Positions 1 through 64,000 of a stretch of DNA of 64,000 nucleotides are shown here, piece by piece. The stretch comes from Candidatus Cloacimonadales bacterium (lineage in GTDB: Bacteria > Cloacimonadota > Cloacimonadia > Cloacimonadales > JAFGVF01), in NCBI GenBank assembly GCA_963677495.2, contig CAXXOU010000004.1, forward strand, positions 576,001 to 640,000, in the 5' to 3' direction. A model generated the notes under the pieces. It ran no database searches. It worked only from the letters and a program-made list of their open reading frames with translations, and was not told the origin of the DNA. The position numbers and the translations under genes were made by a program. Position 1 is the first letter of the stretch. Every line of letters begins with the position of its first letter.

Positions 1-2
1 CT

Positions 3-3000
3 ATAAACTTTGTATCCAAGGAACGCTCTTGTTAAACCACCGGAAGTAGCCGGAGCATCCCAGCTCAAGTTTACATCATCATCTAATACATTAAGTGTGA
101 AGTTCTGAGCAGGATATAATACTTCAACAAGGGCATTCTCTGTGTTGGATGCATCTGATAATCCAGAATCATAAACAGCTTTCACATAGTAGTTGTAACT
201 TCCATTTGCTAAGTCGTTATCATTATAACTCAAACCGGTTGTCTCATCGATTTCAACATCGTTACGATATACTTTGTAGTTAACTAAATCCCTATTCTGG
301 GCTTCTAATCTTCCTAAAACACCTGTTTGAGGAGCAATCCAGGTTAATGCTACACTATCATCAGTAACTTGTGCAGTAAGTGTTCTTGGCGGATACAAAA
401 CTTCCACTACTGCTACTGCATCGTTTGAGGCATCAGAAGCACCGGAATCAGAGTCGTTGTGAGTAATAAGATAGTAAGTATAAGTCCCATTAGATAGATT
501 ACTATCAATATACTGTGTTTGCAATGAGTTGTCTATTAACTCTAACTCAAATCCATTCCTAAACAACTGGTAATGAGTAATACTTCTGCCACCTACAGCA
601 GGTAAATCCCAGCTTAATGTTACATCTGCTTGATTCACGGAAGCAACAACATTAGTTACAGGGTTAGGATACTCAATTACTTTACTATCACTATTAGAAG
701 CTTCAGATAAACCAGAATCATAAACTGCTTTAACATAATAGTTGTATGTGCCATCATCTAGTAACAGATCACTATATTGTATATCATTAACCTCAGCTAT
801 TTCGGTATCATTACGATAAACTTTGTAGCCCATTAAGTTGCGCAAGCCACCACTGTTAACAGGTGCGACCCAACTTATGTTTATGTTATTTCTATCGAAA
901 ACACTAGTAGCTAATCCGGTTGCAGGATATAACACTTCAACATTCATATCAACACTATTAGTTGCAGATGATTCACCAGCGTCATAAATAGCAGTAACAT
1001 AGTATTGGTAAACACCGTTACTTAAATCATCATCATTATAAGTTAGTTCTGTTGTTTCATCAATCTGTGAGTTATCTCTATAGATTCTATAAGTTATGAA
1101 ACTTCTTAAACCACCACTTGTAACAGGCTCAGTCCAGCTCAAGGTTACGCTATCATCATTAACTATTCCCTGTAGAGCAGTAGGAGGATAAGTAACATCC
1201 ATCTCTACATCAACAACATTCGAAGGTATCGATTCCTCTGCAGTGTACAAAGCAGTAACATAGTATGAATAATCACCATTAACTAAATCTACATCTCTAT
1301 ATGTAAGAACAGCAGGATCGGCAATATGGACAAGCTCAACTCCATCTCTATAGACTTTAAAACCATCCATAGAACGGTTAGTTCTCTGTTCTAAGCGTAA
1401 TTGGGTAGCAGAAGTTGCTGGTGGTGTCCAGTTCAGAACAAAGTCATCATCTTCCTGAGTAGCTGTCAGGTCTCTTGGTGGATAAGCAACTTCCACAAAG
1501 ATATTATTTACAGCTACGGGAGTTGATTCTCCAGTTGTATAAACAGCAGTCACTTCATAGTCGTAATACCCATTTGTTAATGCTGTATCATCATATGTTA
1601 AAGTTCCGGGTTGGTTAACAAAGTGAACCAAGTTATTATCACGATATATATTGTAACCATTGAAACTTCTTAAACCACCACTATTAACGGGTTGATCCCA
1701 GCTAAGTGTTACTACATCTCCACTCACATTTGCAGAGAGTGTAGTACATGGATATAGTACTTCCATAAGAACGTTTATGTTATTTGAAGCTGCAGAAGTA
1801 CCGGTTGCATAAGTAGCAGTAACATAATAGTCATAAACTCCATTAACAATATCTTCATCAAGATAATACAATCTGTTTGGATTAAAGATCATTGCAATCT
1901 GCTGGTTGTTTCTAAAGATTGAGTAACTCTGAATATTCTCTGAGTTAGCATCTCTTTCCCAAGCTAATCTAACATTGATTTGATTCTCAATGGTATAAGT
2001 AAGATTTACAGGTGGATAGAGTACTTCAATATCAATCGAAGCTGGAGTCCCTGCTTCAGATTCACCGTTTGTATGTATCGCTGTTACATTATAGACATAG
2101 CTACCGTTTGAGAGTCCTATGTCTGTGTATGTAAGAGTTGCCGGATCATTTATCTGTGCAATAGCAACATCATCGCGATAAATATTAAATCCAAGCAAGT
2201 CACGTGTCCCTGCAGGAGCAACCCAATCTAATTGTACATCATTAGTATTTACTAACTGTGCAGTAAGACCTGTGGGAGGAGTAGGCACACCAATGGATGC
2301 AATTGCAATATTGGATGGAGCTGATTCACCAATTGTATAGATTGCAGTTACAAAGTATCTGTAAACACCCGGTACCAAATCTAAATCATCAGAGTTTAGT
2401 GTAGATTCATTGTTGATTGTTGTTATCAAAGTGTCATTTCTATAAATCTTATAACCACTTAAACTTCTTCCATCTCTGAATGAAGGAGGTCTACTCCAAC
2501 TAAGTGATATGTCATCAGTAGAAACCACTTCAGCGATAAGATTAGTAGGTGTGTATGGTACTTCCACTTCTAAGGTTATAGGGTTTGAAGGGTTAGATAA
2601 ACCTTCCTGATAAAAAGCTTTAACATAGTATGAATACTCACCATTTGGGAGGTTTGAATCTGTATAAGTTAACACATTAGGGTTACTAACAGTGATAAGT
2701 TCAGTTCCATTTCTGTAAACTCTGTATCCGATTAAACTACGTGTTATACCTAATGGTTGGTCCCAAGTTAGCTGTATATCGTTGTTATTAACAACCTGTG
2801 CATTAAAGTTTTCTACAGGATTAAGTGGAGTATCACCATTAGGAAAGTCGATTGCGTCAATCCAGGCACAGTCCTGTCCTTCTACAGTTGCACCATCTTT
2901 TCGGTACTCCCATTTGAAAGTATGAACACCTGCTGTCACAGGATACTCTTCATACTCCCAGTTAGTTTGTCCATCCCATCTTTCCATCTCAATATCATCT

Positions 3001-4013
3001 ATCCAGAATGAAAGATAGTCATAAGTCGGTGTACCCCATGAGTTTTCACAAGAGACCTTACGGTTAAAGGAGATAACATCATCTGCCACAACATCTATCT
3101 CAATGTATAAGCTAGCTGTCTGATTATGATTTATCTGTCCGGATTTAGCAGCCTGAACTCCATAATAGTGTTCATTAGTTGTTATAGTCCAATCTGAACT
3201 TCCACTGAATTGCCAGTTAAAACCAGAGAAGTCACCTTCAAAGTTTTCATCAATAGTTACAGGTCCCAAACCGGGATATATCCCAACAACTGCTGATTGA
3301 CCTGAGGTTAAATCCAAACCTTCGTAATTTAATGTATTAAGCGTGTAATAACCATTGCTATTGCCATCCTTACCCCAATTAACGTGGAACTCATTACCGT
3401 TTTGCCAACCGTCTATTACAAAGCCAATTTCTCCATCAACAGTGTCTGCTGTATAAAGAACAGGTCTGCCTTGATTCAATTCATCTTTAATCAACTGCTC
3501 CCAGTTTGGATCTGAATATGAACTTCTATCAACCAACGTCAATGAGCTGTCATACCTAAAATTATTCAGCAATGCACTATAGGCATTTGCTATAGGAGCA
3601 TAAGATGCATTTGTCCCATAATCCATATTCAAGGCAATACCTGCATGTGAAATCAACTCTGTTGAGCCACTCAACACAAGTGTATTGGACATTGAACCCC
3701 AATTGTAATCTGTATTCTCAAAGTTTGCTGAAAGATTACCATATACGGGGTGATCGTAACTATTAGAACCTACTCCATTCGCAGGATGATTCCAAAACTT
3801 CATTATCATTGCTGTTGATACAGCCATAGTTCCTGCATCTGCATTATTACCAGACCCGGCATTATCATTTGGACACTCATCGTTCCACTCATTCCCGGTA
3901 CCCCACAAACTTTGCACCATTGGTGCAACATCTGCATAAGCGGTTAATGGGATTAGGAGTGTAAACATAGTAATCATGAGAACGTTAAAAAAACGTCTGT
4001 TTACAAATTGCAT
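3..4013 (-). CDS. Large secreted protein, 3' end outside the window: signal peptide, C10 (streptopain-like) peptidase-fold domain with degenerate catalytic residues, a beta-sandwich domain, and at least 11 tandem FN3-like repeats
   Basis: Not in the ORF track because it has no stop in the window. Translated by hand: ATG at 4013 after GAGGAG, MQFVNRRFFNVLMITMFTLLIPLTAYA-DVAPMVQSLWGTGNEWNDECP...AGTMAVSTAMIMKFWNHP...GRPVLY...GFVIDGW...FHVNWG. W-x-x-P...GY-x-[VI]YR units recur about every 260-290 nt from about 2830 to 1, and both ends are in the same frame. Confidence 0.85.
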   Translation of the reverse strand, partial: MQFVNRRFFNVLMITMFTLLIPLTAYADVAPMVQSLWGTGNEWNDECPNDNAGSGNNADAGTMAVSTAMIMKFWNHPANGVGSNSYDHPVYGNLSANFENTDYNWGSMSNTLVLSGSTELISHAGIALNMDYGTNASYAPIANAYSALLNNFRYDSSLTLVDRSSYSDPNWEQLIKDELNQGRPVLYTADTVDGEIGFVIDGWQNGNEFHVNWGKDGNSNGYYTLNTLNYEGLDLTSGQSAVVGIYPGLGPVTIDENFEGDFSGFNWQFSGSSDWTITTNEHYYGVQAAKSGQINHNQTASLYIEIDVVADDVISFNRKVSCENSWGTPTYDYLSFWIDDIEMERWDGQTNWEYEEYPVTAGVHTFKWEYRKDGATVEGQDCAWIDAIDFPNGDTPLNPVENFNAQVVNNNDIQLTWDQPLGITRSLIGYRVYRNGTELITVSNPNVLTYTDSNLPNGEYSYYVKAFYQEGLSNPSNPITLEVEVPYTPTNLIAEVVSTDDISLSWSRPPSFRDGRSLSGYKIYRNDTLITTINNESTLNSDDLDLVPGVYRYFVTAIYTIGESAPSNIAIASIGVPTPPTGLTAQLVNTNDVQLDWVAPAGTRDLLGFNIYRDDVAIAQINDPATLTYTDIGLSNGSYVYNVTAIHTNGESEAGTPASIDIEVLYPPVNLTYTIENQINVRLAWERDANSENIQSYSIFRNNQQIAMIFNPNRLYYLDEDIVNGVYDYYVTATYATGTSAASNNINVLMEVLYPCTTLSANVSGDVVTLSWDQPVNSGGLRSFNGYNIYRDNNLVHFVNQPGTLTYDDTALTNGYYDYEVTAVYTTGESTPVAVNNIFVEVAYPPRDLTATQEDDDFVLNWTPPATSATQLRLEQRTNRSMDGFKVYRDGVELVHIADPAVLTYRDVDLVNGDYSYYVTALYTAEESIPSNVVDVEMDVTYPPTALQGIVNDDSVTLSWTEPVTSGGLRSFITYRIYRDNSQIDETTELTYNDDDLSNGVYQYYVTAIYDAGESSATNSVDMNVEVLYPATGLATSVFDRNNINISWVAPVNSGGLRNLMGYKVYRNDTEIAEVNDIQYSDLLLDDGTYNYYVKAVYDSGLSEASNSDSKVIEYPNPVTNVVASVNQADVTLSWDLPAVGGRSITHYQLFRNGFELELIDNSLQTQYIDSNLSNGTYTYYLITHNDSDSGASDASNDAVAVVEVLYPPRTLTAQVTDDSVALTWIAPQTGVLGRLEAQNRDLVNYKVYRNDVEIDETTGLSYNDNDLANGSYNYYVKAVYDSGLSDASNTENALVEVLYPAQNFTLNVLDDDVNLSWDAPATSGGLTRAFLGYKVY

Positions 4014-4184
4014 AAATCTGTGCTCCTCTTTCTATTTATCTATATTTCAAACATTTACTAACCCAATAACATAATATAAGAAGTGCAAGTACTTTCCTAA
4101 GTAAACTCCTAAGTTATTATATTACATTATATAAAGCAATTATTATTCCTGTTCGGTTCTAAAGTGAAATCTGCAACAACTTAC

Positions 4185-4300
4185 CGCATTTCAGGGAGTT
4201 TGTCGGCCTGATAAGGCAACGGACTTCCTGAAATGCACTCCGAAGTCGCAATTCCCTGATTCGTTCTCGCGTCACGCTATCGCTGCAACGCAAGTCCGAA
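4185..4300. repeat. REP-like hairpin mosaic (GGAGT...GGACTTC hairpin plus TTCGTTCTCGCGTCA...GCAAGTCCGA module)
   Basis: Hairpin GCATTTCAGGGAGT...ACTTCCTGAAATGC. The downstream module recurs at 8236-8310, 11333-11372 and partly at 37214-37243. Confidence 0.7.
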
Positions 4301-4307
4301 ATTAACA

Positions 4308-4510
4308 TACACAGCGCCTTTTTCAATAACTTAGCTACATTTATTGCCCTTTTTACTCTCTTTTACTGCCCTATCCGGCAACGCACTGTGTCTGCACTGT
4401 GCCCCCACTGTGAAGGCACTGCTAACCCACTGTTTCACCGGGTGCACAGTGCGTGCACAGTGGGAAAACAGTGGGATGACTGCGTTTTGTTGGATAGATT
4501 GCAGGAAGCA
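4308..4510. repeat. Dispersed ~200-bp element with an 11-bp-phased CACTG/CAGTG inverted array (copy 1 of type A)
   Basis: CACTG at 4384, 4395, 4406, 4417, 4428 and CAGTG at 4447, 4458, 4469. Homologous copy at about 41811-42012. Confidence 0.85.
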
Positions 4511-4642
4511 GACAGAGGAATAAGATTAATGAGATTACACTTGACGTATTAACAGCATAAGTAATATTTCTGAAAGGTCTACTTACTGTGGTTAGACTTT
4601 GAATTACGATTATCATTTAGAGAAAAGATATATGGAGGAGAG

Positions 4643-7354
4643 ATGAAGAAGATCCTGACGCTATTTATTTTTATAACTATCTTAACTTCTATGTGGGCTC
4701 ATATGACCTATTATGAGACTACTTTAACTCAACCTGACGGTACTGAGTTTGAAGTTACAATAACCGGTGACCAGTACTTTCGTTCAGTTGCGGATAAGGA
4801 GAATTATACTCTTATTGTTGAACCTAAGACAGGGGAGTGGATGTATGCAATGAAAGGAAGAGATGGTTTAGTACCAAGTCCTTACAAACAGGGTACTATT
4901 GACCCATCTACTATAGGAATTGAACCCGGTTTAGCATACTCAACGAATCAGATAAATAAGAGAGTTGATGAGATGGAAGAGTTCTATTCTGCTAACAGCC
5001 AGTCAAGGACACCAAATACAGGTACTTTCAATAATCTTGTTGTCTTCATACGCTTTTCCGGTGAATCTGAGTTTAATCAGACACTTAGTACATACACAGA
5101 TATGATTAGTGATACAACTCCCGGTGCTAACTCCATGATTAACTTCTTCCAGGAAGCTTCATACAACCAGTTAACTATCCAATCACATTACTATCCACCT
5201 ACTTCAACAAGTTACGTTGTCTCTTATCAGGATACATATCCAAGAAGTTATTTTCAACCGTATAGTGGTTCGAACACTAATGGTTATAACGGAGATGATG
5301 AGCGTGGAGAGCGTGAATTTGCACTCTTACAAAGAGCAGTGAACTATATCGACAGCTATGTCCCTACTTCATTGAACATTGATGCAGATAACGATGGATA
5401 TGTAGATAATATTGTGTTTATTGTTAAAGGTAACACAGACGGTTGGTCAGACCTTTTATGGCCACATAGATGGGTGTTATATGGATTGAATGTATATCTT
5501 AATGGGGATAGAGTTTGGGACTTCAATTTCCAGTTACAAAATCATTTAGTTAGTAGCGGTAACGGCGTTATGTGTCATGAAATGTTCCATTCAGTCGGGG
5601 CTCCTGACCTTTATCACTATAGTCAGGACAATATGGATCCTGTGGGACAATGGGATCTTATGGAGGCTACAACTAATCCGCCACAACACATGTTGATGTA
5701 TATGAAATACAGGTATGGACTTTGGGTTAATAATATACCTGAAATTACAACAAGTGGAACCTACACATTAGCTCCAAGCATGGATAGTGCGAATAACTGC
5801 TATAAGATAGCTTCGACGGACTCAGATGAATACTATGTTTTAGAGTATCGCAAAATGGAAGGAACCTTCGAGAGTAGTTTACCCGGTGAAGGTCTGGTGA
5901 TTTATAGAATCAATACAAATGTTGATGGAGAGGGTAATAGAAATGGTCCTCCGGATGAAGTATACGTTTATCGTCCAAACGGAACTTTAACTGCAAATGG
6001 TAATTCAAGTGCAGGTGTCTTCAACGCATCTTATGGAAGAACCGAGATTAATGATTACACAAATCCAAACGGTTTCCTTTCTGACGGTTCACTAGGTGGT
6101 TTAAACATATCACAAGTAACAACAGCGGGAAATACTATATCATTCTATGCTAATATTGGTGGAACAGGTGCACCAGATGTATCAGTATCACCAACTTCAT
6201 TATCAGCATCTCTACCCCCTGATGCAACTGGTACTCGAACAGTTAGAATTACCAATAATGGTACTGCACCGTTAACTTATAACATTAGCCTACAAGATGG
6301 AACCAGGAACTCAGGTGGTCCAACAACTAGTGGTTACTACTGGCTTGATAGTGCTGAAGCTAATGGACCTGCTTATGTCTGGAATGATATAAGTTCAAGT
6401 GGAACAGAGATTAACTTCACATCAGATGACCAGATCTCTTCAACTATCAACTTAGGTTTTAGTTTCCCATATTACGAAAATAGCTATTCATCTCTAGCAG
6501 TATGTGGTAATGGTTTCCTTAGTTTCTCAGGTACAGATACAGAGTGGAGTAATGAGGATATACCTGATAGTAGTACACCAAATAGTTATATTGCTCCTTT
6601 CTGGGATGATTTAAGTCCACAACAAAGTGGTTCAGTTCATTATTATAGCGATACTGTCAATCAGCGCTTTATTGTACAGTTTACAAATGTACCGCATTAT
6701 TACACTGTAACCGGAACATATACTTTCCAAGTTCACCTGTATGCAAACGGTGAAATCTATTTCTACTATAACAATATGCAAGATACTGTTGATAGTGCAA
6801 CAATTGGAATGGAGAACAGTGATGGCTCTGAAGGTCTTAAGATTGCTTATAATCAAAGCTATGTAACTAACAATAGAGCAGTTCTTATCAGTAATGTTAA
6901 TTTCATACAAGATGATGTTGATTGGGCTGATGCAACTCCAACTGTTGGATCAATAAACCCGAATCAGTATGAGGATGTTACTATTAATATTGATACAGCA
7001 GGACTGAGTGCCGGTAGTAATTATACAGCATCAATTGTGATTAATTCCAATGATAGTGATCAACCATCGATTACTGTACCATTATACCTAGCAGTCACAG
7101 GTTCCTTGGATGCACCTGCAAACGCAACTGCAAGAGTAGTCAATGGACAGATGCAACTGAAATGGTCACCGGTAGCGGGAGCAAGTTCCTATAACGTGTT
7201 TATGCAGAACCCAAGTAATGGTACTTATTACAACAGAAATACTTATGGTACTTTTGGCACAGAAGGTGGTTATGTGACTTGGACAACTATCTTCAACTTA
7301 GGAAATGTCAGTTGGGACAGAGCTTTCTTCTACATTAAAGCAGTAGCTGAATAG
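4643..7354 (+). CDS. Secreted M6 family (immune inhibitor A-like) zinc metalloprotease with Ig-like and nidogen-like domains and a WDRAFF-type C-terminal domain
   Basis: Signal peptide, QPDG propeptide, DxDNDGYVD, WPH, HEMFHSVGAPDLY zinc motif, WDLM Met-turn, IAPFWDDL module. Confidence 0.88.
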   Translation: MKKILTLFIFITILTSMWAHMTYYETTLTQPDGTEFEVTITGDQYFRSVADKENYTLIVEPKTGEWMYAMKGRDGLVPSPYKQGTIDPSTIGIEPGLAYSTNQINKRVDEMEEFYSANSQSRTPNTGTFNNLVVFIRFSGESEFNQTLSTYTDMISDTTPGANSMINFFQEASYNQLTIQSHYYPPTSTSYVVSYQDTYPRSYFQPYSGSNTNGYNGDDERGEREFALLQRAVNYIDSYVPTSLNIDADNDGYVDNIVFIVKGNTDGWSDLLWPHRWVLYGLNVYLNGDRVWDFNFQLQNHLVSSGNGVMCHEMFHSVGAPDLYHYSQDNMDPVGQWDLMEATTNPPQHMLMYMKYRYGLWVNNIPEITTSGTYTLAPSMDSANNCYKIASTDSDEYYVLEYRKMEGTFESSLPGEGLVIYRINTNVDGEGNRNGPPDEVYVYRPNGTLTANGNSSAGVFNASYGRTEINDYTNPNGFLSDGSLGGLNISQVTTAGNTISFYANIGGTGAPDVSVSPTSLSASLPPDATGTRTVRITNNGTAPLTYNISLQDGTRNSGGPTTSGYYWLDSAEANGPAYVWNDISSSGTEINFTSDDQISSTINLGFSFPYYENSYSSLAVCGNGFLSFSGTDTEWSNEDIPDSSTPNSYIAPFWDDLSPQQSGSVHYYSDTVNQRFIVQFTNVPHYYTVTGTYTFQVHLYANGEIYFYYNNMQDTVDSATIGMENSDGSEGLKIAYNQSYVTNNRAVLISNVNFIQDDVDWADATPTVGSINPNQYEDVTINIDTAGLSAGSNYTASIVINSNDSDQPSITVPLYLAVTGSLDAPANATARVVNGQMQLKWSPVAGASSYNVFMQNPSNGTYYNRNTYGTFGTEGGYVTWTTIFNLGNVSWDRAFFYIKAVAE

Positions 7355-7375
7355 AAGATAAATAACAAACGATAT

Positions 7376-7409
7376 ATGCCGGTTTTCAAATGAGAACCGG
7401 CATTTCTTT
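7376..7409 (+). terminator. Intrinsic terminator
   Basis: ATGCCGGTTTTC-AAAT-GAGAACCGGCAT followed by TTCTTT, just after the stop codon. Confidence 0.7.
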
Positions 7410-7475
7410 AATATTTTGTATTACAATTACTAAGTTTGATTAATGTTTGTGCTGGATAAACAGCCCAAAATCAAG

Positions 7476-7750
7476 AAGCCTCCCTTGGGTTACTCTTGTC
7501 TCTCTCTTGTGTTTCTCTTGCAAAGCCAAGAGAGGGTCAAGGCTTGAGCAAGGGAAACACAAGGGTAACCTCACCACTTCTTCCTGACTCCATTCAGACT
7601 CATCTCACTCTTGTCCCACTCTCTTCCCTCAGCAGTAACAACTGCTTACTAATCAATTCTAACTTATTAATAAATTGATACTTTCCTGGTAATTAACCCA
7701 AGGATTACCCAAGTGTTTCCCAAGGGTTACCCAAGTGTCTCACAGGAATT
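7476..7750. repeat. Dispersed ~275-bp element with 11-bp-phased CTTG/CAAG arrays (copy 1 of type B)
   Basis: CTTG at 7484, 7495, 7506, 7517; CAAG at 7527, 7538, 7549, 7560 and at 7699, 7710, 7721, 7732. Colinear copy at about 58273-58550. Confidence 0.8.
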
Positions 7751-7819
7751 GTAAAGCCGAAAATGCATAGGAAATCAGCATTATCTGGATTGAATGAGAG
7801 AAATGCAGTATTCTCCTTT

Positions 7820-8470
7820 AAGGGTAGTACTTGCACCGCAACGAATTGTGGGAGAGAACAAACAAAAGAAGCAACACGAAAACACTAAATAGACTAAAAG
7901 GGAATGCGATACATTAGTAATTTCTAAGGAGTATGTCAGTCTGAAAGAAGAAAGGACTTCTTAGAATGGCACCACTGACTCAAGATTAGCTTACCACTCT
8001 TCGCTGAATGCGATATATTCGTTATTTCTAAGGAGTTTGTCAGAGTGAAGCTTGCGAGCGAAAACGGACTTCTTGGAGTGGCAATATAACCGTTATTTAG
8101 CTATAAACTGATAACTGACAAGATTCTTAAAGAAGTCCTTTTTCACTTCGTAAACTTCGTTCTGAAGAACTCCTTTAAGAGTAGTACTTGAATCGCAACG
8201 AAGTGTGATTTGATAATTCCGGTACTCGTGTCCAATTCGTTCTCGCGTCAAGAGCCTTCGCTCATCAGCTACGGCTTCTCAAGTGCTATCGCTACAACGC
8301 AAGTCCGAGATAGTTTCTTCGAAGTGCACCATTCGGAAGGTCTTCGACCATTCAGAAGGTACAGATGATTATTAGGTTTTAGCTCTGAAGGAGCTACTGT
8401 TTAATAGCCCCATGCGTGAGCGTGGGGTTATGAATCCCCCCAAAAATTATGGAGCCCTGTAGGGGCGAAA
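7820..8470. repeat. Cluster of REP-like palindromic modules (BIME-like mosaic)
   Basis: GTAGTACTTG-x-A-x-CGCAACG occurs twice (about 7824 and 8181). Three related TAAGGAGT..GGACTTCTT hairpins at about 7920, 8025 and inverted at 8125. AGCCCTGTAGGGGCG-type hairpin at about 8452. Modules are shared with 4185-4300, 11250-11430, 32520-32720 and 36470-37245. Confidence 0.7.
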
Positions 8471-8553
8471 GAGAAACAGCAATAAAATAAACCATTTGAC
8501 AAACAAAATATAGCTATTACAAATAACATATCCGGTATCTGTAAGGAGTTCTG

Positions 8554-11136
8554 ATGAAAAAGATTGTATTGTATATTCTATGTTTAATGCCTTTAATATT
8601 ATATTCAACAATTTGGCATGTGAATCAAGATGGAACAGGAGATTTCGTTTCTATCCAAGCTGCTGTGAACAATGCGAATAATGATGATACAATTTTGATT
8701 CATGAGGGTGTCTATTATGAACATGTGCAAACAAGTAACAAACCTTTAACATATGCAAGTTTATTCTATCTGGATAGTGATGAATCGCATATTGGTAATA
8801 CAATTTTGGATGGGCAACACTCGCATCCGCTAATGACACATGATAATGATGTTTTCGGGAGTAACATATCCATTATTGGGTTAACATTTAGGAATGGGAA
8901 TAGAGAGGAAGCTACAGATACGTACTGTGGCGGAGGTGCTATAGGAGTTCAAAGAGCTACGCTTACATTAAACGACTGTAGTATTTACAATAACTATGGG
9001 ATTATTGGAGGTGGAGTATTCACTCGAAACTGCCAAGTCTTTCTTGCTGGTAATTCGATAAGAAATAATAGAGCGTTTACTGCAGGTGGTGGTGTATCTT
9101 TTATCTTTAATGGAGGAGATAGTTATCCAGTCATCTTTGATGGAATTAATTTGAATAGTTTTTACTCAAATCTTTGTTGGTTTGGTACTGATATGAATCT
9201 TTATCAAATCAATGAGGAACACATCAGCGAGATTGTAGCAGATACTTTGAGTGTTGCAGAATACGATAATTACTGCAATGTTGTAAAAATAAGATTAGGA
9301 TCAACACACAGTAACCTTCCAGTTAATGCAAATACTGAAACTCTTCCTCGTGTTGAGTCCAATCTTTATGTTGCTCCTTGGGGTGATGATAATAATGATG
9401 GGTTAACATCTTTTTCTCCTTTCAAGTCGATAATGCAAGCGTGTATGATTATTTCTCCTAGAGTTGATAGTACTCTAATTATATATTTGCTACCTGGAGA
9501 ATATAATAACTCTAATCAAAGATGTCTACCTGTAAACGTAAGAGATAATACTATCATTTCAGGAGAATCTCCAGAAACAACTATCATCAATTGTGACCAG
9601 ATGACTAGTGCTTTTATTAACAGAGTCGGATCATGCAATTTTGAAATTGAGAATCTATCAATAATAAACTGTAGTGTCGGTGCTGATAATTATTATTCTT
9701 CTATTAGTCTTAATACTTCTCAGTATCCATCAAAAGTTAAAATTCGAAACTCCAAATTTTATAATGACTACATGTATCAAAGCACAGAAGCTCAATTTTA
9801 CGTTAATGTTGTCGGTGTCACGTTGGATATATGTGATACAGAATTTGGTAACGAAAACTTGGAAGCCTTGATTCCTCAAAAATCTGTCTTTTGTAATGAA
9901 GACTATTTTTCTCAAGATTTTAACAGTATAAGTAATTGCACATTTTATGGGCAAAATGAGACTATTTGTTTTAGTTCTCAATTCAATTCGAACTTGCTCA
10001 TTTCAAATTGTTTATTTGATTATTCTCAAACTTATAACTACGAGGCAGATCCGTTTCTTGTGAGATATGGAATAGCAATTGAAGGAAAGGTTGATGCTAA
10101 TATTATCAATAATACATTTTACGGAAATCATCCAGCTGGGCAATTAGATGGTCTAATTACGATCATATATTCAAATTATGATACAGGTGGGAATAATGTT
10201 AATGTTAAAAATAATATAATGATTGATAATTTTACTCCTACCAGTAATAACTCAGTGTATGTAGATAATCACTATGGTCCTTGGGCAACAAATGTTAATG
10301 TAGGTAACAATTTAGTCTTAGGAGGGGAAAGCACAGTTGGTTATCCCAATTGGGAAGAAGTGACTTTTAACTACGAAGATACGAACATTGATACAATACC
10401 TCATTTCACAGGATATGGAGTAAACAGATTTATGCTGGATGATGATTCTCCTTGTATAGATGAAGGTACACTGAATCTACCTGATGGATTCGAACAACCT
10501 GAAACTGATTTGGTAGGTAATCCTCGTGTGCATGGTGAGAGTATAGATATGGGTTGTTATGAATGGCAAGGGAATGTAGCTGATTTCACAATGCAGGCAA
10601 TGGGGAATGTGTTCCCTATTGATGTTGTGTTTACTCCACACTACAACTTCCCAATTGATACAATTGCCTGGGACCTTGATCTTGATGGTGTGATTGATAG
10701 CTATGAGATGAATCCAGTCTGGTCATATCCTGATTTCTCTGGACATAATGTTGGCATGTACATAAATGATGGGGAAGCTATTGAGATTAAGTATGACTGC
10801 ATACAGCCTACTACCCCGATATTAGAAGAAACGAACGATACACCTGAAGCTAATGAGTTATTAGCTTGTTATCCTAATCCCGTGCGAATCTCAACTGGTA
10901 ATGTTATACTGAAGTACAATGTCAAAGATGTTGGAAACGCAGAGTTGAAGGTATACAATATCAAAGGTCAAATGGTGAAATCCATTAAGGTTAAAAGTCA
11001 ACGTAAAGGGCGTAATACTATCTTCTGGTATCTTACTGATAATCGGGGTGTGCATGTCTCTTCGGGAGTGTATCTCTACAATCTTGAACAGAATGGTGAA
11101 AGTATAGGTAAAGGTCAGATAACGGTGGTGAAATAG
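8554..11136 (+). CDS. Secreted parallel beta-helix protein (DUF1565/choice-of-anchor Q-like, PKD-like) with a FlgD-Ig/T9SS-type C-terminal domain
   Basis: Signal peptide, DGTGDFVSIQAAVN start motif, YVAPWGDDNNDG, SPCIDEG...DLVGNPR...IDMGCYE, C-terminal YPNP...YNIKGQMV...SSGVYLY. Confidence 0.8.
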   Translation: MKKIVLYILCLMPLILYSTIWHVNQDGTGDFVSIQAAVNNANNDDTILIHEGVYYEHVQTSNKPLTYASLFYLDSDESHIGNTILDGQHSHPLMTHDNDVFGSNISIIGLTFRNGNREEATDTYCGGGAIGVQRATLTLNDCSIYNNYGIIGGGVFTRNCQVFLAGNSIRNNRAFTAGGGVSFIFNGGDSYPVIFDGINLNSFYSNLCWFGTDMNLYQINEEHISEIVADTLSVAEYDNYCNVVKIRLGSTHSNLPVNANTETLPRVESNLYVAPWGDDNNDGLTSFSPFKSIMQACMIISPRVDSTLIIYLLPGEYNNSNQRCLPVNVRDNTIISGESPETTIINCDQMTSAFINRVGSCNFEIENLSIINCSVGADNYYSSISLNTSQYPSKVKIRNSKFYNDYMYQSTEAQFYVNVVGVTLDICDTEFGNENLEALIPQKSVFCNEDYFSQDFNSISNCTFYGQNETICFSSQFNSNLLISNCLFDYSQTYNYEADPFLVRYGIAIEGKVDANIINNTFYGNHPAGQLDGLITIIYSNYDTGGNNVNVKNNIMIDNFTPTSNNSVYVDNHYGPWATNVNVGNNLVLGGESTVGYPNWEEVTFNYEDTNIDTIPHFTGYGVNRFMLDDDSPCIDEGTLNLPDGFEQPETDLVGNPRVHGESIDMGCYEWQGNVADFTMQAMGNVFPIDVVFTPHYNFPIDTIAWDLDLDGVIDSYEMNPVWSYPDFSGHNVGMYINDGEAIEIKYDCIQPTTPILEETNDTPEANELLACYPNPVRISTGNVILKYNVKDVGNAELKVYNIKGQMVKSIKVKSQRKGRNTIFWYLTDNRGVHVSSGVYLYNLEQNGESIGKGQITVVK

Positions 11137-11140
11137 ATAA

Positions 11141-11180
11141 TAGCCTATAGCCTAAAGCCTAAAGCCTAAAGCCTATAGCT
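11141..11180. repeat. Heptamer tandem repeat (AGCCTAW)n
   Basis: tagcctatagcctaaagcctaaagcctaaagcctatagct, about 5 units directly after the stop codon. Confidence 0.8.
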
Positions 11181-11249
11181 GGAGCGGTCGTCTGATGAAA
11201 GTATACTACCTTGAGAATAGTCCTAAGACCTTCTCAATGCTCAGGAAGA

Positions 11250-11430
11250 TGTGAATCGCATCGAAGTGCCTGAGAAGCCGTAGCTGATAGGCGAAGGGTC
11301 TTGATTCGCTAATTCCGGTATTCGAAGCCCAATTCGTTCTCACCCCACACTTTGTTGCGGTGCAAGTCCGAGATAGTTTCTTCGAAGTAGACTATTCCCG
11401 AAGGTCTAAATATCATTGGAAAGTAAAGAC
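11250..11430. repeat. REP-like mosaic, direct-orientation homologue of 8190-8365
   Basis: A 27-bp identical stretch GCAAGTCCGAGATAGTTTCTTCGAAGT at 8299-8325 and 11362-11388, with flanking similarity. Confidence 0.8.
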
Positions 11431-11433
11431 ATT

Positions 11434-11464
11434 AAAAAAGCCTACCGGCAATGTCGATAGGCTT
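11434..11464 (-). terminator. Terminator of tRNA-Leu
   Basis: Stem AAGCCTACCGGCA/TGTCGATAGGCTT with an A-run on the + strand, just downstream of the tRNA CCA end. Confidence 0.65.
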
Positions 11465-11470
11465 AAGCTT

Positions 11471-11560
11471 TGGTGCTGAAGAAGGGACTTGAACCCCCAC
11501 GTCCTAATTTCGGACACTAGAACCTGAATCTAGCGTGTCTACCAATTCCACCACTCCAGC
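11471..11560 (-). tRNA. tRNA-Leu (anticodon CAG)
   Basis: The reverse complement reads GCTGGAGTGGTGGAATTGGTAGACACGCTAGATTCAGGTTCTAGTG...GGGGGTTCAAGTCCCTTCTTCAGCACCA: D-loop, anticodon stem CTAGA/TCTAG with loop TTCAGGT, long variable arm, T-loop GTTCAAGT and encoded CCA. Confidence 0.97.
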
Positions 11561-11753
11561 ATGAGTGTATTACAGATATTTTTGAACCCTTACTATGTCA
11601 ATAGAAATCTTAACAGTAAAATAGCTACTAATCACTTTGATTATAGGTCAGAGAGTATTGATAGTGAACTAATTTCAATAATATATCAGATTTTCCTTGC
11701 AATATAAAAAATCATAGTGAAAATACGTATTACCAAATCTATAAATCTGTGAG

Positions 11754-13043
11754 GTGACTATGAGTGAAGCTTTCAATGCCTTTGAGATGGTTCAAAAGCA
11801 ATTTGATTCTATTGCTGATAAACTTGATTTGAACAGTGCAGCAAGAGATTTTCTGAGAAACCCTATGCGAGAATACCATTTCCTTATTCCTGTTAAGATG
11901 GATGATGGTTCAACCAAAGTGTTTAAAGGTTTTAGAATTCAGCACAATGATGCTTTAGGCCCAGCTAAAGGAGGAGTTCGATTTCACCCACTAGAAACAG
12001 TTGATTTAGTCAGAGCTCTAGCAATGTGGATGACTTGGAAAACCTCAGTTGTAGATCTGCCTTTAGGTGGGGGATATGGGGGTGTTATCTGCGATCCTCA
12101 CCATTTATCAATGAGAGAACAGGAGCTGATATGTCGAGGTTGGGTTAGACAGCTTGGTGATAATATAGGACCGTTGAGGGATATACCGGCACCTGATATT
12201 ATGACTTATAGTCAACATATGCTGTGGATTCTTGATGAGTATGAGATGATGCATGGGAAGAAACTTCCGGGTATGATTACAGGCAAACCTGTAGAGTTGG
12301 GTGGTTCATTAGGTAGGACAGAATCGACAGGATACGGACTGATGTTTACAGTACGGGAAGCATTAAGAGAATTAAAGATTCGACCTGATACTACAACAGC
12401 TGTGTTCCAGGGATTTGGTAATGTAACACAACATGCGATTAAGCTTTATAACCAATTAGGTGGTACTGTTCTAGGTGTATCCTCCTGGAACCCTAAACAG
12501 CATACTGCAACACTATATATGAAACCGGAAGGAATAAACCTGAAAGAACTTCAAGAGATAACAGATAGATTTGGAAGCATTGATTGTGATAAAGCTGAAG
12601 AGTTGGGCTATGAACTACTTCCCGGTGACAAATGGATTGAACAGGAATGTGATATACTTGTTCCTTCAGCATTAGAAAACCAGATTACTGTGGAGAATGT
12701 CGGACTCATCAATAAACAGGTTAGAATAATAGCTGAGGGAGCAAATGGACCAACAAGTCCTGCTGCAGACGATATTCTCATGGATAGAGGAATCTTCGTT
12801 ATCCCTGATGTTCTTTGTAATGCCGGTGGAGTTACATGTAGCTATTTCGAGCAGGTTCAGTCAAACATGAACTACTACTGGTCTAAGGATGAAGTTATCA
12901 GCAAGCTGGATGTTAAACTGACTAAAGCATACCATAAGGTTGCTGAACTAGCTCGAAGGAAAAAGCTTTATATGCGTGAAGCAGCCTATATGATCGCAGT
13001 TGACAGAGTAGTACGGGCAGCACAAGAAAGAGGGTGGATATAA
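11754..13043 (+). CDS. Glu/Leu/Phe/Val dehydrogenase family protein with catalytic Lys replaced by Tyr (possible pseudo-GDH)
   Basis: GPAKGGVRFHP, MTWK, PAPD, ITGKP..GGS.GR, EGANGP and NAGGV are present, but GGGYGG replaces GGGKGG. Confidence 0.9.
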   Translation: MTMSEAFNAFEMVQKQFDSIADKLDLNSAARDFLRNPMREYHFLIPVKMDDGSTKVFKGFRIQHNDALGPAKGGVRFHPLETVDLVRALAMWMTWKTSVVDLPLGGGYGGVICDPHHLSMREQELICRGWVRQLGDNIGPLRDIPAPDIMTYSQHMLWILDEYEMMHGKKLPGMITGKPVELGGSLGRTESTGYGLMFTVREALRELKIRPDTTTAVFQGFGNVTQHAIKLYNQLGGTVLGVSSWNPKQHTATLYMKPEGINLKELQEITDRFGSIDCDKAEELGYELLPGDKWIEQECDILVPSALENQITVENVGLINKQVRIIAEGANGPTSPAADDILMDRGIFVIPDVLCNAGGVTCSYFEQVQSNMNYYWSKDEVISKLDVKLTKAYHKVAELARRKKLYMREAAYMIAVDRVVRAAQERGWI

Positions 13044-14782
13044 TGAATGAGAAAATGAAATCAGGTCAAAGATTTGATAGATTAAGTGGATTCTTTTCAG
13101 ATACTTTCAGCTACATAGGTAGGGGAGAACCGGGAGGTAAAGCTTCGGGTTTAGCATTCATGCAGGATGTTATTAAGAAGAGATTTCCTGATAATGAGTT
13201 TGATGGAATTAAGATCAATATCCCGAGTATGACAGTTCTCCTTAGTGGTGTATTTGAAGATTTTATGGAGGATAACAATCTCTATGAAATAGCACTTTCT
13301 GATGCGTCTGATGTAGAGATTGCTCTTGAGTTTCAAAGAGCTTCATTAGGAGCAATATACACCGGTGATCTTAGAAGCATTATTGAAAGCATACACCAAC
13401 CTTTAGCTATTCGCTCTTCAAGTATCTTCGAGGATTCAATAGACGACCCCTTTGCCGGTGTCTATGAAACTAAAATGATACCTAATAATCAGATAGATAA
13501 AGATCAAAGGTTTAGAGTATTAATGGAAGCAATTAAGTTTGTATATGCTTCTCTCTTCTTTAAAAACTCTAAGGAGTACTTTCTCTCATTAAACAGAGAT
13601 ATTCGTGATGAGAAGATGGCAATCATAATTCAGGAAGTTGTTGGTAATAGGCATGGTGACCTTTTTTATCCTACAATCTCCGGTGTTGTTAAATCGTATA
13701 ATTTCTACCCAACAAACAATGCAACTCATGAAGAAGGGATAGCTACACTTGCTCTTGGTTTGGGGAAAACCGTTGTAGAAGGGGAGAAGGCTTGGAGTTA
13801 CTCACCTATGCACCCAACAGCACCACCCCCATTTAACAATAATCACGATATATTGAAATACACACAAACTGAGTTCTGGTCAATAAATATGAATCAGGTT
13901 TGCTGTTACGACTCTACTCAGGAGACTGAGTATTTAAGCTACCAATCAATTTACGATGCCGAAGAACATGATACACTTAAGCATATCTGCTCTACGTTCG
14001 ATAGTTTAAACGATAGAATAACTATAGGAACTGCGTATGCCGGTTCACGAATCATTGACTTTTCACCCCTGCTCAAGCTTGACATGATACCTTTGAATCC
14101 TCTTATCAAAGAGTTAATGAAGGTTTGCGAAGAGGAGAGTGGAAATAAGGTCGAGATGGAATTTGCGATGACAATTGATCCTGAAGGATATGATAAACCA
14201 AGGTTTGGATTTCTACAGCTAAGACCAATAAGTATTAGTGATAAGATTGTTGATATTAACGAGAAGTTGTACAATGCAGATAATATGCTCATTAAATCAG
14301 AACAAGTAATGGGAAATGCACAGATTGATAGTATAATTGATATTGTGTTTGTGAAACCTGATTGCTTTGACCCAAAAGCGTCTTTAGAAGTTGCTATGGA
14401 CCTAGCTGAGATAAATGCTGAGTTGATACAGAACAAGAAGCAGTACCTTCTAATGGGATTTGGCAGATGGGGAACATCTGATCCTTGGATGGGAGTACCG
14501 ATTAAATGGTCTCAAATATCAGGAGCAAAAGTCATTGTTGAAGCAATCTTACCTCAAATGAGATTTGATTTCAGTCAGGGATCACATTTCTTCCACAACA
14601 TGACAGCTCATAATGTTATATATTTCTCAGCAAATCTGGAGATGAGTAATGCTATAGACTGGGATTGGCTGAAATCTCATGAAGTTATTGAAGAAACAGA
14701 CTATATTCTTCATGTACGAACGAAGAAACCAATAGAAATATATGCAGATGGGCGTTCGGGTAAAGGAGTAATTCTTAAATGA
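13043..14782 (+). CDS. PEP/pyruvate-binding (PPDK_N/PEP synthase-like ATP-grasp) domain protein
   Basis: GGKASGL, AIRSSSIFEDS...FAGVY, MAIIIQEVVG, GLGKTVVEG, EMEFA and LQLRP motifs. The ATG at 13043 overlaps the upstream TAA (the ORF track uses GTG 13034). Confidence 0.85.
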   Translation: MNEKMKSGQRFDRLSGFFSDTFSYIGRGEPGGKASGLAFMQDVIKKRFPDNEFDGIKINIPSMTVLLSGVFEDFMEDNNLYEIALSDASDVEIALEFQRASLGAIYTGDLRSIIESIHQPLAIRSSSIFEDSIDDPFAGVYETKMIPNNQIDKDQRFRVLMEAIKFVYASLFFKNSKEYFLSLNRDIRDEKMAIIIQEVVGNRHGDLFYPTISGVVKSYNFYPTNNATHEEGIATLALGLGKTVVEGEKAWSYSPMHPTAPPPFNNNHDILKYTQTEFWSINMNQVCCYDSTQETEYLSYQSIYDAEEHDTLKHICSTFDSLNDRITIGTAYAGSRIIDFSPLLKLDMIPLNPLIKELMKVCEEESGNKVEMEFAMTIDPEGYDKPRFGFLQLRPISISDKIVDINEKLYNADNMLIKSEQVMGNAQIDSIIDIVFVKPDCFDPKASLEVAMDLAEINAELIQNKKQYLLMGFGRWGTSDPWMGVPIKWSQISGAKVIVEAILPQMRFDFSQGSHFFHNMTAHNVIYFSANLEMSNAIDWDWLKSHEVIEETDYILHVRTKKPIEIYADGRSGKGVILK

Positions 14783-17700
14783 TCCATAGTGGTAACAACC
14801 ATAATCAGTTGGAATCTCAGTTAACAGAAAGACGTAAAGAACTTGCTTGTATCCATAAGATGATAGAAATAACATCTGATTACTCTTCAGACTTTAGTGT
14901 TATATTTAATAGAATACTAGAGATTATCCCCGCAGGATGGCAGTATACTGATACCTGCTTTGCAGAGATTGAGTATATGAATAGTATATACTGTCTTCGC
15001 AAAGATCTTACACCAAAGTATTCCCAACAGAAGTCCTTGAGTATGAATGACAACTATTTCGGTGAGATTAAAGTCTACTACTCTGAAGTTCCCAAAGGCT
15101 TCGAAATAGCACCATTTCTTGATGAAGAGGTAGCATTACTTAGTACTTTGGCAGAGATGTTATCAACATATCTAGTTGTCAGAACTTTTACAGAGAACCT
15201 TGAAACACCTGGGACAAATCCAGAGCTGGAACATAAAGATTGGAAGATAGTACTCAAAATGCTCCAGGATACGGATTATAGATTGTATCTAAAAGTAGCA
15301 CGCAAGTTGATTAACCTTCTTTATCAAAGAGGTATCCCAGAAGTTAAGGAGATATACTACTCTACAGGAATAACAAGATCAGAATCTGACTCAGAGGATA
15401 TCCTCGATGCAAACAAACCTTTGAAAAAGCAAGATTATCTTGATATGGAGGTTGTTAGTAAGAAGGTGTTCGAAATCGCTGAGAATTGTTTACCGAATGA
15501 GGAAGTTCTTGAGTATATTCATAAATGGATTCAAGAGGATAAGTTAAGTTTCCTAATCACTGCATTAGAGGATAAGTATACGTCTCTTGCCGAGCTACAA
15601 GATGTGATTGCAAGATATCAGCATCTTAAGATAAGCAAGGAGAGCTTATCACCATATTCTCAGTTAAATCTGAAAGTGTTACTTATTCAACGACTCTTTA
15701 CATCGCAGTTAGAATTTATTAGAATAGCAAAAAATTACATCCAGATAGAAGATTTCTATGATGTACTTCAACATACTATTTCTCCAAAGAACTCTCATGG
15801 AAGATTAGGAGGTAAAAGTACCGGTTTATTCTTCGCGCATAATATCATAAAGAGCGAGACAGACCTTGAATTTCAGAAAGGTATAAAGACCCCCAAGAGT
15901 TGGTATATAACTTCTGACGCCATGCAGTCTTTTGTGCACTATAACAATCTAGAAGAGGTTATTGAACAGAAATATAAGGATATTGAGCAGATAAGGGCTG
16001 AATATCCCAATATTGTACAGATGTTCAAGAACTCCTATTTCCCACATGATATTGCTAAAGAGCTTTCCCAAGCTCTTGATTCATTCGGAACTTCACCAAT
16101 AATTGTCAGAAGCTCATCATTATTGGAAGATAGTTTTGGTACATCCTTTTCCGGAAAATATAAAAGTCTATTCTTAGCTAATCAGGGCAATAAAAAGGAA
16201 AGGTTAAGTGCTTTAATGGATGCCATTGCTGAAGTATATGCTTCTGTAATTGCTCCTGATCCTATCGAGTATCGAAAGGACCATGGACTTGTAGACTTCC
16301 ATGAAGAGATGGCTATCATGATTCAAGAGGTTGTTGGCACAAAAGTAGGAAACTATTTCCTTCCTGCTTTTGCAGGAGTAGCATTCTCCAATAATGAGTT
16401 CAGATGGTCACCTAGAATCAAAAGGAACGATGGTTTAGTAAGATTAGTTCCGGGCTTAGGGACTAGGGCAGTAGATAGAGTCAGTGATGATTATCCTGTT
16501 TTAGCTTCACCGGGACAGCCTGGTATTAGAGTTAACGCTTCACCGGATGAGATACTAAAATATTCACCTAAGTTCCTAGATCTGATAAATCTCGAAACTA
16601 ATACTTTTGAAACTCTCCCAATTCAAAAAGCACTGAAACTGTTTGAAGATGATTTCCCAATGCTAAACAGAATCTTTAGCGTTAATGAGAATGGTTTTAT
16701 TCACCAAAAAGCAGTATTCAATATTGACTTTGAGAAAGATGACTTAATAGTTACCTTCAGGTCTTTGATGACTGATACAAATTTTATGAAACGGATAAAG
16801 AGAATCTTAGATGTTCTTGAAGACAAAATGTCAACTCCAGTGGATATTGAGTTTGCAGTAATCAACAATGATATCTATCTTCTTCAATGCAGACCTCAAT
16901 GTTTCTCTAAAGAGGTTGAGCCTGCTCCAATTCCTCAGGATATTCCGGAAAAAGAGATTCTGTTTACAGCTCGAAAACATATCTCCAATGGCAGAATCCC
17001 GGAAGTGACACATCTTGTTTATGTAGACCCTACAGAATATACACAGTTAGAGACCTTAGAACAGTTAAAATCTGTTGGTAGGTGTGTCGGAGAGTTGAAT
17101 TCGGTTCTACCAAAGAAGAAATTTATACTGATCGGGCCCGGGAGATGGGGAAGTAAAGGTGATATTAAACTGGGTGTTGATGTCTCCTATTCTGAAATAA
17201 GCAATACATCTGCCTTAATTGAGGTGGCTAAAGAACAAGCAAGCTTTGCTCCTGATCTTTCATTTGGTACTCACTTCTTTCAAGATCTTGTAGAATCAAC
17301 AATTAGGTACATCCCCTTATATCCAGATGAGAAGGATAATGTCTTTAATACTGAGTTCTTCAAGAAGAGTGAGAGTATACTTCCAACCTTGTTACCGAAA
17401 TACTCTGAGCTAGGGAACTGTATAAAAGTTATAGATATTCCGAAAGAAACTGATGGTAATGTACTTAAAATCTTTATGAATGCTGATTTGGAACAGGCAA
17501 TAGCATATTTTGGCGTAGCAGATAACCGAAAAAGAAGTTCAAGTAAGGCTTATTATGAAGATGAAAATACTGATAACTTCTGGTTATGGAGATTACAAAT
17601 GGCAGAATTTCTTGCCTCACAATTAGATGCTAAAAGATATGGTGTGGTTAATTTATACATTTTTGGTAGCGTTAAAAACGCTACTGCCGGACCGGGTAGT

Positions 17701-17940
17701 GATATAGATCTTTTGGTTCACTTCAGAGGAAACGAGATTAAAAAGCAACAGTTACTAGCATGGTTTGATGGATGGAGTAGATGTCTTGGTAGAATGAATT
17801 ACCTAAGAACCGGTTATAAAACTGATGGTCTTCTTGATGTACACATCATAACGGATCAAGATATCTCTGACAAAGACAGCTTTGCAATCAAAATTGGGGC
17901 TGTAACTGATGCAGCAAAACTACTTAAGGTGCGCAAATGA
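14779..17940 (+). CDS. GAF-like + PPDK_N-type ATP-grasp + C-terminal nucleotidyltransferase multidomain protein
   Basis: N-terminal ERRKELAC..PAGWQY..FLDEE; LGGKSTGL, IVRSSSLLEDS..FSGKY, IQEVVG, GLGTRAV, DIEFA, LQCRP; C-terminal YIFGSVKNATAGPGSDIDLLV...LDVH (Pol-beta NTase GS..DxD..D). Confidence 0.85.
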   Translation: MIHSGNNHNQLESQLTERRKELACIHKMIEITSDYSSDFSVIFNRILEIIPAGWQYTDTCFAEIEYMNSIYCLRKDLTPKYSQQKSLSMNDNYFGEIKVYYSEVPKGFEIAPFLDEEVALLSTLAEMLSTYLVVRTFTENLETPGTNPELEHKDWKIVLKMLQDTDYRLYLKVARKLINLLYQRGIPEVKEIYYSTGITRSESDSEDILDANKPLKKQDYLDMEVVSKKVFEIAENCLPNEEVLEYIHKWIQEDKLSFLITALEDKYTSLAELQDVIARYQHLKISKESLSPYSQLNLKVLLIQRLFTSQLEFIRIAKNYIQIEDFYDVLQHTISPKNSHGRLGGKSTGLFFAHNIIKSETDLEFQKGIKTPKSWYITSDAMQSFVHYNNLEEVIEQKYKDIEQIRAEYPNIVQMFKNSYFPHDIAKELSQALDSFGTSPIIVRSSSLLEDSFGTSFSGKYKSLFLANQGNKKERLSALMDAIAEVYASVIAPDPIEYRKDHGLVDFHEEMAIMIQEVVGTKVGNYFLPAFAGVAFSNNEFRWSPRIKRNDGLVRLVPGLGTRAVDRVSDDYPVLASPGQPGIRVNASPDEILKYSPKFLDLINLETNTFETLPIQKALKLFEDDFPMLNRIFSVNENGFIHQKAVFNIDFEKDDLIVTFRSLMTDTNFMKRIKRILDVLEDKMSTPVDIEFAVINNDIYLLQCRPQCFSKEVEPAPIPQDIPEKEILFTARKHISNGRIPEVTHLVYVDPTEYTQLETLEQLKSVGRCVGELNSVLPKKKFILIGPGRWGSKGDIKLGVDVSYSEISNTSALIEVAKEQASFAPDLSFGTHFFQDLVESTIRYIPLYPDEKDNVFNTEFFKKSESILPTLLPKYSELGNCIKVIDIPKETDGNVLKIFMNADLEQAIAYFGVADNRKRSSSKAYYEDENTDNFWLWRLQMAEFLASQLDAKRYGVVNLYIFGSVKNATAGPGSDIDLLVHFRGNEIKKQQLLAWFDGWSRCLGRMNYLRTGYKTDGLLDVHIITDQDISDKDSFAIKIGAVTDAAKLLKVRK

Positions 17941-18809
17941 TAAAAGCTTTGTTTACTTCTGATTTACATGGAAACGAGTTTAAGTACGAGTTCTTGTTTG
18001 AAAACATAGTAAAGCACGTACCGGAAGCTGTGTTTATCGGTGGGGATATTCTGATACCATTTAGCAAGATTAAAGACCAGATATCAGGTAAATCTGATAG
18101 TTTTCTGAACGATTACCTGAGAGTTGAGTTGCTTAAGTTAAAAGAACGATTAAGGAATAAATATCCTGAAATATATGTGATAATGGGTAATGATGATAAT
18201 AAATTTTCTGAAGAGATACTTGATAGCAAGATGTTCGAAGGACTATTGCATTATTGTCATTTCAAGAAGCTTAAGTTTAAAAATTGGGAAGTAGTAGGAT
18301 ATAACTTTGTACCACCAACTCCGTTCATGAATAAGGATTGGGAGAAATTCGATGTATCAAGATTTGTGGATGTTGGATGTTTAGCTCCTTTTGATGGTTA
18401 TCATGACCCTTCAATACCGGAGTATGACCTTAAGTTCTCAACAATCAAAGAAGACTTTGAAACTCTGTTTGATGAAGTAGATACATCCAAATTAATTCTA
18501 TTAGCTCATACTCCACCATATAAATCTAAACTTGATAGGGCTGACCTGGATGGTGTGATGGTTGATCATGTTCCACTTGATGTTTACATAGGATCTATAG
18601 CTCTTCAACGTTTACTTGAAAAACAGAAGTTCTACTTAACGCTTCATGGTCACGTTCACGAATCGACGAGATTAACAGGTGATTATCAGGACACGATTGG
18701 TGAGAACCTATCTATGAATGGTGCATCAGAGCACAATGAAGCAAGTATCATTCTTTTCGATTTGGAGAATCCTACTGAATCTACGAGATTAACTAAGCTT
18801 AAGCCTTAA
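17937..18809 (+). CDS. Calcineurin-like metallophosphoesterase (Icc-related)
   Basis: SDLHG, GGD, MGNDD, AHTPP and HGHVHE motifs. ATGA overlap with the upstream gene. Confidence 0.88.
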   Translation: MIKALFTSDLHGNEFKYEFLFENIVKHVPEAVFIGGDILIPFSKIKDQISGKSDSFLNDYLRVELLKLKERLRNKYPEIYVIMGNDDNKFSEEILDSKMFEGLLHYCHFKKLKFKNWEVVGYNFVPPTPFMNKDWEKFDVSRFVDVGCLAPFDGYHDPSIPEYDLKFSTIKEDFETLFDEVDTSKLILLAHTPPYKSKLDRADLDGVMVDHVPLDVYIGSIALQRLLEKQKFYLTLHGHVHESTRLTGDYQDTIGENLSMNGASEHNEASIILFDLENPTESTRLTKLKP

Positions 18810-19287
18810 TCTTTTGTCCCCAAATCTCCTGTATTTTATGGGCTATTGGGAGCTTTACATGAAATGGTAGCTTTATATGGTTTGGTCGCATAGTAAGAAA
18901 CAGCCATTTGTGCTCAATTATGTTAAATGCTGCTGTAATATCCCATAGAGGTGGGACAACAACGACGACGTTTTCACCAACTCTTTGAAGTTCATTATAA
19001 GAAGCTACCGGGTCGTCCACGTGCTCTATTGTATGAGAACATAGAACATGCTTAAACTGCTTGTCTTTGAATGGAAGATTTGTAATATCATCCACATGAA
19101 CGTAGTTCGGAAGTTCAATATGCTGAACGATATCAGCGTTGATCCCTCCGCCATCTGTTTTCCCGCAACATATATTCAAATCCCACCTTCTACTTTTAAG
19201 AACCTTGTTTTTTAAAATTCGGTAACTAATAATGTTTGTAATATAAAACATAGCGATTACAGACAGGACAATAATTAGGATTAGCAT
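18799..19287 (-). CDS. Membrane-anchored class I SAM-dependent methyltransferase-like protein
   Basis: N-terminal hydrophobic helix, LNICCG, D..NLPFKDKQF..V.CSHTIEHV. Confidence 0.75.
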   Translation of the reverse strand: MLILIIVLSVIAMFYITNIISYRILKNKVLKSRRWDLNICCGKTDGGGINADIVQHIELPNYVHVDDITNLPFKDKQFKHVLCSHTIEHVDDPVASYNELQRVGENVVVVVPPLWDITAAFNIIEHKWLFLTMRPNHIKLPFHVKLPIAHKIQEIWGQKIKA

Positions 19288-19715
19288 AGATTAGCTCCTT
19301 TCAAAGTTTTAGTGAACAAAATGTATTTTCTGGAGAAGAATGAGAAAAGAAAGACAATAGCATTACTGATGAACTTACTTAGTAGATAATGCAAACTTAA
19401 CACTGATGTAAAGTACCACATCGATATAAGGTTCATTATTAGGGAAACCACTCCAATCAATAGATAGATAAGCAGTTCAAATCTAACATGATGTTTTCCT
19501 TTAGGGAAAATGTAACATTTAGAGATTATATAGTTTGTTAGTTGACCTGTAATAAAGGCAGGAGTCGCTGCAACAAGATAGTGAAGATTACACAGTTCAT
19601 GGAGAAGATATAGAACAAGATAGTCTGCAAGAATTGCTCCACTACCAAGAGTTATGTATCTCCACAACTGCAAGCCTGTATGATGTGTTTTGTTTATAAA
19701 TATCTTCTTTATCAA
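19281..19715 (-). CDS. GtrA family membrane protein
   Basis: Four TM segments, Q..RY...G....D pattern, NY..SK..IF, SK motif. Confidence 0.8.
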   Translation of the reverse strand: MIKKIFINKTHHTGLQLWRYITLGSGAILADYLVLYLLHELCNLHYLVAATPAFITGQLTNYIISKCYIFPKGKHHVRFELLIYLLIGVVSLIMNLISMWYFTSVLSLHYLLSKFISNAIVFLFSFFSRKYILFTKTLKGANLC

Positions 19716-19901
19716 ATCCTTACCTTAAATCCATTATCTCTAATAAATACAGATTAAATGTTTATTTATGATAATGCTTGAGTTAATATAATGTTTTCTA
19801 CTCAAACTCAATTAACTCCTCCCAAATGCTGAATGCAGGATGCTGAATTATATAATTCTTGACTTGGATAGATTAAATATTGTCTTAGATATGGAGGTTA
19901 T

Positions 19902-20291
19902 ATGGAAGATTTATTAGTTATTTTACAAGGGATGGCTATTGGTTCAATATTCCCGGCAGCAATTGGGATTGCAGTTTATTATAGAAAGATTCCAATTGAT
20001 AAGTATCATAGATGGTCTGTAAAAGATATAGGAGAAGATAAAGAAATTGTTTTGAAGAATCTGAATAAACTGAAACTTAAGAGAAGGATAAACAATATAA
20101 CTGATTATGGAAAGGTAATTAGCTTCAAGGATAGAGTAACCGGTTTTAGTTGGGGGAATATGTACGTAATTGAGTTTAAAGAAAACGGGCAGCACAAGCT
20201 ATATTATAATCGAATTCTTCCAACGGTAATGTTGTATGCAAGTCGTGCGACAAGAATAGCTAATCAATTGAAATCAAAGTTATCTATGTGA
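19902..20291 (+). CDS. Hypothetical protein with an N-terminal membrane anchor
   Basis: GGAGG RBS, upstream TTGACT, 129 aa, basic. Confidence 0.6.
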   Translation: MEDLLVILQGMAIGSIFPAAIGIAVYYRKIPIDKYHRWSVKDIGEDKEIVLKNLNKLKLKRRINNITDYGKVISFKDRVTGFSWGNMYVIEFKENGQHKLYYNRILPTVMLYASRATRIANQLKSKLSM

Positions 20292-22445
20292 GAACTCGAA
20301 GATATCGTGATTGAATCCAAAGTTTATAAAGTATTCCGGTTCAGTCTCTTCATTTGAACCTATCCCAACTTTTATAGGTCCCATAATAGTGTCATACCCG
20401 ATTGTTAGAGAAGCTCCATTGACGAAATCACTCCAAGGATCCCAATCATCACTATCAGAGTAGGTTATAACACCAGCGTAGCCCATTAAGTATAGCTTTT
20501 TAAATACATTCCAGTTTAAACCAAACCCGATTGTCTTAAATATTGGGGCAGAAATCTGTTTTGCACGATACCCTGGGAAACTATCAACTCCACCAATATA
20601 AAACTCTTGATATTGGGTTGTTTCTTCGTATCTTTGATATGATCCGTACTCACTGCTGACGCTTAGCGAGAGCCTATCCACAAGTTTATCGCAGAATTTA
20701 ATTTTGCCATGAATCTTTTGTGTTTTAACATCACTTAAATAATCAGGATGAGCGTAGTTATATTTGAGCATGAACAGAGAGCCTGACATAGGGAAACTAA
20801 TATTATCAATAGACTCTTGGTGCACCTTTAGACCAACACCAAAAGATTTGGTCTCCTCATCTAATGAAGTTATATCATTACCTTGAATAATATCAAAATT
20901 GTTATAAAAGAAAAATCCTTCAAGGTTGAAGAGTTGTTCAAAATAGATACCTATTCCGGTAGTAGCACCAAACTCCTGTACTAAGAAACTATCTGTTCTC
21001 CAAAAGTTGCTATCATAGGTGTATAATTTAGATTCCTTATAATATGGGAAAACTCTGAAGTATAGGCCACTGTACCTACCATAGTTCTTAACAAAATCAG
21101 CTTGAACTTCATTTCTACCACCAAGTTCAACTTCCAACAGTAGCTGCGAGTTTTTAACTAGATAGTTAGTGAAATCAAAAACTACACCGGCACTTAAGTC
21201 ATCATAATTGTTATAAGATAGATTCAATGAGAGATGTTTTTGTGGCTTCTCTTTGAGTATAACATAGAGGTATGGTTTTGCGCGATCTTGGATTAATCTT
21301 GGATAGATGTATTCGAACAATCCGGTACTGTAAGCTTTGTTGAAAGCATTAATTATATCTTGTACAGAGTACTTAACATTTTTCTCAAGCTGTAAGAATT
21401 CACGAATCTGTAGAGATGTAAAACCTTTGTTACCTCTTACCTTTATCTTTTGGAAGCTGATTTCATTATATGTTGATAAAGTCGGACGAAACTTTGTAGG
21501 TTGAATCGCCTTTGTTTGAGCGAGTTTAGTTAGTATTTTGATATGCTTTCTAGCTTCCACTTCACCTATGTTGATAATCTCTTTCATCTTCTTGAACTGG
21601 AGATTATTAATACCGGTAAGACCCGGTTCTATAAGTAAGTTACAGCATTCAATAGATTTCTTAACATTTTCAGTAATTGTAATGTTCATTGCCTGGTCGA
21701 AGTTCTGAACAAAATTATTCTTTTCAGGATTCTGTTTAAGGTTACTGTTAACTTTAGAACCGATAACGAAATCAGCACCCATTTCTATAACTGTCTCACA
21801 TGGTAGGTTTTGGACTAAGCCACCATCAACATATAGATTGTTTTTGTAATCAAATGGTTCTAACAAACTTGGAGTGTTCATTGAAGCTCTGCAAACTTCG
21901 TGCAGGCTACCGGAATCAAACTTAACTATCTCTCCTGTTTTGAAGTTAGTTGCAACAGCATTAAAAGGGATTGGTAATGATGAAAATGTATTCATCTCGA
22001 AGTCCGGAGAAAAGAGCTCAAAGAGATGCATTTGTAACTGCTGACCATATTGCAATCCGGATGGTATTTCAGGTAAGAAATGCTTTGATAGAGGGACTTT
22101 AACATTACCATAAGGTTGCCAATGCTTTTGCATAATATGCTTGTCTGAACGATCTGCTGTATCATTAAATAGTAGATTTAGGCTACCGTCTAAGGCAAAC
22201 TTCTCAATCTCAATTGCAGAATATCCTTTGGCATATAGAGCCCCAATTAGTGAACCTATAGATGTACCGGATATATAGTCGGGTTTTAACCCTACTTCAT
22301 CAAGTACTTTAAGCACGCCTATATGTGCATATCCTCTAGCTCCACCGCCACTTAATGCCAATCCAATCTTCTGCTCACCTAGAAGAGGGGAGAATAAGAG
22401 TAGGAATAGTAAAAAGAGGGGTGAAGTTTTAAGCTTCACCCTCAT
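20280..22445 (-). CDS. Patatin-like phospholipase with POTRA and beta-barrel (PlpD/type Vd-like)
   Basis: LSGGGARG, GTSIG, VDGG, then POTRA-like IKVRGN and an aromatic-rich barrel C-terminus. Confidence 0.85.
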   Translation of the reverse strand: MRVKLKTSPLFLLFLLLFSPLLGEQKIGLALSGGGARGYAHIGVLKVLDEVGLKPDYISGTSIGSLIGALYAKGYSAIEIEKFALDGSLNLLFNDTADRSDKHIMQKHWQPYGNVKVPLSKHFLPEIPSGLQYGQQLQMHLFELFSPDFEMNTFSSLPIPFNAVATNFKTGEIVKFDSGSLHEVCRASMNTPSLLEPFDYKNNLYVDGGLVQNLPCETVIEMGADFVIGSKVNSNLKQNPEKNNFVQNFDQAMNITITENVKKSIECCNLLIEPGLTGINNLQFKKMKEIINIGEVEARKHIKILTKLAQTKAIQPTKFRPTLSTYNEISFQKIKVRGNKGFTSLQIREFLQLEKNVKYSVQDIINAFNKAYSTGLFEYIYPRLIQDRAKPYLYVILKEKPQKHLSLNLSYNNYDDLSAGVVFDFTNYLVKNSQLLLEVELGGRNEVQADFVKNYGRYSGLYFRVFPYYKESKLYTYDSNFWRTDSFLVQEFGATTGIGIYFEQLFNLEGFFFYNNFDIIQGNDITSLDEETKSFGVGLKVHQESIDNISFPMSGSLFMLKYNYAHPDYLSDVKTQKIHGKIKFCDKLVDRLSLSVSSEYGSYQRYEETTQYQEFYIGGVDSFPGYRAKQISAPIFKTIGFGLNWNVFKKLYLMGYAGVITYSDSDDWDPWSDFVNGASLTIGYDTIMGPIKVGIGSNEETEPEYFINFGFNHDIFEFSHR

Positions 22446-22454
22446 AATTTTATC

Positions 22455-23039
22455 TTAGAAATCGGAAGGATCTTCAACAATCACTTCCGGTTCAACTTCC
22501 TTCTGTTTGTTACTTTTTTTGATTATGTATTCGATATTACCAAAAACACATTCGGATTTAATGATTAATCTATTAGGAGATTTCTTATCTCCTACTTGCT
22601 CGAAACTACGATCACCGAATCCGGATGATTCACCCATTGGTGATTCGGTATTACCAAATACAGTTTCAGCTTTGATCTCTACGTTCATATCTTCAGAGAT
22701 ATATACTTCCGCTGCACCAAAAACAACTTCTACATTCTTCTTAACATTTCCCTCACTGAGGTCAACATTAGTTAAATCTATTGTTGTTGAACCAAAAACA
22801 ACAGAGTAACTGGTTGAACTACTATGGTTATGCTTCGATTCACTAAACACTGTGAAGTTGGATTTTTTTGGTGACACTGTTGAATATATAATCTGAACAC
22901 CAATGGAAAGAATAACTAAACCTGTAGCGATTCTAAAAACAGGAAGATGTTTTCCTGCCATAGTGTTATAAATATATCCTAATCCGATTATTACGAGGAT
23001 TATTCCCCAATAAGCTCCTGAAAAAAGAAAATGTCGCAT
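22455..23039 (-). CDS. LiaF/DUF2154-like membrane protein
   Basis: Two N-terminal TM helices and repeated VFG beta-motifs (VVFGSTTIDL, VVFG, TVFG, CVFG). Confidence 0.7.
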   Translation of the reverse strand: MRHFLFSGAYWGIILVIIGLGYIYNTMAGKHLPVFRIATGLVILSIGVQIIYSTVSPKKSNFTVFSESKHNHSSSTSYSVVFGSTTIDLTNVDLSEGNVKKNVEVVFGAAEVYISEDMNVEIKAETVFGNTESPMGESSGFGDRSFEQVGDKKSPNRLIIKSECVFGNIEYIIKKSNKQKEVEPEVIVEDPSDF

Positions 23040-23048
23040 AATGACTCC

Positions 23049-23219
23049 TTATCTGTCAAAGATTAGCTTTGCCCCGAAGGCAATGATAATTACACCTAAA
23101 AGAGGTTTGAATATAGGGAAATCGATTCCCCAAACAGCTTTTAAGATCATTGAAGCTCCCCAAAGGATAAATGCTAATCCTAAGAACAAGCTAAACATGC
23201 TGAATTTCTTTTTACTCAT
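23049..23219 (-). CDS. Small two-TM membrane protein
   Basis: AAGGAGG RBS before ATG 23219 (MSKKKFSMF...). Similar to the TM part of the downstream gene. Confidence 0.65.
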   Translation of the reverse strand: MSKKKFSMFSLFLGLAFILWGASMILKAVWGIDFPIFKPLLGVIIIAFGAKLIFDR

Positions 23220-23230
23220 ACATCCCTCCT

Positions 23231-25438
23231 TTAATCGAAGGCAGTATCCCACTTCTCTCTTAACTCGGAAGTACTACAATCAATTAAGTTGTTAATTTTA
23301 AACCTGTCTTTCACAACAGTTCCCAATCTAGTCACTGGGAAGTTATAACTCTCGATTATTGAATTCACTTTATCAATGTTCTCAGGTGCAATAGTTACAA
23401 TAATATTTGAGTGAGATTCACCAAATAGGGCAATATCAGCTCTATTGTTGAAATTAATCTCAACATCTACACCTAAGTTCTTATCCATCTGAAGGAAAGA
23501 ACACTCAGCTAATGCGACAGCTAAGCCACCATCAGAACAATCGTGGGCTGATTTTAAAAGTCTTTCATCTACTAGGTCAAGCATTACTTTATAAAGCTTA
23601 GATTCTCTCTCCAAGTCCACTTTAGGTGGCATGCCCTTAATCATGTTATGAATATCTTTCAAGTACTCAGAACCGCCAACTTCAGAACATTCATCACCAA
23701 GCATCAGGACAAGATCACCTTCAGCTTTGAAGTATTGTGTAATCGCTTTTGATCTATCTTCAAGTACTCCAAGCATACCAATAGTAGGAGTAGGGTAGAT
23801 AGCAGTTTCAGGATTCTCATTATAGAATGAAACGTTACCACCTGTTACAGGAGTGCCGAAAGCAAGACATGCATCTTTCATACCACGGATTGCTTCTGAG
23901 AATGTCCAATATACTTCAGGTTTGTAAGGGTTTCCAAAGTTAAGACAGTTAGTGATAGCAACAGGTCTTGCACCAGAACATACAACGTTACGTGCTGATT
24001 CAGCAACAGCACCCTTTGTGCCTTCAAACGGATCAAGGTAACAGTGACGACCATTACAGTCTGTTGCCATCGCAATCGCTTTATTACTATCTTTGATTCT
24101 GATAACTGCTGCATCAGAACCGGGTTCTACCATTGTGTTAATTTGAACCATATGATCATACTGCTGATAAACACTCTTCTTACTTGCAATGTTTTTAGTA
24201 CCAAGAAGCTTCTTAAGCACATCTTTATAATCTTTTGGTTCAGGAAGAGAATCCTGGTCAAAGTCTCTTGTTTCTTTAAGATATTCAGGTTCTTTTGTTT
24301 CTCTATTATATCTTGGAGCATCACCACCAAGTACAAGCATACGTGCAGGTAACTCAGCTTTTAACTCACCATTATCGAGGACTCTTAATTTGCCGTTATC
24401 AGTAACTTTACCGATAATCTCAGCATGGAGATCCCACTTCTCGAAGATAGCTTCAACTTTCTCGAAGTTATGTGGTTCAACGATAATAAGCATACGTTCC
24501 TGTGACTCTGAAAGCATAATCTCATAAGCTGTCATTCCGGTTTCACGGGCAGGAACTCTACGAACATCAAGTTCAATACCAACACCTGTTTTACCTGCCA
24601 TCTCTGAGCTTGAACATGTTAGACCTGCAGCACCCATATCTTGGATACCAACAACTAAACCTGACTGAATCACTTCAAGTGTTGCTTCAAGGAGAAGCTT
24701 CTCCATGAATGGGTCACCAACCTGAACAGCTGTACGCTTTGATTCAGACTCATCAGTAAGCTCAACAGAAGCAAAAGTAGCTCCATGTATACCGTCACGA
24801 CCAGTCTTTGCACCAACGTATACTACATGGTTTCCTACACCTTTAGCTGCTGACTTTGCAAGGTCTTCATGTTTGAGAATACCAACAGCCATAGCATTTA
24901 CTAATGGGTTGCCTTCATAACTGTCTTCGAAATAGATTTCACCACCGACTGTTGGAACTCCGAAGCAGTTTCCATAATCAGCGATACCATCAACAACTCC
25001 ATTCATAAGGTGCTTAACTTGTGGGTTGTCCGGATTCCCAAAACGAAGTGAATTAAGAGTAGCAACAGGACGTGCACCCATTGTAAAGATATCTCTAAGA
25101 ATTCCACCAACACCGGTTGCGGCACCGTGATAAGGTTCTACAGCTGATGGGTGGTTATGGCTCTCAATCTTAAAAGAAACTGCAAGTCCATCTCCAATAT
25201 CAACAACACCGGCATTCTCTTCACCGGCTTTTGCTAACATAAACTCACCATCTTTTGGGAGAGTCTTTAGTAAGTTTACTGAATTCTTATATGAAGCATG
25301 TTCAGACCACATAACAGAAATAATACCAAGCTCCGTAAAAGTTGGCTCACGTTTTAAAGTATCAAGTACAAACTGGTATTCCCAATCATTTATACCGTGT
25401 TCTTCGATTATTTCCTTTGTGATTTTAGGTTCAATCAT
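23231..25438 (-). CDS. purL: Phosphoribosylformylglycinamidine synthase subunit PurL
   Basis: [57 protein letters not shown]. Confidence 0.97.
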
Positions 25439-25439
25439 T

Positions 25440-26519
25440 TCAATTACCTTCTTTTATTATTTTATTATATATTGCATCAACTCGTTCGGAGATTTCAGAA
25501 TAAGCTCTCTGATAATCTTCCAATTCTTTGCCATATGGATCATCAATATCACCTTCCATATCGGCATATTCACTTAATGTGAATATTTTAAAAGCTTGAT
25601 TAGGGTATCTAGCTAGAAGTTCCTCTTTATGTTTCTGTTCCATTGTAAGAACTAACCAGCTTTCGGATAGCAACTTATCAGTTACAGGTTGTGATCCATG
25701 CTGGGATGCATCAATACCGGCTTCCTTTAGCAGTTGCCCGGAGAATAGAGATATTCCACTCTTAAAATCTTTTAATGTACCTGCAGATGCAACACTGAAA
25801 GGCAGGTTATTCTCCTGTACTTTCTTGCGCATCAAGTATTCTCCAATTGGGCTTCTGCAAACATTACCTGTGCATACGAAAAGAACTAAAGACTTAGCAA
25901 ATGAGTTTCTAATCTCATAGTATGGTAATGACCCCTCCCGGAGACATTTGAGATTGTTACCATCAATCTCAATAATAGTGGAAGGTCTAGCTTCCTTTTT
26001 AGTTGTTGCCCTATCCGGCAGGATGGCAAAATCAAACCAATCAGCAGCTTTTTGCTTAATCTCAGGTAATGTAGAAAGGTAGGGAAGACCTGAGATATTT
26101 ATACTTGTACTAACGATAGGTGATTCAATCTCTTCAATAAAGTCACGTAGTCCGGGATTCCCCGGAACTCTAAAAGCAATCTTTCCGTTCATGGCTAAAT
26201 GTTCCAGCTGGGGTAATACATTAGGGAATAACATAGTCAGATTACCTGGCCAGTACTGTGTCAGAAGTCTCTTAACAGAAGGGTAAACTTTGAAACCGTT
26301 CTCAGTTAGCCAATCAAGATTTGGAATAAGTACAATATATCCCTTCCCATTATCGCGCATTTTCAAAGTAGAAATTCTCGCAATTGCTTCATGGGAATCC
26401 ACAGAACAACCAATACCAAACATATCACCGGTATGATGAAGGAATACGCTGTCATCTTTCCAATATTTTCTATGTATCTTCTCTACGTCAGCAGGTTTCA
26501 TTATTCTGTATGTTTTCAA
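25440..26519 (-). CDS. Fusion of a Sua5/YrdC(TsaC)-like domain and a low-molecular-weight protein Tyr/Arg phosphatase
   Basis: K.R, WPG.LT, A.RVP and STSINISG (Sua5-like); [11 protein letters not shown]...DIDDPYG (LMW-PTP). Confidence 0.85.
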
Positions 26520-27637
26520 AAACTAACTCCTTTTCTATCTAAAAACTTAAACGGATCGACAGGTTTTCCATCTTTTCTAATCTCAAAGTGTAAACAAGCC
26601 TCCCCTGAACGTGGCTTTTCTCCACTGAGTGCAACAATATCCCCCTCTTTGAGCTCTTCACCTTTTTGGGTTAACAATGAGCTGTTATAGGAATATACTG
26701 TCATATAGCCGTTCTTATGGTCAACAACCACAACATTGCCTAATCGCATGTAGTCTTCAGCAAAAACAACAACACCTCCTGCTACAGCTTTTACTTCCGA
26801 TCCAACTTCAGCTTGTATCTCAATTCCATTATTCAAAGTTGTTGTACCATGCAAGGGATTTTTTTGTAAACCATATTCTGCAATTATTTTCCCTTTTAAT
26901 GGCCAGCTTAAATGTTCTTTATCAAACTTATAGCTTCTATTGGCTTTCGAAGCTTCTTTCTCAAGTTTTGTGATCAAATCTTGCAGCTGTGATAATGACT
27001 CTTCCAGCTCTTTTATCTTTATCTCTTCAGTACGTTTTTTTTGCTCGAGAGTCTTTACTTCGGAGACAAGATTTTTTACACGTTTACTTACTTTTAGCTC
27101 ATCTCTTTTTGCTTTCTTCATAGCTCCAAAAACCTGGTTGTAAACATCCTCTTTTGCAGCTTTTGTCTTTTGCAGTGAACTTTTCCTGTTTTGGGTCTCG
27201 TCTATTAAGTTGCTTGTTATACCAGTGGCAGTTGCAAGTAGGAATGCATCGACCATTGATTCTGGTTCAACATCACTCATTACATCTTCTATGTAGAGAT
27301 AATGAAATTCACTATTCAAGAGGTCTGTATTTCTATTAATTCGACGTTTTGCATTAAGTAATCTTACATGAGCAACCCAAAGTGAATCTTTATTAACACG
27401 CTCTTGCTTGGAGAGCTCCTTTACATGTTGTTCTGTTTCTTGCTTCAGCTTTATTGAGGTGTTTAAAGAACTTTCCTTTTCCTTTCTTAAGATCTCTGTC
27501 TCAATAAGTTTCTGCTTAGATTCGTTTAATTCTGTTTCCAGCTTCTTAAGCTCTTCTTTTTTCTCAGTTATCTTTTGTTGAGTAAAAACTGTTGAGAAGG
27601 TTAGGAACAGTGCTAATACAGCAACTAATTTACGCAT
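26516..27637 (-). CDS. EnvC-like coiled-coil M23 domain murein hydrolase activator
   Basis: Signal peptide, long coiled coil, WPLKG, NNGIEI (degenerate Zn site), LHFEIR. Confidence 0.85.
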   Translation of the reverse strand: MRKLVAVLALFLTFSTVFTQQKITEKKEELKKLETELNESKQKLIETEILRKEKESSLNTSIKLKQETEQHVKELSKQERVNKDSLWVAHVRLLNAKRRINRNTDLLNSEFHYLYIEDVMSDVEPESMVDAFLLATATGITSNLIDETQNRKSSLQKTKAAKEDVYNQVFGAMKKAKRDELKVSKRVKNLVSEVKTLEQKKRTEEIKIKELEESLSQLQDLITKLEKEASKANRSYKFDKEHLSWPLKGKIIAEYGLQKNPLHGTTTLNNGIEIQAEVGSEVKAVAGGVVVFAEDYMRLGNVVVVDHKNGYMTVYSYNSSLLTQKGEELKEGDIVALSGEKPRSGEACLHFEIRKDGKPVDPFKFLDRKGVSF

Positions 27638-28184
27638 TCTTCCTATACATGGTCAAATTGACCTGCTCTGTGTTATCTACGAAACTAAATTCGTTCTTCT
27701 TGTAAAAATCAATAATCTCAGTTTTCTCTTCAGGAATGCTAGGAACAAGTATCAATGATCCGGGAGTACTAACTTTTATGAACTCAGAAACCATGTTCAA
27801 TGCTTTAGAACCATAACCTTTTCGCCTGTTTTCTGATTTAAGATAGATAGGGATTCTAAAAGCTTTTCGCTCCTCATCCAATAACCATGAAGCGGAGAAT
27901 CCTATAATCTTATCATCTTTCTTTATCAGGAAAACATGACCTTTGTGACTCCAATGGATAATCATGGATTGGATAATCATACCTCTGAATAGCTTATGCC
28001 CAAGTTTCTCTCTCGGAGTAAGGTTCTGCATTCTATCTTCCGGGAAGATAAATGGTAGTAATCCACCTTTCTTTATCCACTTCTTAACTAATTTCAGCTT
28101 ATCCGATTCAAGTGGGGCGAGTACGAAATCATTATCTTGTAGTGTTATCTCATGTTTCTTCAATACTTTAATTGTTTTTGCCAT
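27630..28184 (-). CDS. GNAT family N-acetyltransferase
   Basis: ENRRKGYGSKAL acetyl-CoA motif and FYKKNEF. Confidence 0.7.
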   Translation of the reverse strand: MAKTIKVLKKHEITLQDNDFVLAPLESDKLKLVKKWIKKGGLLPFIFPEDRMQNLTPREKLGHKLFRGMIIQSMIIHWSHKGHVFLIKKDDKIIGFSASWLLDEERKAFRIPIYLKSENRRKGYGSKALNMVSEFIKVSTPGSLILVPSIPEEKTEIIDFYKKNEFSFVDNTEQVNLTMYRKNA

Positions 28185-28298
28185 AATCTTTGTATTTCTC
28201 TTATTTTGATGCTATCTGTATCTGTTCTAAATATCTTATATCTTCATATTCGTAAAGTTTTTTTTGACAGATACCTTTATTGGAGAGAGTATGCATTT

Positions 28299-29405
28299 AT
28301 GATTCTTAAATTCGACACCGAACAGAAAGAGATACGCAAGATTATCCATGTGGACATGGATATGTTTTTTGCTGCAATTGAGATTAGGGATAATCCATCG
28401 TTGGCTGATAAGCCTGTGATTGTTGGAGGACCACCTAATAGTAGGGGAGTTGTCTCAACTTGTAACTATATTGCAAGACGGTTTGGAGTACATTCTGCAA
28501 TGCCAAGTTTTCAGGCTGTGAAACTGTGTCCTCATGCTGTTTTTGTTCGAGGACGTTTCGATGCATATCGTGAAGCTTCAAAGCAGATTATGGAAATATT
28601 CTACAACTATACCGACATGGTTCAACCAGTCTCAATTGATGAAGCATATCTGGATGTAACAAAGAATAAAAAGGATATCCCTTCAGCTACTTGGATAGCC
28701 GAGAAAATACGCAAGGATATTGTAGATACAGTTCGTGTTACAGCGTCAGCCGGCGTGTCGTATAATAAGTTTTTAGCTAAGATAGCATCTGAGATGAATA
28801 AACCTGATGGTATGTTCGTAATCCCTCCCGATAAAGCACAGGAAGTGCTTGATAATCTTCCGATTGGTAAGTTTCATGGTATTGGTAAATCAACTGAGAC
28901 TAAAATGCGTTATCTCGGTATCAAAACTGGTGCAGATTTAAAGAAACTCAATATACATCAAATGGTACAACACTTCGGGAAAGTAGGTGTTTTCTACTAC
29001 AATATAGTTAGGGGAATTGATAAACGTATTGTGCATAATGACCATGTCCGTAAATCCATCAGCACTGAACGTACGTTTAGTAAAGATATATCTGAGCTAC
29101 CAGATATTATGATGGCTCTTGAACAGACTGCTAACCGTTTAGCAGATAGGATGGAAGCAAAAGATATTAAGGGTAAGACTATATCCATTAAAGTGAAGTA
29201 TAACGACTTCACTCTTATCAACAGATCTGCCACTGTGAAGAAATACACAAATAGTAGAGACAAGATTTTTCGCATTGCAAGAAAGCTCTTCAACGATTCA
29301 TGGGCTGCTGGGCGTAAAATCAGACTCATAGGTATATGCGTATCTACTCTTGATACTGATGAAACTGCAGGTGAACAACTGATTTTGCCTTTCTATGAAA
29401 TCTAG
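28299..29405 (+). CDS. dinB: DNA polymerase IV
   Basis: IIHVDMDMFFA, STCNYIAR.FGV, SIDEAYLD, NKFLAK..S..NKPDG. Start moved to ATG 28299 because the longer ORF overlaps the divergent gene. Confidence 0.95.
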   Translation: MILKFDTEQKEIRKIIHVDMDMFFAAIEIRDNPSLADKPVIVGGPPNSRGVVSTCNYIARRFGVHSAMPSFQAVKLCPHAVFVRGRFDAYREASKQIMEIFYNYTDMVQPVSIDEAYLDVTKNKKDIPSATWIAEKIRKDIVDTVRVTASAGVSYNKFLAKIASEMNKPDGMFVIPPDKAQEVLDNLPIGKFHGIGKSTETKMRYLGIKTGADLKKLNIHQMVQHFGKVGVFYYNIVRGIDKRIVHNDHVRKSISTERTFSKDISELPDIMMALEQTANRLADRMEAKDIKGKTISIKVKYNDFTLINRSATVKKYTNSRDKIFRIARKLFNDSWAAGRKIRLIGICVSTLDTDETAGEQLILPFYEI

Positions 29406-29577
29406 AAGTGAGGGTGCTAAAAGATAATATTCATCCTACTGGAAGCGGTTCATAATCCTACATTTTGCACTTATACTGACTGTTCTCGCTTTCAATATTA
29501 AACTAATTTTGAAAAAGCTTGACCACTGTAGAGCGAATTTATTTTATCTAAATTGCTAAACAACACAGGAGCAAAAA

Positions 29578-30909
29578 ATGTCTGATATTTCACAAAGAAA
29601 ATTACCTTATGATATAAATGCAGAAGCAGCCGTACTTTCGGCCATGATGATAGACCAAGCCACCCTTTCAGAAGGTGTCACAGACCTGAAACCGGAATTC
29701 TTCTACCGTACAGCTCATAGAATGATATATGCTACAATGATTGAACTGTATGAAGAGAACATCGAAGCTGACCCTATCACAATAATCAACAGATTAAAAA
29801 GAAAAGAGATACTTGATAAAGTCGGTGGGGCAGAATATATTAATGAGATATCAGATGTTGTATTATCTAGTGCAAACTATAGATTTCATGCTAGGATTGT
29901 TGAAGATCAATCACTTCTCAGAATGCTCATCACATCTTGCACTACGATTATTGAAACAGCCAGGAGCTCTGACCTTTCACCTAAAGAGGTAGTGGATAAA
30001 GCTGAACAGCTTATATTTGAAGTAGCTGAAAGACCCGGAACTCAGATATTTAGGTCAATTGCTGATGTTATTGATCCTACTCTTACCCATATTGAACAAG
30101 TAAATCAATCACATACACAAACTGATGGTGTTTCGACCGGCTGGCCTGACCTAGATAAGGTTACCGGTGGATTCAGACCCGGTCAGTTCATTGTTGTTGC
30201 TGCACGTCCAGCTATGGGTAAATCATCATTTGCTCTTAACTTAGCCTTAAACGCGTCTATATTCAGTAACAAGAAAGTAGCCATCTTTACAATGGAGATG
30301 GGAGCTGATGAGGTTGTTATGAGAATGCTTAGTTCCATGACAGAGGTGAAAATGGAATCTATGATTAAAGGTTATGGACTAACTGAACAGAAGATGACTA
30401 GAATCACAAATGTCGCTAAAGAGTTCTCTACTAAAGAGATTTTTATAGATGACACAGGAACAAACACAGCTTTGGATGTTCGTGCTAAAACCAGAAGACT
30501 TAAAGCTGAGATTGGTGGATTAGACCTTATTGTAATTGACTATTTACAGTTGATGTCCTCGGCAAACAATAGGGACAACAGGCAGCAAGAGATTTCAGAG
30601 ATATCTCGTGCTATGAAGGTCCTGGCAAAAGAGCTTGAACTTCCTGTAATTGCTCTATCACAGCTAAATCGTGGATTGGAATCACGTCCGGATAAACGAC
30701 CTATGCTCTCTGACCTTAGAGAATCAGGAGCGATTGAGCAGGATGCTGATATGGTTATGTTTATCTATCGTGATGACTATTATAACAAAGAGTCTGATGA
30801 ACCTAATGTCGCTGAAATTATCGTTGGAAAGAACCGTCATGGTTCAACAAATACAGTTAAGTTAAGATGGGAACGCGAGTACACCTGCTTCAAGAATCTG
30901 GAACAATAA
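29578..30909 (+). CDS. dnaB: Replicative DNA helicase
   Basis: AARPAMGKS, IDYLQL, LSQLNR, DLRESGAIEQDAD, KNRHG. Confidence 0.97.
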   Translation: MSDISQRKLPYDINAEAAVLSAMMIDQATLSEGVTDLKPEFFYRTAHRMIYATMIELYEENIEADPITIINRLKRKEILDKVGGAEYINEISDVVLSSANYRFHARIVEDQSLLRMLITSCTTIIETARSSDLSPKEVVDKAEQLIFEVAERPGTQIFRSIADVIDPTLTHIEQVNQSHTQTDGVSTGWPDLDKVTGGFRPGQFIVVAARPAMGKSSFALNLALNASIFSNKKVAIFTMEMGADEVVMRMLSSMTEVKMESMIKGYGLTEQKMTRITNVAKEFSTKEIFIDDTGTNTALDVRAKTRRLKAEIGGLDLIVIDYLQLMSSANNRDNRQQEISEISRAMKVLAKELELPVIALSQLNRGLESRPDKRPMLSDLRESGAIEQDADMVMFIYRDDYYNKESDEPNVAEIIVGKNRHGSTNTVKLRWEREYTCFKNLEQ

Positions 30910-30910
30910 T

Positions 30911-31657
30911 ATGTTATCTCTCTTTGTTAGTTTAGGACAATACACAATCTTTACAGGGAAGTGTCTTCGCTTTATTCCTAATATCCCTAAACGTCTGTTT
31001 GAGATTGTGAAACAGATGAAAAGGATAGGTGTTGACTCTCTTTTCTTAATTGCCATCACATCAGGTTTCACCGGTTTGGTTACTGCATTACAAGCAATCT
31101 ATCAAACCAAAGGTTTTATACCAATGGACTATATTGGCGTAATGGTTGGTAAGTCCACAATGACAGAACTTGCTCCTGTTCTCACTGCTCTGGTTCTTAC
31201 CGGAAAGGTGGGTGCATCACTAACAGCAGAAATAGGTACAATGAAAGTAACAGAACAGGTCGATGCATTGAAAGCTCTTGCTGTAGAACCACATGATTAC
31301 CTTTATATGCCACGTATAGTTGCAGGTTTAATCATGGTGCCTATGCTAACAGTGATTGCAAATCTACTGGGAATAGTCTCTGCCTATGTTTTCTCAATCT
31401 ACCAATACAAAATAAACTTTCATACATTCTTTACAAACATGCAAAACTACTTCGAACCATTCGACCTTTGGAGTGGTCTGATTAAGTCATTAGTTTTTGG
31501 TTTTATTATCACATCAGTGGCTTGTTTTTGTGGTAGTCTAACTGAAGGTGGGGCAGAAGGAGTAGGAAAAATGACTACAACCTCTGTTGTTTATTCATCA
31601 ATCCTAATCTTAATCTTTGACTTTGTTGTTGCATGGTTCCTGTTTGGAGTAAGTTAA
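30911..31657 (+). CDS. mlaE: MlaE-family ABC transporter permease
   Basis: ELAPVLTAL...G...AEIGTMKVTEQVDAL and GGAEGVG. Confidence 0.9.
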   Translation: MLSLFVSLGQYTIFTGKCLRFIPNIPKRLFEIVKQMKRIGVDSLFLIAITSGFTGLVTALQAIYQTKGFIPMDYIGVMVGKSTMTELAPVLTALVLTGKVGASLTAEIGTMKVTEQVDALKALAVEPHDYLYMPRIVAGLIMVPMLTVIANLLGIVSAYVFSIYQYKINFHTFFTNMQNYFEPFDLWSGLIKSLVFGFIITSVACFCGSLTEGGAEGVGKMTTTSVVYSSILILIFDFVVAWFLFGVS

Positions 31658-31679
31658 TTCAATTAGTAATGGAGTATAA

Positions 31680-32135
31680 ATGTCTTTTAAAGTAGTACTA
31701 TATCAACCTGAAATTCCTGCTAATACAGGCAACATAGGTCGTTTATGTGTTGGCTCAGGAGCTGAATTACATATTATTAAACCAATGAGATTCATTCTAA
31801 GTGATAAACATCTGAAACGTGCCGGACTTGACTATTGGGATAAGCTTACACTAGTCATACATGATTCCTATGAAGATTTCATTGCCAAGTATCCTGACAC
31901 CAATATCTACTATTGCACTACAAAAACAGATAAGCTATACACAGATATTGAGTTTAAGGATGGAGATGCCCTTATCTTTGGCCCTGAATCTCGTGGGATT
32001 CCGGAAGATATTCTCTTTGCCCATAAAGAGATGAATATTACAATCCCAATGACAGACAACATCCGTTCAATAAATCTAGCCAACAGCGTTGGTATTATTC
32101 TCTACGAAGCTTGGAGACAGGTAGGATTTAAGTAG
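31680..32135 (+). CDS. trmL: tRNA (cytidine/uridine(34)-2'-O)-methyltransferase
   Basis: PEIPANTGNI, KRAGLDYW, FGPESRG, RSINLAN. Confidence 0.93.
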   Translation: MSFKVVLYQPEIPANTGNIGRLCVGSGAELHIIKPMRFILSDKHLKRAGLDYWDKLTLVIHDSYEDFIAKYPDTNIYYCTTKTDKLYTDIEFKDGDALIFGPESRGIPEDILFAHKEMNITIPMTDNIRSINLANSVGIILYEAWRQVGFK

Positions 32136-32270
32136 TTCTCAATAGTTCCCTTTTTTAACCTGTATGGGTAATTTATCGATCAATAGCTTATGCTCTAGCT
32201 ACAGCCATTGTAAAGACTGAAGGTGTTCCTTCTAAACGAGCTTTCCCCATAGCCGAATTGAGCCTACTGC

Positions 32271-32426
32271 TTCCCTTCCAGTCCCGTGCCTACGACAAGT
32301 TTTCCATAAATCTTTAAGTTATCCACATGATGTGGATAAATCGAGCCTTTCAACGAGAGGGTCACGAGAGGGTCACCTGTGGGAGACCTATGAAACACCT
32401 TTCTTAGTCACGGGACCGGAAGGGAT
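32271..32426. repeat. Inverted-repeat-bounded element with an 11-bp-phased AC[GC] array (type D)
   Basis: IR TTCCCTTCCAGTCCCGTG (32271-32288) and CACGGGACCGGAAGGGAT (32409-32426). ACGAG/ACCT at 32353, 32364, 32375, 32386, 32397. Confidence 0.65.
32319..32339. promoter_or_regulatory. Pair of perfect DnaA boxes in inverted orientation
   Basis: TTATCCACA-TGA-TGTGGATAA. Confidence 0.6.
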
Positions 32427-32519
32427 GATGAAGGGCAAATTTGAGTGCAAATTTGAGAAAATTGTTAGTGGAGAATTGTTAGCTGGAGTCAAAGCGACCG
32501 AATGGGAGTTGGACTCATA

Positions 32520-32720
32520 GCGAAATATGGCAATATTCTACCTTTCGAATGTACTGTAGACCTTCGAAATGGTGCTCTTGTAAATTCTCCTCTAAGAGGA
32601 GTGTTTCTCTTTATGAAATGGGGTTCTCGTAATATATCGTCTACTCCCTCAAATTGAACTATTCGCAAGGTCTGCGACCATTTTTGAAGGTATGGGTTTC
32701 GTGACAAGACGCACCTACAT
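32520..32720. repeat. REP-like modules including a GTAG-type REP
   Basis: Inverted copies of the ACCATT..GAAGGT module shared with 8326-8362 and about 36530-36565. The reverse strand reads GTAGGTGCGTCTTGTCACGAAACC at 32695-32718. Confidence 0.6.
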
Positions 32721-32738
32721 AGTTGGTGCACTCCATAG

Positions 32739-32763
32739 AAAAAGCCTGCATGTAGCAGGCTTT
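32739..32763 (-). terminator. Terminator of satP
   Basis: AAAAAGCCTGC-ATGTA-GCAGGCTTT. Confidence 0.7.
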
Positions 32764-32783
32764 AAACATATAAAACTAATAAC

Positions 32784-33347
32784 CTATTTAATCCAAGGTT
32801 TTCCCATTGGCATAACAGTTTTACCAGCCAAGTCATTTGTGATAGTTGCAATCATCATATACATAGCTAGACCGGAGCAAACCATAAGTTCATAACCTGC
32901 TACTACATTCCATATTGGGTTTCCAAAGTGTCCGAGAACAAGAAGAAGGAAACCAATGAAAAGTGTGAGGAATGTCAGAGCCATAGCTGTGTGAACTCTC
33001 CAAGAAGCTGTCCACATGATGAATGTATAGATCATCCATGCGAAAAGGTACCAGCCGACATCAGTAGTTGAAGATTCATAGATTCCGAAATGCTTCATAA
33101 GGAAGATGAGCCCAAGCCCAATCCAGAAACTTCCATAAGATACGAAAGCACTATAGCCGAAGTTGTTTCCCATTTTCTGTTCCTGGAAGCCAGCAATCAT
33201 TTGTGCTAAACCACCGAAGAAAAGTCCAAGTACTACTACTGGACCGATTCCACACCAACCCACATTATGAAACTGTAAAACCAACGTTGTTATTGAGAAT
33301 CCGGCGAGACCAACAACAGCCGGATTTGCATTCTTTCTTTCACTCAT
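32784..33347 (-). CDS. satP: Acetate/succinate uptake transporter, GPR1/FUN34/YaaH family
   Basis: ANPAVVGLAGF, GGLAQ..AG, SYGSFW. Confidence 0.9.
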   Translation of the reverse strand: MSERKNANPAVVGLAGFSITTLVLQFHNVGWCGIGPVVVLGLFFGGLAQMIAGFQEQKMGNNFGYSAFVSYGSFWIGLGLIFLMKHFGIYESSTTDVGWYLFAWMIYTFIMWTASWRVHTAMALTFLTLFIGFLLLVLGHFGNPIWNVVAGYELMVCSGLAMYMMIATITNDLAGKTVMPMGKPWIK

Positions 33348-33561
33348 TCTATTACTCCTAAGTATATTAAATATTTAACTTGATTATGTAGTGAGGTTTA
33401 GGGACTTTCAGCAAGCAATTCTGTCAATTATAATCTCATCCTTTTTGTGTAGGGGTTGTTAAGGTAAATTCAAATTGACATAAACACCACCTCAGATATG
33501 TTGTTTTTCTCTATTAATGTGATTATAAATTTATAAATAAATATACGGGAGTGTGATAAGG

Positions 33562-34935
33562 ATGTGCGGAATACTCGGCATTTTTAATCATGATAAAGCA
33601 GCTGAATTAGCAGCTTTAGGAATGTTTGCAGAACAGCATCGTGGCCAAGAAAGCTGCGGTATGGCAGTGACAGATGGAAAAGGTTTCAAACTTAGAAAGA
33701 TGATGGGACTTGTTAAACAGGTTTTCCCACCGGAAGTATTAGCTGAACTACCTGGCAAGATTGCCGTTGGACATGTTAGATACCCTACTAAAGGCTCTGC
33801 AACTGCTTACAATTCACAACCGCACATTGTTGCGACTCTTTCAGGACCAGGATACTCTCTTGCTAGTAACGGTGATATAACAAACTATCGTTCTATTAGA
33901 CAAGAGCTTGAGAATAAAGGTGTTTATTTCAATAGTGAGAATGATGGAGAACTAATTCTTAAGTACATTATCTATGCTGTTGAGAAAGAACATCTCGCTA
34001 TTCCGGATGCAATCAAGAAGTTTATGGCAAATGTACAAGGTGCCTATTCTACTGTGCTTGCTACAAATAAAACAATGTATATGTTCCGTGACCCACATGC
34101 TATCAGACCTATGGTTTGGGGTAAAAGAGATGATGGAACTGTTGTAGTAGCTTCAGAAAGCTGTGCTTTAGATATACTTTGTGTTGATGACAGACAGGAG
34201 ATGAAACCGGGTGGTATCATCAAAGTAACATTCGACGGGATTGAAGTTATTGAGAATAACCCACAAGACTATCGTGTTAGTGAAGATGATAAGCATTGTA
34301 TCTTTGAACATATCTATTTCTCACGTCCTGATAGTCATCACTTTGGTGAAGACGTTTATGAAATCAGAGAAAGAATCGGTGCTAAGATGGCTCAATCAGA
34401 TGCTGATTTAAATCCTGATTGCGTTGTTCCTGTTCCCGACTCCTCAAACTTCATGGCTACCGGTTATGCAAAAGAGAAAGGTATTGAGTTTAACTTTGGC
34501 TTAATCAGAAACCATTATGTTGGAAGAACTTTCATTAAACCTGAACAGACAATTAGAGATGAAAGCGTTAGTCAGAAGTTCAACACACTTCCTAACTACT
34601 TTAAAGATAAGAAAGTGATTCTAGTGGATGACTCGATTGTGCGTGGTACTACTATCCGCAAGATTGTGACTATGCTTAGAAGAGCCGGAGCAAAAGAGAT
34701 TCATCTTAGAATCGGCTCACCACAGGTTAAGAACTCATGCTTCTACGGCATCGACACACCAACAAGTGAAGAGCTTATTGCTAATAGAAAGAGTCTTGAA
34801 GAGATCACTAAGCACTGTGGTGCTGATAGCTTGAAGCATATCCCAATTGAAGATTTAAGAGAATGTGTTACAGGACCAAACAACTATTGTTATGCCTGTT
34901 TCAATGGAGCCTATCCAATACCGATTGAGGACTAA
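33562..34935 (+). CDS. purF: Amidophosphoribosyltransferase
   Basis: MCGI N-terminal nucleophile, QHRGQE, GHVRY, CIFEHIYFSRPDS, VDDSIVRGTT, and the Fe-S Cys motif CYACF. Confidence 0.96.
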   Translation: MCGILGIFNHDKAAELAALGMFAEQHRGQESCGMAVTDGKGFKLRKMMGLVKQVFPPEVLAELPGKIAVGHVRYPTKGSATAYNSQPHIVATLSGPGYSLASNGDITNYRSIRQELENKGVYFNSENDGELILKYIIYAVEKEHLAIPDAIKKFMANVQGAYSTVLATNKTMYMFRDPHAIRPMVWGKRDDGTVVVASESCALDILCVDDRQEMKPGGIIKVTFDGIEVIENNPQDYRVSEDDKHCIFEHIYFSRPDSHHFGEDVYEIRERIGAKMAQSDADLNPDCVVPVPDSSNFMATGYAKEKGIEFNFGLIRNHYVGRTFIKPEQTIRDESVSQKFNTLPNYFKDKKVILVDDSIVRGTTIRKIVTMLRRAGAKEIHLRIGSPQVKNSCFYGIDTPTSEELIANRKSLEEITKHCGADSLKHIPIEDLRECVTGPNNYCYACFNGAYPIPIED

Positions 34936-34936
34936 T

Positions 34937-35923
34937 ATGAACAAAGTGAACTTGGAAAATACACTTCAAAACATGACCGGTAAACGTATTATCGTTGTAG
35001 GTGATGTTATGATTGATCATTATATTCATGGTAAAGTTAATCGAATCTCCCCGGAAGCACCGGTACCACTTCTTGATATGAAGAATGAAGAATATCGTTT
35101 AGGTGGAGCTGCTAATGTTGCTCTGAATATCAAGACTATGGGGAGTACACCTATCCTTATTGGTGTTTATGGAGAAGATGATGGTCAAATTATCATGAAT
35201 GATCTGTTAAACGCTGAAGATATCTGTTCAGGATACTTGGTTATTGATGAACAGCGTATGACAACGCTTAAGACAAGAATCGTTGCAGGCCAACAGCAGA
35301 TTGTTAGGATTGATAGAGAGCAGAGAAACGATATCAATACTGAAGTCGAATATAAAGTGATTTCCAAGTTCCAAGAGTGCATTACAGATTGTGATGCAGT
35401 TATCATAGAAGATTATAACAAGGGTTTATTGACTGAAAGCGTTATTAAAGCTGTTTTAGAGATAGCTAAGGAGAATAACAAGCCTGTCACTGTTGACCCT
35501 AAGTATAAAAACTTCTTTCTTTATAAAGATGCTACAGTTTTCAAACCAAACCTGGTTGAACTAAAAAATAATATGAACCTCACTGCGGGAACTGATGATG
35601 AGTTCCTGCAGGCCGGTTCTGAATTGCGAGAAAGACTAAACGCTGAGAATGTTATGGTTACTCGGGGAGAAAAAGGGCTCACTGTCTTTAAATCTGATAG
35701 CAGTACACACTCTATTCCCTCATATGCTAGAGATGTTTTTGATGTCTCCGGTGCCGGTGATACTGTTATTAGTTCATTGACCTTAGCGCTTGCAGGTGGT
35801 GCTACTATTGAGGTAGCTGCTGAGATAGCAAATTATGCTGCCGGTGTTGTTTGTGGTAAAATCGGAACTTCTTCTACTAAACCTTCTGAGATTCTGGAGT
35901 ATATAAGACGCTATGAACATTAA
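34937..35923 (+). CDS. hldA: D-glycero-beta-D-manno-heptose-7-phosphate kinase (RfaE domain I)
   Basis: GDVMID, RISPEAPVP, GGAANVA, DYNKG, DVSGAGDT. GAGG RBS before ATG 34937. Confidence 0.92.
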   Translation: MNKVNLENTLQNMTGKRIIVVGDVMIDHYIHGKVNRISPEAPVPLLDMKNEEYRLGGAANVALNIKTMGSTPILIGVYGEDDGQIIMNDLLNAEDICSGYLVIDEQRMTTLKTRIVAGQQQIVRIDREQRNDINTEVEYKVISKFQECITDCDAVIIEDYNKGLLTESVIKAVLEIAKENNKPVTVDPKYKNFFLYKDATVFKPNLVELKNNMNLTAGTDDEFLQAGSELRERLNAENVMVTRGEKGLTVFKSDSSTHSIPSYARDVFDVSGAGDTVISSLTLALAGGATIEVAAEIANYAAGVVCGKIGTSSTKPSEILEYIRRYEH

Positions 35924-36389
35924 TCAGAAGATAATTCGCTTCAACGACATTGCTGAAGTCATTAGCAAAGAGAAAGAAGCAGGCAAGAAAGTTGTTTTTA
36001 CGAACGGTTGCTTTGATATTCTTCATAGAGGGCATGTTGCTTATCTGAATCAAGCTAGCGAGTTAGCAGATATTTTGGTAATAGGTTTAAACAGTGATGC
36101 GTCAGTAAAGCGTTTGAAAGGTGAGGAGCGACCAATCAATACAGAAATGGATAGAGCTTTCTTGCTCTCTGCAATGGGGTTTGTTAGTTATGTTGTTATA
36201 TTTGAAGAGGACACTCCTTTCAATCTTATTAAGCAGGTCATGCCTGACATCCTTGTTAAAGGTGGAGACTGGAAACCTGAGCAGATTGTAGGTTCAGATA
36301 TTGTCCTTGCAAATGGTGGAGAAGTGAAAAGCCTGCGTTTTGAAACAGGCTATTCATCAACAAATATTATTGATAAGATTAGGGATTAG
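35913..36389 (+). CDS. hldC: D-glycero-beta-D-manno-heptose 1-phosphate adenylyltransferase (RfaE domain II)
   Basis: FTNGCFDILHRGH, GLNSDASV.RLKG, KGGDW. Confidence 0.93.
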   Translation: MNINQKIIRFNDIAEVISKEKEAGKKVVFTNGCFDILHRGHVAYLNQASELADILVIGLNSDASVKRLKGEERPINTEMDRAFLLSAMGFVSYVVIFEEDTPFNLIKQVMPDILVKGGDWKPEQIVGSDIVLANGGEVKSLRFETGYSSTNIIDKIRD

Positions 36390-36469
36390 ACATTTAGGGC
36401 TTTACTTATTTTTTGATAGCCACTGAAAGCATTTATCTGTACGTCGAACACGTAGGATATGTTGAGCTA

Positions 36470-37245
36470 GCTATTTCCCTTTCGTAGAGGGGTGCCGTTT
36501 TAACAGTGAGGTGTTTATTCCTTCGAGGTCACCATTTGCAAGGTTTTCAACCATTCCAAAGGTACATATTATAGTGCTTCAACGGAGTTCTTCAGACTGA
36601 TAAGAACTTAAATCCTATGAACAGTTCCAGCTCTAAAGGAGCGATAGTTTAATAGCTCCATGTGACAACTTGACGCTTTGGGTTAAAGCCCTCAGACATT
36701 GTTTTAGCCCTGAATGGGCGTAAGAGTTCTAAAGTTTCAATCTTTCGCCCCTATAGGGTTGCAATCTTCTTTTATTACATTACCACATGCCCAAGCATGT
36801 GGCTATTGAACAGACGCCTCTTCAAGGCAAAAGAACGCTCTTCGAGCTTTGGGCAGGCAAGTTGCATGCCTTAAGTAGGACATGTTGCCAGCCTGTCCGC
36901 TTAGCACAGCTAAGCTTTTCCACTGACGTCAATTAGTATGAATTACTAAAGCTCTTTAGTATTTCCCGATAGGGAAACATAATATTAGCCATGGGGCCAC
37001 GAACCATGGACATGAAACAATAAATCCTCAATCCGATTAGGATTGCACTAATCCAATTTCCAAACAGTGGTATAATACGATCCATGTAGGATTGAAACAA
37101 TAAAATATCCAGCCCATGGGTCGGTTGCCCCATGGCTAGCATTATGCTTTCCTTCGGAAAGAGATTACAACTATATAGCTCCTTTGGACGAGAGCTACGT
37201 TTATCGTCCTTGCCCCACACTAACGTTGCGGTGCAAGTCCGAGGG
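36470..37245. repeat. Cluster of REP/REPIN-like palindromes
   Basis: GCTCTAAAGGAGC..TTTAATAGC module shared with 8382-8410. GTAGGACATGTTGCCAGCCTGTCC at 36875-36898. Long IR CATAATATTAGCCATGGGG (36978-36996) and CCCCATGGCTAGCATTATG (37128-37146). GTTGCGGTGCAAGTCCGAG shared with 11354-11372. Confidence 0.7.
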
Positions 37246-37381
37246 TTGTAGTTAAGAAATTGTTACAAAATCAAAGATATTCATTGACAAACGGCTGTGA
37301 TTTCATAAGTTCTAAATCTCTTTTTTAGAAAATTGAGATTTTGTGATTATAGATGTAAAAAACATTGAATCAGGAGGAATA

Positions 37382-39112
37382 ATGGCAAGTCGTTCCACGT
37401 CTGAATATTACAAGGAACTGAGGGATGTATCACCTGTCAGAGCGATGGCAGAGACATTACTAAACAATTCTAATGTTCGTAAAGTAACTATAGCCGAGGC
37501 TTACGAAATGGGCAGAACTCAACCGGGAGTTTCTGAAACAGATTTAGAAATTTATCCACCGTTTGTTGAGAAAATGGGATTACCTAAGGGAGCCAAAGTA
37601 CTTAATGACTGTCACGGACAGATCATAGGTAGAACAGCAAAAGCTAGAAGATTCTTTAACAGATTAGAAGAACGAGAGCAACTCAAAGTAGGTAAAGATA
37701 TTAGAGAAGCTCTATGGCAGATGCAACATCAGAAGCTGATTAAAGCTGAAGCAGTATTGGGTCGTGATAAAGATCTGATGATTAAAGCAACGTATATTAC
37801 TACAGAATCCGATGCTGTTAATGTGTTTAACTGGCTAAGTAATTTTACCCCGTTTGAATTACTTGAAGATGAGTACAAGGATTCCAAGCCATTACCTATT
37901 CAAGACATAATAATTGTAGCTTTCAATGAGTGGACAATTGACGACAAATTCTACCACAATGTTGGAGCACCTCAGTTAGCTCTAGTTGACGAGAAACAGA
38001 ATGTTATCTTCAACTTCGGTATGAGATACTTCGGAGAAAGAAAGAAAGGTACTCTCACTCTTGCCTGGACATCCGGTATGCGTCTTGGCATGGCTGCTTG
38101 TCATGGTGGAATTAAAGAGATGGACTTCACAAAGTGTGAAGCTCCTGAGCATAAAGCCTTGGGCAAACGTTCAATAGCATTCTACGGCTTATCCGGTACA
38201 GGTAAATCCTCTCATACTAACAGCATTAATAATGGTAAGACATTACCTGAAGGTGTTACAAAAGTTGTACTTCATGATGATGCGTTCCAGATTGACCCGA
38301 TGGAGAGAATCTGTCGTGTTTGGGAACCTTCACTATTCGACAAAACCGATAGTAGAGAACCTGATCATCCGGATTGGAAGTATGTGCTCTCATTAATGAA
38401 TCATGCCCAGATTACAATAAACGGTAAGAACCTACCTGTTGGTCTTGACCTCAGAAACAGTAATGGTAGAGCATTGCTTGATCGTGATCTTCTTGGTGCT
38501 TGGGTTAACAGATGTTCATTCCCAAAAGCTCTTTGCTGGTTAATGAAAGATGCTATCCTTCCTCCAATAATGAAGTTTACAGATAAATATCTTGCAGTTG
38601 CAATGGGCGCAGCTCTTGCTACAATGCGTAACAGAGCTGAGAACGTTCGTGAAGAAGAATTAAACAAACTCGTTTTCGAACCGTTTGCAAATCCATTCCG
38701 TGTTTATGAGCTTTATAAAGATGTCGAAGCATTCCTTTCACTTATCGAAAGTGGTGCTGATGTTTACTGCTTCAATTCACGTGGTTACTGGAAGTCTTCA
38801 GATTCTAAACTTGAAGCTATTCCGCTTCAAACTTCTCTTACATTGCAAACAGGTATCTTAATGGATTCAATTGAATGGGAAGCCTGGGAAACATTACCTG
38901 GTGCGATGATTCCAACTAAAGAATCAATTGATAAGATTTTACCCGGTTATTATGAGAAGTATAATCCTTACAAACGTGAGCATTATAATGACTATCTTAC
39001 TTTCGTTGAAGAAAGATTCAGTCAAAGAAGAGAGTTCTTGGATACCTCTGATTTAAGAGAGAAACCAGCTCTTCTTCTCAAACTGTTAACTTCATTGAAC
39101 ATACACAGATAG
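37382..39112 (+). CDS. Phosphoenolpyruvate carboxykinase (ATP-type fold, divergent)
   Basis: YFGERKKG, ACHGG, FYGLSGTGKS P-loop, LHDD, NSNGRA, NPFR. GGAGG RBS before ATG 37382. Confidence 0.75.
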   Translation: MASRSTSEYYKELRDVSPVRAMAETLLNNSNVRKVTIAEAYEMGRTQPGVSETDLEIYPPFVEKMGLPKGAKVLNDCHGQIIGRTAKARRFFNRLEEREQLKVGKDIREALWQMQHQKLIKAEAVLGRDKDLMIKATYITTESDAVNVFNWLSNFTPFELLEDEYKDSKPLPIQDIIIVAFNEWTIDDKFYHNVGAPQLALVDEKQNVIFNFGMRYFGERKKGTLTLAWTSGMRLGMAACHGGIKEMDFTKCEAPEHKALGKRSIAFYGLSGTGKSSHTNSINNGKTLPEGVTKVVLHDDAFQIDPMERICRVWEPSLFDKTDSREPDHPDWKYVLSLMNHAQITINGKNLPVGLDLRNSNGRALLDRDLLGAWVNRCSFPKALCWLMKDAILPPIMKFTDKYLAVAMGAALATMRNRAENVREEELNKLVFEPFANPFRVYELYKDVEAFLSLIESGADVYCFNSRGYWKSSDSKLEAIPLQTSLTLQTGILMDSIEWEAWETLPGAMIPTKESIDKILPGYYEKYNPYKREHYNDYLTFVEERFSQRREFLDTSDLREKPALLLKLLTSLNIHR

Positions 39113-39128
39113 ATAATTTAAACGATTG

Positions 39129-39155
39129 AAAGACCGGATTGTCCGGTCTTTTTTT
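39129..39155 (+). terminator. Intrinsic terminator
   Basis: AAAGACCGGA-TTG-TCCGGTCTTTTTTT. Confidence 0.8.
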
Positions 39156-39248
39156 CTGTTAACTCTCTGTTTAGTGATGTTTAATAGTGATAATATACTT
39201 TACAAAATAGAATAAATATATTTTTTAGACCAAATTTAGTCAAAAGGA

Positions 39249-41702
39249 GTGGATATGTCTACAATTCCTGCAATATGGTATATTGCCCCCGCAGGAGCAA
39301 TTATCTCTTTAATTTTCGCCTGGATATTCTTTAAAGAGGTAAAAAACAGTGACCCCGGTACAAAAGAGATGCAAACTATTGCTGCTCATGTTCGAGAAGG
39401 GGCTTTCGCTTATTTAAGGCAGCAATACAAAGGTGTTAGCATCTTCTTTATAGTAGCCTTTATTATTTTCAATGTTATGGCGCATGTTTTACATGTGCTT
39501 CACCCACTTGTTCCAGTTGCATTTTTAACAGGTGGTTTCTTCTCTGGTTTGGCAGGATTCATTGGAATGAACACTGCGACTATGGCATCTAATAGAACTG
39601 CTCAAGCATGTACGAAGAGCCTCAATCAAGGTCTTAAAGTTGCTTTCAGAGCCGGCAGTGTAATGGGGCTTATCGTTGTAGGACTAGCACTTATCGATAT
39701 TACTTTATGGTTCTACTTACTCAATTTCTTTAAAGTAGACCTTGCAACTATCACAGTTATTATGCTTAGTTTTGGTATGGGTGCATCTACTCAAGCTCTT
39801 TTCGCCAGACTTGGTGGTGGTATCTTCACAAAAGCTGCGGATGTAGGTGCTGATCTTGTGGGTAAAGTAGAAGCAGGTATTCCGGAAGATGACCCTCGTA
39901 ACCCGGCTACAATCGCTGATAATGTAGGTGATAATGTAGGTGACGTTGCTGGTATGGGTGCTGACCTTTATGAATCATATGCAGGTTCAATTCTTGCTAC
40001 AGCTGCTCTTGGTATGGCTGCTGTTACACAGAATCCAACTTGGGCAGATTATGCAGTTAAATTTGTTACAGCTCCAATGGTTCTAGCCGGTATCGGAGCA
40101 TTCTTATCAATAATTGGTATTTTCCTTGTATCATCTAAAGAATCTGCAGGAACTAAAGAGCTTATGTTCGCTTTAAACAAAAGTGTTTATGGTAGTTCTG
40201 TTCTTATCGCAATTGCTTCTTTCTTTGTTACAAAACATATGCTTCCTAAAGAACTAGCATTTGGTGTATTTATCTCATCAGTAGTTGGATTGATTGCCGG
40301 TATTCTGATTGGATACTTCACGGAACGCTTCACATCAGACAGTTATAAACCAACTCGAGGTATCTCGAAACAGGGTCAATACGGTCCTGCAACAGTTATT
40401 ATTGATGGACTTGCTGTTGGTATGAAATCTACATTTGCACCTGTAGTAATTATCGGTATCGCTATTCTTATTGCTTTCAGTGTTAGTGGTGGTTGGAATA
40501 GTATCGAAAGTGGTCTCTATGGTATCGGTTTTGGTGCTGTTGGAATGCTTGCAACTCTTGGTGTTACTCTAGCAATGGATGCATTTGGCCCTATCGCTGA
40601 TAATGCCGGTGGTAATGCTGAAATGTGTCATCTTCCTAAAGATGTAAGAAAGAAAACAGATGCTCTTGACTCTGTTGGAAACACTACAGCTGCTACAGGT
40701 AAAGGTTTCGCTATCGGTTCTGCAGCACTTACTGCAATGGCTCTTCTTGCTGCTTATCTCGAAGAGGTTAGAGCAGGATTCGTACATTTAGGTCGTGAAG
40801 CAATTGATGGTGCTCCAATTGCACTAGCATCGGTAGAGAACTTCATTAATCATTACAATGTGCATCTAATGAATCCTAAATTCCTTATCGGTATCTTCCT
40901 TGGTGCTATGACAGCATATCTTTTCTCAGCATACACAATGAAAGCTGTTGGTAATGCAGCCGGTGATATGGTTGCTGAAGTGAGAAGACAGTTCAAAGAG
41001 ATTAAAGGTATTTTAGAAGGGAAAGCTACTCCTGATTATAAACGTTGTGTAATGATATCGACTAAGAGTGCACAGCGTGAGATGCTTCTCCCTGCACTTA
41101 TCGGTATTATAACTCCTATCATTGTAGGTCTTATCCTTGGTGTTGCAGGTGTTCTCGGACTTCTTGCAGGTTCACTTGCAAGTGGGTTAGTGCTTGCTAT
41201 TATGATGAACAACTCAGGTGGTGCTTGGGATAACGCTAAGAAGTTCGTTGAAGCTGGAAACTTTGGTGGTAAAGGCTCTGAAGTTCATAAAGCTACTGTT
41301 GTTGGTGACACTGTGGGTGATCCTTTCAAAGATACAGCCGGTCCATCAATCAACATTCTTATCAAACTTATGAGTATGGTAAGTATTGTTTTTGCAGGGC
41401 TTATTGTGGCGTATTCTCCGGTAATTGAAGCTACTTACTCACCAATCAACGATAACTATTCAATTTCAAAAGAGTGGCAGGCAGCACACCCTACTCAGAG
41501 TGAATGTACACTTCAAACAACAGGCGAAATGTGTGATGATTGTGTAGCTAAAGGTGGTTGTGATTCTGAATGCTTAGAAGATGCATCACATGTTCATGAA
41601 CATGAAGAGCATGAGTGCACAATGGAAACAACCGGAGAGATGTGTGATGATTGCAAAGCTAAAGGCGGATGTGATGAGTCATGTCTTGAAGGCTCACATT
41701 AA
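39249..41702 (+). CDS. hppA: Membrane-integral ion-translocating pyrophosphatase (K+-dependent type, probably Na+-PPase) with a Cys/His-rich C-terminal extension
   Basis: [35 protein letters not shown] (Ala, K+-dependent signature), [19 protein letters not shown]. Confidence 0.96.
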
Positions 41703-41729
41703 TTAATAAACATATCCTATTATATACAG

Positions 41730-41764
41730 CAGGTTGTTGTGGGTTCACAACAACCTGTATTTTT
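41730..41764 (+). terminator. Intrinsic terminator
   Basis: CAGGTTGTTGTG-GGTT-CACAACAACCTG followed by TATTTTT. Confidence 0.8.
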
Positions 41765-41810
41765 ATTCTCTATTTTATCAACAGTTCTTTACAAAGACAA
41801 TAAATTTATC

Positions 41811-42012
41811 TACACAGCGTCTTTTGCAATAACTTAGCTACATCTCATGTCCTTTTTACTCTCTTTAACTGCTCTATCCATCAACGCACTGTGTTAGCAC
41901 TGTGCACGCACTGTGAAGGCACTGTCAACCCACTGTTTCACTGGGTGCACAGTGCGTGCACAGTGGGAAAACAGTGCGTTAATAGGGTTTTGGTTGATAG
42001 ATTGATGCAAGA
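41811..42012. repeat. Copy 2 of the type A 11-bp-phased element
   Basis: CACTG at 41887, 41898, 41909, 41920, 41931 and CAGTG at 41950, 41961, 41972. Colinear with 4308-4510. Confidence 0.85.
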
Positions 42013-42201
42013 GAAAAGAAACACACTATTACGGGTATGGACTTGAATAATTCTTTATGTAAAAATGCACTAGTTTCTAAACTACATTAGTTTGTCTTCA
42101 TTCATAGCATAACAGAAATTGTTTAATTATTCTAGTAAATTGTGCTTGACACCATCAGCAAATCCATCCAAGACATTTCGGATATACTAAATAGGATAAT
42201 T

Positions 42202-43011
42202 ATGAGTTTATTAGAGATATTTTCACAGATTAACAGCTATGATTATGACCCGATCAATATTAATGGTACAGTGATAAAACCTGATGGTTATCACATCATT
42301 GCCGGTCCATGTACAATTGAGTCAAAAACTGACCTTGAGTTTATTGCGGGTGAGTTGAATCGAATAGGAGTACACTTTATTCGTGGCGGAGCTTTTAAGC
42401 TTAGAACTAATGCAAATGCTTTTTGCGGACTTGGTACTGAAGCCTTAGGCTGGCTTAAAGAGATAGGGGAGAAGTACAACCTGATAACTGTGAGTGAACT
42501 GACTGATATCTCCCATCTTGATGAGATGACAGATAAAGTTGATATTCTGCTAGTTGGAACACGCAATATGCTTAATTATCCGCTACTAACAGCAGTAGGA
42601 AAATCTGGTAAACCTGTAATCCTCAAAAGAGGAATGAGCAGTACTGTGGGGGAATGGTTACAGGCTGCAGAATATATTCTTAAAGAGGGAAACTCAAAAC
42701 TTATTTTATGTGAACGTGGTATTAGAACTTTTGATTCTATAACAAGGAATACATACGATATAACTGCAATCCCATTGCTAAGACAGAATCTTAAGTTCCC
42801 AATTATCGGTGATCCATCACATGCTACCGGACTAAGAGAGTTGATAAAATCTGTTAGCCTAGCTACAGTATCTATTGGTGCAAGTGGACTTATGGTTGAA
42901 GCTCATAATGAGCCCGAATCAGTAAAAGTAGATGCCAGACAGACAATAGATTTAGTCACACTGGAAGAGATTGTAAAACAGTCTCGAAAAATAGTTAAAC
43001 TTCTTAATTGA
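42202..43011 (+). CDS. aroF: 3-deoxy-7-phosphoheptulonate (DAHP) synthase, type I-beta
   Basis: IAGPCTIE, RGGAFK.RT, LKRG, CERGIRTF, DPSHATG, MVEAH. Confidence 0.85.
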   Translation: MSLLEIFSQINSYDYDPININGTVIKPDGYHIIAGPCTIESKTDLEFIAGELNRIGVHFIRGGAFKLRTNANAFCGLGTEALGWLKEIGEKYNLITVSELTDISHLDEMTDKVDILLVGTRNMLNYPLLTAVGKSGKPVILKRGMSSTVGEWLQAAEYILKEGNSKLILCERGIRTFDSITRNTYDITAIPLLRQNLKFPIIGDPSHATGLRELIKSVSLATVSIGASGLMVEAHNEPESVKVDARQTIDLVTLEEIVKQSRKIVKLLN

Positions 43012-43111
43012 CGCAAATTATTGAAATTAATTATTGCCATCTGATATAAATAACCTTGACTTTATGAAATAATCAGAAATATAAGGTAATAAGTAATATA
43101 TAGAGGAAGTA

Positions 43112-43744
43112 ATGGTTAATATAATATTGATTGGAAAACAAGGAAGCGGTAAGGGCACACAAGCCAAGCTTTTAGCGAAGAAGTTCAATCTTGAACACAT
43201 TAATACCGGTGCTTTGTTCCGCAAACACATAGAAAATGAGACTGATATTGGTTTGATTGCAGATGCATACATTCAAATGGGTGCACTGGTTCCGGATAAG
43301 TTCGTTTTCCAGCTGATAGAAGAGAGTATTGAGCCGGATATTAAAGGCTTAGTGTTTGACGGTTTCCCAAGAACTCTTGAGCAGGCTGCTTATGTAGTAG
43401 ATCGATATCATATTGATAAAGTTATCTATTTAAGTTTACCAGTTGAAGTAGCAAAAGAACGCATTACTTCCAGAGTTGAATGTAAAGATTGTGGTAAAAC
43501 TTACAACTTACTTACTTCACCACCTGTGAAGGAGAAGGTATGTGATATTTGTGGTGGAGTTGTGGGCCCACGTGCAGACGATAAACCTGAAGCTATCGAG
43601 AAACGTATTTCTGAGTTCTTAGAGAAAACAAAAGTTCAGTTAGACTATTTTTCTAAATATGGAATCGTTGAAACAATCGATGCAAATGACTCTGTTGAAA
43701 ACGTTAGTATTAAAATCTCGGAGATAGTAGAGAAACTCTTTTAA
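43112..43744 (+). CDS. adk: Adenylate kinase with zinc-binding LID
   Basis: GKQGSGKGTQA, DGFPRT, CxxC...CxxC lid, RADD. Confidence 0.9.
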   Translation: MVNIILIGKQGSGKGTQAKLLAKKFNLEHINTGALFRKHIENETDIGLIADAYIQMGALVPDKFVFQLIEESIEPDIKGLVFDGFPRTLEQAAYVVDRYHIDKVIYLSLPVEVAKERITSRVECKDCGKTYNLLTSPPVKEKVCDICGGVVGPRADDKPEAIEKRISEFLEKTKVQLDYFSKYGIVETIDANDSVENVSIKISEIVEKLF

Positions 43745-43747
43745 TAT

Positions 43748-45487
43748 ATGGAAAATAATTCCCGGCTGAGACTTGTAAAAGTAATTCAGGCTTTACTCGG
43801 TACTGCCGGGATTATTAACTTTCTAATTCTATTCTTCTCGCCAGTTTTACAGCATATCTTTGGTTCTATCCAGTTCCTTTACCCCTATTCTACAACTTTA
43901 ATGGGTATTTTCAGTATCTATTATGCTCTACGGTTTGTAGATTGGTTGAACTCAAAAGAACGAACCTTTTTATTAGCATCAAATAGCTTGATTTTATTAA
44001 TATCAGGAATAACTCTTTTTATTAAACCTATGTTATTCCTATTGGTTATCCTGATTCGTGAGATATATGTTCTCATAAAGACTATCAGCTCTTCATTTCA
44101 GTCAAGACTAGCTAGGACAAATAATAAGCGATCAGAAGTATATCAGAATACTTTTTTCTCAAGGTTAAGTCGTAATCCCGCGATAGCTTTAATGTTTAGT
44201 TTCTTTGTAACCATTATCTTAGGAACTTTTTTGTTGATGCATCCACAGAGTAGTGCAAGTGGTGAGATAACACCATTTGTAGATGCTCTATTCACTTCAA
44301 CATCTGCCACATGTGTGACAGGGCTTATTGTCTATGATACAGGAACTTATTGGTCTCAGGTAGGGCAGATAATAATCTTGATACTGATTCAGATTGGTGG
44401 ACTTGGAATCATGACTATTTCAACTGCATTTGCTATAATACTGGGTCAAAAATTAACAATATCTACTCAGCAAGTAATGCAAAATGTTGTGGGTGAATCC
44501 AATAGGATTGATTTCTATACGCTGCTAAAGTCGATCTTGTCGTTGACCTTTATCTTTGAATTAGTAGGGGCTGTAATACTACTATTCCAGTTTCGAGACC
44601 ATCTCCCGACTTTAGGTGATGCGATTTATCATTCTGTATTTCATTCGATATCGGCATTTTGCAACGCAGGTTTTGCTTTGTATCCTGATAGTTTTGTATC
44701 TTACCAGACTAATCCAACGGTGGTGATGACTTTAAGTTTCCTTATCATTTTTGGTGGTATTGGATTTGCAGTAATTAATGATATTAGGTTTAATTTTCTT
44801 AAAAAGTTTGCTTTTAGTAGGCTGACTTTACATTCAAAAATAGTGCTCATCACAACCGGTTGCTTGTTGGTAGGTGGCACTGCATTATTCTTCCTATCTG
44901 AGTTCAGAAACACAATGGTAGATTTCAGGTTTGGTACAAGGATATTGAATTCCTGGTTCCAATCAGTAACCTGTAGAACTGCCGGATTTAATACAATTGA
45001 TCAAGGAAATCTTACTAATGGCTCAACCTTGGTAAGTTTAGTACTTATGTTTATTGGTGCCTCTCCGGGATCAACCGGTGGTGGTTTAAAGACAACAACA
45101 ATAGCCTTACTTATGATAGCTATGTTTGCCAATCTGAAAGGTACAACAGATATAAACGCGTTTAAAAGGAAGATTTCAACGAAATCCTTCCGTGAAGTGA
45201 TGACTCTTATGGCAATAGCTGTATCTGCGTTAGTAGCATTGACGTTTGTGCTAATGCTTACTGAGAGTTTAGGGTTTAAAGAGTTGTGCTTTGAAGCAGT
45301 TTCAGCGTTTGCCACTGTTGGACTCTCAATGGGCATTACTGCTGACCTAAGCTCTTGGGGAAAAGTGATTGTTGTTCTTCTCATGTATCTTGGACGTATA
45401 GGTCCGATGACTTTGATTTATGCTACTACACTGCACATAGTAAAGGTGCGTGTTCAGTATAATCAAGAAAATGTTTCAATAGGATAA
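43748..45487 (+). CDS. ktrB: Trk/Ktr K+ uptake membrane subunit (KtrB/TrkH) with an N-terminal extension
   Basis: SATCVTGL, SAFCNAGF, RTAGF, STGGG.K and SAFATVGLS selectivity-filter repeats. Confidence 0.9.
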   Translation: MENNSRLRLVKVIQALLGTAGIINFLILFFSPVLQHIFGSIQFLYPYSTTLMGIFSIYYALRFVDWLNSKERTFLLASNSLILLISGITLFIKPMLFLLVILIREIYVLIKTISSSFQSRLARTNNKRSEVYQNTFFSRLSRNPAIALMFSFFVTIILGTFLLMHPQSSASGEITPFVDALFTSTSATCVTGLIVYDTGTYWSQVGQIIILILIQIGGLGIMTISTAFAIILGQKLTISTQQVMQNVVGESNRIDFYTLLKSILSLTFIFELVGAVILLFQFRDHLPTLGDAIYHSVFHSISAFCNAGFALYPDSFVSYQTNPTVVMTLSFLIIFGGIGFAVINDIRFNFLKKFAFSRLTLHSKIVLITTGCLLVGGTALFFLSEFRNTMVDFRFGTRILNSWFQSVTCRTAGFNTIDQGNLTNGSTLVSLVLMFIGASPGSTGGGLKTTTIALLMIAMFANLKGTTDINAFKRKISTKSFREVMTLMAIAVSALVALTFVLMLTESLGFKELCFEAVSAFATVGLSMGITADLSSWGKVIVVLLMYLGRIGPMTLIYATTLHIVKVRVQYNQENVSIG

Positions 45488-45496
45488 GAGGTATTT

Positions 45497-46192
45497 ATGG
45501 CAAAATTTGCAGTAATAGGATTGGGTAGATTTGGTTCTACCGTCGCAAAGACATTGTTTGAAAACGGAAACGAAGTAATTGCAATAGATGTAAATGCAGA
45601 TAAAGTTGAAGATATAAACAAGTTTGCAACTCAACCGTTAGTACTTGATTCAACTAATGAAAGAGCTCTCAAAACAGTTGGTTTAGAGTACATGGATGCT
45701 GTGATACTTGGTATTGGTAGCCATATTGAAGAGAGTATTCTTACAGCAGCCATTCTTAAGAAGCTAGGCGTGAACAATATTTACGCAAAAGTTGATAATG
45801 AGTTGCATGCTAGAATCCTTAAGCTCATCGGTGTGAAACAGATTTATCTCCCTGAGCAGATGGTTGGTCTGCAACTTGCAAGAAGTCTATCAACAAAGAA
45901 TATATTTGAATTTGTAAATCTTTCTTCAGGTCATGTACTTGTCGAGATGAACTCACCTAAAGAGTTTATCGGTCAGACTTTACAAGAAATTGCTTTACCT
46001 ACCACTTACGGTATTCATGTAGTTGCAATTAAATATAATGAGTTAAAGGTTACTGATTCAGGAGACAATATAGTTGATCAGAAGATTAATGACTTACCGG
46101 GTGCTACAGATATTATCCACGAAGATGATATATTAGTATTATTAGGTGCCAGAAATTCCGTTAATGAGCTCTTGAAGAAATACTCGAAATAG
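45497..46192 (+). CDS. ktrA: Trk/Ktr regulatory NAD-binding subunit
   Basis: IGLGRFG, RCK-N and RCK-C domains. Confidence 0.9.
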   Translation: MAKFAVIGLGRFGSTVAKTLFENGNEVIAIDVNADKVEDINKFATQPLVLDSTNERALKTVGLEYMDAVILGIGSHIEESILTAAILKKLGVNNIYAKVDNELHARILKLIGVKQIYLPEQMVGLQLARSLSTKNIFEFVNLSSGHVLVEMNSPKEFIGQTLQEIALPTTYGIHVVAIKYNELKVTDSGDNIVDQKINDLPGATDIIHEDDILVLLGARNSVNELLKKYSK

Positions 46193-46194
46193 AG

Positions 46195-46431
46195 ATGCCA
46201 AGAAGAAAACCTTGGAAAGTTCTTTTGTGGTTTACACCCTTTTTGGTGTTGATTGCGTTGCAACCTGTAATCATACGAATACCTAAAAGAACGTTTCAAC
46301 TTGTAATCTTACTTGAATTAATACTCTTGACAATTGTTATTGTCTGTGTGGGTATCATCTACAAATATTTTAAAAAGAAATTTAGAGAGATAAATGAACT
46401 ATCCGGAGAAATTGAGGTTTTAGATGAATAA
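46195..46431 (+). CDS. Small membrane protein, hypothetical
   Basis: Two hydrophobic segments, closely packed with its neighbours. Confidence 0.55.
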   Translation: MPRRKPWKVLLWFTPFLVLIALQPVIIRIPKRTFQLVILLELILLTIVIVCVGIIYKYFKKKFREINELSGEIEVLDE

Positions 46432-47200
46432 AAGATCATTTACAGCAATCCTGAGAGTTTCGTTAGTGATTGTATTTATGTTGCTTACGATTCAAAGTGC
46501 ATTGATGATTAGAACGATAGATGCAGGTATAAAATGGGAACAAAAAGCTATAGATTTACAGAACATAATCTATATCTTTGTCTTTATACAATTCACATTA
46601 CTTCTTGTAGTGTTTTTCTATGTCCCTTTCAGAATCAAAACAACGTTGCAATCGCTTGAGCGTGTTATTAAGAGCATATCAGAATGGGCTCCAACCCTTG
46701 ATATGATTGAAACACAGATGGCTTCTGAGAAAGAGATGGCTCCGATTGTGGAAGTTATTGATAAAATGTATAATAACATCCATAAGTTTGATCAGCAGAA
46801 GAAGCTTAAGATTTATGAACAACATAGTCGTATTCAGAGCATTCTAAAACTTGCAGATAAAGAATTTATAGTTCTGACTATGCAGGGAGTTATTGCTTAT
46901 TGTTCTGAATCATTAACTGATAGATATCCCTCTATGCATGTTGATGTGAATATTCATGAAACAACTTTCGCTCCTGAAATTGAGAAGACAGTGATTGCAT
47001 ATTATAAAGAGGTAGTAAACTCTGGTCATACAATTGAGGAGAAGGAGAACTATCTCGAGAAGTTGCAGAAGAAGATTTCTATTCAAAATCAGATAGTTAG
47101 AGATTCTGAATCTATGCCTATCGGTGTAATTATTGCAATCAAAGAGGAAATTAAAGAGAAGAAACAGCAGGTTAATAATCAAACAAATGACAGCAAATAG
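46424..47200 (+). CDS. Two-TM protein with HAMP-like and PAS-like segments and no kinase domain
   Basis: TM-TM, HAMP-like spacing (E...I..M...I..FD), PAS-like IVL..QGVIAYCSE and VRDSE..PIGVIIAI. Confidence 0.55.
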   Translation: MNKRSFTAILRVSLVIVFMLLTIQSALMIRTIDAGIKWEQKAIDLQNIIYIFVFIQFTLLLVVFFYVPFRIKTTLQSLERVIKSISEWAPTLDMIETQMASEKEMAPIVEVIDKMYNNIHKFDQQKKLKIYEQHSRIQSILKLADKEFIVLTMQGVIAYCSESLTDRYPSMHVDVNIHETTFAPEIEKTVIAYYKEVVNSGHTIEEKENYLEKLQKKISIQNQIVRDSESMPIGVIIAIKEEIKEKKQQVNNQTNDSK

Positions 47201-48185
47201 AAGAGAAACAACCATTGCTTTCGAGGGCTCTAATAACCCAAGAATCGATAAATACTTGGCAACATTGAAACATGATGAACTCTACTCACGTTCACAAATT
47301 GAGAAACTAATAAAAGATGGATCAGTAACTGTTAACGGTTCTCTTGTGAAGAAGAACTATAAGCTTGAGCAAAATGATTCAATACATATTGTATTTCCTA
47401 TCCCTGAACCAACAGAAGTGATTCCACAAGATATTCCTCTTAATATTATCTATGAAGATGATTATCTGGCTGTTATCAATAAACCGATTGGGCTTGTAGT
47501 GCATCCGGGGACAGGCAACAGAGAGAACACGCTGGTACATGGTTTAGTTCACCACTTCAAAGAGAATTTATCTAATGGCTCAGATAAGTTAAGACCGGGT
47601 ATTGTACATCGTCTGGATAAAGATACTTCAGGTGTACTCATTGTAGCGAAAGAGGATAGAACTCATTCTTTATTGCAAACTATGTTTATGAACAAAGAGA
47701 TTAAGAAGACCTATAGAGCAATTTGTGTTGGAACTCCTAAACAAAGTAGTGGTACAATTGAAACATTTTTAGAGCGTGACCCCGGTAATCCGATTAAGAT
47801 TAGAACTGCTGAATCAGGAAAATGGTCAGTTACGCATTATGAGATACTAAAGTATTTTCATTACTTCACCTATTTGGATATTGATTTAGAAACCGGTAGA
47901 ACCCATCAAATTAGAGTTCACTTAAGCAGCCTTAATCTTCCAATACTTGGAGATAGACTCTATAATTCTGCAGAAGTTACATCCACTCGAATTCAACCAA
48001 ATTACAGAAAGAAACTCAAGAATCTTTTAGAAAAACACCTTCCGGTACAAGCTCTACATGCTTATAAAATTGCTTTTAAACATCCAATTACCGGAGATGA
48101 TATGGAGTTTAAAGCTCCTTTACCTAAACACTTCGAGTATGCACTTAAGTGGCTCGAAGAGAACTTTGCTCTTGATGAGCAATAA
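47187..48185 (+). CDS. rluD: RluA/RluD family pseudouridine synthase
   Basis: S4 domain RIDKYL, NKP.GLVVHPG, IVHRLDKDTSG, GRTHQIRVH. Confidence 0.93.
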   Translation: MTANRRETTIAFEGSNNPRIDKYLATLKHDELYSRSQIEKLIKDGSVTVNGSLVKKNYKLEQNDSIHIVFPIPEPTEVIPQDIPLNIIYEDDYLAVINKPIGLVVHPGTGNRENTLVHGLVHHFKENLSNGSDKLRPGIVHRLDKDTSGVLIVAKEDRTHSLLQTMFMNKEIKKTYRAICVGTPKQSSGTIETFLERDPGNPIKIRTAESGKWSVTHYEILKYFHYFTYLDIDLETGRTHQIRVHLSSLNLPILGDRLYNSAEVTSTRIQPNYRKKLKNLLEKHLPVQALHAYKIAFKHPITGDDMEFKAPLPKHFEYALKWLEENFALDEQ

Positions 48186-48237
48186 GTTTCTATTGACATG
48201 CACAATAATACAAGTTTGGTAGAAGAAAGGTACAATT

Positions 48238-48969
48238 ATGAATAGAAAGATATTATATACATTATTAAGTTTACTTATATTTATAACAGCCCTCAGTGCT
48301 GTTGATTTCCCTAAACCGTATGGTTGGATTAATGATTACGTAAATGCGATTAATGCAACTGATGAAGCAAAAATGAAGGATCTAATTTCTGAAGTAAAGC
48401 AGAAAACAGGGGTTGAGATTGCTGTTGGAGTTGTTCCCGATTTACAGGGTATGGATTACGAAGATTATGCTAATCAATTATACCGTTTTTGGGGAGTTGG
48501 GAATAAAAAAAACGAGGGTGTACTAATCCTTATTGCTATTAAAGAAAGAAAGATTAAGATTGAGACCGGTTATGGTTCGGAAGGTTATCTCACCGACTAT
48601 AAAACATCTCAGATATACAATAATATGAAAACATATCTAAATAGGGGTATGGAAGATTACTCCCGGGCTGTTGGCTATGCTGTCAGTATGTGTGCAAACG
48701 AGATAGCAAGAGAGCATCTTGTGAAACTTACTGGTCAATATTCAACACGAAGGAAACAGAGAAGAACAGGTATAAGTGCATCGACCATTATTTTTATCAT
48801 TCTAATTATCGTTACCAGAGGTAGAATCCTCTTATGGGCAATGCTCTTTGGGGGCGGAGGAAGTTTCGGTGGAATGGGTAGTGGACGCTCAGGTGGCGGA
48901 GGCTTTGGTGGTTTCGGTGGCTTTGGAGGTGGCAGCTCCGGTGGTGGAGGTGCAGGAGGTAGTTTCTGA
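48238..48969 (+). CDS. TPM domain protein with a Gly-rich tail
   Basis: INDYVN..WGVG..NEGVLILIA...IETGYGSEG and a GGFGGG tail. Confidence 0.9.
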   Translation: MNRKILYTLLSLLIFITALSAVDFPKPYGWINDYVNAINATDEAKMKDLISEVKQKTGVEIAVGVVPDLQGMDYEDYANQLYRFWGVGNKKNEGVLILIAIKERKIKIETGYGSEGYLTDYKTSQIYNNMKTYLNRGMEDYSRAVGYAVSMCANEIAREHLVKLTGQYSTRRKQRRTGISASTIIFIILIIVTRGRILLWAMLFGGGGSFGGMGSGRSGGGGFGGFGGFGGGSSGGGGAGGSF

Positions 48970-49559
48970 TGGATTTTCTCATAGTATTTATCAAAGTTTT
49001 AATTGTTCTTGCTGTCAATATAGGGTTCGGACTCTTTCTCGCAGAAATACTGCGTTTTTTCTTAATTAATCAATGGAAGCGTAAAATTGTTATTGGAAAC
49101 TTCAATCTTACTCCGGGTTTCATTATTCAGAAACGACAGTGGGTCTTAGATAAAGCTTATGACCTTCTCAGTGACTATCTCGACCAAGCTGACGGCAAAT
49201 CTGAAGGATACTTAGCTAAATGGGAACAAAAGGTCTATGATTTCATATATGAAAATATGGAGTTTGTAGAAAAAGCTAAACTTCTACCTGAATCGTTCAG
49301 AGTAAAGATTAGACACATGTCCGGTAGCTTTGCCAGAATGCTGGCAGCAAAACTTCTCCGTGAGTTTGTCCCATTTGTTATCGATAAATACAAAATCAAA
49401 AACAAGATTGATCTGGTCGCCTCTAAGATAGAAGTTGAAACTATAGTGGAATTCTATAATAAGTATGTACATGAATACCTAACCAAGTTCAACTTATTCT
49501 TCTTTGGATTAATCGGTATTATAAACGTTATTACATTCCTACTCTTGTTATTATTCTAA
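48969..49559 (+). CDS. Hypothetical membrane protein (DUF445-like topology)
   Basis: TM at both termini, TPG.I motif, TGATG overlap with the upstream gene. Confidence 0.6.
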   Translation: MDFLIVFIKVLIVLAVNIGFGLFLAEILRFFLINQWKRKIVIGNFNLTPGFIIQKRQWVLDKAYDLLSDYLDQADGKSEGYLAKWEQKVYDFIYENMEFVEKAKLLPESFRVKIRHMSGSFARMLAAKLLREFVPFVIDKYKIKNKIDLVASKIEVETIVEFYNKYVHEYLTKFNLFFFGLIGIINVITFLLLLLF

Positions 49560-49575
49560 TATTGCTCCCTTTTAA

Positions 49576-49685
49576 AACACGGGGATCTCTCGGGACTCTC
49601 ACGGGACTTACACGGGAGTCACGCGGGACTTTGCCCGAACAATCTCCGTCAAATTACCACTCAATACCCCAATAATTCCCGAGAG
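49576..49685. repeat. 11-bp-phased CGGG/CCCG inverted array (type C)
   Basis: CGGG at 49580, 49591, 49602, 49613, 49624, then CCCG/TCCG/ACCA/CCCC/CCCG at 49634, 49645, 49656, 49667, 49678. Confidence 0.75.
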
Positions 49686-49736
49686 TTAGAGGAGAATACT
49701 TAAGCTAAGAGATAGCAGGATTAAACATAAGCAATT

Positions 49737-49766
49737 AAAAAAGACTGCTTACTCAGAAGCAGTCTT
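49737..49766 (-). terminator. Terminator between convergent genes
   Basis: AAAAAAGACTGCTT-ACTCAG-AAGCAGTCTT. Confidence 0.7.
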
Positions 49767-49786
49767 ATGAAATAGCTGTTTAGTTG

Positions 49787-52258
49787 CTATTTGATTAGTA
49801 CCATGCGTCTTGTATCAGTCTTAGTTTCAGTTACCCAACGTACGAAATATATTCCACTTGAGAAACCATCGAAAGAGATAGGTAAAGTTATCTTTGTATT
49901 GTCATCGACTACACCCTCGAACACGTTCATCACTACTTCACCCTTGATATTATATATATTAACAGCTACTTCTTCCTGATTGGCAATATAGAATGAGATA
50001 GTAGTGGAAGGATTAAACGGATTAGGATAGACTCCCAGTAGGGCAGATCGCTCTATATTCGGATTGTTTTCTCCACCATTATCCTCATTAAAAACAACTT
50101 CAATAGGTCCGAATAATTCTAACTCTCCATCTAAAGAAACACTCTCGAGCCAATAGAAGTAAGTAGTGGCATTAATCTCATTGTCCTTGAAGCTATAATC
50201 AGCACCATTTGCCAGATTAGAAGCTAATATTGTTGCACCATTGATTCTATACGATTCAGAAGATTCAGGGTTCTCATTTCTAAAAATGTTAAAACCTACT
50301 AATGAACTTTCTGACTCAGTTTTCCAAGTTAAGGTAACATCTGAGTCTGTAAAACATACTGCTTCGAAATATGAGAGAACAACAGGAAGTGTATCATTAA
50401 CATACTCTATCCCATCGCTATCTGAGACAGTTGGTGAGCTCTGAGCATCAACATAGAGAGCATCATTCCCATCATCAGCATAATTGTCTTCTGCTGTTAC
50501 AGAAACTATCTCAGGGGAAGAGTTCTCTAAATAAAATCCTCCACCTGTATTATTAGGTGAAATACCATCAGCATTACCTTTTGTCACGATTATCCCATCT
50601 ATACGAGTAAGGGGTGATAAATTTGCTAGATAGAAAACATGATAGCTGTTATCATCAAAGTTACCCGGTTGTCCAATATCTCCACTGGTGTAGACAAAGT
50701 ATGAATCACTATTTCTGCTACTCAAATGCGCATTATCAATATCATTGGCATCTTCAGGGAAACCACCATAGATGATGATATCACTATCAACATAAAAAGC
50801 TTTGGCTCGAGGATCTGATGCCATACCGGGTATATACTGAGTCGGATAATATGTCCCTTCAGCAATCCAGACCTCTGAAGCTCCTGAGTCCAGAGCGCCT
50901 TGTAACCAGGAAGTAGCATTTTCCCATGAACTGCCGTCAGCTAAACCGGAGGAAGCACTCTTTACATAGATGATTCCATTTGCATCAGGATTAAGAACGA
51001 TATATCCATGCTCATAGACGCCCATGTCGACAGTTGTATCAAGGACACGGGGATTACCGTCAATATCTGTTGAAATTACTGGTAGTAAGCTGTCACTACC
51101 ATCAATATAACTGTTGTTACCGGTATTCAGACATGGTGAAGAGGATTCAAGTCTCCAGTCACCATCAACCGGATTAAAGAAATTGGGACCGGTTTCATTT
51201 GTTTCACTTAGATTAATGTTTCCTGTACCTGTATATCCACCTTCAATAGCGCAATAGCTGAAGGTCATGCTTGTTCCGCCAAATTGAATTCTATTGTTAT
51301 CTTGATAATTTCCCCAAAGAATTGTGTTGAAAGCTTTGGTTCGGGAAGTGTTTGTTCCATAGTTACCTATTCCACCTCCTGTTCCATTTGTCCTATTGTT
51401 GGCAATAACACAGTTTACAATTCGATGTCCTGTTGACCAACTACAACAGACACCTCCACCTCTGGCACTACCATTAGAGGAATAGTTATCTGTGATAATA
51501 CAATTGATAAGGTTCCCGCCATTATGCAGCTTAACTGCTCCACCGTCACCTGTATCTCCACATTCTCCTGTTGCTAAATTATAACTGAAAACACAATCGA
51601 TAAGAGTTCCACCACTGAAAGTAATAGCTCCACCTGCATTATTGCCTCGATTATAGATTAATCTGCAATTTCTTAAGAAAGCTTTGTTGTTTGTGAGATG
51701 AGCCCCACCTCCATCATGATATGGGCGACTTACTTTACGGTTGGCATTGCCACCACTAATAGTGAAACCATCTAGCACAGTTTCTGTGTAAACATTATAA
51801 TAGTATACTACATTATAACTGTTATTAGCGTTATTGACAGAGTTTGAACTATATGTATCCCATTGAGTGTAGTCATCATTCTGGTCAAGGTCACCGCTTA
51901 GAATCGTTTCATTGATCTGACCTATCCAGTAATTCGTTCTTTCCTCTAATGAAGTCTCATCTCCACTAAAACCTCCATAAACATCTATACCATTTCTAAT
52001 TATGAAGGTATAGGTTCTTGCAAGAACAGCACCGTTAGTACCTAAAGGATTAGGACTTGTTGGATAATAAGTACCTTTGGCAACCCATACTTCGTCACCC
52101 GATGATGCTGCATCAATAGCATCCTGAACCTGATTAAAAGCATTATTCCAAGTTAGTCCATCGGTATTAGCACCATCCTGAGAGACATAATAGGTAGTTG
52201 ATAATAACTGAAAAGCTAAGAAAGTGAAAAGCAAGGCAAATACTAGCTTCGTTCTCAT
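49787..52258 (-). CDS. Secreted parallel beta-helix/choice-of-anchor Q protein with LPVxLSxF module and T9SS/FlgD-type C-terminal domain
   Basis: Signal peptide, duplicated DG.[TS]W.NA...Q.A....EVW.A.GTYYP module, SPCLNTG..DIDGNPR..VDMGVYE, LPVVLSYF, YPNPFNPST..YNIKG..SSGIYF. Confidence 0.85.
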   Translation of the reverse strand: MRTKLVFALLFTFLAFQLLSTTYYVSQDGANTDGLTWNNAFNQVQDAIDAASSGDEVWVAKGTYYPTSPNPLGTNGAVLARTYTFIIRNGIDVYGGFSGDETSLEERTNYWIGQINETILSGDLDQNDDYTQWDTYSSNSVNNANNSYNVVYYYNVYTETVLDGFTISGGNANRKVSRPYHDGGGAHLTNNKAFLRNCRLIYNRGNNAGGAITFSGGTLIDCVFSYNLATGECGDTGDGGAVKLHNGGNLINCIITDNYSSNGSARGGGVCCSWSTGHRIVNCVIANNRTNGTGGGIGNYGTNTSRTKAFNTILWGNYQDNNRIQFGGTSMTFSYCAIEGGYTGTGNINLSETNETGPNFFNPVDGDWRLESSSPCLNTGNNSYIDGSDSLLPVISTDIDGNPRVLDTTVDMGVYEHGYIVLNPDANGIIYVKSASSGLADGSSWENATSWLQGALDSGASEVWIAEGTYYPTQYIPGMASDPRAKAFYVDSDIIIYGGFPEDANDIDNAHLSSRNSDSYFVYTSGDIGQPGNFDDNSYHVFYLANLSPLTRIDGIIVTKGNADGISPNNTGGGFYLENSSPEIVSVTAEDNYADDGNDALYVDAQSSPTVSDSDGIEYVNDTLPVVLSYFEAVCFTDSDVTLTWKTESESSLVGFNIFRNENPESSESYRINGATILASNLANGADYSFKDNEINATTYFYWLESVSLDGELELFGPIEVVFNEDNGGENNPNIERSALLGVYPNPFNPSTTISFYIANQEEVAVNIYNIKGEVVMNVFEGVVDDNTKITLPISFDGFSSGIYFVRWVTETKTDTRRMVLIK

Positions 52259-52464
52259 AATAATTCCTCCTGAATTGTTTTAGAATTTTGAATAAATTGA
52301 TTAATTTTCCCATATATGTTCAGAGGAAACATGGTGTTCTTAATAGATCCGTCTTGCAAAGTTAGTGTGAGGTAGCAATAAACCTTACCTGCATAGATTT
52401 TACCAACTGTTCTTGACGCATCAATCAGTTTTGTCATTTCCTCTAAGTTATACATTTTTTTCAT
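52255..52464 (-). CDS. Small hypothetical protein or leader ORF
   Basis: 69 aa, overlaps the start of the downstream gene by 4 nt, no recognisable motif. Confidence 0.35.
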   Translation of the reverse strand: MKKMYNLEEMTKLIDASRTVGKIYAGKVYCYLTLTLQDGSIKNTMFPLNIYGKINQFIQNSKTIQEELL

Positions 52465-52475
52465 AACCTATATTA

Positions 52476-52493
52476 TTGCATTGAAGATTCCAA
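52476..52493 (-). promoter_or_regulatory. Putative sigma-54 (-24/-12) promoter
   Basis: The minus strand reads TTGG-AATCTTCAAT-GCAA (GG-N10-GC), divergent from a bEBP gene. Confidence 0.6.
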
Positions 52494-52577
52494 AATTGGA
52501 TTGATATGATAAGTAGCTGTTTCGCAATATATTAGCAGGAGTATGAAAGGATTTTACGTGTAGATTAACACCCCCTG

Positions 52578-52618
52578 TTTCCCGAAATCGGGATATGATT
52601 AATCACGATTTCGGGAAA
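52578..52618. promoter_or_regulatory. Putative enhancer (UAS) for the adjacent sigma-54 activator
   Basis: Perfect 13-bp IR TTTCCCGAAATCG...CGATTTCGGGAAA, made of two palindromic sites (TCCCGAAATCGGGA and TCACGATTTCGGGA), about 90-130 bp upstream of the -24 element. Confidence 0.65.
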
Positions 52619-52721
52619 GAAGTATGTATATCTGTGAAAGACCAACAGAAAGTTTCACAATAACAGAAGCAAAAACTTGACAGCATTACTATAAATAGCT
52701 GTATCAATTTAGGAGATTAGA

Positions 52722-54956
52722 ATGGGCTTAAAAACAGATTTATCAGATAAGATTATCGATTGTTATCAAGAGATATTAAACAATGAAAAGATAACCGATT
52801 ATGAAGAGCTTTGTAGAATAACTCTGAAAGCTTATCGAAGGCTTTTGGACGCAGGTTATACTCCATCAGAAAACTCAACGAATGCATTTCTAAAAGTTCT
52901 AGAGCACTGTTCAGAAGATAATTCAATGGGATTAACAGAATTAGATGCAAAGGTTATTTTGAAAGCAGGAAGTTTAAGTAATCGTTATGATTTAATTACA
53001 ACAATATTTACAAACCTTCTCCATGTTTCTATCTCTAACAATTTTTCGATATGCCCTATATTAGTAAACTACATAGATTCTTCGATTACAGAACAATGTC
53101 CATATCTTATTGTAGCAAAAGCTTACTATCAGATAATTCAATACTATTCAGGTAAGAAAGAATTTGAGAAGTGCTCTCCCTATTTTGATAAGTTGGAGTC
53201 CATTGTAACTGTTGTGGACGACCCCAAAATAATTTATTACTACTACTTGAGTTATGGCTGTTTTCATTATACACAAGGTGAGTTGTTTAAAGCCATCCAT
53301 TTCTTGAATAGGGTTGTTAGTTACAAGGATAATCCTCCTGATTCTTCACAATATTATAGAGCACATTTTCTACTAGCCTTATCTTATGCTTCAAACTCAA
53401 TTATGGATAAAGCAATTGAACATATTGATGTTCTTTTAAATGAGAATAGTGGATTTAACAAATTGAAGCTATCAACTTACAAAGCAAGGATGTTTAGTCA
53501 GAGAAAAGATTTTGTGTCTGCTGAACGTATTTTATCTGATTTGTTAGCTAAGAACAAAGACAATGAACAAGTATCTAAACTGGTAAATGCTGACCTTTTT
53601 ATGATATCTTTAATGCAAGATAATTCCGAAAAGATTCAGAAGTATTATGAACTAATTGATGATAAAAGCTTATCTAATATTCCCAAACTTTTTCGAGATT
53701 ACTATTACCTGCATACAGGAGAGCTAGACCAAATAAAGTTGGAGAGCATATATAGGGACTATGAGAAGGCCTCTAGAGATAAGAACCCTTATTCAAAACA
53801 GTACTTAAACTTTCTTGTTGAATATTATATTAGAAAGCAGGATTACCAAAATGCATATGATCAGTTTCAAGAACTTCTCAAGAAGAACCGGGAGATTGAG
53901 ACACAGTACAAAATACTGGAACTGGAATCCTATTTGAATCTCTTAGAGAAGTACGAAGAATTCAAGAGTGATGAGATGTCTAAACGGGATTTGGTTTCAT
54001 CAATAGAAAAGAGTAAGTTGGAAAAGAGTATAGTTGGAAAATCACTTGAACTTAGAAAAGTATTAGGTGATAGTAAGATTGTTGCTAATGCTCATTTCTC
54101 GAATGTCCTGTTAACAGGAGAGACAGGAACCGGTAAAGAGTTGATTGCGAAGTTGATTCATTACAACAGTAATAGAAGGAACAAAAATTTCTGTGAGATA
54201 AATCTTTCTGCTCTCTCTCCAACTTTAATTGAAAGTGAACTGTTTGGGTACAAGAAAGGAGCATTTACCGGTGCTCTTCAAGATAAAAAGGGTTTATTGG
54301 AAATTGTACATAATGGAACTTTATTCTTAGATGAAATCTCAGAGATACCCACAGAGATTCAAACTAAGCTTCTCAAAGTTATTGAAGAAAAGAGCTTTTA
54401 TCCTATTGGGGCAACTAAGCCTATGCAATCTAATTTCAGATTAATTTGTGCTACAAACAAAGATTTAAAGAGTTTAGCTGAACAAGATAAATTTAGAATT
54501 GATTTATATTATCGATTATCAAGTTATGAAATTGTAATACCTGCTCTGCGAAAACGTAAGAGTGATATCCCTCTTCTAGTTAAGTACTTCATCAAAATAT
54601 TTTCCGATGAACTGAAGAGACCTGAGTTCTCTCTAACTGATAATCAAATGGACTTACTTTTACAATATGATTTCCCTGGAAATGTGAGAGAACTAAAAAA
54701 TCTAGCACAAAGAATCGTAATTTGCTATCATAACGGACAAGCAGTTGACAATGTTATCAACAGTTTTATCACTTCTAGAGAAATGAATACAGAATTAAGC
54801 ACTTTTAATCTTGAAAAGATTGAGAAGGATACAATAATCAGAGCTTTGAAGAGGTGTAAAGGAGTTCAATCACAGGCAGCTAAGCTACTAGGAATTAGTA
54901 ATAATGCAATCGCTAGAAAGATAAGTAAGCATGGATTAAGAGACATCTGTAAATAA
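52722..54956 (+). CDS. Sigma-54-dependent enhancer-binding protein with a TPR-like N-terminus and Fis-type HTH
   Basis: GETGTGKE, ESELFGYKKGAFTGA, LFLDEI, FRIDLYYRL, FPGNVREL, QAAKLLGIS. Confidence 0.92.
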   Translation: MGLKTDLSDKIIDCYQEILNNEKITDYEELCRITLKAYRRLLDAGYTPSENSTNAFLKVLEHCSEDNSMGLTELDAKVILKAGSLSNRYDLITTIFTNLLHVSISNNFSICPILVNYIDSSITEQCPYLIVAKAYYQIIQYYSGKKEFEKCSPYFDKLESIVTVVDDPKIIYYYYLSYGCFHYTQGELFKAIHFLNRVVSYKDNPPDSSQYYRAHFLLALSYASNSIMDKAIEHIDVLLNENSGFNKLKLSTYKARMFSQRKDFVSAERILSDLLAKNKDNEQVSKLVNADLFMISLMQDNSEKIQKYYELIDDKSLSNIPKLFRDYYYLHTGELDQIKLESIYRDYEKASRDKNPYSKQYLNFLVEYYIRKQDYQNAYDQFQELLKKNREIETQYKILELESYLNLLEKYEEFKSDEMSKRDLVSSIEKSKLEKSIVGKSLELRKVLGDSKIVANAHFSNVLLTGETGTGKELIAKLIHYNSNRRNKNFCEINLSALSPTLIESELFGYKKGAFTGALQDKKGLLEIVHNGTLFLDEISEIPTEIQTKLLKVIEEKSFYPIGATKPMQSNFRLICATNKDLKSLAEQDKFRIDLYYRLSSYEIVIPALRKRKSDIPLLVKYFIKIFSDELKRPEFSLTDNQMDLLLQYDFPGNVRELKNLAQRIVICYHNGQAVDNVINSFITSREMNTELSTFNLEKIEKDTIIRALKRCKGVQSQAAKLLGISNNAIARKISKHGLRDICK

Positions 54957-55266
54957 GGAAATAAATCACAATATCGTCATAATTAACATAAACTTAAGAA
55001 TCTATACTATTATAGTATGAAAAGCTGAATATAGCATAGCTTTACACTATTCATTATTGCAATTAACTTAAATCTAAATTTCATTTAGCGATATGTAAAA
55101 GCTTAAATCGTTATTTTTGTCACAATTTTATTTATCGGCATAAGTGTATGTGTAGTAGACGATAGTAGAATTTAGCTTAGTAAATATAAATGCAAGAGCC
55201 GATTTATGTTGACAATCATAAGTGCAATAGTAAAAGGTGCTCAAAATTAAAATCTTGGAGGATTTA

Positions 55267-56607
55267 ATGACTATTAATGATTTTATGGCACAAGTCGAAG
55301 TGAAGAATCCGGCTCAGCCCGAATTCATTCAGGCAGTAAGAGAAGTTGTGGAGTCAGTTTGGGAGTATTACCATGCACACCCACGCTACGTAAAAGCTAA
55401 AGTATTAGACAGAATCGTAGAGCCTGAAAGAGTCATTATGTTCCGCGTTCCTTGGATGGATGACAAAGGTGAAGTTCAAGTGAACCGTGGATACCGTGTT
55501 GAATTCAACAGTGCTATTGGACCTTACAAAGGTGGATTACGTTTCCATCCTTCTGTAACTTTATCAATCCTTAAGTTCCTCGGTTTCGAGCAGATCTTCA
55601 AAAACAGTCTTACAACACTCCCAATGGGTGGCGGTAAGGGTGGATCTGACTTTGACGCTAAAGGCAAATCAGATGCTGAAATCATGCGTTTCTGCCAATC
55701 ATTCATGATGGAACTTTTCCGTCATATCGGACCTAACACAGACGTTCCTGCTGGTGACATCGGTGTTGGTGGACGTGAGATTGGTTACATGTTCGGTATG
55801 TATAAGAAACTTCGTAATGAGTTCACTGGTGTTCTTACAGGTAAAGGCCTTAACTGGGGTGGTTCACTTATCAGACCTGAAGCTACAGGTTTTGGTGCTA
55901 CTTACTTTGCTAAAGAGATGCTTAAAACAAAAGATATGACTTTTGAAGGCAAGAAAGTTGCTCTTTCAGGTTTCGGTAACGTTGCTTGGGGCGCTGCTCA
56001 GAAAGTTACTATGCTTGGTGGAACAGTTATCACTATTTCAGGTCCTGACGGATACGTTCTCGATGAAGAAGGTATTAACACACCTGAAAAATTCGATTAC
56101 CTTCTTGAACTTCGTGCATCAAACAACGACCGCGTAAGCGATTACGTTGAAGCATTCCCTAATGCTAAATTCTTCCCTGGCAAACGCCCTTGGGAAGTTA
56201 AAGTTGATGTTGCTATGCCATGTGCTACTCAGAACGAACTTAATGAAGATGATGCTAAAGCACTCGTTGCAAATGGTGTTATTGCTATCTCTGAAGGTGC
56301 TAACATGCCTTGTACTCCTGGTGCAGTTCATGTATTCCTTGAGAACAAAATTCTCTTTGCTCCTGGTAAAGCTGCTAACGCCGGTGGTGTTGCAACTTCA
56401 GGTCTTGAGATGTCACAGAACAGCTTACGTTTCAACTGGACTGCTGAAGAAGTTGATGAAAAACTTCACAGAATCATGTGCGACATTCACGATGCATGTG
56501 TTAAGTTCGGTAAAGACGAAGATGGTTTCGTTGATTACGTTAAAGGTGCAAACATTGCAGGTTTCGTAAAAGTTGCTGATGCTATGCTTGACCAGGGTGT
56601 TGTATAA
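55267..56607 (+). CDS. gdhA: NAD(P)-specific glutamate dehydrogenase
   Basis: GPYKGGLRFHP, FEQIFKN, PMGGGKGGSDF (catalytic Lys intact), PAGDIGVG, RPEATG, EGANMP. Strongly biased codon usage and GGAGG RBS before ATG 55267. Confidence 0.97.
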   Translation: MTINDFMAQVEVKNPAQPEFIQAVREVVESVWEYYHAHPRYVKAKVLDRIVEPERVIMFRVPWMDDKGEVQVNRGYRVEFNSAIGPYKGGLRFHPSVTLSILKFLGFEQIFKNSLTTLPMGGGKGGSDFDAKGKSDAEIMRFCQSFMMELFRHIGPNTDVPAGDIGVGGREIGYMFGMYKKLRNEFTGVLTGKGLNWGGSLIRPEATGFGATYFAKEMLKTKDMTFEGKKVALSGFGNVAWGAAQKVTMLGGTVITISGPDGYVLDEEGINTPEKFDYLLELRASNNDRVSDYVEAFPNAKFFPGKRPWEVKVDVAMPCATQNELNEDDAKALVANGVIAISEGANMPCTPGAVHVFLENKILFAPGKAANAGGVATSGLEMSQNSLRFNWTAEEVDEKLHRIMCDIHDACVKFGKDEDGFVDYVKGANIAGFVKVADAMLDQGVV

Positions 56608-56632
56608 ACTACCCCTTTAACTAGTATATATT

Positions 56633-56668
56633 AAAAGGCTCCCAATCGGGAGCCTTTCTTTGTTTTTT
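56633..56668 (+). terminator. Intrinsic terminator
   Basis: AAAAGGCTCCC-AATC-GGGAGCCTTTCTTTGTTTTTT. Confidence 0.85.
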
Positions 56669-56794
56669 TACTAAAAGCATCAATTATGGAGGAAGATTGG
56701 GTTGCAATTTATAGTTTCCTATCTATAATATATACAAAGCATTACAAGTATTGCTGATTGTAAATAAGTTTTGTAACTATAGAAGGAGTGCATT

Positions 56795-58150
56795 ATGAAG
56801 AAAGTATCAATCTTGATATCGATGATGTTTGTTTGGATTATATTGAGTGGGCAAACTCTTAACTATCCGGAAAGTATAGCTTATGACTATAATACCGGTT
56901 GGCGCTATATAAGTAATAATGGTAATGGATCAATAATCAGGGATCAAAATGATAATCAATATACATATTTTTCTCAAGGGTTGGGAGGTGTAAGAGGGTT
57001 ACTGGTTCAAGAGCAGAAGCTCTTTGCTGCTACTAATTTGGGATTAGCAGTTTTTGATTTAGTGACTGACCAGCTTGCATCAACTATACCTATTCCAAAC
57101 TCTATTTTTTTAAATGATGTCGTTGCTGATAATTCAGGGAACATCTACATATCGGATAGCCAAGCTTTCAAGATCTTCAAATATTCAATCATTTCAGAAG
57201 TTGTAACTACTTTTGTTGATACTGGAATACAAAATCCTAATGGAATGGTTTTTGATAGTTCGAATGATAGATTGCTTATCGTTTCAGCAAGAGCAAATGC
57301 ACCAATTCAAGCTATAGATCTATCTGATGGTTCAATAAGCACTGTTCTAACTACAAATGTCGGGAGTTTAGATGGGTTAGGTGTTGATAGAAATGGTGCA
57401 ATATACTTTTCTAGTTGGGCAACCAGCTCAATATACCGACTGACAACCCTTAATAGCACTCCGCTACAGATATGGACAGGTATTTCGGGTCCTGCAGATT
57501 TCTATATTTACTATACCGAAACTTCAACTGATAGTTCTGTAAGCATAGAAAGTCAAATATGGATACCTAGTATGCTGAACCAAAGCGTTATAACATATGA
57601 TCTACCAAACACAGTAAATCACTTTAGTCCAAACATAGACAGTCAAAATCAGGATTTATATGGTTGGCGATCTAATTATGAGTATCTACTTCAAGGATAT
57701 AATATTTATCAAAGTAATAATAATAATTTTGGACAAGCAGTATTGGTAACTTCAAGTATTATCCAACCGCAAAACACAGAGAATGCAGTCTATTTTCTTA
57801 ACAATTACTACAATGGTGATGGTTTTATTTGGATAGAATCAATAGAAGTAGATGGAACTCAGCATCTATATGGTCCATATAATGTTAGTGGAACAAACAC
57901 GTTAGAAACTCCTCAAGTAACTGATATTACTATTGATAACGAAGATATAGAAATACAATGGGAACCTGTTACAGGCGCTACATCCTATAAAGTATATGTT
58001 CAAGTGGATGCAGATGGAGATTTTACTGATAATAGTGACTTAGGAATGTTTAGTAGTACAGAATCGATGGTTACTTGGTCAACATCTGGCAATCCTGATT
58101 TTGTGATTTGGGATAGAGCATTCTTTTTCGTAAAAGCTGTAGCTGAATAA
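56795..58150 (+). CDS. Secreted SMP-30/gluconolactonase-like beta-propeller protein with a WDRAFF-type C-terminal domain
   Basis: Signal peptide, PESIAYD, FLNDV..D..GNIYISDS, PNGM, LDGL, GPAD blade motifs, C-terminus WDRAFFFVKAVAE. Confidence 0.8.
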   Translation: MKKVSILISMMFVWIILSGQTLNYPESIAYDYNTGWRYISNNGNGSIIRDQNDNQYTYFSQGLGGVRGLLVQEQKLFAATNLGLAVFDLVTDQLASTIPIPNSIFLNDVVADNSGNIYISDSQAFKIFKYSIISEVVTTFVDTGIQNPNGMVFDSSNDRLLIVSARANAPIQAIDLSDGSISTVLTTNVGSLDGLGVDRNGAIYFSSWATSSIYRLTTLNSTPLQIWTGISGPADFYIYYTETSTDSSVSIESQIWIPSMLNQSVITYDLPNTVNHFSPNIDSQNQDLYGWRSNYEYLLQGYNIYQSNNNNFGQAVLVTSSIIQPQNTENAVYFLNNYYNGDGFIWIESIEVDGTQHLYGPYNVSGTNTLETPQVTDITIDNEDIEIQWEPVTGATSYKVYVQVDADGDFTDNSDLGMFSSTESMVTWSTSGNPDFVIWDRAFFFVKAVAE

Positions 58151-58272
58151 GCATCTATTTCTGAAGTAGACTTATCGTTAGGTGAGTTATATTTAGAGTT
58201 GTAATATATTGAACTTAGTTTACACTTTGTCAACTAGTTCAATTCTTTTCCACGATTTTCTCCATAATTAAT

Positions 58273-58550
58273 AAACCTCCCCTGGGTTTCCCTTACCTCT
58301 CTCTTGAGTCTCTCTTGCAAAGGCTAGAGAAAGGCAACGGAGTGGCTAGGGAGAGGCAGGCGAGATTTCACCATTTATACCAGACTTTTGTCAGGCTAAT
58401 TCTACTCACGTCTATCATTCTTCACTCAGCAGTAATTAGTGATTCCAAGCTAGTTTTAACTTGGTGATATGTTGGCCAGATCTTGGCAATTAGGCCAGGA
58501 ATAGGCCAAGGGTTTACCAAGTGTTTACCAAGTGTTGCTCAAGAATTACT
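58273..58550. repeat. Copy 2 of the type B 11-bp-phased element
   Basis: CCTG/CTTA/CTTG/CTTG at 58281, 58292, 58303, 58314; CTAG/CAAC/CTAG/CAGG at 58324, 58335, 58346, 58357; CAGG/CAAG at 58496, 58507, 58518, 58529. Same offsets as 7484-7732. Confidence 0.8.
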
Positions 58551-58645
58551 GCAGGGAGTAGAGGGTGTACTTATAGTAGTTTTGTGTAAAATAATCTATT
58601 TGACAAATATGAATCTATTATGCTTCTATGTTAATAGGAGGAATA

Positions 58646-61618
58646 ATGAAACATATTATTGCGCTTATTCTTATAGCATTACCTTTAATGCTTTTTGGGT
58701 TTACTACAGTTTCCGGTGATGTTTCAGGTCAGACTTGGAGTACGGGAACTTACTTTGTTGAAAACTATATTTATGTAGAGGCTAATAGCACTTTAACAAT
58801 CGATGAAGGTGTTGTTGTCAAATTTAAAAACAATGAACTTTTAATTATTCGCGGTACACTTATCGCAACAGGTACAGAAATTAATCCGATTTACTTTACT
58901 TCGATTGATGATGATTCTGTTGGTGAGATAATATCAATTGAAAATGGTTCAGATGGAATGCCCGTACCCGGTGATTGGGATGGCATCGACTTGAACGGAT
59001 ACCAAGATGAACATCAAGGTATTGGAGAATTCGACTGGGTAATTGTTAGGTATGGCGGTAAACACTGGGGTAATGCAGATGCTAATGTACACTTTAATCA
59101 CTCAACTTCAGGGCATTTTATCAATAGTGTTAGTGAACACTGCGTTGATCAAGCAATAAAGATAAGTTCTTGCTCACCTGATATCACAGATAGCATTATG
59201 AGATTTAGTGAAAATCAAGGTATCTATGCCAATAACTTTTCAGGTACGCTTAACGGAAATACAGTTTATGACAATGGAAGTCATGGTATTGAAATAGATG
59301 GTCAATCATATCCGGTGGTTGATTATAATCAGTGTGAAGATAATGATGGCTATGGTATTTTACTGGATTACATAAAATTAACAAGTGTGGTTGGCAATAT
59401 AGGTTCTTCAAACACTATGAACGCAATTGCTCTCTCAGGAGAAATTGAAGCAGACTTTGAGTTATCTCCTTCTCCGGATTACCCTTTTGTTATTAACGAT
59501 CTCATTATAGTACATGAAGATGTAGTCTTTACTATTTATCCCGGTTCGATTCTTAAGGTTGAAGACGATAAATGCATTGAAGTCCATGGAACCTTATTTG
59601 CTAATGGTACAGAAGAGAATAGAGTTGTTTTCACATCTATCAAGGATGATTCATATATCGGTGACACCAATGGTGATGGAGATGCCACTTTACCTGAAGC
59701 AGCTGATTGGAGTGGAATCTATTTAGATGGTATGAATGACACTTATCAAGGTATTGGTGAGTTTGATTGGGTTATTGTAAGATATGGTGGTCGACATTGG
59801 AGTGGGGCAGAAGCGAATGTAGCTTTCTTCTTTTCTGAATCAGGACACTTCAATAATTCAATTAGTGAGTACTCTGTTGATCCTGCACTTAGAACCCATG
59901 AGTGCTCAATAGATATTACAAACAGTGTTTTTAGATACAGCGATAATGAAGGTATTAGATGTAACAACTTTAATGGTCTGATTAGTGGTAATCTTGTAAC
60001 AGATAATGGAAGTCACGGTATCAAAGTCGGACAGTATTGCACCCCTACTTTAAATAATAATACTTGCAATTACAATGATGGTTATGGAATCTACTTGGAT
60101 TATATCATTATAACTTCTATGTTTGGGAATACCGGATATGGCAACTCTATGAATGGCATTGCGATGTCAGGTATTATTGAAGAACATACTATTCTTCCTA
60201 ACAATGGTGATTACCCATACATCTTTAATAGCAATGTTACTGTTACGAGTGGGAACAATTTACTTATCCAACATGGTGCTGTAGTTAAGATCGATACTGG
60301 TAATGGTTTGATTGTAGATGGTTCAGTGATTATAGATGGTACAGCTTCGCAACCTGTAATCTTTACCTCTATTATGGATGATTCCTACTGTGGAGACACA
60401 AATAACGACGGAGACGCTACTACTCCCACTCCGGGTTGTTGGAAAGGTATTCATGTCGATGGTCGGATGCCTGATGATGAAGGTATAGGTGAGTTTGATT
60501 GGGCTATAATACGCTATGGTGGTCAACATTGGGGTGAAGTAGAAGCAGGAATCAAATTCAACGAAGCAGAATCAGGATATGTCAATAACTGCATCTTTGA
60601 GTACATAGAGGATGCAGCACTGAAAGTACAGAGCTGCTCTATTGAAGTAAACAACAGTACATTTAGATATAGTCAAGATCGAGGCATCCACTTCATAGAA
60701 TCAAACTCTCTAGTCAGAGGTTGTACCGTAGAAAGCAATGCCGGAGTTGGTATCGATATTGACGGGATTAGTGATGTTAACCTTGGTAACAATGACCTGT
60801 TAGATATGGGATTAAATACTATCAGAGGTAACGATGAAACTGATGGCTTGCAAATTAGAAATGATAATCAAAATCAAATAAATGCTTATTATAATATATG
60901 GGACTATTCTACAGTATCTGAAATTGATGCAGTTATCTATGATGATGAAGAGGATAGTTGGAGAGGTCAAGTAATGTTCGATCCTTGGTTTATCGGAACC
61001 ATAGCAGTTGATTTAGTAACTGATAGCAGCTTAGACTTTGAAACTGTTTCCGGTACTGATGAGATAACATTACCTGTTACAATTCAGAACATTGGTAATG
61101 CTCCTCTTGAAATATGGGAAGTAACAGTAAATGATGATGCCTTTGAATTTGAGTACGATGATACAGAGCTGCCTCCAACAGAACAACTTACTATCAATGT
61201 TACTTTTGACCCAAGTATTGATGGTGATTATTCAGCACAGCTAAGTATCTATAACAACTCTAATAACAATCCTCAAATTGATATTGAGCTAATAGGTACA
61301 GGACTAAATGTTGGCAATGACGATATAGTTAATCCTAATCAATTGACTTTCGCTGCATCTAACTACCCTAACCCTTTCAATCCTACAACATGTATCAAGT
61401 ACACAATCAAAGAGAGAGCTAAGACTACTTTGAAAGTGTATAACATAAAAGGCAGACTCGTGAATACACTTGTTAATGATATGAAAGATGCCGGAAAGCA
61501 TGAAGTTATTTGGAATGGCATTGATCATAACAATAAGCATGTAGCATCAGGAGTTTACTTCTATCGTTTGCAGAGTTCCAATGACTGCTTAACTAAGAAG
61601 ATGATACTTATGAAATAG
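58646..61618 (+). CDS. Secreted right-handed beta-helix protein with three ~244-aa internal repeats, an Ig-like (ASH-type) domain and a FlgD-Ig/T9SS-type C-terminus
   Basis: GGAGG RBS and MKHII signal peptide. FTSI.DD...GIGEFDW.I.RYGG.HW occurs three times. NYPNPFNPTT..YNIKGRLV..WNG.D...ASGVYFYRL. Confidence 0.85.
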   Translation: MKHIIALILIALPLMLFGFTTVSGDVSGQTWSTGTYFVENYIYVEANSTLTIDEGVVVKFKNNELLIIRGTLIATGTEINPIYFTSIDDDSVGEIISIENGSDGMPVPGDWDGIDLNGYQDEHQGIGEFDWVIVRYGGKHWGNADANVHFNHSTSGHFINSVSEHCVDQAIKISSCSPDITDSIMRFSENQGIYANNFSGTLNGNTVYDNGSHGIEIDGQSYPVVDYNQCEDNDGYGILLDYIKLTSVVGNIGSSNTMNAIALSGEIEADFELSPSPDYPFVINDLIIVHEDVVFTIYPGSILKVEDDKCIEVHGTLFANGTEENRVVFTSIKDDSYIGDTNGDGDATLPEAADWSGIYLDGMNDTYQGIGEFDWVIVRYGGRHWSGAEANVAFFFSESGHFNNSISEYSVDPALRTHECSIDITNSVFRYSDNEGIRCNNFNGLISGNLVTDNGSHGIKVGQYCTPTLNNNTCNYNDGYGIYLDYIIITSMFGNTGYGNSMNGIAMSGIIEEHTILPNNGDYPYIFNSNVTVTSGNNLLIQHGAVVKIDTGNGLIVDGSVIIDGTASQPVIFTSIMDDSYCGDTNNDGDATTPTPGCWKGIHVDGRMPDDEGIGEFDWAIIRYGGQHWGEVEAGIKFNEAESGYVNNCIFEYIEDAALKVQSCSIEVNNSTFRYSQDRGIHFIESNSLVRGCTVESNAGVGIDIDGISDVNLGNNDLLDMGLNTIRGNDETDGLQIRNDNQNQINAYYNIWDYSTVSEIDAVIYDDEEDSWRGQVMFDPWFIGTIAVDLVTDSSLDFETVSGTDEITLPVTIQNIGNAPLEIWEVTVNDDAFEFEYDDTELPPTEQLTINVTFDPSIDGDYSAQLSIYNNSNNNPQIDIELIGTGLNVGNDDIVNPNQLTFAASNYPNPFNPTTCIKYTIKERAKTTLKVYNIKGRLVNTLVNDMKDAGKHEVIWNGIDHNNKHVASGVYFYRLQSSNDCLTKKMILMK

Positions 61619-61629
61619 CTCAAACATTT

Positions 61630-61655
61630 AAGGGTAGGTGTTCCTACCCTTTTTT
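61630..61655 (+). terminator. Intrinsic terminator
   Basis: AAGGGTAGG-TGTT-CCTACCCTTTTTT. Confidence 0.8.
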
Positions 61656-61786
61656 ACATCATTCTGCTTCTTTATCACTGAATTACCCATTTTAAAATAC
61701 AACAAATCGAAGTTGGAAGCAACAATAAATTGACAATCAATTCCTTTTCCTGTATGGTATAAAATATCAAGAGATAAGGAGATGTT

Positions 61787-62650
61787 GTGCAGGAATATTG
61801 GTTCAACAGAACGATTGGCTACATTGAACAAAGGCTGACAAGCAACTTAGAGATGGAGTTGATTGCAGATCATGCAGGTTATAGCTTAACTCACTTTCAT
61901 AGGTTATTCTTTCAAGCGACCGGTCATACTTTGAAAGGATACATAAGACGAAGACGATTAGCTCTAGCACAGCATGAGTTAACTATAACCAATAGTAGTA
62001 TTGCAAAGATAGCCGGTAAGTATGGTTACAAATCCCACGAAGCTCTGACGAGAGCTTTCAAGAAAGAGTTTGGCATAACACCAACTGATTATCGTAAGCA
62101 TCCCCATAAACTTGATATTGTTAAGAATCTTTCGAAAGAGACATTTAGAACATCAGATGAGACCAGTACCTTTTTAGATCCACAATTGGTTAAATTTGAA
62201 GGTTTCAATCTGGTAGGACTTAAACGTAGGATTAAGCCCAATGATCCCGTAATAAAGGATCTGGTCATTGAACTTCACAATCGTTTCCCTGAGATCGCTA
62301 CACGAGTGAAGAAGGAAAAATGTTATTGGCTCTGCAAGAATGCTGAACCGGATGACGAAGGAAACTTGCTGATGTTTGATACTTATCCCTCATTTGAACT
62401 GCTACCAAAATACAAATGTCCGAAAGGCTGGTATTTGAATGAAGTAAAAGCAGGGGAGTACCTTTGCTTTACTCATCGTGGTTCCACTGATAAGCTGAAA
62501 GATAGCTATGTGTACATCTATAGGGATTGGTTTCCAAACAGTAAGTATATTCCATCCATGGATGAGGATTTTGAAGTTTATGACAGTCGATTTAAACCTG
62601 AATCAGAGGATTCTGAATTGTATATTATGATTCGTATAAAGCAGAAGTAG
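61787..62650 (+). CDS. AraC family regulator with a C-terminal GyrI-like effector domain
   Basis: GYSLTHFHRLF..YIRRRRL..YGYKSHEALTRAFKK.FG.TP, then GEYLCFTHRG..Y..WFP.S..DFEVY. Confidence 0.92.
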   Translation: MQEYWFNRTIGYIEQRLTSNLEMELIADHAGYSLTHFHRLFFQATGHTLKGYIRRRRLALAQHELTITNSSIAKIAGKYGYKSHEALTRAFKKEFGITPTDYRKHPHKLDIVKNLSKETFRTSDETSTFLDPQLVKFEGFNLVGLKRRIKPNDPVIKDLVIELHNRFPEIATRVKKEKCYWLCKNAEPDDEGNLLMFDTYPSFELLPKYKCPKGWYLNEVKAGEYLCFTHRGSTDKLKDSYVYIYRDWFPNSKYIPSMDEDFEVYDSRFKPESEDSELYIMIRIKQK

Positions 62651-62658
62651 GAGAAAGA

Positions 62659-63126
62659 ATGAAAATCGAAGCAATAGGCTATATAAAAAGAGATGAACAG
62701 GGAATTTATGTTCAATTGGAGAAGGATTATAAAAGTGCATTAACAGCAGTAGAAGGGTTCAGTTACTTAACACTAGTCTGGTGGGCTCATCTATATGCAA
62801 CTGATGATGCAAGAAAGATTAGAGTAATTGATAAACCATATAAGAAAGGACCTGACAAGATTGGTGTATTTGCCACTCGTTCGCAAGTACGCCCTAATCC
62901 CATCTGTATATCTCCAATGCCGGTTCAAAGCATTGATATGGAGAAAGGAATAATCAGAACCTGGTGGGTTGATTGTGAAGTAGATACACCGATTCTGGAC
63001 ATAAAACCTTACCATCCATGTTCTGATAGGGTGATGAGTGCAAAAGTGCCTGATTGGTGCTCTCATTGGCCTCAGAACTATGAGGAATCAGCTGAGTTCC
63101 CATGGGATCAAGAGTTTAACTTTTAA
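62659..63126 (+). CDS. tsaA: TsaA/TrmO-like SAM-binding methyltransferase family protein
   Basis: EGFSYL..VWWAH, GVFATRSQVRPNPI, TPILDIKPY. Confidence 0.8.
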   Translation: MKIEAIGYIKRDEQGIYVQLEKDYKSALTAVEGFSYLTLVWWAHLYATDDARKIRVIDKPYKKGPDKIGVFATRSQVRPNPICISPMPVQSIDMEKGIIRTWWVDCEVDTPILDIKPYHPCSDRVMSAKVPDWCSHWPQNYEESAEFPWDQEFNF

Positions 63127-63132
63127 GAAATG

Positions 63133-63163
63133 AAAAAAGGAGTTCCAATCGGAACTCCCTTTC
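63133..63163. terminator. Bidirectional terminator
   Basis: AAAAAAGGAGTTCC-AATC-GGAACTCCCTTTC between convergent genes. Confidence 0.8.
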
Positions 63164-63175
63164 ATTTATCTATTA

Positions 63176-64000
63176 TTACTTTAAATCAGCTTTATACTGC
63201 TCTAAGTTCTTCTTGTCCTGTTCAAGTTGAAGCATAAATGGATTGATGTTAATATTATCTGCTTCAGCTTTGAGAGCATTAAGAAGTGCTTTTCCTTCTT
63301 CGAAATAACCATTCTGCCTTGTAAGGTTAAAGATGAACTTAGCCATTGCATTGTTAGGCTGAACCATCTTTATCATAGAGAGAGCATATCTGCTACCGAT
63401 TTCAGGTTGTCCACTATTCATGAAGATAATACAAGCATTTTGATAAGTATCTACATCTCTTGGACGCATCTTAAGCTCTTTTTCTACGTATTCAACCGCT
63501 TCTTTAAGCATACCGGCATCAGCATACATCTGAGCAAGACTCATATTGAACTGTTCCTTATCTTTGATAAAGTCCAATGCTCTTTCGAGATAGCCAATAG
63601 CTTTGTCTGCTTGATCTCTGTTATGATAGTATTGTGAGATGCGCATGAATGCAGCTCCATAGTTATTGATAAGTCTGGAAGCATTTTCATCTTTATAAAC
63701 ACTATCATCGAAGATTGAACGATATGAATAGACTTTATCAACATTCTCTACAATAGTTTCAAGATCAATTCGGTCTTTCCCCGGAGTAGGTACAACTCTA
63801 TCTACCATACCAACGTTTACAAGATTGTTCTCGAATCCTGAAACATCAGAGCATGTTACTGCAAAGTAGATAGGTCTTTTACCAAAGTTATCTTTCACTA
63901 TCTGTAAAACAGCTAAGTCTTTTATCTGGAGTCCACCTTTCTCTTTAGGGATCTTAATCTCAAAGCTAAACTCAGGGGACGGTCCGTTAATCTTCACATA
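63176..64000 (-). CDS. C-terminal part (5' end outside the window) of a DUF2723-like membrane glycosyltransferase-type protein with TPR repeats
   Basis: D..VLQI...N...RPIYFAVT motif followed by TPR-like helices. The frame is open to the window edge. Confidence 0.6.
   Translation of the reverse strand, partial: YVKINGPSPEFSFEIKIPKEKGGLQIKDLAVLQIVKDNFGKRPIYFAVTCSDVSGFENNLVNVGMVDRVVPTPGKDRIDLETIVENVDKVYSYRSIFDDSVYKDENASRLINNYGAAFMRISQYYHNRDQADKAIGYLERALDFIKDKEQFNMSLAQMYADAGMLKEAVEYVEKELKMRPRDVDTYQNACIIFMNSGQPEIGSRYALSMIKMVQPNNAMAKFIFNLTRQNGYFEEGKALLNALKAEADNININPFMLQLEQDKKNLEQYKADLK

Follow-up and report, generated by a model that had tools for sequence, protein, structure and literature searches.

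Six intergenic arrays of short words repeated every 11 bp lie within a 64,000-nucleotide stretch of contig CAXXOU010000004.1 from a Candidatus Cloacimonadales bacterium (the window), and they raise the question of what kind of element they are and which protein, if any, reads them. An earlier note, made from the letters alone, had interpreted them as a platform on which a protein wraps DNA or loads as a filament. All six arrays are present, and we followed them through the whole genome (G000), the complete genome of a sister species (G001), and other Cloacimonadota. New here are a frame common to eight families of elements, their over-even spacing along the chromosome, and a linked family of orphan proteins; the earlier note missed these because they are visible only outside the window. 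A search of the openly accessible literature found no description of the elements or of the proteins, and the accessible part of a paper on this bacterial group (PMC8542988) makes no mention of DNA repeats.

Phased elements in the window

The type A element at 4308..4497 (+), one of 68 copies, has a profile match spanning 4286-4497 and contains a 110-bp frame of 5+5 slots at 4379-4488 (centre 4433/4434) besides a conserved 5′ extension of ~70 bp. As for the other frames in the window, this one was placed by eye. A second copy lies at 41798..42000 (+), with its frame at 41882-41991. The type C element at 49548..49705 (+), one of 24 copies, has its frame at 49576-49685 (centre 49630/49631), and comprises five strong slots and five degenerate inverted ones.

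What the earlier note had described as a single type B element turned out, as judged by eye, to consist of a 4+4 fold-back array and, about 170 bp further on, a B-type frame as a second module. At the first such locus, the fold-back array (type N, a cluster of seven; extents again by eye) occupies 7484..7567 (+), and the type B element, one of 39 copies, occupies 7580..7751 (+), with its frame at 7639-7748 (centre 7693/7694). At the second, a degenerate type N array at 58281..58365 (+) precedes a type B element at 58374..58564 (+), whose frame is at 58436-58545 (centre 58490/58491). The remaining array, formerly called type D, belongs to a cluster of ~30 elements that we name type M; it lies at 32294..32403 (+), a frame drawn by its likeness to type E. 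Its phased words lie in the right half, and the left half carries a head-to-head pair of 9-mers (32319-32327 and 32331-32339) that match the DnaA-box consensus.

Eight families share a 110-bp frame of ten 11-bp slots

G000 carries ~300 short non-coding elements of ~15 types; we counted 302 copies, 29 of them type F. The period of 11 is real: 4-mers repeated four times formed 181 clusters genome-wide at lag 11 compared with 0-33 at every other lag from 5 to 35. The 14 family core words, repeated three times, gave 3-255 raw matches at lag 11. At the control lags (9, 10, 12, 13, 14, 16, and 17), 10 of the 14 gave at most two matches at any lag, and four noisier 4-mer words gave up to 43. The variable bases that the earlier note had seen between cores are only half of the picture: in type A, spacers do differ from slot to slot within one copy, but they are 75-98% conserved between copies. 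The length variants of type A differ mostly by whole slots.

Most of the types tested are ten 11-bp slots mirrored about a centre. The frame was computed for types other than M, N, K, L, and O, and eight families share one: a dyad-symmetric 110 bp of 5+5 slots bounded by imperfect inverted arms of 12-19 bp, with a total span of 132-136 bp. An arm profile trained only on types C and J recovered an inner distance of 108 bp in 10/22 type F, 7/7 type G, and 3/5 type H copies, and did not find it in A, B, D, E, L, or M; with the families' own arms, the frame fitted 63/66 copies of A, 20/37 of B, 12/18 of C, and 10/36 of E. Type D, in the present naming and not that of the earlier note, has eight slots and a single arm spacing in all 38 full copies. 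Several types have one strong arm only, and types A, B, F, and J also have conserved sequence outside the arms. Slot positions 4-8 are type-specific, and a G at position 9 is common to seven families. The words continue through the centre of the element, and the phase of GC content relative to that centre varies by family (right-arm peaks at 0.3-9.0 of 11 in nine families). Perfect DnaA-box 9-mers are concentrated here, with 92 of 154 in or beside elements, and pairs of them are limited to types E, G, H, and M.

Mirror positions in the arms of type D do not covary (1151 mirror pairs compared with 1152 after permutation); 26 of 439 arm changes are compensated, with no G-T bias. At the Rfam gathering threshold, the only match in the window was one tRNA and none fell on the arrays. 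With one arm spacing, no covariation in type D, and whole-slot variants in type A, the elements look like the protein-loading DNA platform that had been proposed and unlike an RNA.

Elements are evenly spaced and turn over rapidly

The 264 loci are spaced with a coefficient of variation (CV) of 0.59, compared with 0.86 ± 0.05 for random intergenic draws, and none of 2000 draws was as even; gaps shorter than 5 kb between elements numbered 23, with 67 expected. Because only ~17% of neighbors are expected to be of the same type from frequency, this deficit acts across types. Same-type neighbors are themselves rarer than expected (30 versus 43, p = 0.007). Samples of G001 gave CVs of 0.53 and 0.30 with a minimum of 10 kb, values that stand without a null. 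Element density is ~1 per 13 kb and flat from origin to terminus. The types are nevertheless zoned, A towards the terminus and E towards the origin (p = 7e-9, with contig order assumed), and a type's zone does not significantly track the position of its gene (rho 0.24, p = 0.5). In the window, five of the six arrays follow the 3′ end of a gene, as the earlier note had observed; genome-wide, the preference is for divergent gaps: among gaps of at least 400 bp, elements occupy 85/129 divergent, 29/62 convergent, and 108/224 tandem ones (p = 0.003). Both orientations relative to genes are found.

Sites and types turn over fast between G000 and G001. Of 409 conserved gene pairs, 11 hold an element in just one of the two genomes, and in a further 2 both genomes have one, of differing types; in the aligned one-genome-only cases, the inserts also bring roughly 60-200 bp of unique flank. 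In G001, element-bearing gaps are synteny breaks in 35/40 cases compared with 55/96 for other large gaps (p = 6e-4). By blastn, type A is present in 3/3 same-genus genomes and 0/27 others. Type E occurs in G000, G002, and G003, and the complete G001 has no match to it. Other families with other words give 127 matches in G013 and 80 in G026. No target-site duplication was found in types A, B, C, D, E, F, G, H, or J, though old insertions might have lost theirs. In contigs from four runs of one sample, with ~100-fold depth over type A, unique flanks were confirmed and no sign of excision was seen, the joints being explained by other copies.

Array types are linked to paralogs of an orphan protein family

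The array types are statistically linked to paralogs of a family of ~150-amino-acid proteins. Across Cloacimonadota, a lag-11 array lies within 1 kb upstream of 46 of 94 homologs and downstream of 2, and arrays at control lags 10, 12, or 13 lie upstream of 7 of the same 94. Outside G000, the counts are 32/72 upstream and 1 downstream. The link follows the tree, with an upstream array in 45/70 members of one clade (the linked clade) and 1/24 of the other (the array-free clade); these clades come from a midpoint-rooted FastTree whose support values were not inspected, and kin are not independent. In G000, the elements upstream of family genes number 16 and span 12 types (p = 0.004; 10/13 in a strict version, p = 0.037), and for most types a single copy lies immediately upstream of a family member. 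For the types in the window, whose own 64 kb holds no linked-protein gene, these copies are at C4:1,447,755 (A), C4:946,147 and C4:1,498,355 (B), C4:23,735 (C), C2:33,661 and C3:24,324 (M), and C3:297,206 and C4:1,070,940 (N). Taken over all its paralogs, G000 alone shows no excess: 14/22 genes have an upstream array, compared with 59% of all genes with an upstream gap of at least 500 bp (p = 0.42). Against the gap-matched background, the linked clade by itself reaches 13/15 (p = 0.023) and the array-free clade 0/7 (p = 0.002).

The same word is kept by orthologs for types A and B (G000/G001), one pair in G001/G003, and two pairs in G013/G025, which could reflect plain co-inheritance of the upstream region. 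G001 is without type E arrays and also without a close ortholog of the E-linked genes, and G013 and G026 each have one array just upstream of a family homolog. Genomes with no homolog, or with array-free-clade homologs only, had no arrays in 120 kb (G024), 120 kb (G004), 80 kb (G006), and 40 kb (G053); G037, with 19 homologs, had three in 60 kb. Among 27 held-out homologs, 1/5 linked-clade and 1/22 array-free-clade genes exceeded the score threshold; in 5/5 held-out linked-clade genes, lag 11 outscored the other lags from 9 to 13. Types and genes do not pair one to one: no gene adjoins type F, C arrays occur in G001, where the C-linked gene has no close ortholog, and several words are found in the clade linked to type D. 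One clade (that of G027) has few arrays (3/11).

The family has 22 paralogs in G000 and was found in 96 of the 151 Cloacimonadota genomes searched and not in 55, at 0-25 paralogs per genome. Nearly invariant positions in the family hold K, G, R, Y, or L, and none of them is a histidine. By isoelectric point, 14 of the 15 array-linked paralogs in G000 are basic (pI 7.7-9.7) and all seven of the array-free clade are acidic, an example being the paralog at C1:774,894. The genes beside the 22 paralogs are mutually unrelated, as judged from N-terminal snippets, and include no conserved motor gene. Searches of Pfam, NCBIfam, and PDB sequences returned only chance matches to single members, and PHROGs gave a weak lead, phrog_575 (Cox-like excisionase and repressor), for 2/22 members (E = 7e-4). 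A structure predicted with a pLDDT of 94.9 had no match at E ≤ 0.001 in Foldseek against PDB and BFVD, which does not establish a new fold, and none at Z ≥ 5 in a VIA fold search. Some 10 ribbon-helix-helix chains appeared among the 50 VIA matches listed, at Z 2.7-3.9, with rmsd 1.8-3.7 over 43-72 residues and residues 1-38 barely covered. Single queries of IMG/VR, a phage collection, and a metagenome scan found no relative, and no longer fused forms were found, which is weak evidence.

Discussion

We put at about even the chance that these lattices are read type by type by the paralogs and thereby serve as evenly spaced chromosome-organising sites. The ~150-amino-acid proteins would be DNA-binding, each paralog presumably reading its own word, and the family may have a chromosome-organising role. 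The arrays would then be dispersed, fixed-size DNA lattices on which the type-specific paralog loads one unit per 11-bp slot along both arms, bending or wrapping the DNA, and the lattices so deformed would form the evenly spaced organising sites. The copy beside each gene would be the operator of that gene, and the even spacing would be the outcome of selection for an element every 13 kb or so. A more ambitious version, which we hold tentatively and think somewhat improbable as a whole, is a multi-code chromosome-architecture system in Cloacimonadota, in which new-fold paralogs, each with its own word, share a common 110-bp ten-slot lattice, and the lattices replicate and turn over, filling the genome to ~1 per 13 kb regardless of type and zoned from origin to terminus.

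The same observations could, with lower probability, describe a selfish system, in which the arrays would be mobile elements that depend on the paralog for mobilisation, targeting, or immunity. New paralogs would then arise as escapes from existing specificities, and target immunity, not a host function, would produce the even spacing. Fast turnover between G000 and G001, the 0-25 paralogs per genome, the imperfect inverted arms, the scarcity of same-type neighbors, and the excess of synteny breaks all favor such a system, as does the pattern of one gene with a population of copies known from REPIN-RAYT in the accessible part of bioRxiv 2021.07.10.451892. It fits poorly, however, with the absence of target-site duplication in nine families, with a protein that has no recognisable transposase fold or family and no nearly invariant histidine, with repulsion that crosses types bearing different words, with flat total density while types are zoned, and with zones that do not follow gene position. 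Hitch-hiking seems improbable to us: genes and arrays would both gather in large variable gaps, the arrays would be read by some ordinary protein of the host, for instance DnaA or a nucleoid protein, and one of the many Y1 transposases would spread them. In G000 the overall link does not exceed the gap-matched background, DnaA boxes do concentrate at elements, and array-rich genomes have 14, 13, and 15 Y1 transposases compared with 4 and 2 in array-poor ones. Against it stand the one-sided upstream position of the arrays, the split between clades in arrays and in charge, and the over-representation of rare types beside the genes; DnaA-box pairs are restricted to four types, Y1 genes are not enriched beside elements (4/14 within 1.5 kb, background 33%), and a single host protein would not account for as many as fifteen exact words.

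Strong gyrase or topoisomerase sites, with bendability coded in two periodic arms, were the example given by the earlier note, and we now regard them as very improbable. As described in the accessible part of PMC6379681, the E. coli gyrase motif is symmetric, ~130 bp long, and 10.75-bp-periodic, which the dyad symmetry, the span, and the period of 11 resemble. A density of one element per 13 kb would also be compatible with supercoil domains. The gyrase motif is a degenerate GC wave of fixed phase around a separate 36-bp core, whereas here the words are exact, type-specific, and continue across the centre, the GC phase is not common to families, and the elements prefer divergent and not convergent gaps. 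We give the least credence, and very little, to structured RNAs, which would form long hairpins, an A-form helix of 11 bp per turn placing all words on the same face. Of seven stretches from the window, five do fold better than shuffles (z = -2.3 to -3.7 or stronger; z ~ -6 for type A), but the lack of arm covariation in type D, the types with one strong arm, the absence of Rfam matches, and the occurrence of both orientations relative to genes all speak against it; covariation was weak and confined to the outer arms of types C and E (p = 0.04 and 0.017, uncorrected).

These results turn a class of unexplained repeats into a testable protein-DNA system, with a named candidate protein for about a dozen words in one geometry and, in the acidic array-free clade, a built-in negative control. 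If binding holds, comparison of the paralogs would yield the recognition code of a fold for which no relative has been solved. That spacing is even regardless of type is relevant to whether bacteria encode ~10-kb domain boundaries in sequence or whether self-replicating repeats can space themselves by immunity. If the multi-code reading is true, the system would be the bacterial counterpart of boundary or positioning elements that spread themselves, and it would offer a naturally occurring set of DNA-wrapping proteins with different sequence specificities.

Comparison with known systems

The likeness to a segregation-protein array suggested by the earlier note is close. In the accessible part of PMC2241845, parC of plasmid R1 consists of ten 11-bp repeats in two sets of five beside a small-protein gene; ParR, bound at about one dimer to each repeat, bends the DNA and acts as a repressor of its own promoter. 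The repeats of parC are direct and separated by a 39-bp gap with the promoter, whereas the two sets described here are inverted and abutting, in ~300 chromosomal copies of ~15 types. Moreover, the 22 genes have no conserved motor gene beside them, and the linked protein matches ribbon-helix-helix proteins, the fold of ParR, only at Z up to 3.9. Type II partition centromeres are single sites that lie in the operon of a filament-forming NTPase, whereas the elements number 302 and the genes beside the paralogs are unrelated to each other.

REPIN-RAYT systems, in the accessible parts of PMC3116915 and the preprint above, likewise pair a low-copy gene with short, inverted intergenic elements whose population persists, with several such groups per genome. 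They differ in that the linked protein is not a Y1/HUH transposase by Pfam, NCBIfam, or fold match, and the elements are phased, fixed-size, over-dispersed lattices and not paired inverted palindromic REPs with conserved, covarying hairpins. IS607-family ends, per the accessible part of PMC6188088, carry four 9-bp motifs in helical phase, from which a filament of serine TnpA assembles cooperatively, and they too combine phased motifs with no target duplication. The arrays, unlike these ends, are dyad-symmetric and do not flank transposase genes, and the serine recombinase PF00239 was found in 0/5 genomes (G000, G001, G004, G013, and G024), with 12/14 controls positive. The elements share with MITEs orthologous sites empty in one genome (the 11 gene pairs above). 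Their imperfect inverted arms bound the frame, with conserved sequence beyond them in types A, B, F, and J, and the target-site duplication typical of a DDE-mobilised MITE was not found in nine families, though old insertions might have lost it. DUF6266 (PF19781) of Bacteroidota has a weak structural likeness to the linked protein (ESM Atlas TM 0.51 by query over 109 residues); its model matched nothing in G000, G013, G014, or G021, nor any of 147 family members.

The sites matS, SBS, and NBS, read by MatP, SlmA, and Noc, respectively, mark chromosome zones through short single words, each for one protein. Like them, the elements form many intergenic sites zoned from origin to terminus. SMC roadblock boundaries, as presented in the accessible part of PMC11840125, are likewise among the closest known systems. 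From matS, SBS, and NBS the elements stand apart as 110-bp lattices of many interchangeable types with rapid turnover.

A genome-wide family of 11-bp-phased arrays

The six intergenic arrays that an earlier note located in the window are all present where it placed them. Its expectation of a genome-wide excess at a repeat spacing (lag) of 11 bp also held: in the source genome (G000; 3.41 Mb in four contigs, C1 to C4, the window being C4:576,001–640,000, with protein homologs largely from Candidatus Cloacimonadota among ESM Atlas taxa), fourfold repeats of a 4-mer made up 181 clusters at lag 11, and no other lag from 5 to 35 exceeded 33. Profiles of 12 families, applied with a cut-off of at least 28 bits, gave 302 non-overlapping matches in G000, namely 68 of type A, 65 of type E and weak E-like sequences, 40 of D, 39 of B, 29 of F, 24 of C, 9 of J, 8 each of G and L, 6 of H, and 3 each of I and K. 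Residual calls were grouped as M (30, the weak E-like matches), N (7), and O (7). These letters are ours: the array that the note called type D is real but was recast from a single type of its own as our type M, and its type B array is equally real but not one unit, since it consists of N followed by B.

A shared, mirrored frame

Imperfect inverted arms were found in each of eight families, with an arm-to-arm span of 132–136 bp in A, C, F, G, H, and J. An arm profile built from C and J alone recovered a 108-bp inner distance in 10/22 F, 7/7 G, and 3/5 H copies and gave no such distance in A, B, D, E, L, or M; using their own arms, 63/66 A, 20/37 B, 12/18 C, and 10/36 E copies fit the same frame. 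The centred families consist of five plus five 11-bp slots around a dyad (110 bp). In C, F, J, G, H, B, and E, the type-specific word occupies slot positions 4–8 and right-arm position 9 is mostly G (GC fraction 0.64–1.0). Types A and D are offset by one base relative to the other families, D having four plus four slots.

Phase was kept. The central gap was identical in 38/38 full D copies, none of which had any of five other gap lengths, and type A spans were identical in 56/58 and 59/60 measured copies, the variants being shorter by 1, 11, and 12 bp; such unit-length changes could also be explained by slippage alone. The D arms showed no covariation, a result that speaks against conservation as an RNA hairpin.

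The left half of E, G, and H carries 9-mers resembling the DnaA box; they are paired head-to-head, as they also are in M (window 32319–32339). Perfect DnaA-box 9-mers lie inside or adjoining elements in 92 of 154 cases in G000.

Spacing and turnover on the chromosome

Merging elements at most 1.5 kb apart yielded 264 loci in G000 with a mean distance of 12.8 kb, 35 of which hold more than one element. The coefficient of variation (CV) of the gaps was 0.59 compared to 0.86 ± 0.05 in random draws from 612 intergenic gaps (0/2000 draws as even), and 23 gaps were below 5 kb where 67 were expected. Type A alone was also over-dispersed (CV 0.61 versus 0.98); types B to F taken singly were not significantly so when judged by CV. 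Two 400-kb samples of the sister-species genome (G001) gave CVs of 0.53 and 0.30 and a minimum of 10 kb, with incomplete detection and no null. The earlier note saw the elements mostly downstream of genes or between convergent genes; genome-wide, divergent gaps are favoured instead.

With a contig order assumed in part (a 256-bp end is common to C2 and C4), dnaA at C1:869 kb, and the terminus set from GC skew, overall density was flat, type A lay terminus-ward, and type E lay origin-ward (p = 7e-9). G001 bears this out for type A, with nine matches among 16 dnaA-distant loci versus two among 15 near ones. The origin bias of E together with its DnaA-box pairs makes DnaA titration possible.

Element sites are not conserved between the two genomes: across 409 conserved gene pairs (~1 Mb of G001), an element was present in one genome only at 11 and in both at 2, with unlike types. 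Synteny breaks occurred at 35/40 element-bearing gaps versus 55/96 others, an excess that might come from ordinary recombination between copies. We found no target-site duplication at the elements. Gene order between G000 and G001 (L140–L179) is reshuffled in blocks of tens of kb, with origin distance roughly preserved.

Several other features neighbour the arrays. An IS21-like element (C1:470.7 kb, C3:196.6 kb, C4:988.7 kb, and C4:1,304.9 kb), of which 17 ends were found, lies inside lattice elements in 4/17 cases and within ~140 bp of them in three more, even though lattice elements make up just ~46 kb of the 3.4-Mb genome. Various short, palindromic REP-like modules adjoin arrays (window 4160–4300, 7900–8450, and many type A flanks), and G000 has 14 matches to Y1 transposases. 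A 903-aa ORF (window 4643–7354) is located between the first A element and the first B element; its start resembles a signal peptide, and Pfam gave no match to it.

A small orphan protein family beside the arrays

Clustering of G000 ORFs revealed 22 full-length paralogs of 143–153 aa, plus fragments. By profile, an element lies no more than 1.2 kb upstream of 14/22, a proportion not significant when set against genes whose upstream gap is equally large. A further paralog has an N array, and none of the 22 has a downstream element. The family occurs in 96/151 genomes of the phylum, at 1–25 copies apiece; one paralog has a relative, 54% identical, in a record titled Ca. Zophobacter franzmannii. 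The family matched nothing in Pfam, NCBIfam, or PDB sequences. The AlphaFold model (pLDDT 94.9, pTM 0.80) predicts a short beta region at residues 14–34 followed by five helices; Foldseek returned no match to it, and a two-helix resemblance to ribbon-helix-helix proteins is weak (Z ≤ 3.9).

Among 94 homologs from 20 genomes, each with at least 500 bp upstream, a lag-11 array was found upstream of 46 and downstream of 2, compared to 7 at neighbouring lags. Upstream arrays accompany 1/24 members of one branch (the free clade, which includes every homolog sampled from genus g2) versus 45/70 of the remainder (the linked clade); in G000, free-clade paralogs are acidic and linked paralogs basic. Several ortholog pairs retain the same word across genomes, and G013 and G026, which represent two further families, carry dispersed words of their own with one copy adjoining a homolog. 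The stronger arguments for the link are its one-sidedness, the clade split, ortholog conservation, and the diversity of types beside genes, the last resting on our own type assignments; the held-out homolog set was small and chiefly free clade. Type F has no adjoining family gene, and G001 has C arrays, yet lacks a close ortholog of the C-linked gene.

Broken or truncated family genes occur at C4:469,531–469,766, C4:662,125, and C4:1,070,913; one sits on a type O array and may be the lost partner of that type. An AT-rich promoter-like word is common upstream of many family genes in both clades (G000, G001, G013, G014, and G026), with 8/50 strict G000 matches so placed. Repeats at lag 7 form a class of their own (33 clusters in G000, 45 calls in 200 kb of G013; L021, L027; G013 L084–L093); they occur upstream of several family genes, free clade included, and near a probable four-helix-bundle gene. 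Array counts for G013, G014, G025, G026, and G027 were taken from stretches centred on homologs and are biased upwards; the stretches of G024, G053, and G037 and most of those of G004 were picked without regard to the gene. Arrays are in excess at lag 8 (6 calls) and lag 9 (17 calls) in 160 kb of G014 (L094–L101), and at lag 8 (5) in 60 kb of G037 (L208–L210). G021 and G027 (L040, L120–L129) encode longer homologs, open frames of ~185–240 aa that number up to 25 in a genome, and their 11-bp arrays are few; these homologs possibly form a bridge to DUF6266-like Bacteroidota proteins.

Discussion

The elements are real, are ordinary in no tested respect, and belong to no family whose defining features could be checked; the literature searched contained no description of the shared frame, the even spacing, or the candidate proteins. 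As the most economical reading, we propose that each paralog would recognise its own word and then load along all ten slots in a cooperative manner; the dyad and the fixed length would reflect a single protein–DNA geometry passed down to all types. Cognate binding of word by paralog is probable. Given such binding, a host function in chromosome structure is the reading we favour, at roughly even odds overall. The fast turnover and patchy distribution favour a selfish element with target immunity, which we consider rather unlikely: repulsion acts across types, total element density is flat, and the protein bears no catalytic signature, and for these reasons the host role is preferred. The two are not exclusive.

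The earlier note had suggested, among other examples, a strong gyrase or topoisomerase site. The size agrees with gyrase sites (PMC6379681), and the phase and the exact words do not. The loading proposed for the paralogs would resemble that of ParR, which loads cooperatively on parC with its ten 11-bp repeats (PMC2241845), or that of TnpA on IS1535 ends (PMC6188088).

Follow-up and report, generated by a model that had tools for sequence, protein, structure and literature searches.

The locus analyzed here raises the question of why a genome would keep a glutamate dehydrogenase (GDH) homologue that lacks the catalytic lysine. Replacement of the catalytic lysine of GDH abolishes activity. In a 64,000-nucleotide stretch of a Candidatus Cloacimonadales genome (the window), the GDH-like gene P0001 has a tyrosine codon at this position and lies upstream of genes for dikinase-like proteins (Table 1). 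On balance we favor the reading, for which we claim somewhat better than an even chance, that P0001 is a catalytically dead GDH kept as a ligand-binding partner of these proteins.

Table 1. Features of the window, with positions counted from its first letter.
Feature	Position	Strand	Basis
P0001, GDH-like gene, 427 aa, module-type GdhB-like subfamily, predicted pseudoenzyme	11760..13043	+	Pfam PF02812 + PF00208, fold
TAT codon, Tyr106 of P0001, replacing the catalytic Lys (Thermococcus profundus Lys105)	12075..12077	+	sequence, alignment
GAGGTG, putative ribosome-binding-like site 5' of ATG 11760	11750..11755	+	sequence
PPa, stand-alone dikinase-like protein: PPDK_N ATP-binding domain and C-terminal SQGSHFF His motif	13043..14782	+	
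PPb: N-terminal alpha/beta domain, helical domain, PPDK_N (342-724), SFGTHFF (H832), C-terminal nucleotidyltransferase (GS...DID)	14779..17940	+	
Calcineurin-like metallophosphoesterase, travels with the nucleotidyltransferase domain	17937..18809	+	
P0002, second GDH, PRK14030 subfamily, GGGKGG intact, SGFGNVAWG	55267..56607	+	

The GDH-like gene and its tyrosine codon

The codons CCT TTA GGT GGG GGA TAT GGG GGT GTT at 12060-12086 are read within the motif LPLGGGYGGV, and the TAT codon given in the preliminary description was confirmed from both sequence and translation. Alignment with the Pyrococcus and Thermococcus GDHs (1gtm, 1euz) places this tyrosine opposite the lysine of GGGKGG; it is residue 106 from ATG 11760, and the earlier number 108 denotes the same tyrosine counted from GTG 11754. 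Contigs from four public runs (one sample, possibly this DNA's own source) contained no other letter in the TAT codon. Independently, four other proteins have the same tyrosine (codon TAC in L001, TAT in L002), which bears out the earlier judgment that a sequencing error is unlikely and rules it out as the source of the tyrosine.

P0001 otherwise belongs to the Glu/Leu/Phe/Val dehydrogenase fold family: it is full length and matches PF02812 and PF00208 at 167 and 227 bits, above the cut-offs, and the predicted fold (pLDDT 95.4) aligned to hexameric GDH folds with a TM-score of 0.93. It lacks the lysine of the GG(G/S/A)KGG motif of active GDHs and retains the catalytic aspartate of the P(A/S)(P/G)D motif (D146, in PAPD), all glutamate-binding residues (K70 in KGGVR, K94 in MTWK, R186 and S361; K69, K93, R187 and S351 in T. 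profundus (Tp) GDH) and the GxGNV motif and cleft-closing asparagines (G218, G220, N221, N329 and N354, the last two being Tp N319 and N344). The retention of KGGVR, MTWK, the PAPD aspartate and a full-length frame, as previously described, thus held. The dinucleotide motif was described as GFGNVT; GFGNV is present, but among 120 proteins the T occurs in this strain only, the others having S or A, and we rejected it as a meaningful change.

P0001 is about 42-45% identical to the hexameric GDHs of Pyrococcus, Thermococcus, Thermotoga and Bacillus (1gtm, 1euz, 8xcp, 7mfm; TM-score 0.85-0.93) and keeps the equivalents of Tp Lys69, Lys93, Asp145, Arg187 and Ser351. It differs from them in having tyrosine for Tp Lys105, in having residues and inserts of its NAD domain that are specific to the subfamily, and in its coupling to dikinase-like genes; against GdhA_Arch it scored 451 versus 750 bits, below the NCBIfam cut-off. 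In reports on Tp GDH, the pocket comprises Lys69, Lys93, Lys105, Arg187 and Ser351, with a water beside Lys105 that is required for the first steps (PMC11096400), and Lys69, Lys93, Asp145, Arg187 and Ser351 are given as pocket residues (PMC11096400, PMC12001156); the equivalent Lys102 is described as priming the water that attacks the imine (PMC7326016). The role these sources give the lysine is thus to prime the attacking water (PMC7326016, PMC11096400), where the preliminary description used the terms "Schiff-base" and "essential"; our literature search returned no mutagenesis paper on the GDH catalytic lysine. From its sequence, we infer that P0001 is without catalysis.

Distribution, selection and redundancy in the tyrosine genus

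Among the 120 best protein matches, 116 had lysine and four had tyrosine at this site, and a motif-centered search added a fifth tyrosine protein. The five proteins (codons TAT or TAC) are 77-92% identical to each other and formed a monophyletic group in a FastTree phylogeny (support 0.999, stem 0.15), nested in lysine-bearing Cloacimonadota relatives. The gene is present in all four available species of the genus; tyrosine was read directly in three (TAT, TAC and TAT), and the gene fragment of the fourth ends before the site and is 100% identical over 262 aa to the tyrosine protein P0045. The module GDH type (named for the coupled genes described below) occurs in 53 of 232 Cloacimonadota genomes (58 matches minus 5 of a more distant type), and outside the genus, in 49 genomes of the phylum, all 48 orthologues readable at the site have lysine. 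Lysine orthologues of P0001 are 73-74% identical to the tyrosine proteins (P0005, for example, at 74%). With a P0001-type query, this GDH type was not detected in eight other genomes of the same family, which indicates that the module is dispensable.

This alignment and tabulation of orthologues rules out a strain-specific lesion, which the preliminary description had considered, since the monophyletic five-protein clade spans the genus; tyrosine is fixed genus-wide under purifying selection. The loss of lysine holds at the level of this clade and not family-wide, as most orthologues have lysine: the residue is present in 325 of 339 aligned relatives (another residue in 10, a gap in 4), which rules out a family-wide pseudoenzyme.

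Synonymous sites are at or near saturation between the tyrosine species (pS 0.68-0.82; dN 0.10-0.22), and because saturation prevents an estimate of dS for most pairs, no dN/dS ratio is claimed. Despite this divergence the frames are full (427 aa) and free of indels. Among the five tyrosine proteins 115 of 427 positions vary, comprising 4 of 157 family-conserved positions versus 111 of the 270 others. All 19 other chosen pocket and cofactor positions are unchanged (17 being readable in the partial P0122), which for random sites has a chance of 0.002, though folding alone would conserve some of the glycines and buried residues. The earlier suggestion of binding without turnover fits this unchanged set. 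Purifying selection is partially relaxed: by using a fixed 38-taxon tree in which two of the four tyrosine taxa are partial, the GDH-to-partner rate was 2.3 times higher inside the tyrosine clade (1.9-3.2 in 40 bootstraps) and 1.7 times higher on its stem. The rise spans both GDH domains and continues within the clade. In the three full-length tyrosine pairs, GDH identity was 83-86% at 81-87% partner identity, below the 89-94% of all 13 lysine pairs at 80-90% partner identity. Constraint on the GDH has eased, which fits the loss of one job with retention of another and also early decay.

The source genome has two further GDHs, both with lysine and both 31% identical to P0001, at distances of about 42 kb and 570 kb. 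The nearer is P0002, for which the lysine stated earlier was confirmed (K124, codon at 55636). P0002 has Phe at the P2 fingerprint position, a residue typical of NAD-specific GDHs (PMC12364357); it is likely a working enzyme, of NAD type judging from this Phe, that makes catalysis by the module GDH redundant. Among 232 Cloacimonadota genomes, a PRK14030-like motif was found in 141 of the 179 that lack the module GDH and in 6 of the 49 that carry it outside the tyrosine genus, a near-exclusion which suggests that the lysine form is itself a working catabolic GDH. Within the genus, the motif is present in both near-complete genomes and was not seen in the two incomplete ones (83% and 72%). The six lysine-module genomes with a redundant GDH still keep their lysine; redundancy thus permitted the loss of lysine and does not force it. 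Separately, in the region G000:C4:1155090-1162117 the third GDH, of GSGNV type, is found directly upstream of three ORFs that by eye we take to resemble NuoE/F/G-type redox subunits; what is presumably an IS21-type istAB pair lies at 1166102-1168338.

Redundancy is also the starting point of a slow-decay account, in which P0001 lost catalysis and persists, with no signaling role, only because damage to one gene of a coupled operon would be costly, through misfolding or through polar effects. The 2.3-fold faster evolution, the redundant GDHs, the loss of the whole GDH type in eight family relatives and the more eroded copies of other lineages all favor it. We nevertheless consider it unlikely, though worth keeping in view, given full frames without indels across saturated synonymous divergence, a spared pocket and cofactor set, for which folding would account in part, and a lysine lost repeatedly without loss of the gene, beside intact partners.

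A second GDH could also matter if P0001 co-assembled with it as an allosteric inactive subunit. The precedent is Thermus thermophilus GdhA, the inactive regulatory subunit of a GdhA/GdhB hetero-hexamer (3aoe; PMC9570180, 10.1101/2025.10.31.685773), and P0001 retains the fold and a conserved surface. Like GdhA, P0001 would in our best reading be kept for regulation and not for catalysis. Unlike GdhA, it has no close active paralogue beside it: the related active GdhB-type GDH that such a subunit would accompany was not found in the genome, the two active GDHs being only 31% identical, of another subfamily and remote. The likely partner is an ATP-grasp/His protein, the coupled neighbors being dikinase-like at all 14 Lys-less loci of this type, and P0001 is no closer to Thermus GdhA, at 215 bits, than to the active enzymes, at 395 bits. 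We consider a GdhA-like role quite improbable.

The dikinase-like module and repeated lysine loss

P0001 is nested in a module-type GDH clade and is coupled to partner genes: the first ATG of PPa overlaps the gdh stop codon (TAATG), PPb overlaps the PPa stop by 4 bases and the phosphoesterase overlaps the PPb stop by 4 bases. The arrangement recurs: of the first 80 loci, many ending early, 61 have PPDK_N-type ORFs and 28 the phosphoesterase. Among solved structures, PPb comes closest in fold to the ATP-binding domains of rifampin phosphotransferase, HpeI and phosphoenolpyruvate (PEP) synthase (Foldseek E-values 4e-13 to 5e-9). The partners share with these enzymes the PPDK_N ATP-binding fold; they differ in that PPb additionally has a nucleotidyltransferase and a domain at its N-terminus and in that Pfam found no PEP- or rifampin-binding domain. 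PPa has no sensor domain of its own.

In the tyrosine genus the ATP-grasp, His and nucleotidyltransferase motifs of the partners are all intact, the partners diverge at roughly the rate of PurL and DnaB, and conservation of the nucleotidyltransferase domain matches that of the remainder of PPb, which rules out decay of the whole module. A module that solely switched GDH catalysis should have decayed in this genus, and its intactness would point to more than that role. The coupled module, which was absent from the preliminary description, would explain the retention of the P0001 gene. Our literature search, which covered listings and abstract openings, largely from outside the subscription journals, returned no paper on the module or its Lys-less GDHs.

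Other observations were made on these genes. The helical PPb residues 141-340 (15199-15798) are conserved about like the ATP-binding core in tyrosine-genus pairs (82-90%) and less than the core in all nine lysine pairs, and are a candidate interface. A third dikinase-like paralogue of 987 aa (G000:C4:1352992-1355953) has a long N-terminal extension, is 38% identical to PPa and has no adjoining GDH. A tRNA-Leu(CAG) gene with a terminator-like hairpin lies on the minus strand at 11438-11560, divergent from gdh, and a promoter scan gave 28 hits where 27.3 were expected, no better than chance.

Lysine has been lost repeatedly within this subfamily. Rows shorter than 330 aa or unreadable at the site were dropped, which left 194 distinct locus-derived module-type GDHs and 33 sister-clade GDHs. 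Fourteen of the 194 module GDHs are without lysine (4 Tyr, 4 Gln, 2 Thr, 2 Phe, 2 Met), a fraction that overstates the rate, since three families had been chosen for a known loss and related copies do not count as independent; of the first 80 loci, 78 were readable and 6 of these had lost the lysine, two of the six being the tyrosine clade. Two further Lys-less proteins have Asn (P0205) and Met (P0285). The tree, in which several supporting nodes are weak, implies at least eight separate losses, including a second change to Tyr (L271). D146E occurs in eight more of the 194 and K70 is lost in two, and K94 is retained in all 14 Lys-less copies. In controls drawn from overlapping genome sets, lysine was lost in only 1 of 137, being present in 33/33 sister-clade GDHs (30 without a PPDK_N neighbor in the available flank), 94/94 P0002-like GDHs and 9/10 other GdhB-like GDHs.

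All 14 Lys-less loci have a PPDK_N gene within 5 kb, and a stand-alone PPa is directly downstream in 12 of the 13 with enough flank, versus 94 of 160 lysine copies. The nucleotidyltransferase domain is missing, with no phosphoesterase in the available stretch, at 11 of the 16 loci whose active site is altered, and the domain is missing at 6 of the 87 where it is intact (one a short-locus artefact, with two more unreadable), counts for which we claim no statistical significance because kin are not independent. The tyrosine genus is the exception and keeps both.

These losses bear on whether Tyr106, together with the other changes specific to the clade (T83L, V147I, N150Y and A189S, near the motif in sequence), could support low GDH activity or a different redox reaction, for example the reduction of keto acids. 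In its favor are a tyrosine fixed in 5/5 proteins and acquired a second time in L271, the retention of D146 and of every cofactor and substrate residue, and the position of the accompanying changes close to the motif. However, independent losses in the same module replaced the lysine by six different residues (Y, Q, T, M, F and N), including Met, Phe and Gln, which is a pattern of loss, and the rate rise covers both domains and persists inside the clade. Altered chemistry, which the preliminary description had raised beside binding, thus becomes the less likely of its two suggestions, and we put it at a small chance.

Other Lys-less lineages have also changed pocket residues (A144, N221, S361), so ligand binding may not be what those lineages keep. 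That they nevertheless retain the gene and its partners would suit a pure scaffold or substrate, needed for assembly or for modification by PPa/PPb, in which ligand occupancy carries no information. The fully preserved pocket of the tyrosine genus stands against this for P0001, and we regard it as very improbable there.

Active-site changes were also seen elsewhere. L135, L136, L381 and L384, from other Cloacimonadota, have tandem GdhB-type GDH gene pairs (both copies seen in L135, L136 and L384), and the second copy of L384 has Met at the catalytic lysine and Gly at the aspartate, a Thermus-like active-plus-dead pair. Bacteroidota module GDHs in two separate clades (L009, L010, L011, L058, L226, L233, L240 and L244) keep the lysine and have Glu for the catalytic aspartate. 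L106 and L107, from genomes with both the module GDH and an NAD-type GDH, have PATD for PAPD, possibly early relaxation. In the Anaerolineales family of G233 (L247-L325), a single clade whose members are not independent, five of six Lys-less module GDHs are in genomes with a sister-clade lysine GDH. Pseudo-GDHs extend beyond the module: 11 of 148 readable GDH-like cluster representatives have no lysine, and several active-site losses occur in the distant representatives P0259, P0269, P0277, P0281, P0310, P0313, P0331, P0337, P0362, P0377 and P0384.

Proposed role of P0001 and its module

If P0001 is a dead, ligand-binding GDH, its lysine-bearing ancestor probably worked as an NAD-type GDH and also did a second job in a four-gene module. 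With another GDH covering catalysis, lysine would have been lost once in the ancestor of the tyrosine genus, leaving only the second job. By prediction P0001 still folds, and its conserved residues suggest that it binds glutamate or 2-oxoglutarate with NAD(H) and closes its cleft. Its ligand state would then probably be passed to the dikinase-like ATP/phospho-His proteins coupled to it, and most directly to PPa, which has no sensor domain of its own; the output of PPa and PPb, at a guess, would be to mark a target in nitrogen metabolism with a phosphoryl or nucleotidyl group.

PPa was selected for complex prediction because it is directly downstream at 12 of the 13 Lys-less loci. With GDH and PPa residues 12-576 in paired 72-row alignments, the prediction scored 0.52 (best of three controls, 0.00), with contacts agreeing at ≥93% and a partner pLDDT of ≥82. 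In calibration, passes with scores ≤0.60 made up 18 of 157 solved complexes and both of the 2 passing mismatches among 215; this calibration is only roughly valid with a custom alignment. A pass at 0.52 is more often wrong than right unless binding is likely beforehand. The model lends weak support to GDH-PPa binding.

The best works-like analogy for P0001 is ADLP of T. thermophilus, an alanine dehydrogenase-like NAD+ sensor of a CoA transferase (10.1101/2025.10.31.685773). ADLP has varied residues in place of the catalytic lysine, keeps cofactor binding and controls a neighboring unrelated enzyme (10.1101/2025.10.31.685773); ADLP and GdhA are both dead dehydrogenase homologues serving as ligand sensors (10.1101/2025.10.31.685773, PMC9570180). 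ADLP belongs to a different enzyme family, has a different partner and is a whole dead clade, whereas the losses among module GDHs are recent, repeated and nested among lysine-bearing orthologues.

More tentatively, and with rather less than an even chance, the module may be an undescribed glutamate/2-oxoglutarate/NAD(H) sensing system in which a GDH hexamer is the receptor, the dikinase-like proteins are phospho-His transmitters and the nucleotidyltransferase and phosphoesterase switch GDH catalysis. If so, the nucleotidyltransferase/phosphoesterase pair would often be dropped once the catalytic job of the GDH is gone, and the tyrosine genus would be a natural separation-of-function mutant with the receptor role only. 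The obvious guess is that the module only regulates GDH activity; loss of lysine beside an intact pocket and intact partners argues against that as the whole story. Tyrosine and lysine orthologues, at 73-74% identity, are matched natural pairs for probing the input and output of the module. Lys-less genes are annotated as working GDHs, by which metabolic reconstructions are misled. GDH stands where carbon and nitrogen metabolism meet, and a widespread, unstudied module travels with one of its subfamilies.

Follow-up and report, generated by a model that had tools for sequence, protein, structure and literature searches.

Organization of the operon

The window analysed, 64,000 nucleotides of DNA from a Candidatus Cloacimonadales bacterium, contains four plus-strand genes at positions 11760–18809, with consecutive genes overlapping (ORF calls as described earlier).

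11754/11760–13043, + strand: gene 1, glutamate dehydrogenase (GDH) paralogue, 427 aa; Pfam ELFV domains; module-linked subfamily; likely non-catalytic, judging from its sequence
13043–14782, + strand: gene 2, 579 aa; barrel-less, with a PPDK_N ATP-grasp and, C-terminal to it, a domain whose GSHFF motif contains an invariant His
14779–17940, + strand: gene 3, 1053 residues; sensor domain, PPDK_N, His-bearing domain and minimal nucleotidyltransferase
17937–18809, + strand: gene 4, metallophosphoesterase, 290 aa; Pfam Metallophos; candidate eraser

The initial annotation had described stop/start overlaps joining the four genes, and the junction sequences and ORFs confirm them: genes 1 and 2 meet at TAATG (13041–13045), and genes 2/3 and 3/4 at ATGA (14779 and 17937). 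No terminator-like site was found on the plus strand within 11754–18809. ATG at 11760 is a likelier start for gene 1 than 11754, because GAGGTG lies just upstream and homologues start there. Pfam searches and translations likewise agreed with the gene identities first assigned, namely a GDH homologue without its catalytic Lys, a pair of PPDK_N proteins without the barrel, a Pol-beta-type nucleotidyltransferase and a metallophosphoesterase.

Gene 1 encodes a GDH paralogue with tyrosine at the catalytic position

Gene 1 matched both Pfam GDH domains (ELFV_dehydrog_N, E 1.7e-49; ELFV_dehydrog, E 3.1e-67) and the RocG structure (P0001 against PDB 3k92, E 1.2e-105), and scored below the cut-off of NCBIfam GdhA_Arch (450.9 bits; cut-off 750). 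The position of the catalytic Lys is occupied by Tyr (GGGYGG). The protein reads WKTSVVDLPLGGGYGG, and the corresponding stretch of the intact GdhA encoded elsewhere in the window reads FKNSLTTLPMGGGKGG, with the Lys present; the spacing from the preceding Lys to the catalytic position is equal in the two proteins.

12075–12077, + strand: Tyr106 codon, at the catalytic Lys position (Lys125 in Clostridium symbiosum numbering); read from the translation
55267–56607, + strand: GdhA, intact housekeeping enzyme of another GDH class; strong codon bias; context only

In the GDH alignment (A4), Lys70, Lys94, Asp146, Ser361 and the GFG of the nucleotide fold are all invariant. Among the 63 Lys-bearing linked GDHs, 182 columns are at least 95% conserved, and gene 1 departs from these at only 10. 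Its sequence thus appears to preserve the substrate and nucleotide pockets despite loss of the catalytic Lys, and the Tyr106 paralogue is likely to be non-catalytic.

The operon represents a widespread module

This gene set recurs widely, as an uncharacterized module built around a dedicated GDH subfamily, and is conserved across hundreds of species of bacteria. At least 584 confirmed stretches, from more than ten phyla, carried gene-3 homologues in a collection that represents each species by a single genome. Of the 64 loci with enough flank, 62 had a GDH of the subfamily no more than 3 kb upstream of the gene-3 homologue; these linked GDHs are 57–73% identical to gene 1 but only ~32% identical to GdhA. 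For gene-3 loci without the GDH, a 63–66% identical GDH was encoded elsewhere in four of five genomes, and the identical 10 of 31 related genomes held both a gene 1-type GDH and gene 3. Gene 2 was present in 52 of 74 loci and missing from 22. In 41 of 69 loci a phosphoesterase homologue followed gene 3 at a distance of no more than 500 bp (on the opposite strand in 34 of the 41); in the other 28 it was not adjacent. Among the 120 homologues listed, 16 are 1617–1655 aa long; the one checked (P0032) is a fusion of genes 2 and 3, containing gene 2 at 47% identity over 569 residues. The gene-neighbourhood search therefore bore out co-conservation of the four genes across phyla. Our literature search found no paper describing the module.

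Loss of the catalytic lysine is derived and recurrent

The catalytic Lys is retained in 63 of 68 module-linked GDHs; the other five loci, all outside the genus, have Ser, Asn or Ala. Tyr is fixed in three genomes of this genus (G000, G001 and G003), and Lys is found in six other genomes of the same order. Parsimony on the GDH tree gave three changes of the Lys, at least two of them forced by well-supported branches. Since most linked GDHs keep the Lys, a pseudo-GDH serving as sensor would be a derived state, confined to the genus and about two other lineages. It is a minority state, with about three independent losses, and does not define the module; the pseudo-GDH version is what is new here.

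We considered whether the Lys-less gene is a remnant of an operon being lost from the genus. The module is patchy in the order (the 10 of 31 genomes above), and on the GDH tree the genus sits at the end of a long branch (0.49). However, the gene 1 frame is open and 85–86% identical across the three genomes, with Tyr kept in all, only 10 of 182 conserved columns are altered, and the start/stop overlaps between the genes are preserved. Between G000 and G001, dN was 0.097 for the GDH, 0.104 for gene 2, 0.088 for gene 3 and 0.24 for the phosphoesterase, with synonymous sites saturated (pS 0.73–0.86). All four module genes are under purifying selection, and decay is disfavoured as very improbable. 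Loss of the Lys, retention of the ligand-binding residues and purifying selection together argue that the module probably has a job independent of GDH catalysis.

It is also conceivable, though improbable, that the Tyr106 enzyme is alive, with low GDH activity or an altered reaction (another substrate or step). The remaining pocket residues are all kept and gene 1 is under purifying selection. Furthermore, 11 of 148 representative GDHs have a residue other than Lys at the catalytic site (Met in four, Arg in two, and Val, Tyr, His, Phe and Cys), so non-Lys forms are recurrent and may have uses. On the other hand, the acid/base role in GDH is ascribed to Lys125 (PMC4580590), and the Ser, Asn and Ala of other module lineages are chemically unlike Tyr. 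Lys-less GDHs also evolve faster relative to gene 3 (ratios of 0.66–0.82, and 1.11 for the Tyr pair) than Lys-bearing ones (median 0.56), which fits relaxed catalytic constraint. The His and nucleotidyltransferase motifs of gene 3 are invariant in 77 of 77 sequences, including those from Lys-less modules.

Domain architecture of genes 2, 3 and 4

Genes 2 and 3 are paralogous (28% identity across 560 residues, E 1e-39). PPDK_N was the only Pfam match of gene 2 (E 3.4e-28) and covered residues 342–724 of gene 3 (E 4.4e-64); neither protein matched Pfam PEP-utilizers or PEP-utilizers_C. Four segments were delimited in gene 3.

14779–15198, + strand: signal-input domain, residues 1–140; conserved ERxKELxC and IPxGWQ and two near-invariant Cys (alignments A1, A2)
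15802–16950, + strand: PPDK_N ATP-grasp nucleotide-binding domain, residues 342–724 (Pfam, Foldseek)
16921–17568, + strand: candidate phosphoryl-carrier domain, residues 715–930; invariant GPGRWG and SFGTHFFQD motifs
17596–17940, + strand: minimal Pol-beta-type nucleotidyltransferase (GS...DIDLL), residues 940–1053 (Pfam, fold)

The input domain had been called GAF-like. A genuine input domain is present, common to adjoining histidine kinases, but the GAF label is unproven: Pfam gave no match on residues 1–340, and the GAF clusters from a feature search of gene 3 reached 0.86–0.89, which is lead level. In 5 of 80 loci (L041, L042, L055, L065 and L077), an HMM of the domain matched HisKA/HATPase_c kinases encoded alongside the module (E 2e-30 to 2e-39).

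In the candidate carrier domain, His832 (codon 17272–17274) is invariant in 77 of 77 sequences, as is His496 in the 48 sequences of the gene 2 alignment (A5). None of the 77 gene-3 members matched PF00391 (PEP-utilizers) in this domain, and hhalign also found nothing. Its best fold match was the phosphoryl carrier domain of PPDK (2fm4), with a middling Z of 5.2 (rmsd 3.7; 114 of 128 residues aligned); residues 789–842, the most conserved stretch, have pLDDT below 50 in the predicted fold.

Pfam placed NTP_transf_2/Polbeta at residues 953–995, with NTP_transf_2 found in all 77 members. In its predicted fold, the domain most resembles the protein-AMPylating MNT antitoxins: the best match was chain E of a HEPN–MNT complex (8xeh_E; VIA-align Z 8.0, rmsd 3.2, 102 residues aligned; Foldseek E 1.9e-03, with 2rff at 4.6e-04). 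MNT/MntA antitoxins AMPylate HEPN toxins, and solved entries 7ae9 and 7aer contain, by their titles, an AMPylated protein partner. Gene 3 differs in that it scored 21 bits against NCBIfam MntA (cut-off 60) and carries the domain at the C-terminal end of a 1053-residue enzyme; Pfam showed no HEPN protein among the annotated module neighbours. GlnE and GlnD also use Pol-beta-fold nucleotidyltransferases, to mark glutamine synthetase and PII reversibly. None of their Pfam family domains occurs in the module, where the nucleotidyltransferase is a minimal type of ~110 residues and removal would instead fall to the separate metallophosphoesterase. Gene 4 matched Pfam Metallophos (E 3.3e-09) and has DLHG, GGD, GNDD and GHVH motifs.

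The expectation that the ATP-grasp pair are not ordinary PEP synthases held, since both lack the barrel and the genome has separate canonical PEP-utilizers proteins. The pair could nevertheless be a two-protein small-molecule dikinase (compare rifampin phosphotransferase, phenylphosphate synthase and HpeHI) that activates a glutamate- or 2-oxoglutarate-related metabolite, with the GDH or GDH-like protein supplying or holding substrate, the nucleotidyltransferase making a nucleotide-linked intermediate and the phosphoesterase completing the pathway. The nearest solved relatives of the gene 3 ATP-grasp domain all phosphorylate small molecules: rifampin phosphotransferase (5hv3, Foldseek E 5.5e-13), PEP synthase (2ols, 1.5e-10), HpeI (9goj, 4.0e-09) and PPDK. 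They share its fold and motifs and likewise have a His-bearing domain after the ATP-grasp, the one here showing a weak fold likeness to the PPDK carrier domain; unlike them, the module has no substrate barrel or rifampin-binding domain, adds a sensor and a nucleotidyltransferase and is tied to a GDH. The next-best NCBIfam matches were PEP synthase, PigC and RedH, far under their cut-offs (16–74 bits; cut-offs 456–1350). Aminoglycoside nucleotidyltransferases are also among the nucleotidyltransferase fold matches, and gene overlap is usual in pathway operons. Nonetheless, we regard such a pathway as unlikely: GDH catalysis has been dispensable in about three lineages with the other genes intact, the gene 3 sensor domain is common to histidine kinases, the adjoining phosphoesterase is on the opposite strand in 34 of 41 loci, and no conserved transporter or further biosynthetic gene adjoins the module in the annotated loci.

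Relationship of the module to GdhA

The earlier description of a separate, intact GdhA with biased codons stands: it scored 801.7 bits against NCBIfam NF010633 (cut-off 743), and, among the 27 ORFs in the window that are 250 aa or longer, it has the lowest effective number of codons (ENC 37.4; module genes, 46.6–48.7). A GdhA-type gene occurs in 29 of 31 related genomes, with or without the module.

Genes 2–4 might switch GDH activity through reversible phosphorylation or nucleotidylation, much as GlnE controls glutamine synthetase, with the dead GDH of Lys-less lineages being an adaptor or regulatory subunit that passes control to a separate catalytic GDH. We consider this rather unlikely. 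In its favour, 63 of 68 linked GDHs retain the Lys, and an intact GdhA-type gene (GG[GA]KGG) adjoins the module in four of the five Lys-less loci outside the genus (L028, L038, L050 and L066) and in just one of 63 Lys-bearing loci (L062), where a gene-2-like paralogue lies near the GdhA-type gene. The adjacency pattern, however, amounts to about two independent lineages, and within the genus GdhA is not adjacent, lying 36 kb from the module here and ~660 kb away in the sister genome G001. Given this distance and the different class of GdhA, the initial suggestion that the module may act on GdhA at 55267 is unsupported. Mixed hexamers of GdhA and gene 1 are also unlikely because the two are only ~32% identical and of different classes.

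Thermus thermophilus GdhA, described as a catalytically inactive regulatory subunit (bioRxiv 10.1101/2025.10.31.685773; PMC9570180), offers a precedent, and the initial annotation had drawn on it. According to these accounts, it acts in a heterohexamer with the same-class catalytic GdhB. The analogy fails here because no second GDH of the gene 1 class was found in the genome (G000).

Proposed function

Complex prediction for the GDH and the gene 2 protein gave a score of 0.52 (runs 0.63, 0.49 and 0.52), with 0.00 for the best of three controls; the runs shared at least 93% of contacts, with partner pLDDT of at least 82. Of 157 solved complexes 116 reached the score mark, as did 2 of 215 mismatched pairs; these counts apply only roughly here, since our own alignments were used. 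Passes at or below 0.60 comprise only 18 of the 157 solved complexes along with both passing mismatches, and the prediction is therefore weak support for binding.

We tentatively favour a signalling or modification device anchored on the GDH, with the GDH-like protein as its ligand-sensing partner, a plausible reading though far from assured. The GDH or GDH-like hexamer would dock both dikinase-like proteins, and the gene 3 input domain would read a second signal. The gene 3 ATP-grasp would use ATP to charge the invariant His in the swivel-like domain that follows; the phosphoryl group, or an NMP via the C-terminal nucleotidyltransferase, would be written onto a protein partner, and the metallophosphoesterase would erase the mark. 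All these steps are our inference, from binding through phosphorylation of the His to nucleotidyl transfer, and so are the target and the direction in which control runs. In most lineages the linked GDH would also be a working enzyme, a RocG-like 'trigger enzyme'; in this genus it is most likely a pure glutamate-, 2-oxoglutarate- or NAD(P)H-binding sensor or scaffold. With 63 of the 68 linked GDHs apparently still active as enzymes, a role as sensor alone may be peculiar to a few lineages. The dead-enzyme version suggests a further role for the module-linked dehydrogenase, as metabolite sensor or scaffold. Of the original proposal, the regulatory rather than catabolic reading fits better, while a pseudo-GDH serving as sensor would be only a derived state of the module.

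Each part has a partial parallel. RocG of Bacillus subtilis, of gene 1's GDH class, is a trigger enzyme that controls GltC, signalling glutamate status to this regulatory partner (PMC6794564); as described there, RocG differs in being catalytic and in having a LysR-type transcription factor, not an ATP-using enzyme pair, as its partner. T. thermophilus ADLP, an alanine-dehydrogenase homologue with its catalytic Lys replaced, senses NAD(H) (bioRxiv 10.1101/2025.10.31.685773). Both ADLP and Thermus GdhA are amino-acid dehydrogenase paralogues that lost catalysis, kept ligand binding and regulate another enzyme; unlike gene 1, neither has a dikinase-like or nucleotidyltransferase protein linked to it in those accounts. 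In Mycobacterium tuberculosis, VadK (Rv1127c) is a PPDK-derived regulatory kinase without the barrel; it autophosphorylates on His422 and binds methylcitrate-cycle enzymes (PMC13400623). By its published description it has no sensor domain, nucleotidyltransferase, paralogous partner or phosphoesterase, and its partners differ from those of the module, whose His domain lacks a Pfam PEP-utilizers match. VadK nonetheless shares, by the same description, the PPDK-type ATP-binding and His domains without the PEP/pyruvate barrel, and binds metabolic enzymes rather than making PEP.

Organization of the operon

Between 11754 (or 11760, the likelier gene 1 start codon) and 18809, four open reading frames with overlapping ends lie on the + strand, joined by TAATG at 13041, ATGA at 14779 and ATGA at 17937:

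From ATG at 11760 (preceded by GAGGTG), +: gene 1 (P0001), 427 aa, both ELFV GDH domains
Junction 13041 to junction 14779, +: gene 2, 579 aa, PPDK_N the sole domain match
Junction 14779 to junction 17937, +: gene 3, 1053 aa, PPDK_N at residues 342-724 and Pol-beta-type nucleotidyltransferase at ~950-1053
Junction 17937 to 18809, +: gene 4, 290 aa, calcineurin-like metallophosphoesterase

Terminator-like sites were not found on the + strand inside the operon. Upstream of 11760 no sigma-54 promoter was seen by eye, and a sigma-70 scan returned sites no more often than in shuffled sequences (28 versus 28.6). The closest homologues and the neighbours in the tree are labelled Cloacimonadota.

Gene 1 encodes a GDH-like protein lacking the catalytic Lys

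The gene 1 product has both ELFV domains (Pfam PF02812, E 1.7e-49; PF00208, E 3.1e-67) and, as the initial annotation had claimed, is a GDH homologue without the catalytic Lys. Its motif is GGGYGG, where active enzymes require GG[GAS]KGG; the same region reads WKTSVVDLPLGGGYGG in gene 1 versus FKNSLTTLPMGGGKGG in GdhA, a separate GDH encoded at 55267-56607. Counting from the Lys before it, the Tyr of gene 1 (Tyr106) is twelve residues further on and occupies the catalytic position. Gene 1 scored 450.9 with the NCBIfam equivalog profile, below the cut-off of 750, and GdhA scored above its own cut-off. A second GDH of the gene 1 class is absent from the window's genome (G000, 99.46% complete), in which a single match was obtained at E <= 1e-60.

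Residues for substrate and cofactor binding were kept. In a GDH alignment that includes the window protein, Lys70, Lys94, Asp146, Ser361 and Gly218/Gly220 are invariant; gene 1 retains both binding Lys and the Asp, along with the GGVxxS Ser and the nucleotide-fold GFG. Motif spacing was used to map Lys70, Lys94, Asp146 and Ser361 to Lys89, Lys113, Asp165 and Ser380 of Clostridium symbiosum GDH, where we take Lys89 and Ser380 to be the numbers of the corresponding binding residues. The numbers of Lys113 and Asp165 follow an excerpt of bioRxiv 10.1101/2024.12.26.630402, and Lys125 in the same numbering is described as the acid/base group of GDH in an excerpt of PMC4580590.

The GDH subfamily belongs to a conserved gene set

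Full-length homologues of gene 3, at ~50% identity, number in the thousands (of 8000 candidates scored, 7934 had E <= 0.001), and a one-genome-per-species collection contained at least 584 stretches with gene 3 relatives. Neighbourhoods were counted at the best 80 of these at least 584 loci, with record titles from more than ten phyla and with related genomes that are not independent of one another. Where the flank was long enough to tell, a GDH gene was present within 3 kb upstream of the gene 3 homologue at 62 of 64 loci, on the same strand in 60; gene 2 was directly upstream at 52 of 74, and a phosphoesterase gene no more than 500 bp downstream at 41 of 69 (opposite strand in 34); the complete set was found at 32 of 58 loci. 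The combination that the initial annotation had suggested searching for in other genomes is thus co-conserved. These upstream GDHs (linked GDHs) are 57-73% identical to gene 1 and only ~32% identical to GdhA, and of five genomes in which the gene 3 locus showed no GDH, four encode a 63-66% identical GDH elsewhere. Among 31 relatives of the window's genome, gene 1-type GDH and gene 3 occur in the same ten, and GdhA-type GDH in 29. Lengths of 1617-1655 aa were seen for 16 of 120 listed gene 3 homologues, and the one examined (P0032) is a gene 2-gene 3 fusion. This GDH subfamily is thus a dedicated module component, distinct from the housekeeping enzyme. Our search of the open-access literature and bioRxiv found no paper on the gene set. 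GDH stands where carbon metabolism meets nitrogen metabolism, and its control in most bacteria is poorly known, above all in anaerobic amino-acid degraders; a GDH subfamily that accompanies dikinase-like/nucleotidyltransferase enzymes fitted with a sensor, across hundreds of species, points to a layer of control not yet described.

The Lys was lost repeatedly while the module remained under selection

Of the 584 or more loci, the best 80 yielded 68 linked GDHs covering the site; 63 carry the catalytic Lys and the other five Ser, Asn or Ala. Within the window's genus, all three genomes with the site assembled have Tyr, and six other genomes of the order have Lys. On a quick maximum-likelihood tree (IQ-TREE, 70 linked GDHs, midpoint root), the Lys state needs three changes by parsimony, at least two of which are forced by well-supported branches. 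One lineage affected is the Tyr genus, which branches within Lys-bearing Cloacimonadota; another is a four-locus clade (L050, L066, L016 and L038, support 99), and the third is locus L028, on a long branch. In a library of representatives at 50% identity, the linked subfamily is reduced to a few entries, and the library added no Lys-less members to the count.

The Tyr-bearing gene 1 is under selection and is not decaying. Between the window's genome and G001, of the same genus, dN was 0.097 for gene 1, 0.104 for gene 2, 0.088 for gene 3 and 0.24 for gene 4, with synonymous sites saturated (pS 0.73-0.86). The 63 Lys-bearing linked GDHs have 182 columns conserved at 95% or more, of which the window protein deviates in ten (K106Y, A11V, I73V, T83L, I100L, V147I, M157I, G179E, A189S and V297C); for Lys-bearing taxa the median is 1 and the maximum 20. 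GDH distance divided by gene 3 distance came to 0.66-0.82 for Lys-less GDHs and 1.11 for the Tyr pair; Lys-Lys pairs had a median of 0.56, with 0.48-0.68 as the 5-95% range. This somewhat faster evolution of Lys-less GDHs is the expectation from loss of catalytic constraint alone. Simple decay of the Lys-less gene is highly improbable, given the low dN against saturated synonymous sites and the small number of conserved columns changed. Residual or altered catalysis by Tyr106, at a site that keeps its binding residues, is also improbable, if less so; the substitutes in Lys-less linked GDHs outside the genus are of three other kinds.

All 77 aligned gene 3 sequences, including those from Lys-less modules, preserve the invariant His and the nucleotidyltransferase motifs. 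If genes 2 to 4 served solely to tune GDH catalysis, loss of the Lys should have left them useless. Instead, the whole set persisted under selection in about three lineages, and the conserved role of the module GDH is therefore at least partly non-catalytic, consisting of ligand binding, docking or both. What the window adds is a natural experiment in which a GDH partner lost its catalytic residue (at least two independent losses, three by parsimony) in a module that is still selected; it directs attention first to the ligand-binding and docking role of GDH and offers ready-made separation-of-function variants.

GdhA as a possible target

A separate, intact GdhA with biased codons had been proposed, and both properties held: GdhA passes its NCBIfam cut-off, and among the window's 27 long ORFs its codon usage is the most biased (ENC 37.4, versus 46.6-48.7 for the module genes). 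In the main rival account, GDH is the target of the module and the dead copy hands control to a separate catalytic GDH. In favour of this account, there are five Lys-less loci outside the genus, and at four of them (L028, L038, L050 and L066) an intact GdhA-type gene, with 62-65% identity to GdhA of the window, directly adjoins the module, compared with 1 of 63 Lys-bearing loci (L062). Once the GDH of a module had lost catalysis, a catalytic one may have been recruited. However, these four loci come from only about two independent lineages, and in the window's genus GdhA is encoded at a distance from the module (36 kb, and ~660 kb in G001) with its own regulator, a 744-aa sigma-54-dependent activator (52722-54956, +) directly upstream of gdhA. 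Overall, we consider the target account fairly unlikely. The first ~436 residues of the activator gave no Pfam match and may be a sensor region controlling gdhA.

At another module locus, L020, a GdhA-type gene directly follows the phosphoesterase gene and the GDH-like gene is cut by the contig end; a search of that assembly at E <= 1e-100 found no GDH-like gene.

Genes 2 and 3 resemble barrel-less dikinases

Genes 2 and 3 both match PPDK_N (PF01326; E 3.4e-28 and 4.4e-64, respectively), and neither matches the PEP/pyruvate TIM barrel (PF02896) in Pfam. They share 28% identity over 560 residues spanning the ATP-grasp domain and the next conserved domain, so that their first description as paralogous ATP-grasp proteins without the pyruvate-binding barrel stands. 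Canonical PEP-utilizers proteins are encoded elsewhere in the genome, by ORFs of 917 and 546 aa. The gene 3 ATP-grasp domain gave fold matches to rifampin phosphotransferase, PEP synthase, HpeI and PPDK; the rifampin phosphotransferase equivalog (NF041857) scored 49.4 bits with gene 3 and 16.6 bits with gene 2, far below its cut-off of 999. As a rival reading, a role for the four genes in a small-molecule pathway is in our judgement unlikely.

Of all motifs in the family, the most conserved, GPGRWGSxGD and SFGTHFFQD, lie in residues 715-930 of gene 3; their gene 2 counterparts are GFGRWG and QGSHFF. Beyond this region gene 2 ends and gene 3 runs on into the nucleotidyltransferase. The fold of residues 715-930 was of low confidence in the full model and better when predicted alone (mean pLDDT 84.5), and its best match was 2fm4, the phosphoryl carrier domain of PPDK (Z 5.2, rmsd 3.7, 114 of 128 residues). 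By sequence, PF00391 (PEP-utilizers) had no match in either gene, even with sub-regions at E <= 10, nor in any of 77 members; hhalign against the central domain of the genome's own PPDK detected no relation (E 0.9), and a feature search gave no informative family (scores <=0.82). The invariant His of gene 3 is at the start of a helix, as is the phosphohistidine of PPDK. A phosphohistidine domain at 715-930 is a reasonable but unproven assignment. By architecture alone, the arrangement is comparable to that of VadK, which has an ATP-binding domain and a His domain and no barrel, and which an excerpt of PMC13400623 describes as a PPDK autophosphorylating on His and acting on metabolic enzymes by binding.

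Pairwise complex prediction, suggested in the initial annotation, was run for one pair, the GDH-like protein and gene 2 residues 20-579, each as a 48-row alignment. The score of 0.52 (runs 0.63, 0.49 and 0.52; 0.00 for the best of three controls) lies above a mark that 116 of 157 solved complexes and, among 215 mismatched pairs, 2 also passed, and gives weak support: passing scores of 0.60 or under belonged to only 18 of the 157 solved complexes and to both of the mismatches. These counts apply only approximately here, as the alignments supplied were our own. At least 93% of contacts agreed between runs, with partner pLDDT of at least 82. Together with the strong genomic prior, this predicted docking lends modest support to a physical association of the GDH-like protein with gene 2.

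The gene 3 input domain is shared with histidine kinases

In the predicted structure, residues 1-140 of gene 3 form a helix-helix-four-strand-helix unit. An HMM of this unit gave a weaker match to a LuxR-type protein of L002 and, at E 2e-30 to 2e-39, matched HisKA/HATPase_c kinases encoded beside the module at five loci:

L055:2684-5598: kinase with the same domain as gene 3
L065:3578-5382: kinase with the same domain
L041:1659-3749: kinase with the same domain
L042:19563-21146 (-): kinase with the same domain
L077:4172-5494: kinase with the same domain

Because the same domain fronts these kinases, residues 1-140 are a true input domain; the original label 'GAF-like' was right as to input domain and is a tentative lead as to GAF, for which there was no Pfam match and Atlas GAF clusters stood only at 0.86-0.89. 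The kinase gene is followed by a response regulator gene in L055 (NtrC-type sigma-54 activator) and L065 (LuxR-type), and a shared signal may act on the module both through transcription and through its proteins. In the window's genome the domain was found in gene 3 alone. Across phyla, Cys24 and Cys60 of the domain vary little if at all and could be metal or cofactor ligands, or redox sensors. Their codons are at 14848-14850 and 14956-14958.

The nucleotidyltransferase and the phosphoesterase

Both remaining assignments of the initial annotation were confirmed. The gene 3 C-terminal domain is a Pol-beta-type nucleotidyltransferase with the GS and DIDLL motifs of a minimal nucleotidyltransferase and with fold matches to 8xeh_E (Z 8.0) and 1wot (Z 7.6). 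Gene 4 is a metallophosphoesterase (PF00149, 37.9 bits versus a cut-off of 21.5) with visible metal-binding motifs. GlnE and GlnD are nucleotidyltransferase regulators with family domains around a Pol-beta core; Pfam found none of these domains in gene 3, only NTP_transf_2, Polbeta and MTPAP-like_central. Closest to the C-terminal domain are the minimal nucleotidyltransferases (MNT) that, in HEPN-MNT toxin-antitoxin pairs, serve as stand-alone antitoxins beside a HEPN toxin and AMPylate a protein. Here, in contrast to MNT/MntA, the domain is part of a 1053-aa protein and scored 21 bits with NF047752 (cut-off 60), and no HEPN family was found among nine scanned neighbouring proteins.

An anti-phage defence system was considered and dropped: PADLOC gave only short generic matches, to the nucleotidyltransferase (PDC-S09, 33 bits) and the phosphoesterase (PDC-S10, 26 bits), and nothing for the GDH or gene 2.

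A proposed GDH-anchored device

We tentatively read the module, with rather less than even confidence, as a GDH-anchored signalling or modification device in which, in this genus, the GDH-like protein would act as sensor or scaffold and nothing else. That it represents a new type of bacterial signal transduction is somewhat unlikely. In such a system the dehydrogenase hexamer would be a metabolite receptor for glutamate, 2-oxoglutarate and NAD(P)H; a swivelling-His dikinase-like/nucleotidyltransferase pair would be the writer, with a His~P level that could track the ATP/AMP ratio; the metallophosphoesterase would erase the mark; and outputs would reach past GDH itself. If so, the Lys-less lineages would be natural separation-of-function mutants, and the receptor role the conserved one.

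Related roles have been described. RocG, a GDH of the same class as gene 1, is a trigger enzyme controlling GltC (excerpt of PMC6794564). Thermus thermophilus has an inactive regulatory GdhA subunit and an NAD(H)-binding alanine-dehydrogenase-like protein (ADLP) with the catalytic Lys replaced (excerpts of bioRxiv 10.1101/2025.10.31.685773 and PMC9570180); that GDH subunit forms a heterohexamer with a catalytic GDH of the same class, whereas the window's genome has no such partner gene. The module would widen the reach of two recent themes, PPDK-derived regulatory kinases (VadK) and amino-acid dehydrogenase pseudoenzyme sensors (Thermus ADLP and GdhA).

Other Lys-less GDHs and the surroundings of the operon

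Among 148 diverse GDH representatives from the 50%-identity library, the catalytic Lys is absent from 11 (P0276, P0284, P0288, P0317, P0320, P0338, P0344, P0369, P0384, P0391 and P0292), with Met in four, Arg in two, and Val, Tyr, His, Phe or Cys in one each; most also lack the first binding Lys. Pseudo-GDHs seem to be common and mostly unexplored. At 80 metagenome loci, the Met-type family of P0369 had Met in 6, Lys in 72 and Ala in 1, with 1 not covered. A tie of this family to the module was rejected, with no PPDK_N (gene 2/gene 3), nucleotidyltransferase or phosphoesterase relatives near its GDHs at any of the 80 loci.

Several features were noted around the operon and elsewhere in the window:

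8554-11136, 49787-52258 (-) and 58628-61618: three large proteins with a type IX secretion C-terminal sorting domain (Por_Secre_tail), one with a weak pectinesterase-like start and one with beta-helix repeats
Within 11141-11180: short run of GCCTAAA/GCCTATA-type repeats, directly after the stop codon of ORF 8554-11136
11471-11560 (-): tRNA-Leu(CAG), beyond those repeats, with a terminator-like hairpin at 11464-11438
18799-19715 (-): downstream of the module, a 162-aa methyltransferase-like ORF, whose match covers just the final part of the profile, overlapping a GtrA-like membrane protein
20280-22445 (-): also downstream, a patatin-POTRA-Omp85 fusion of 721 aa
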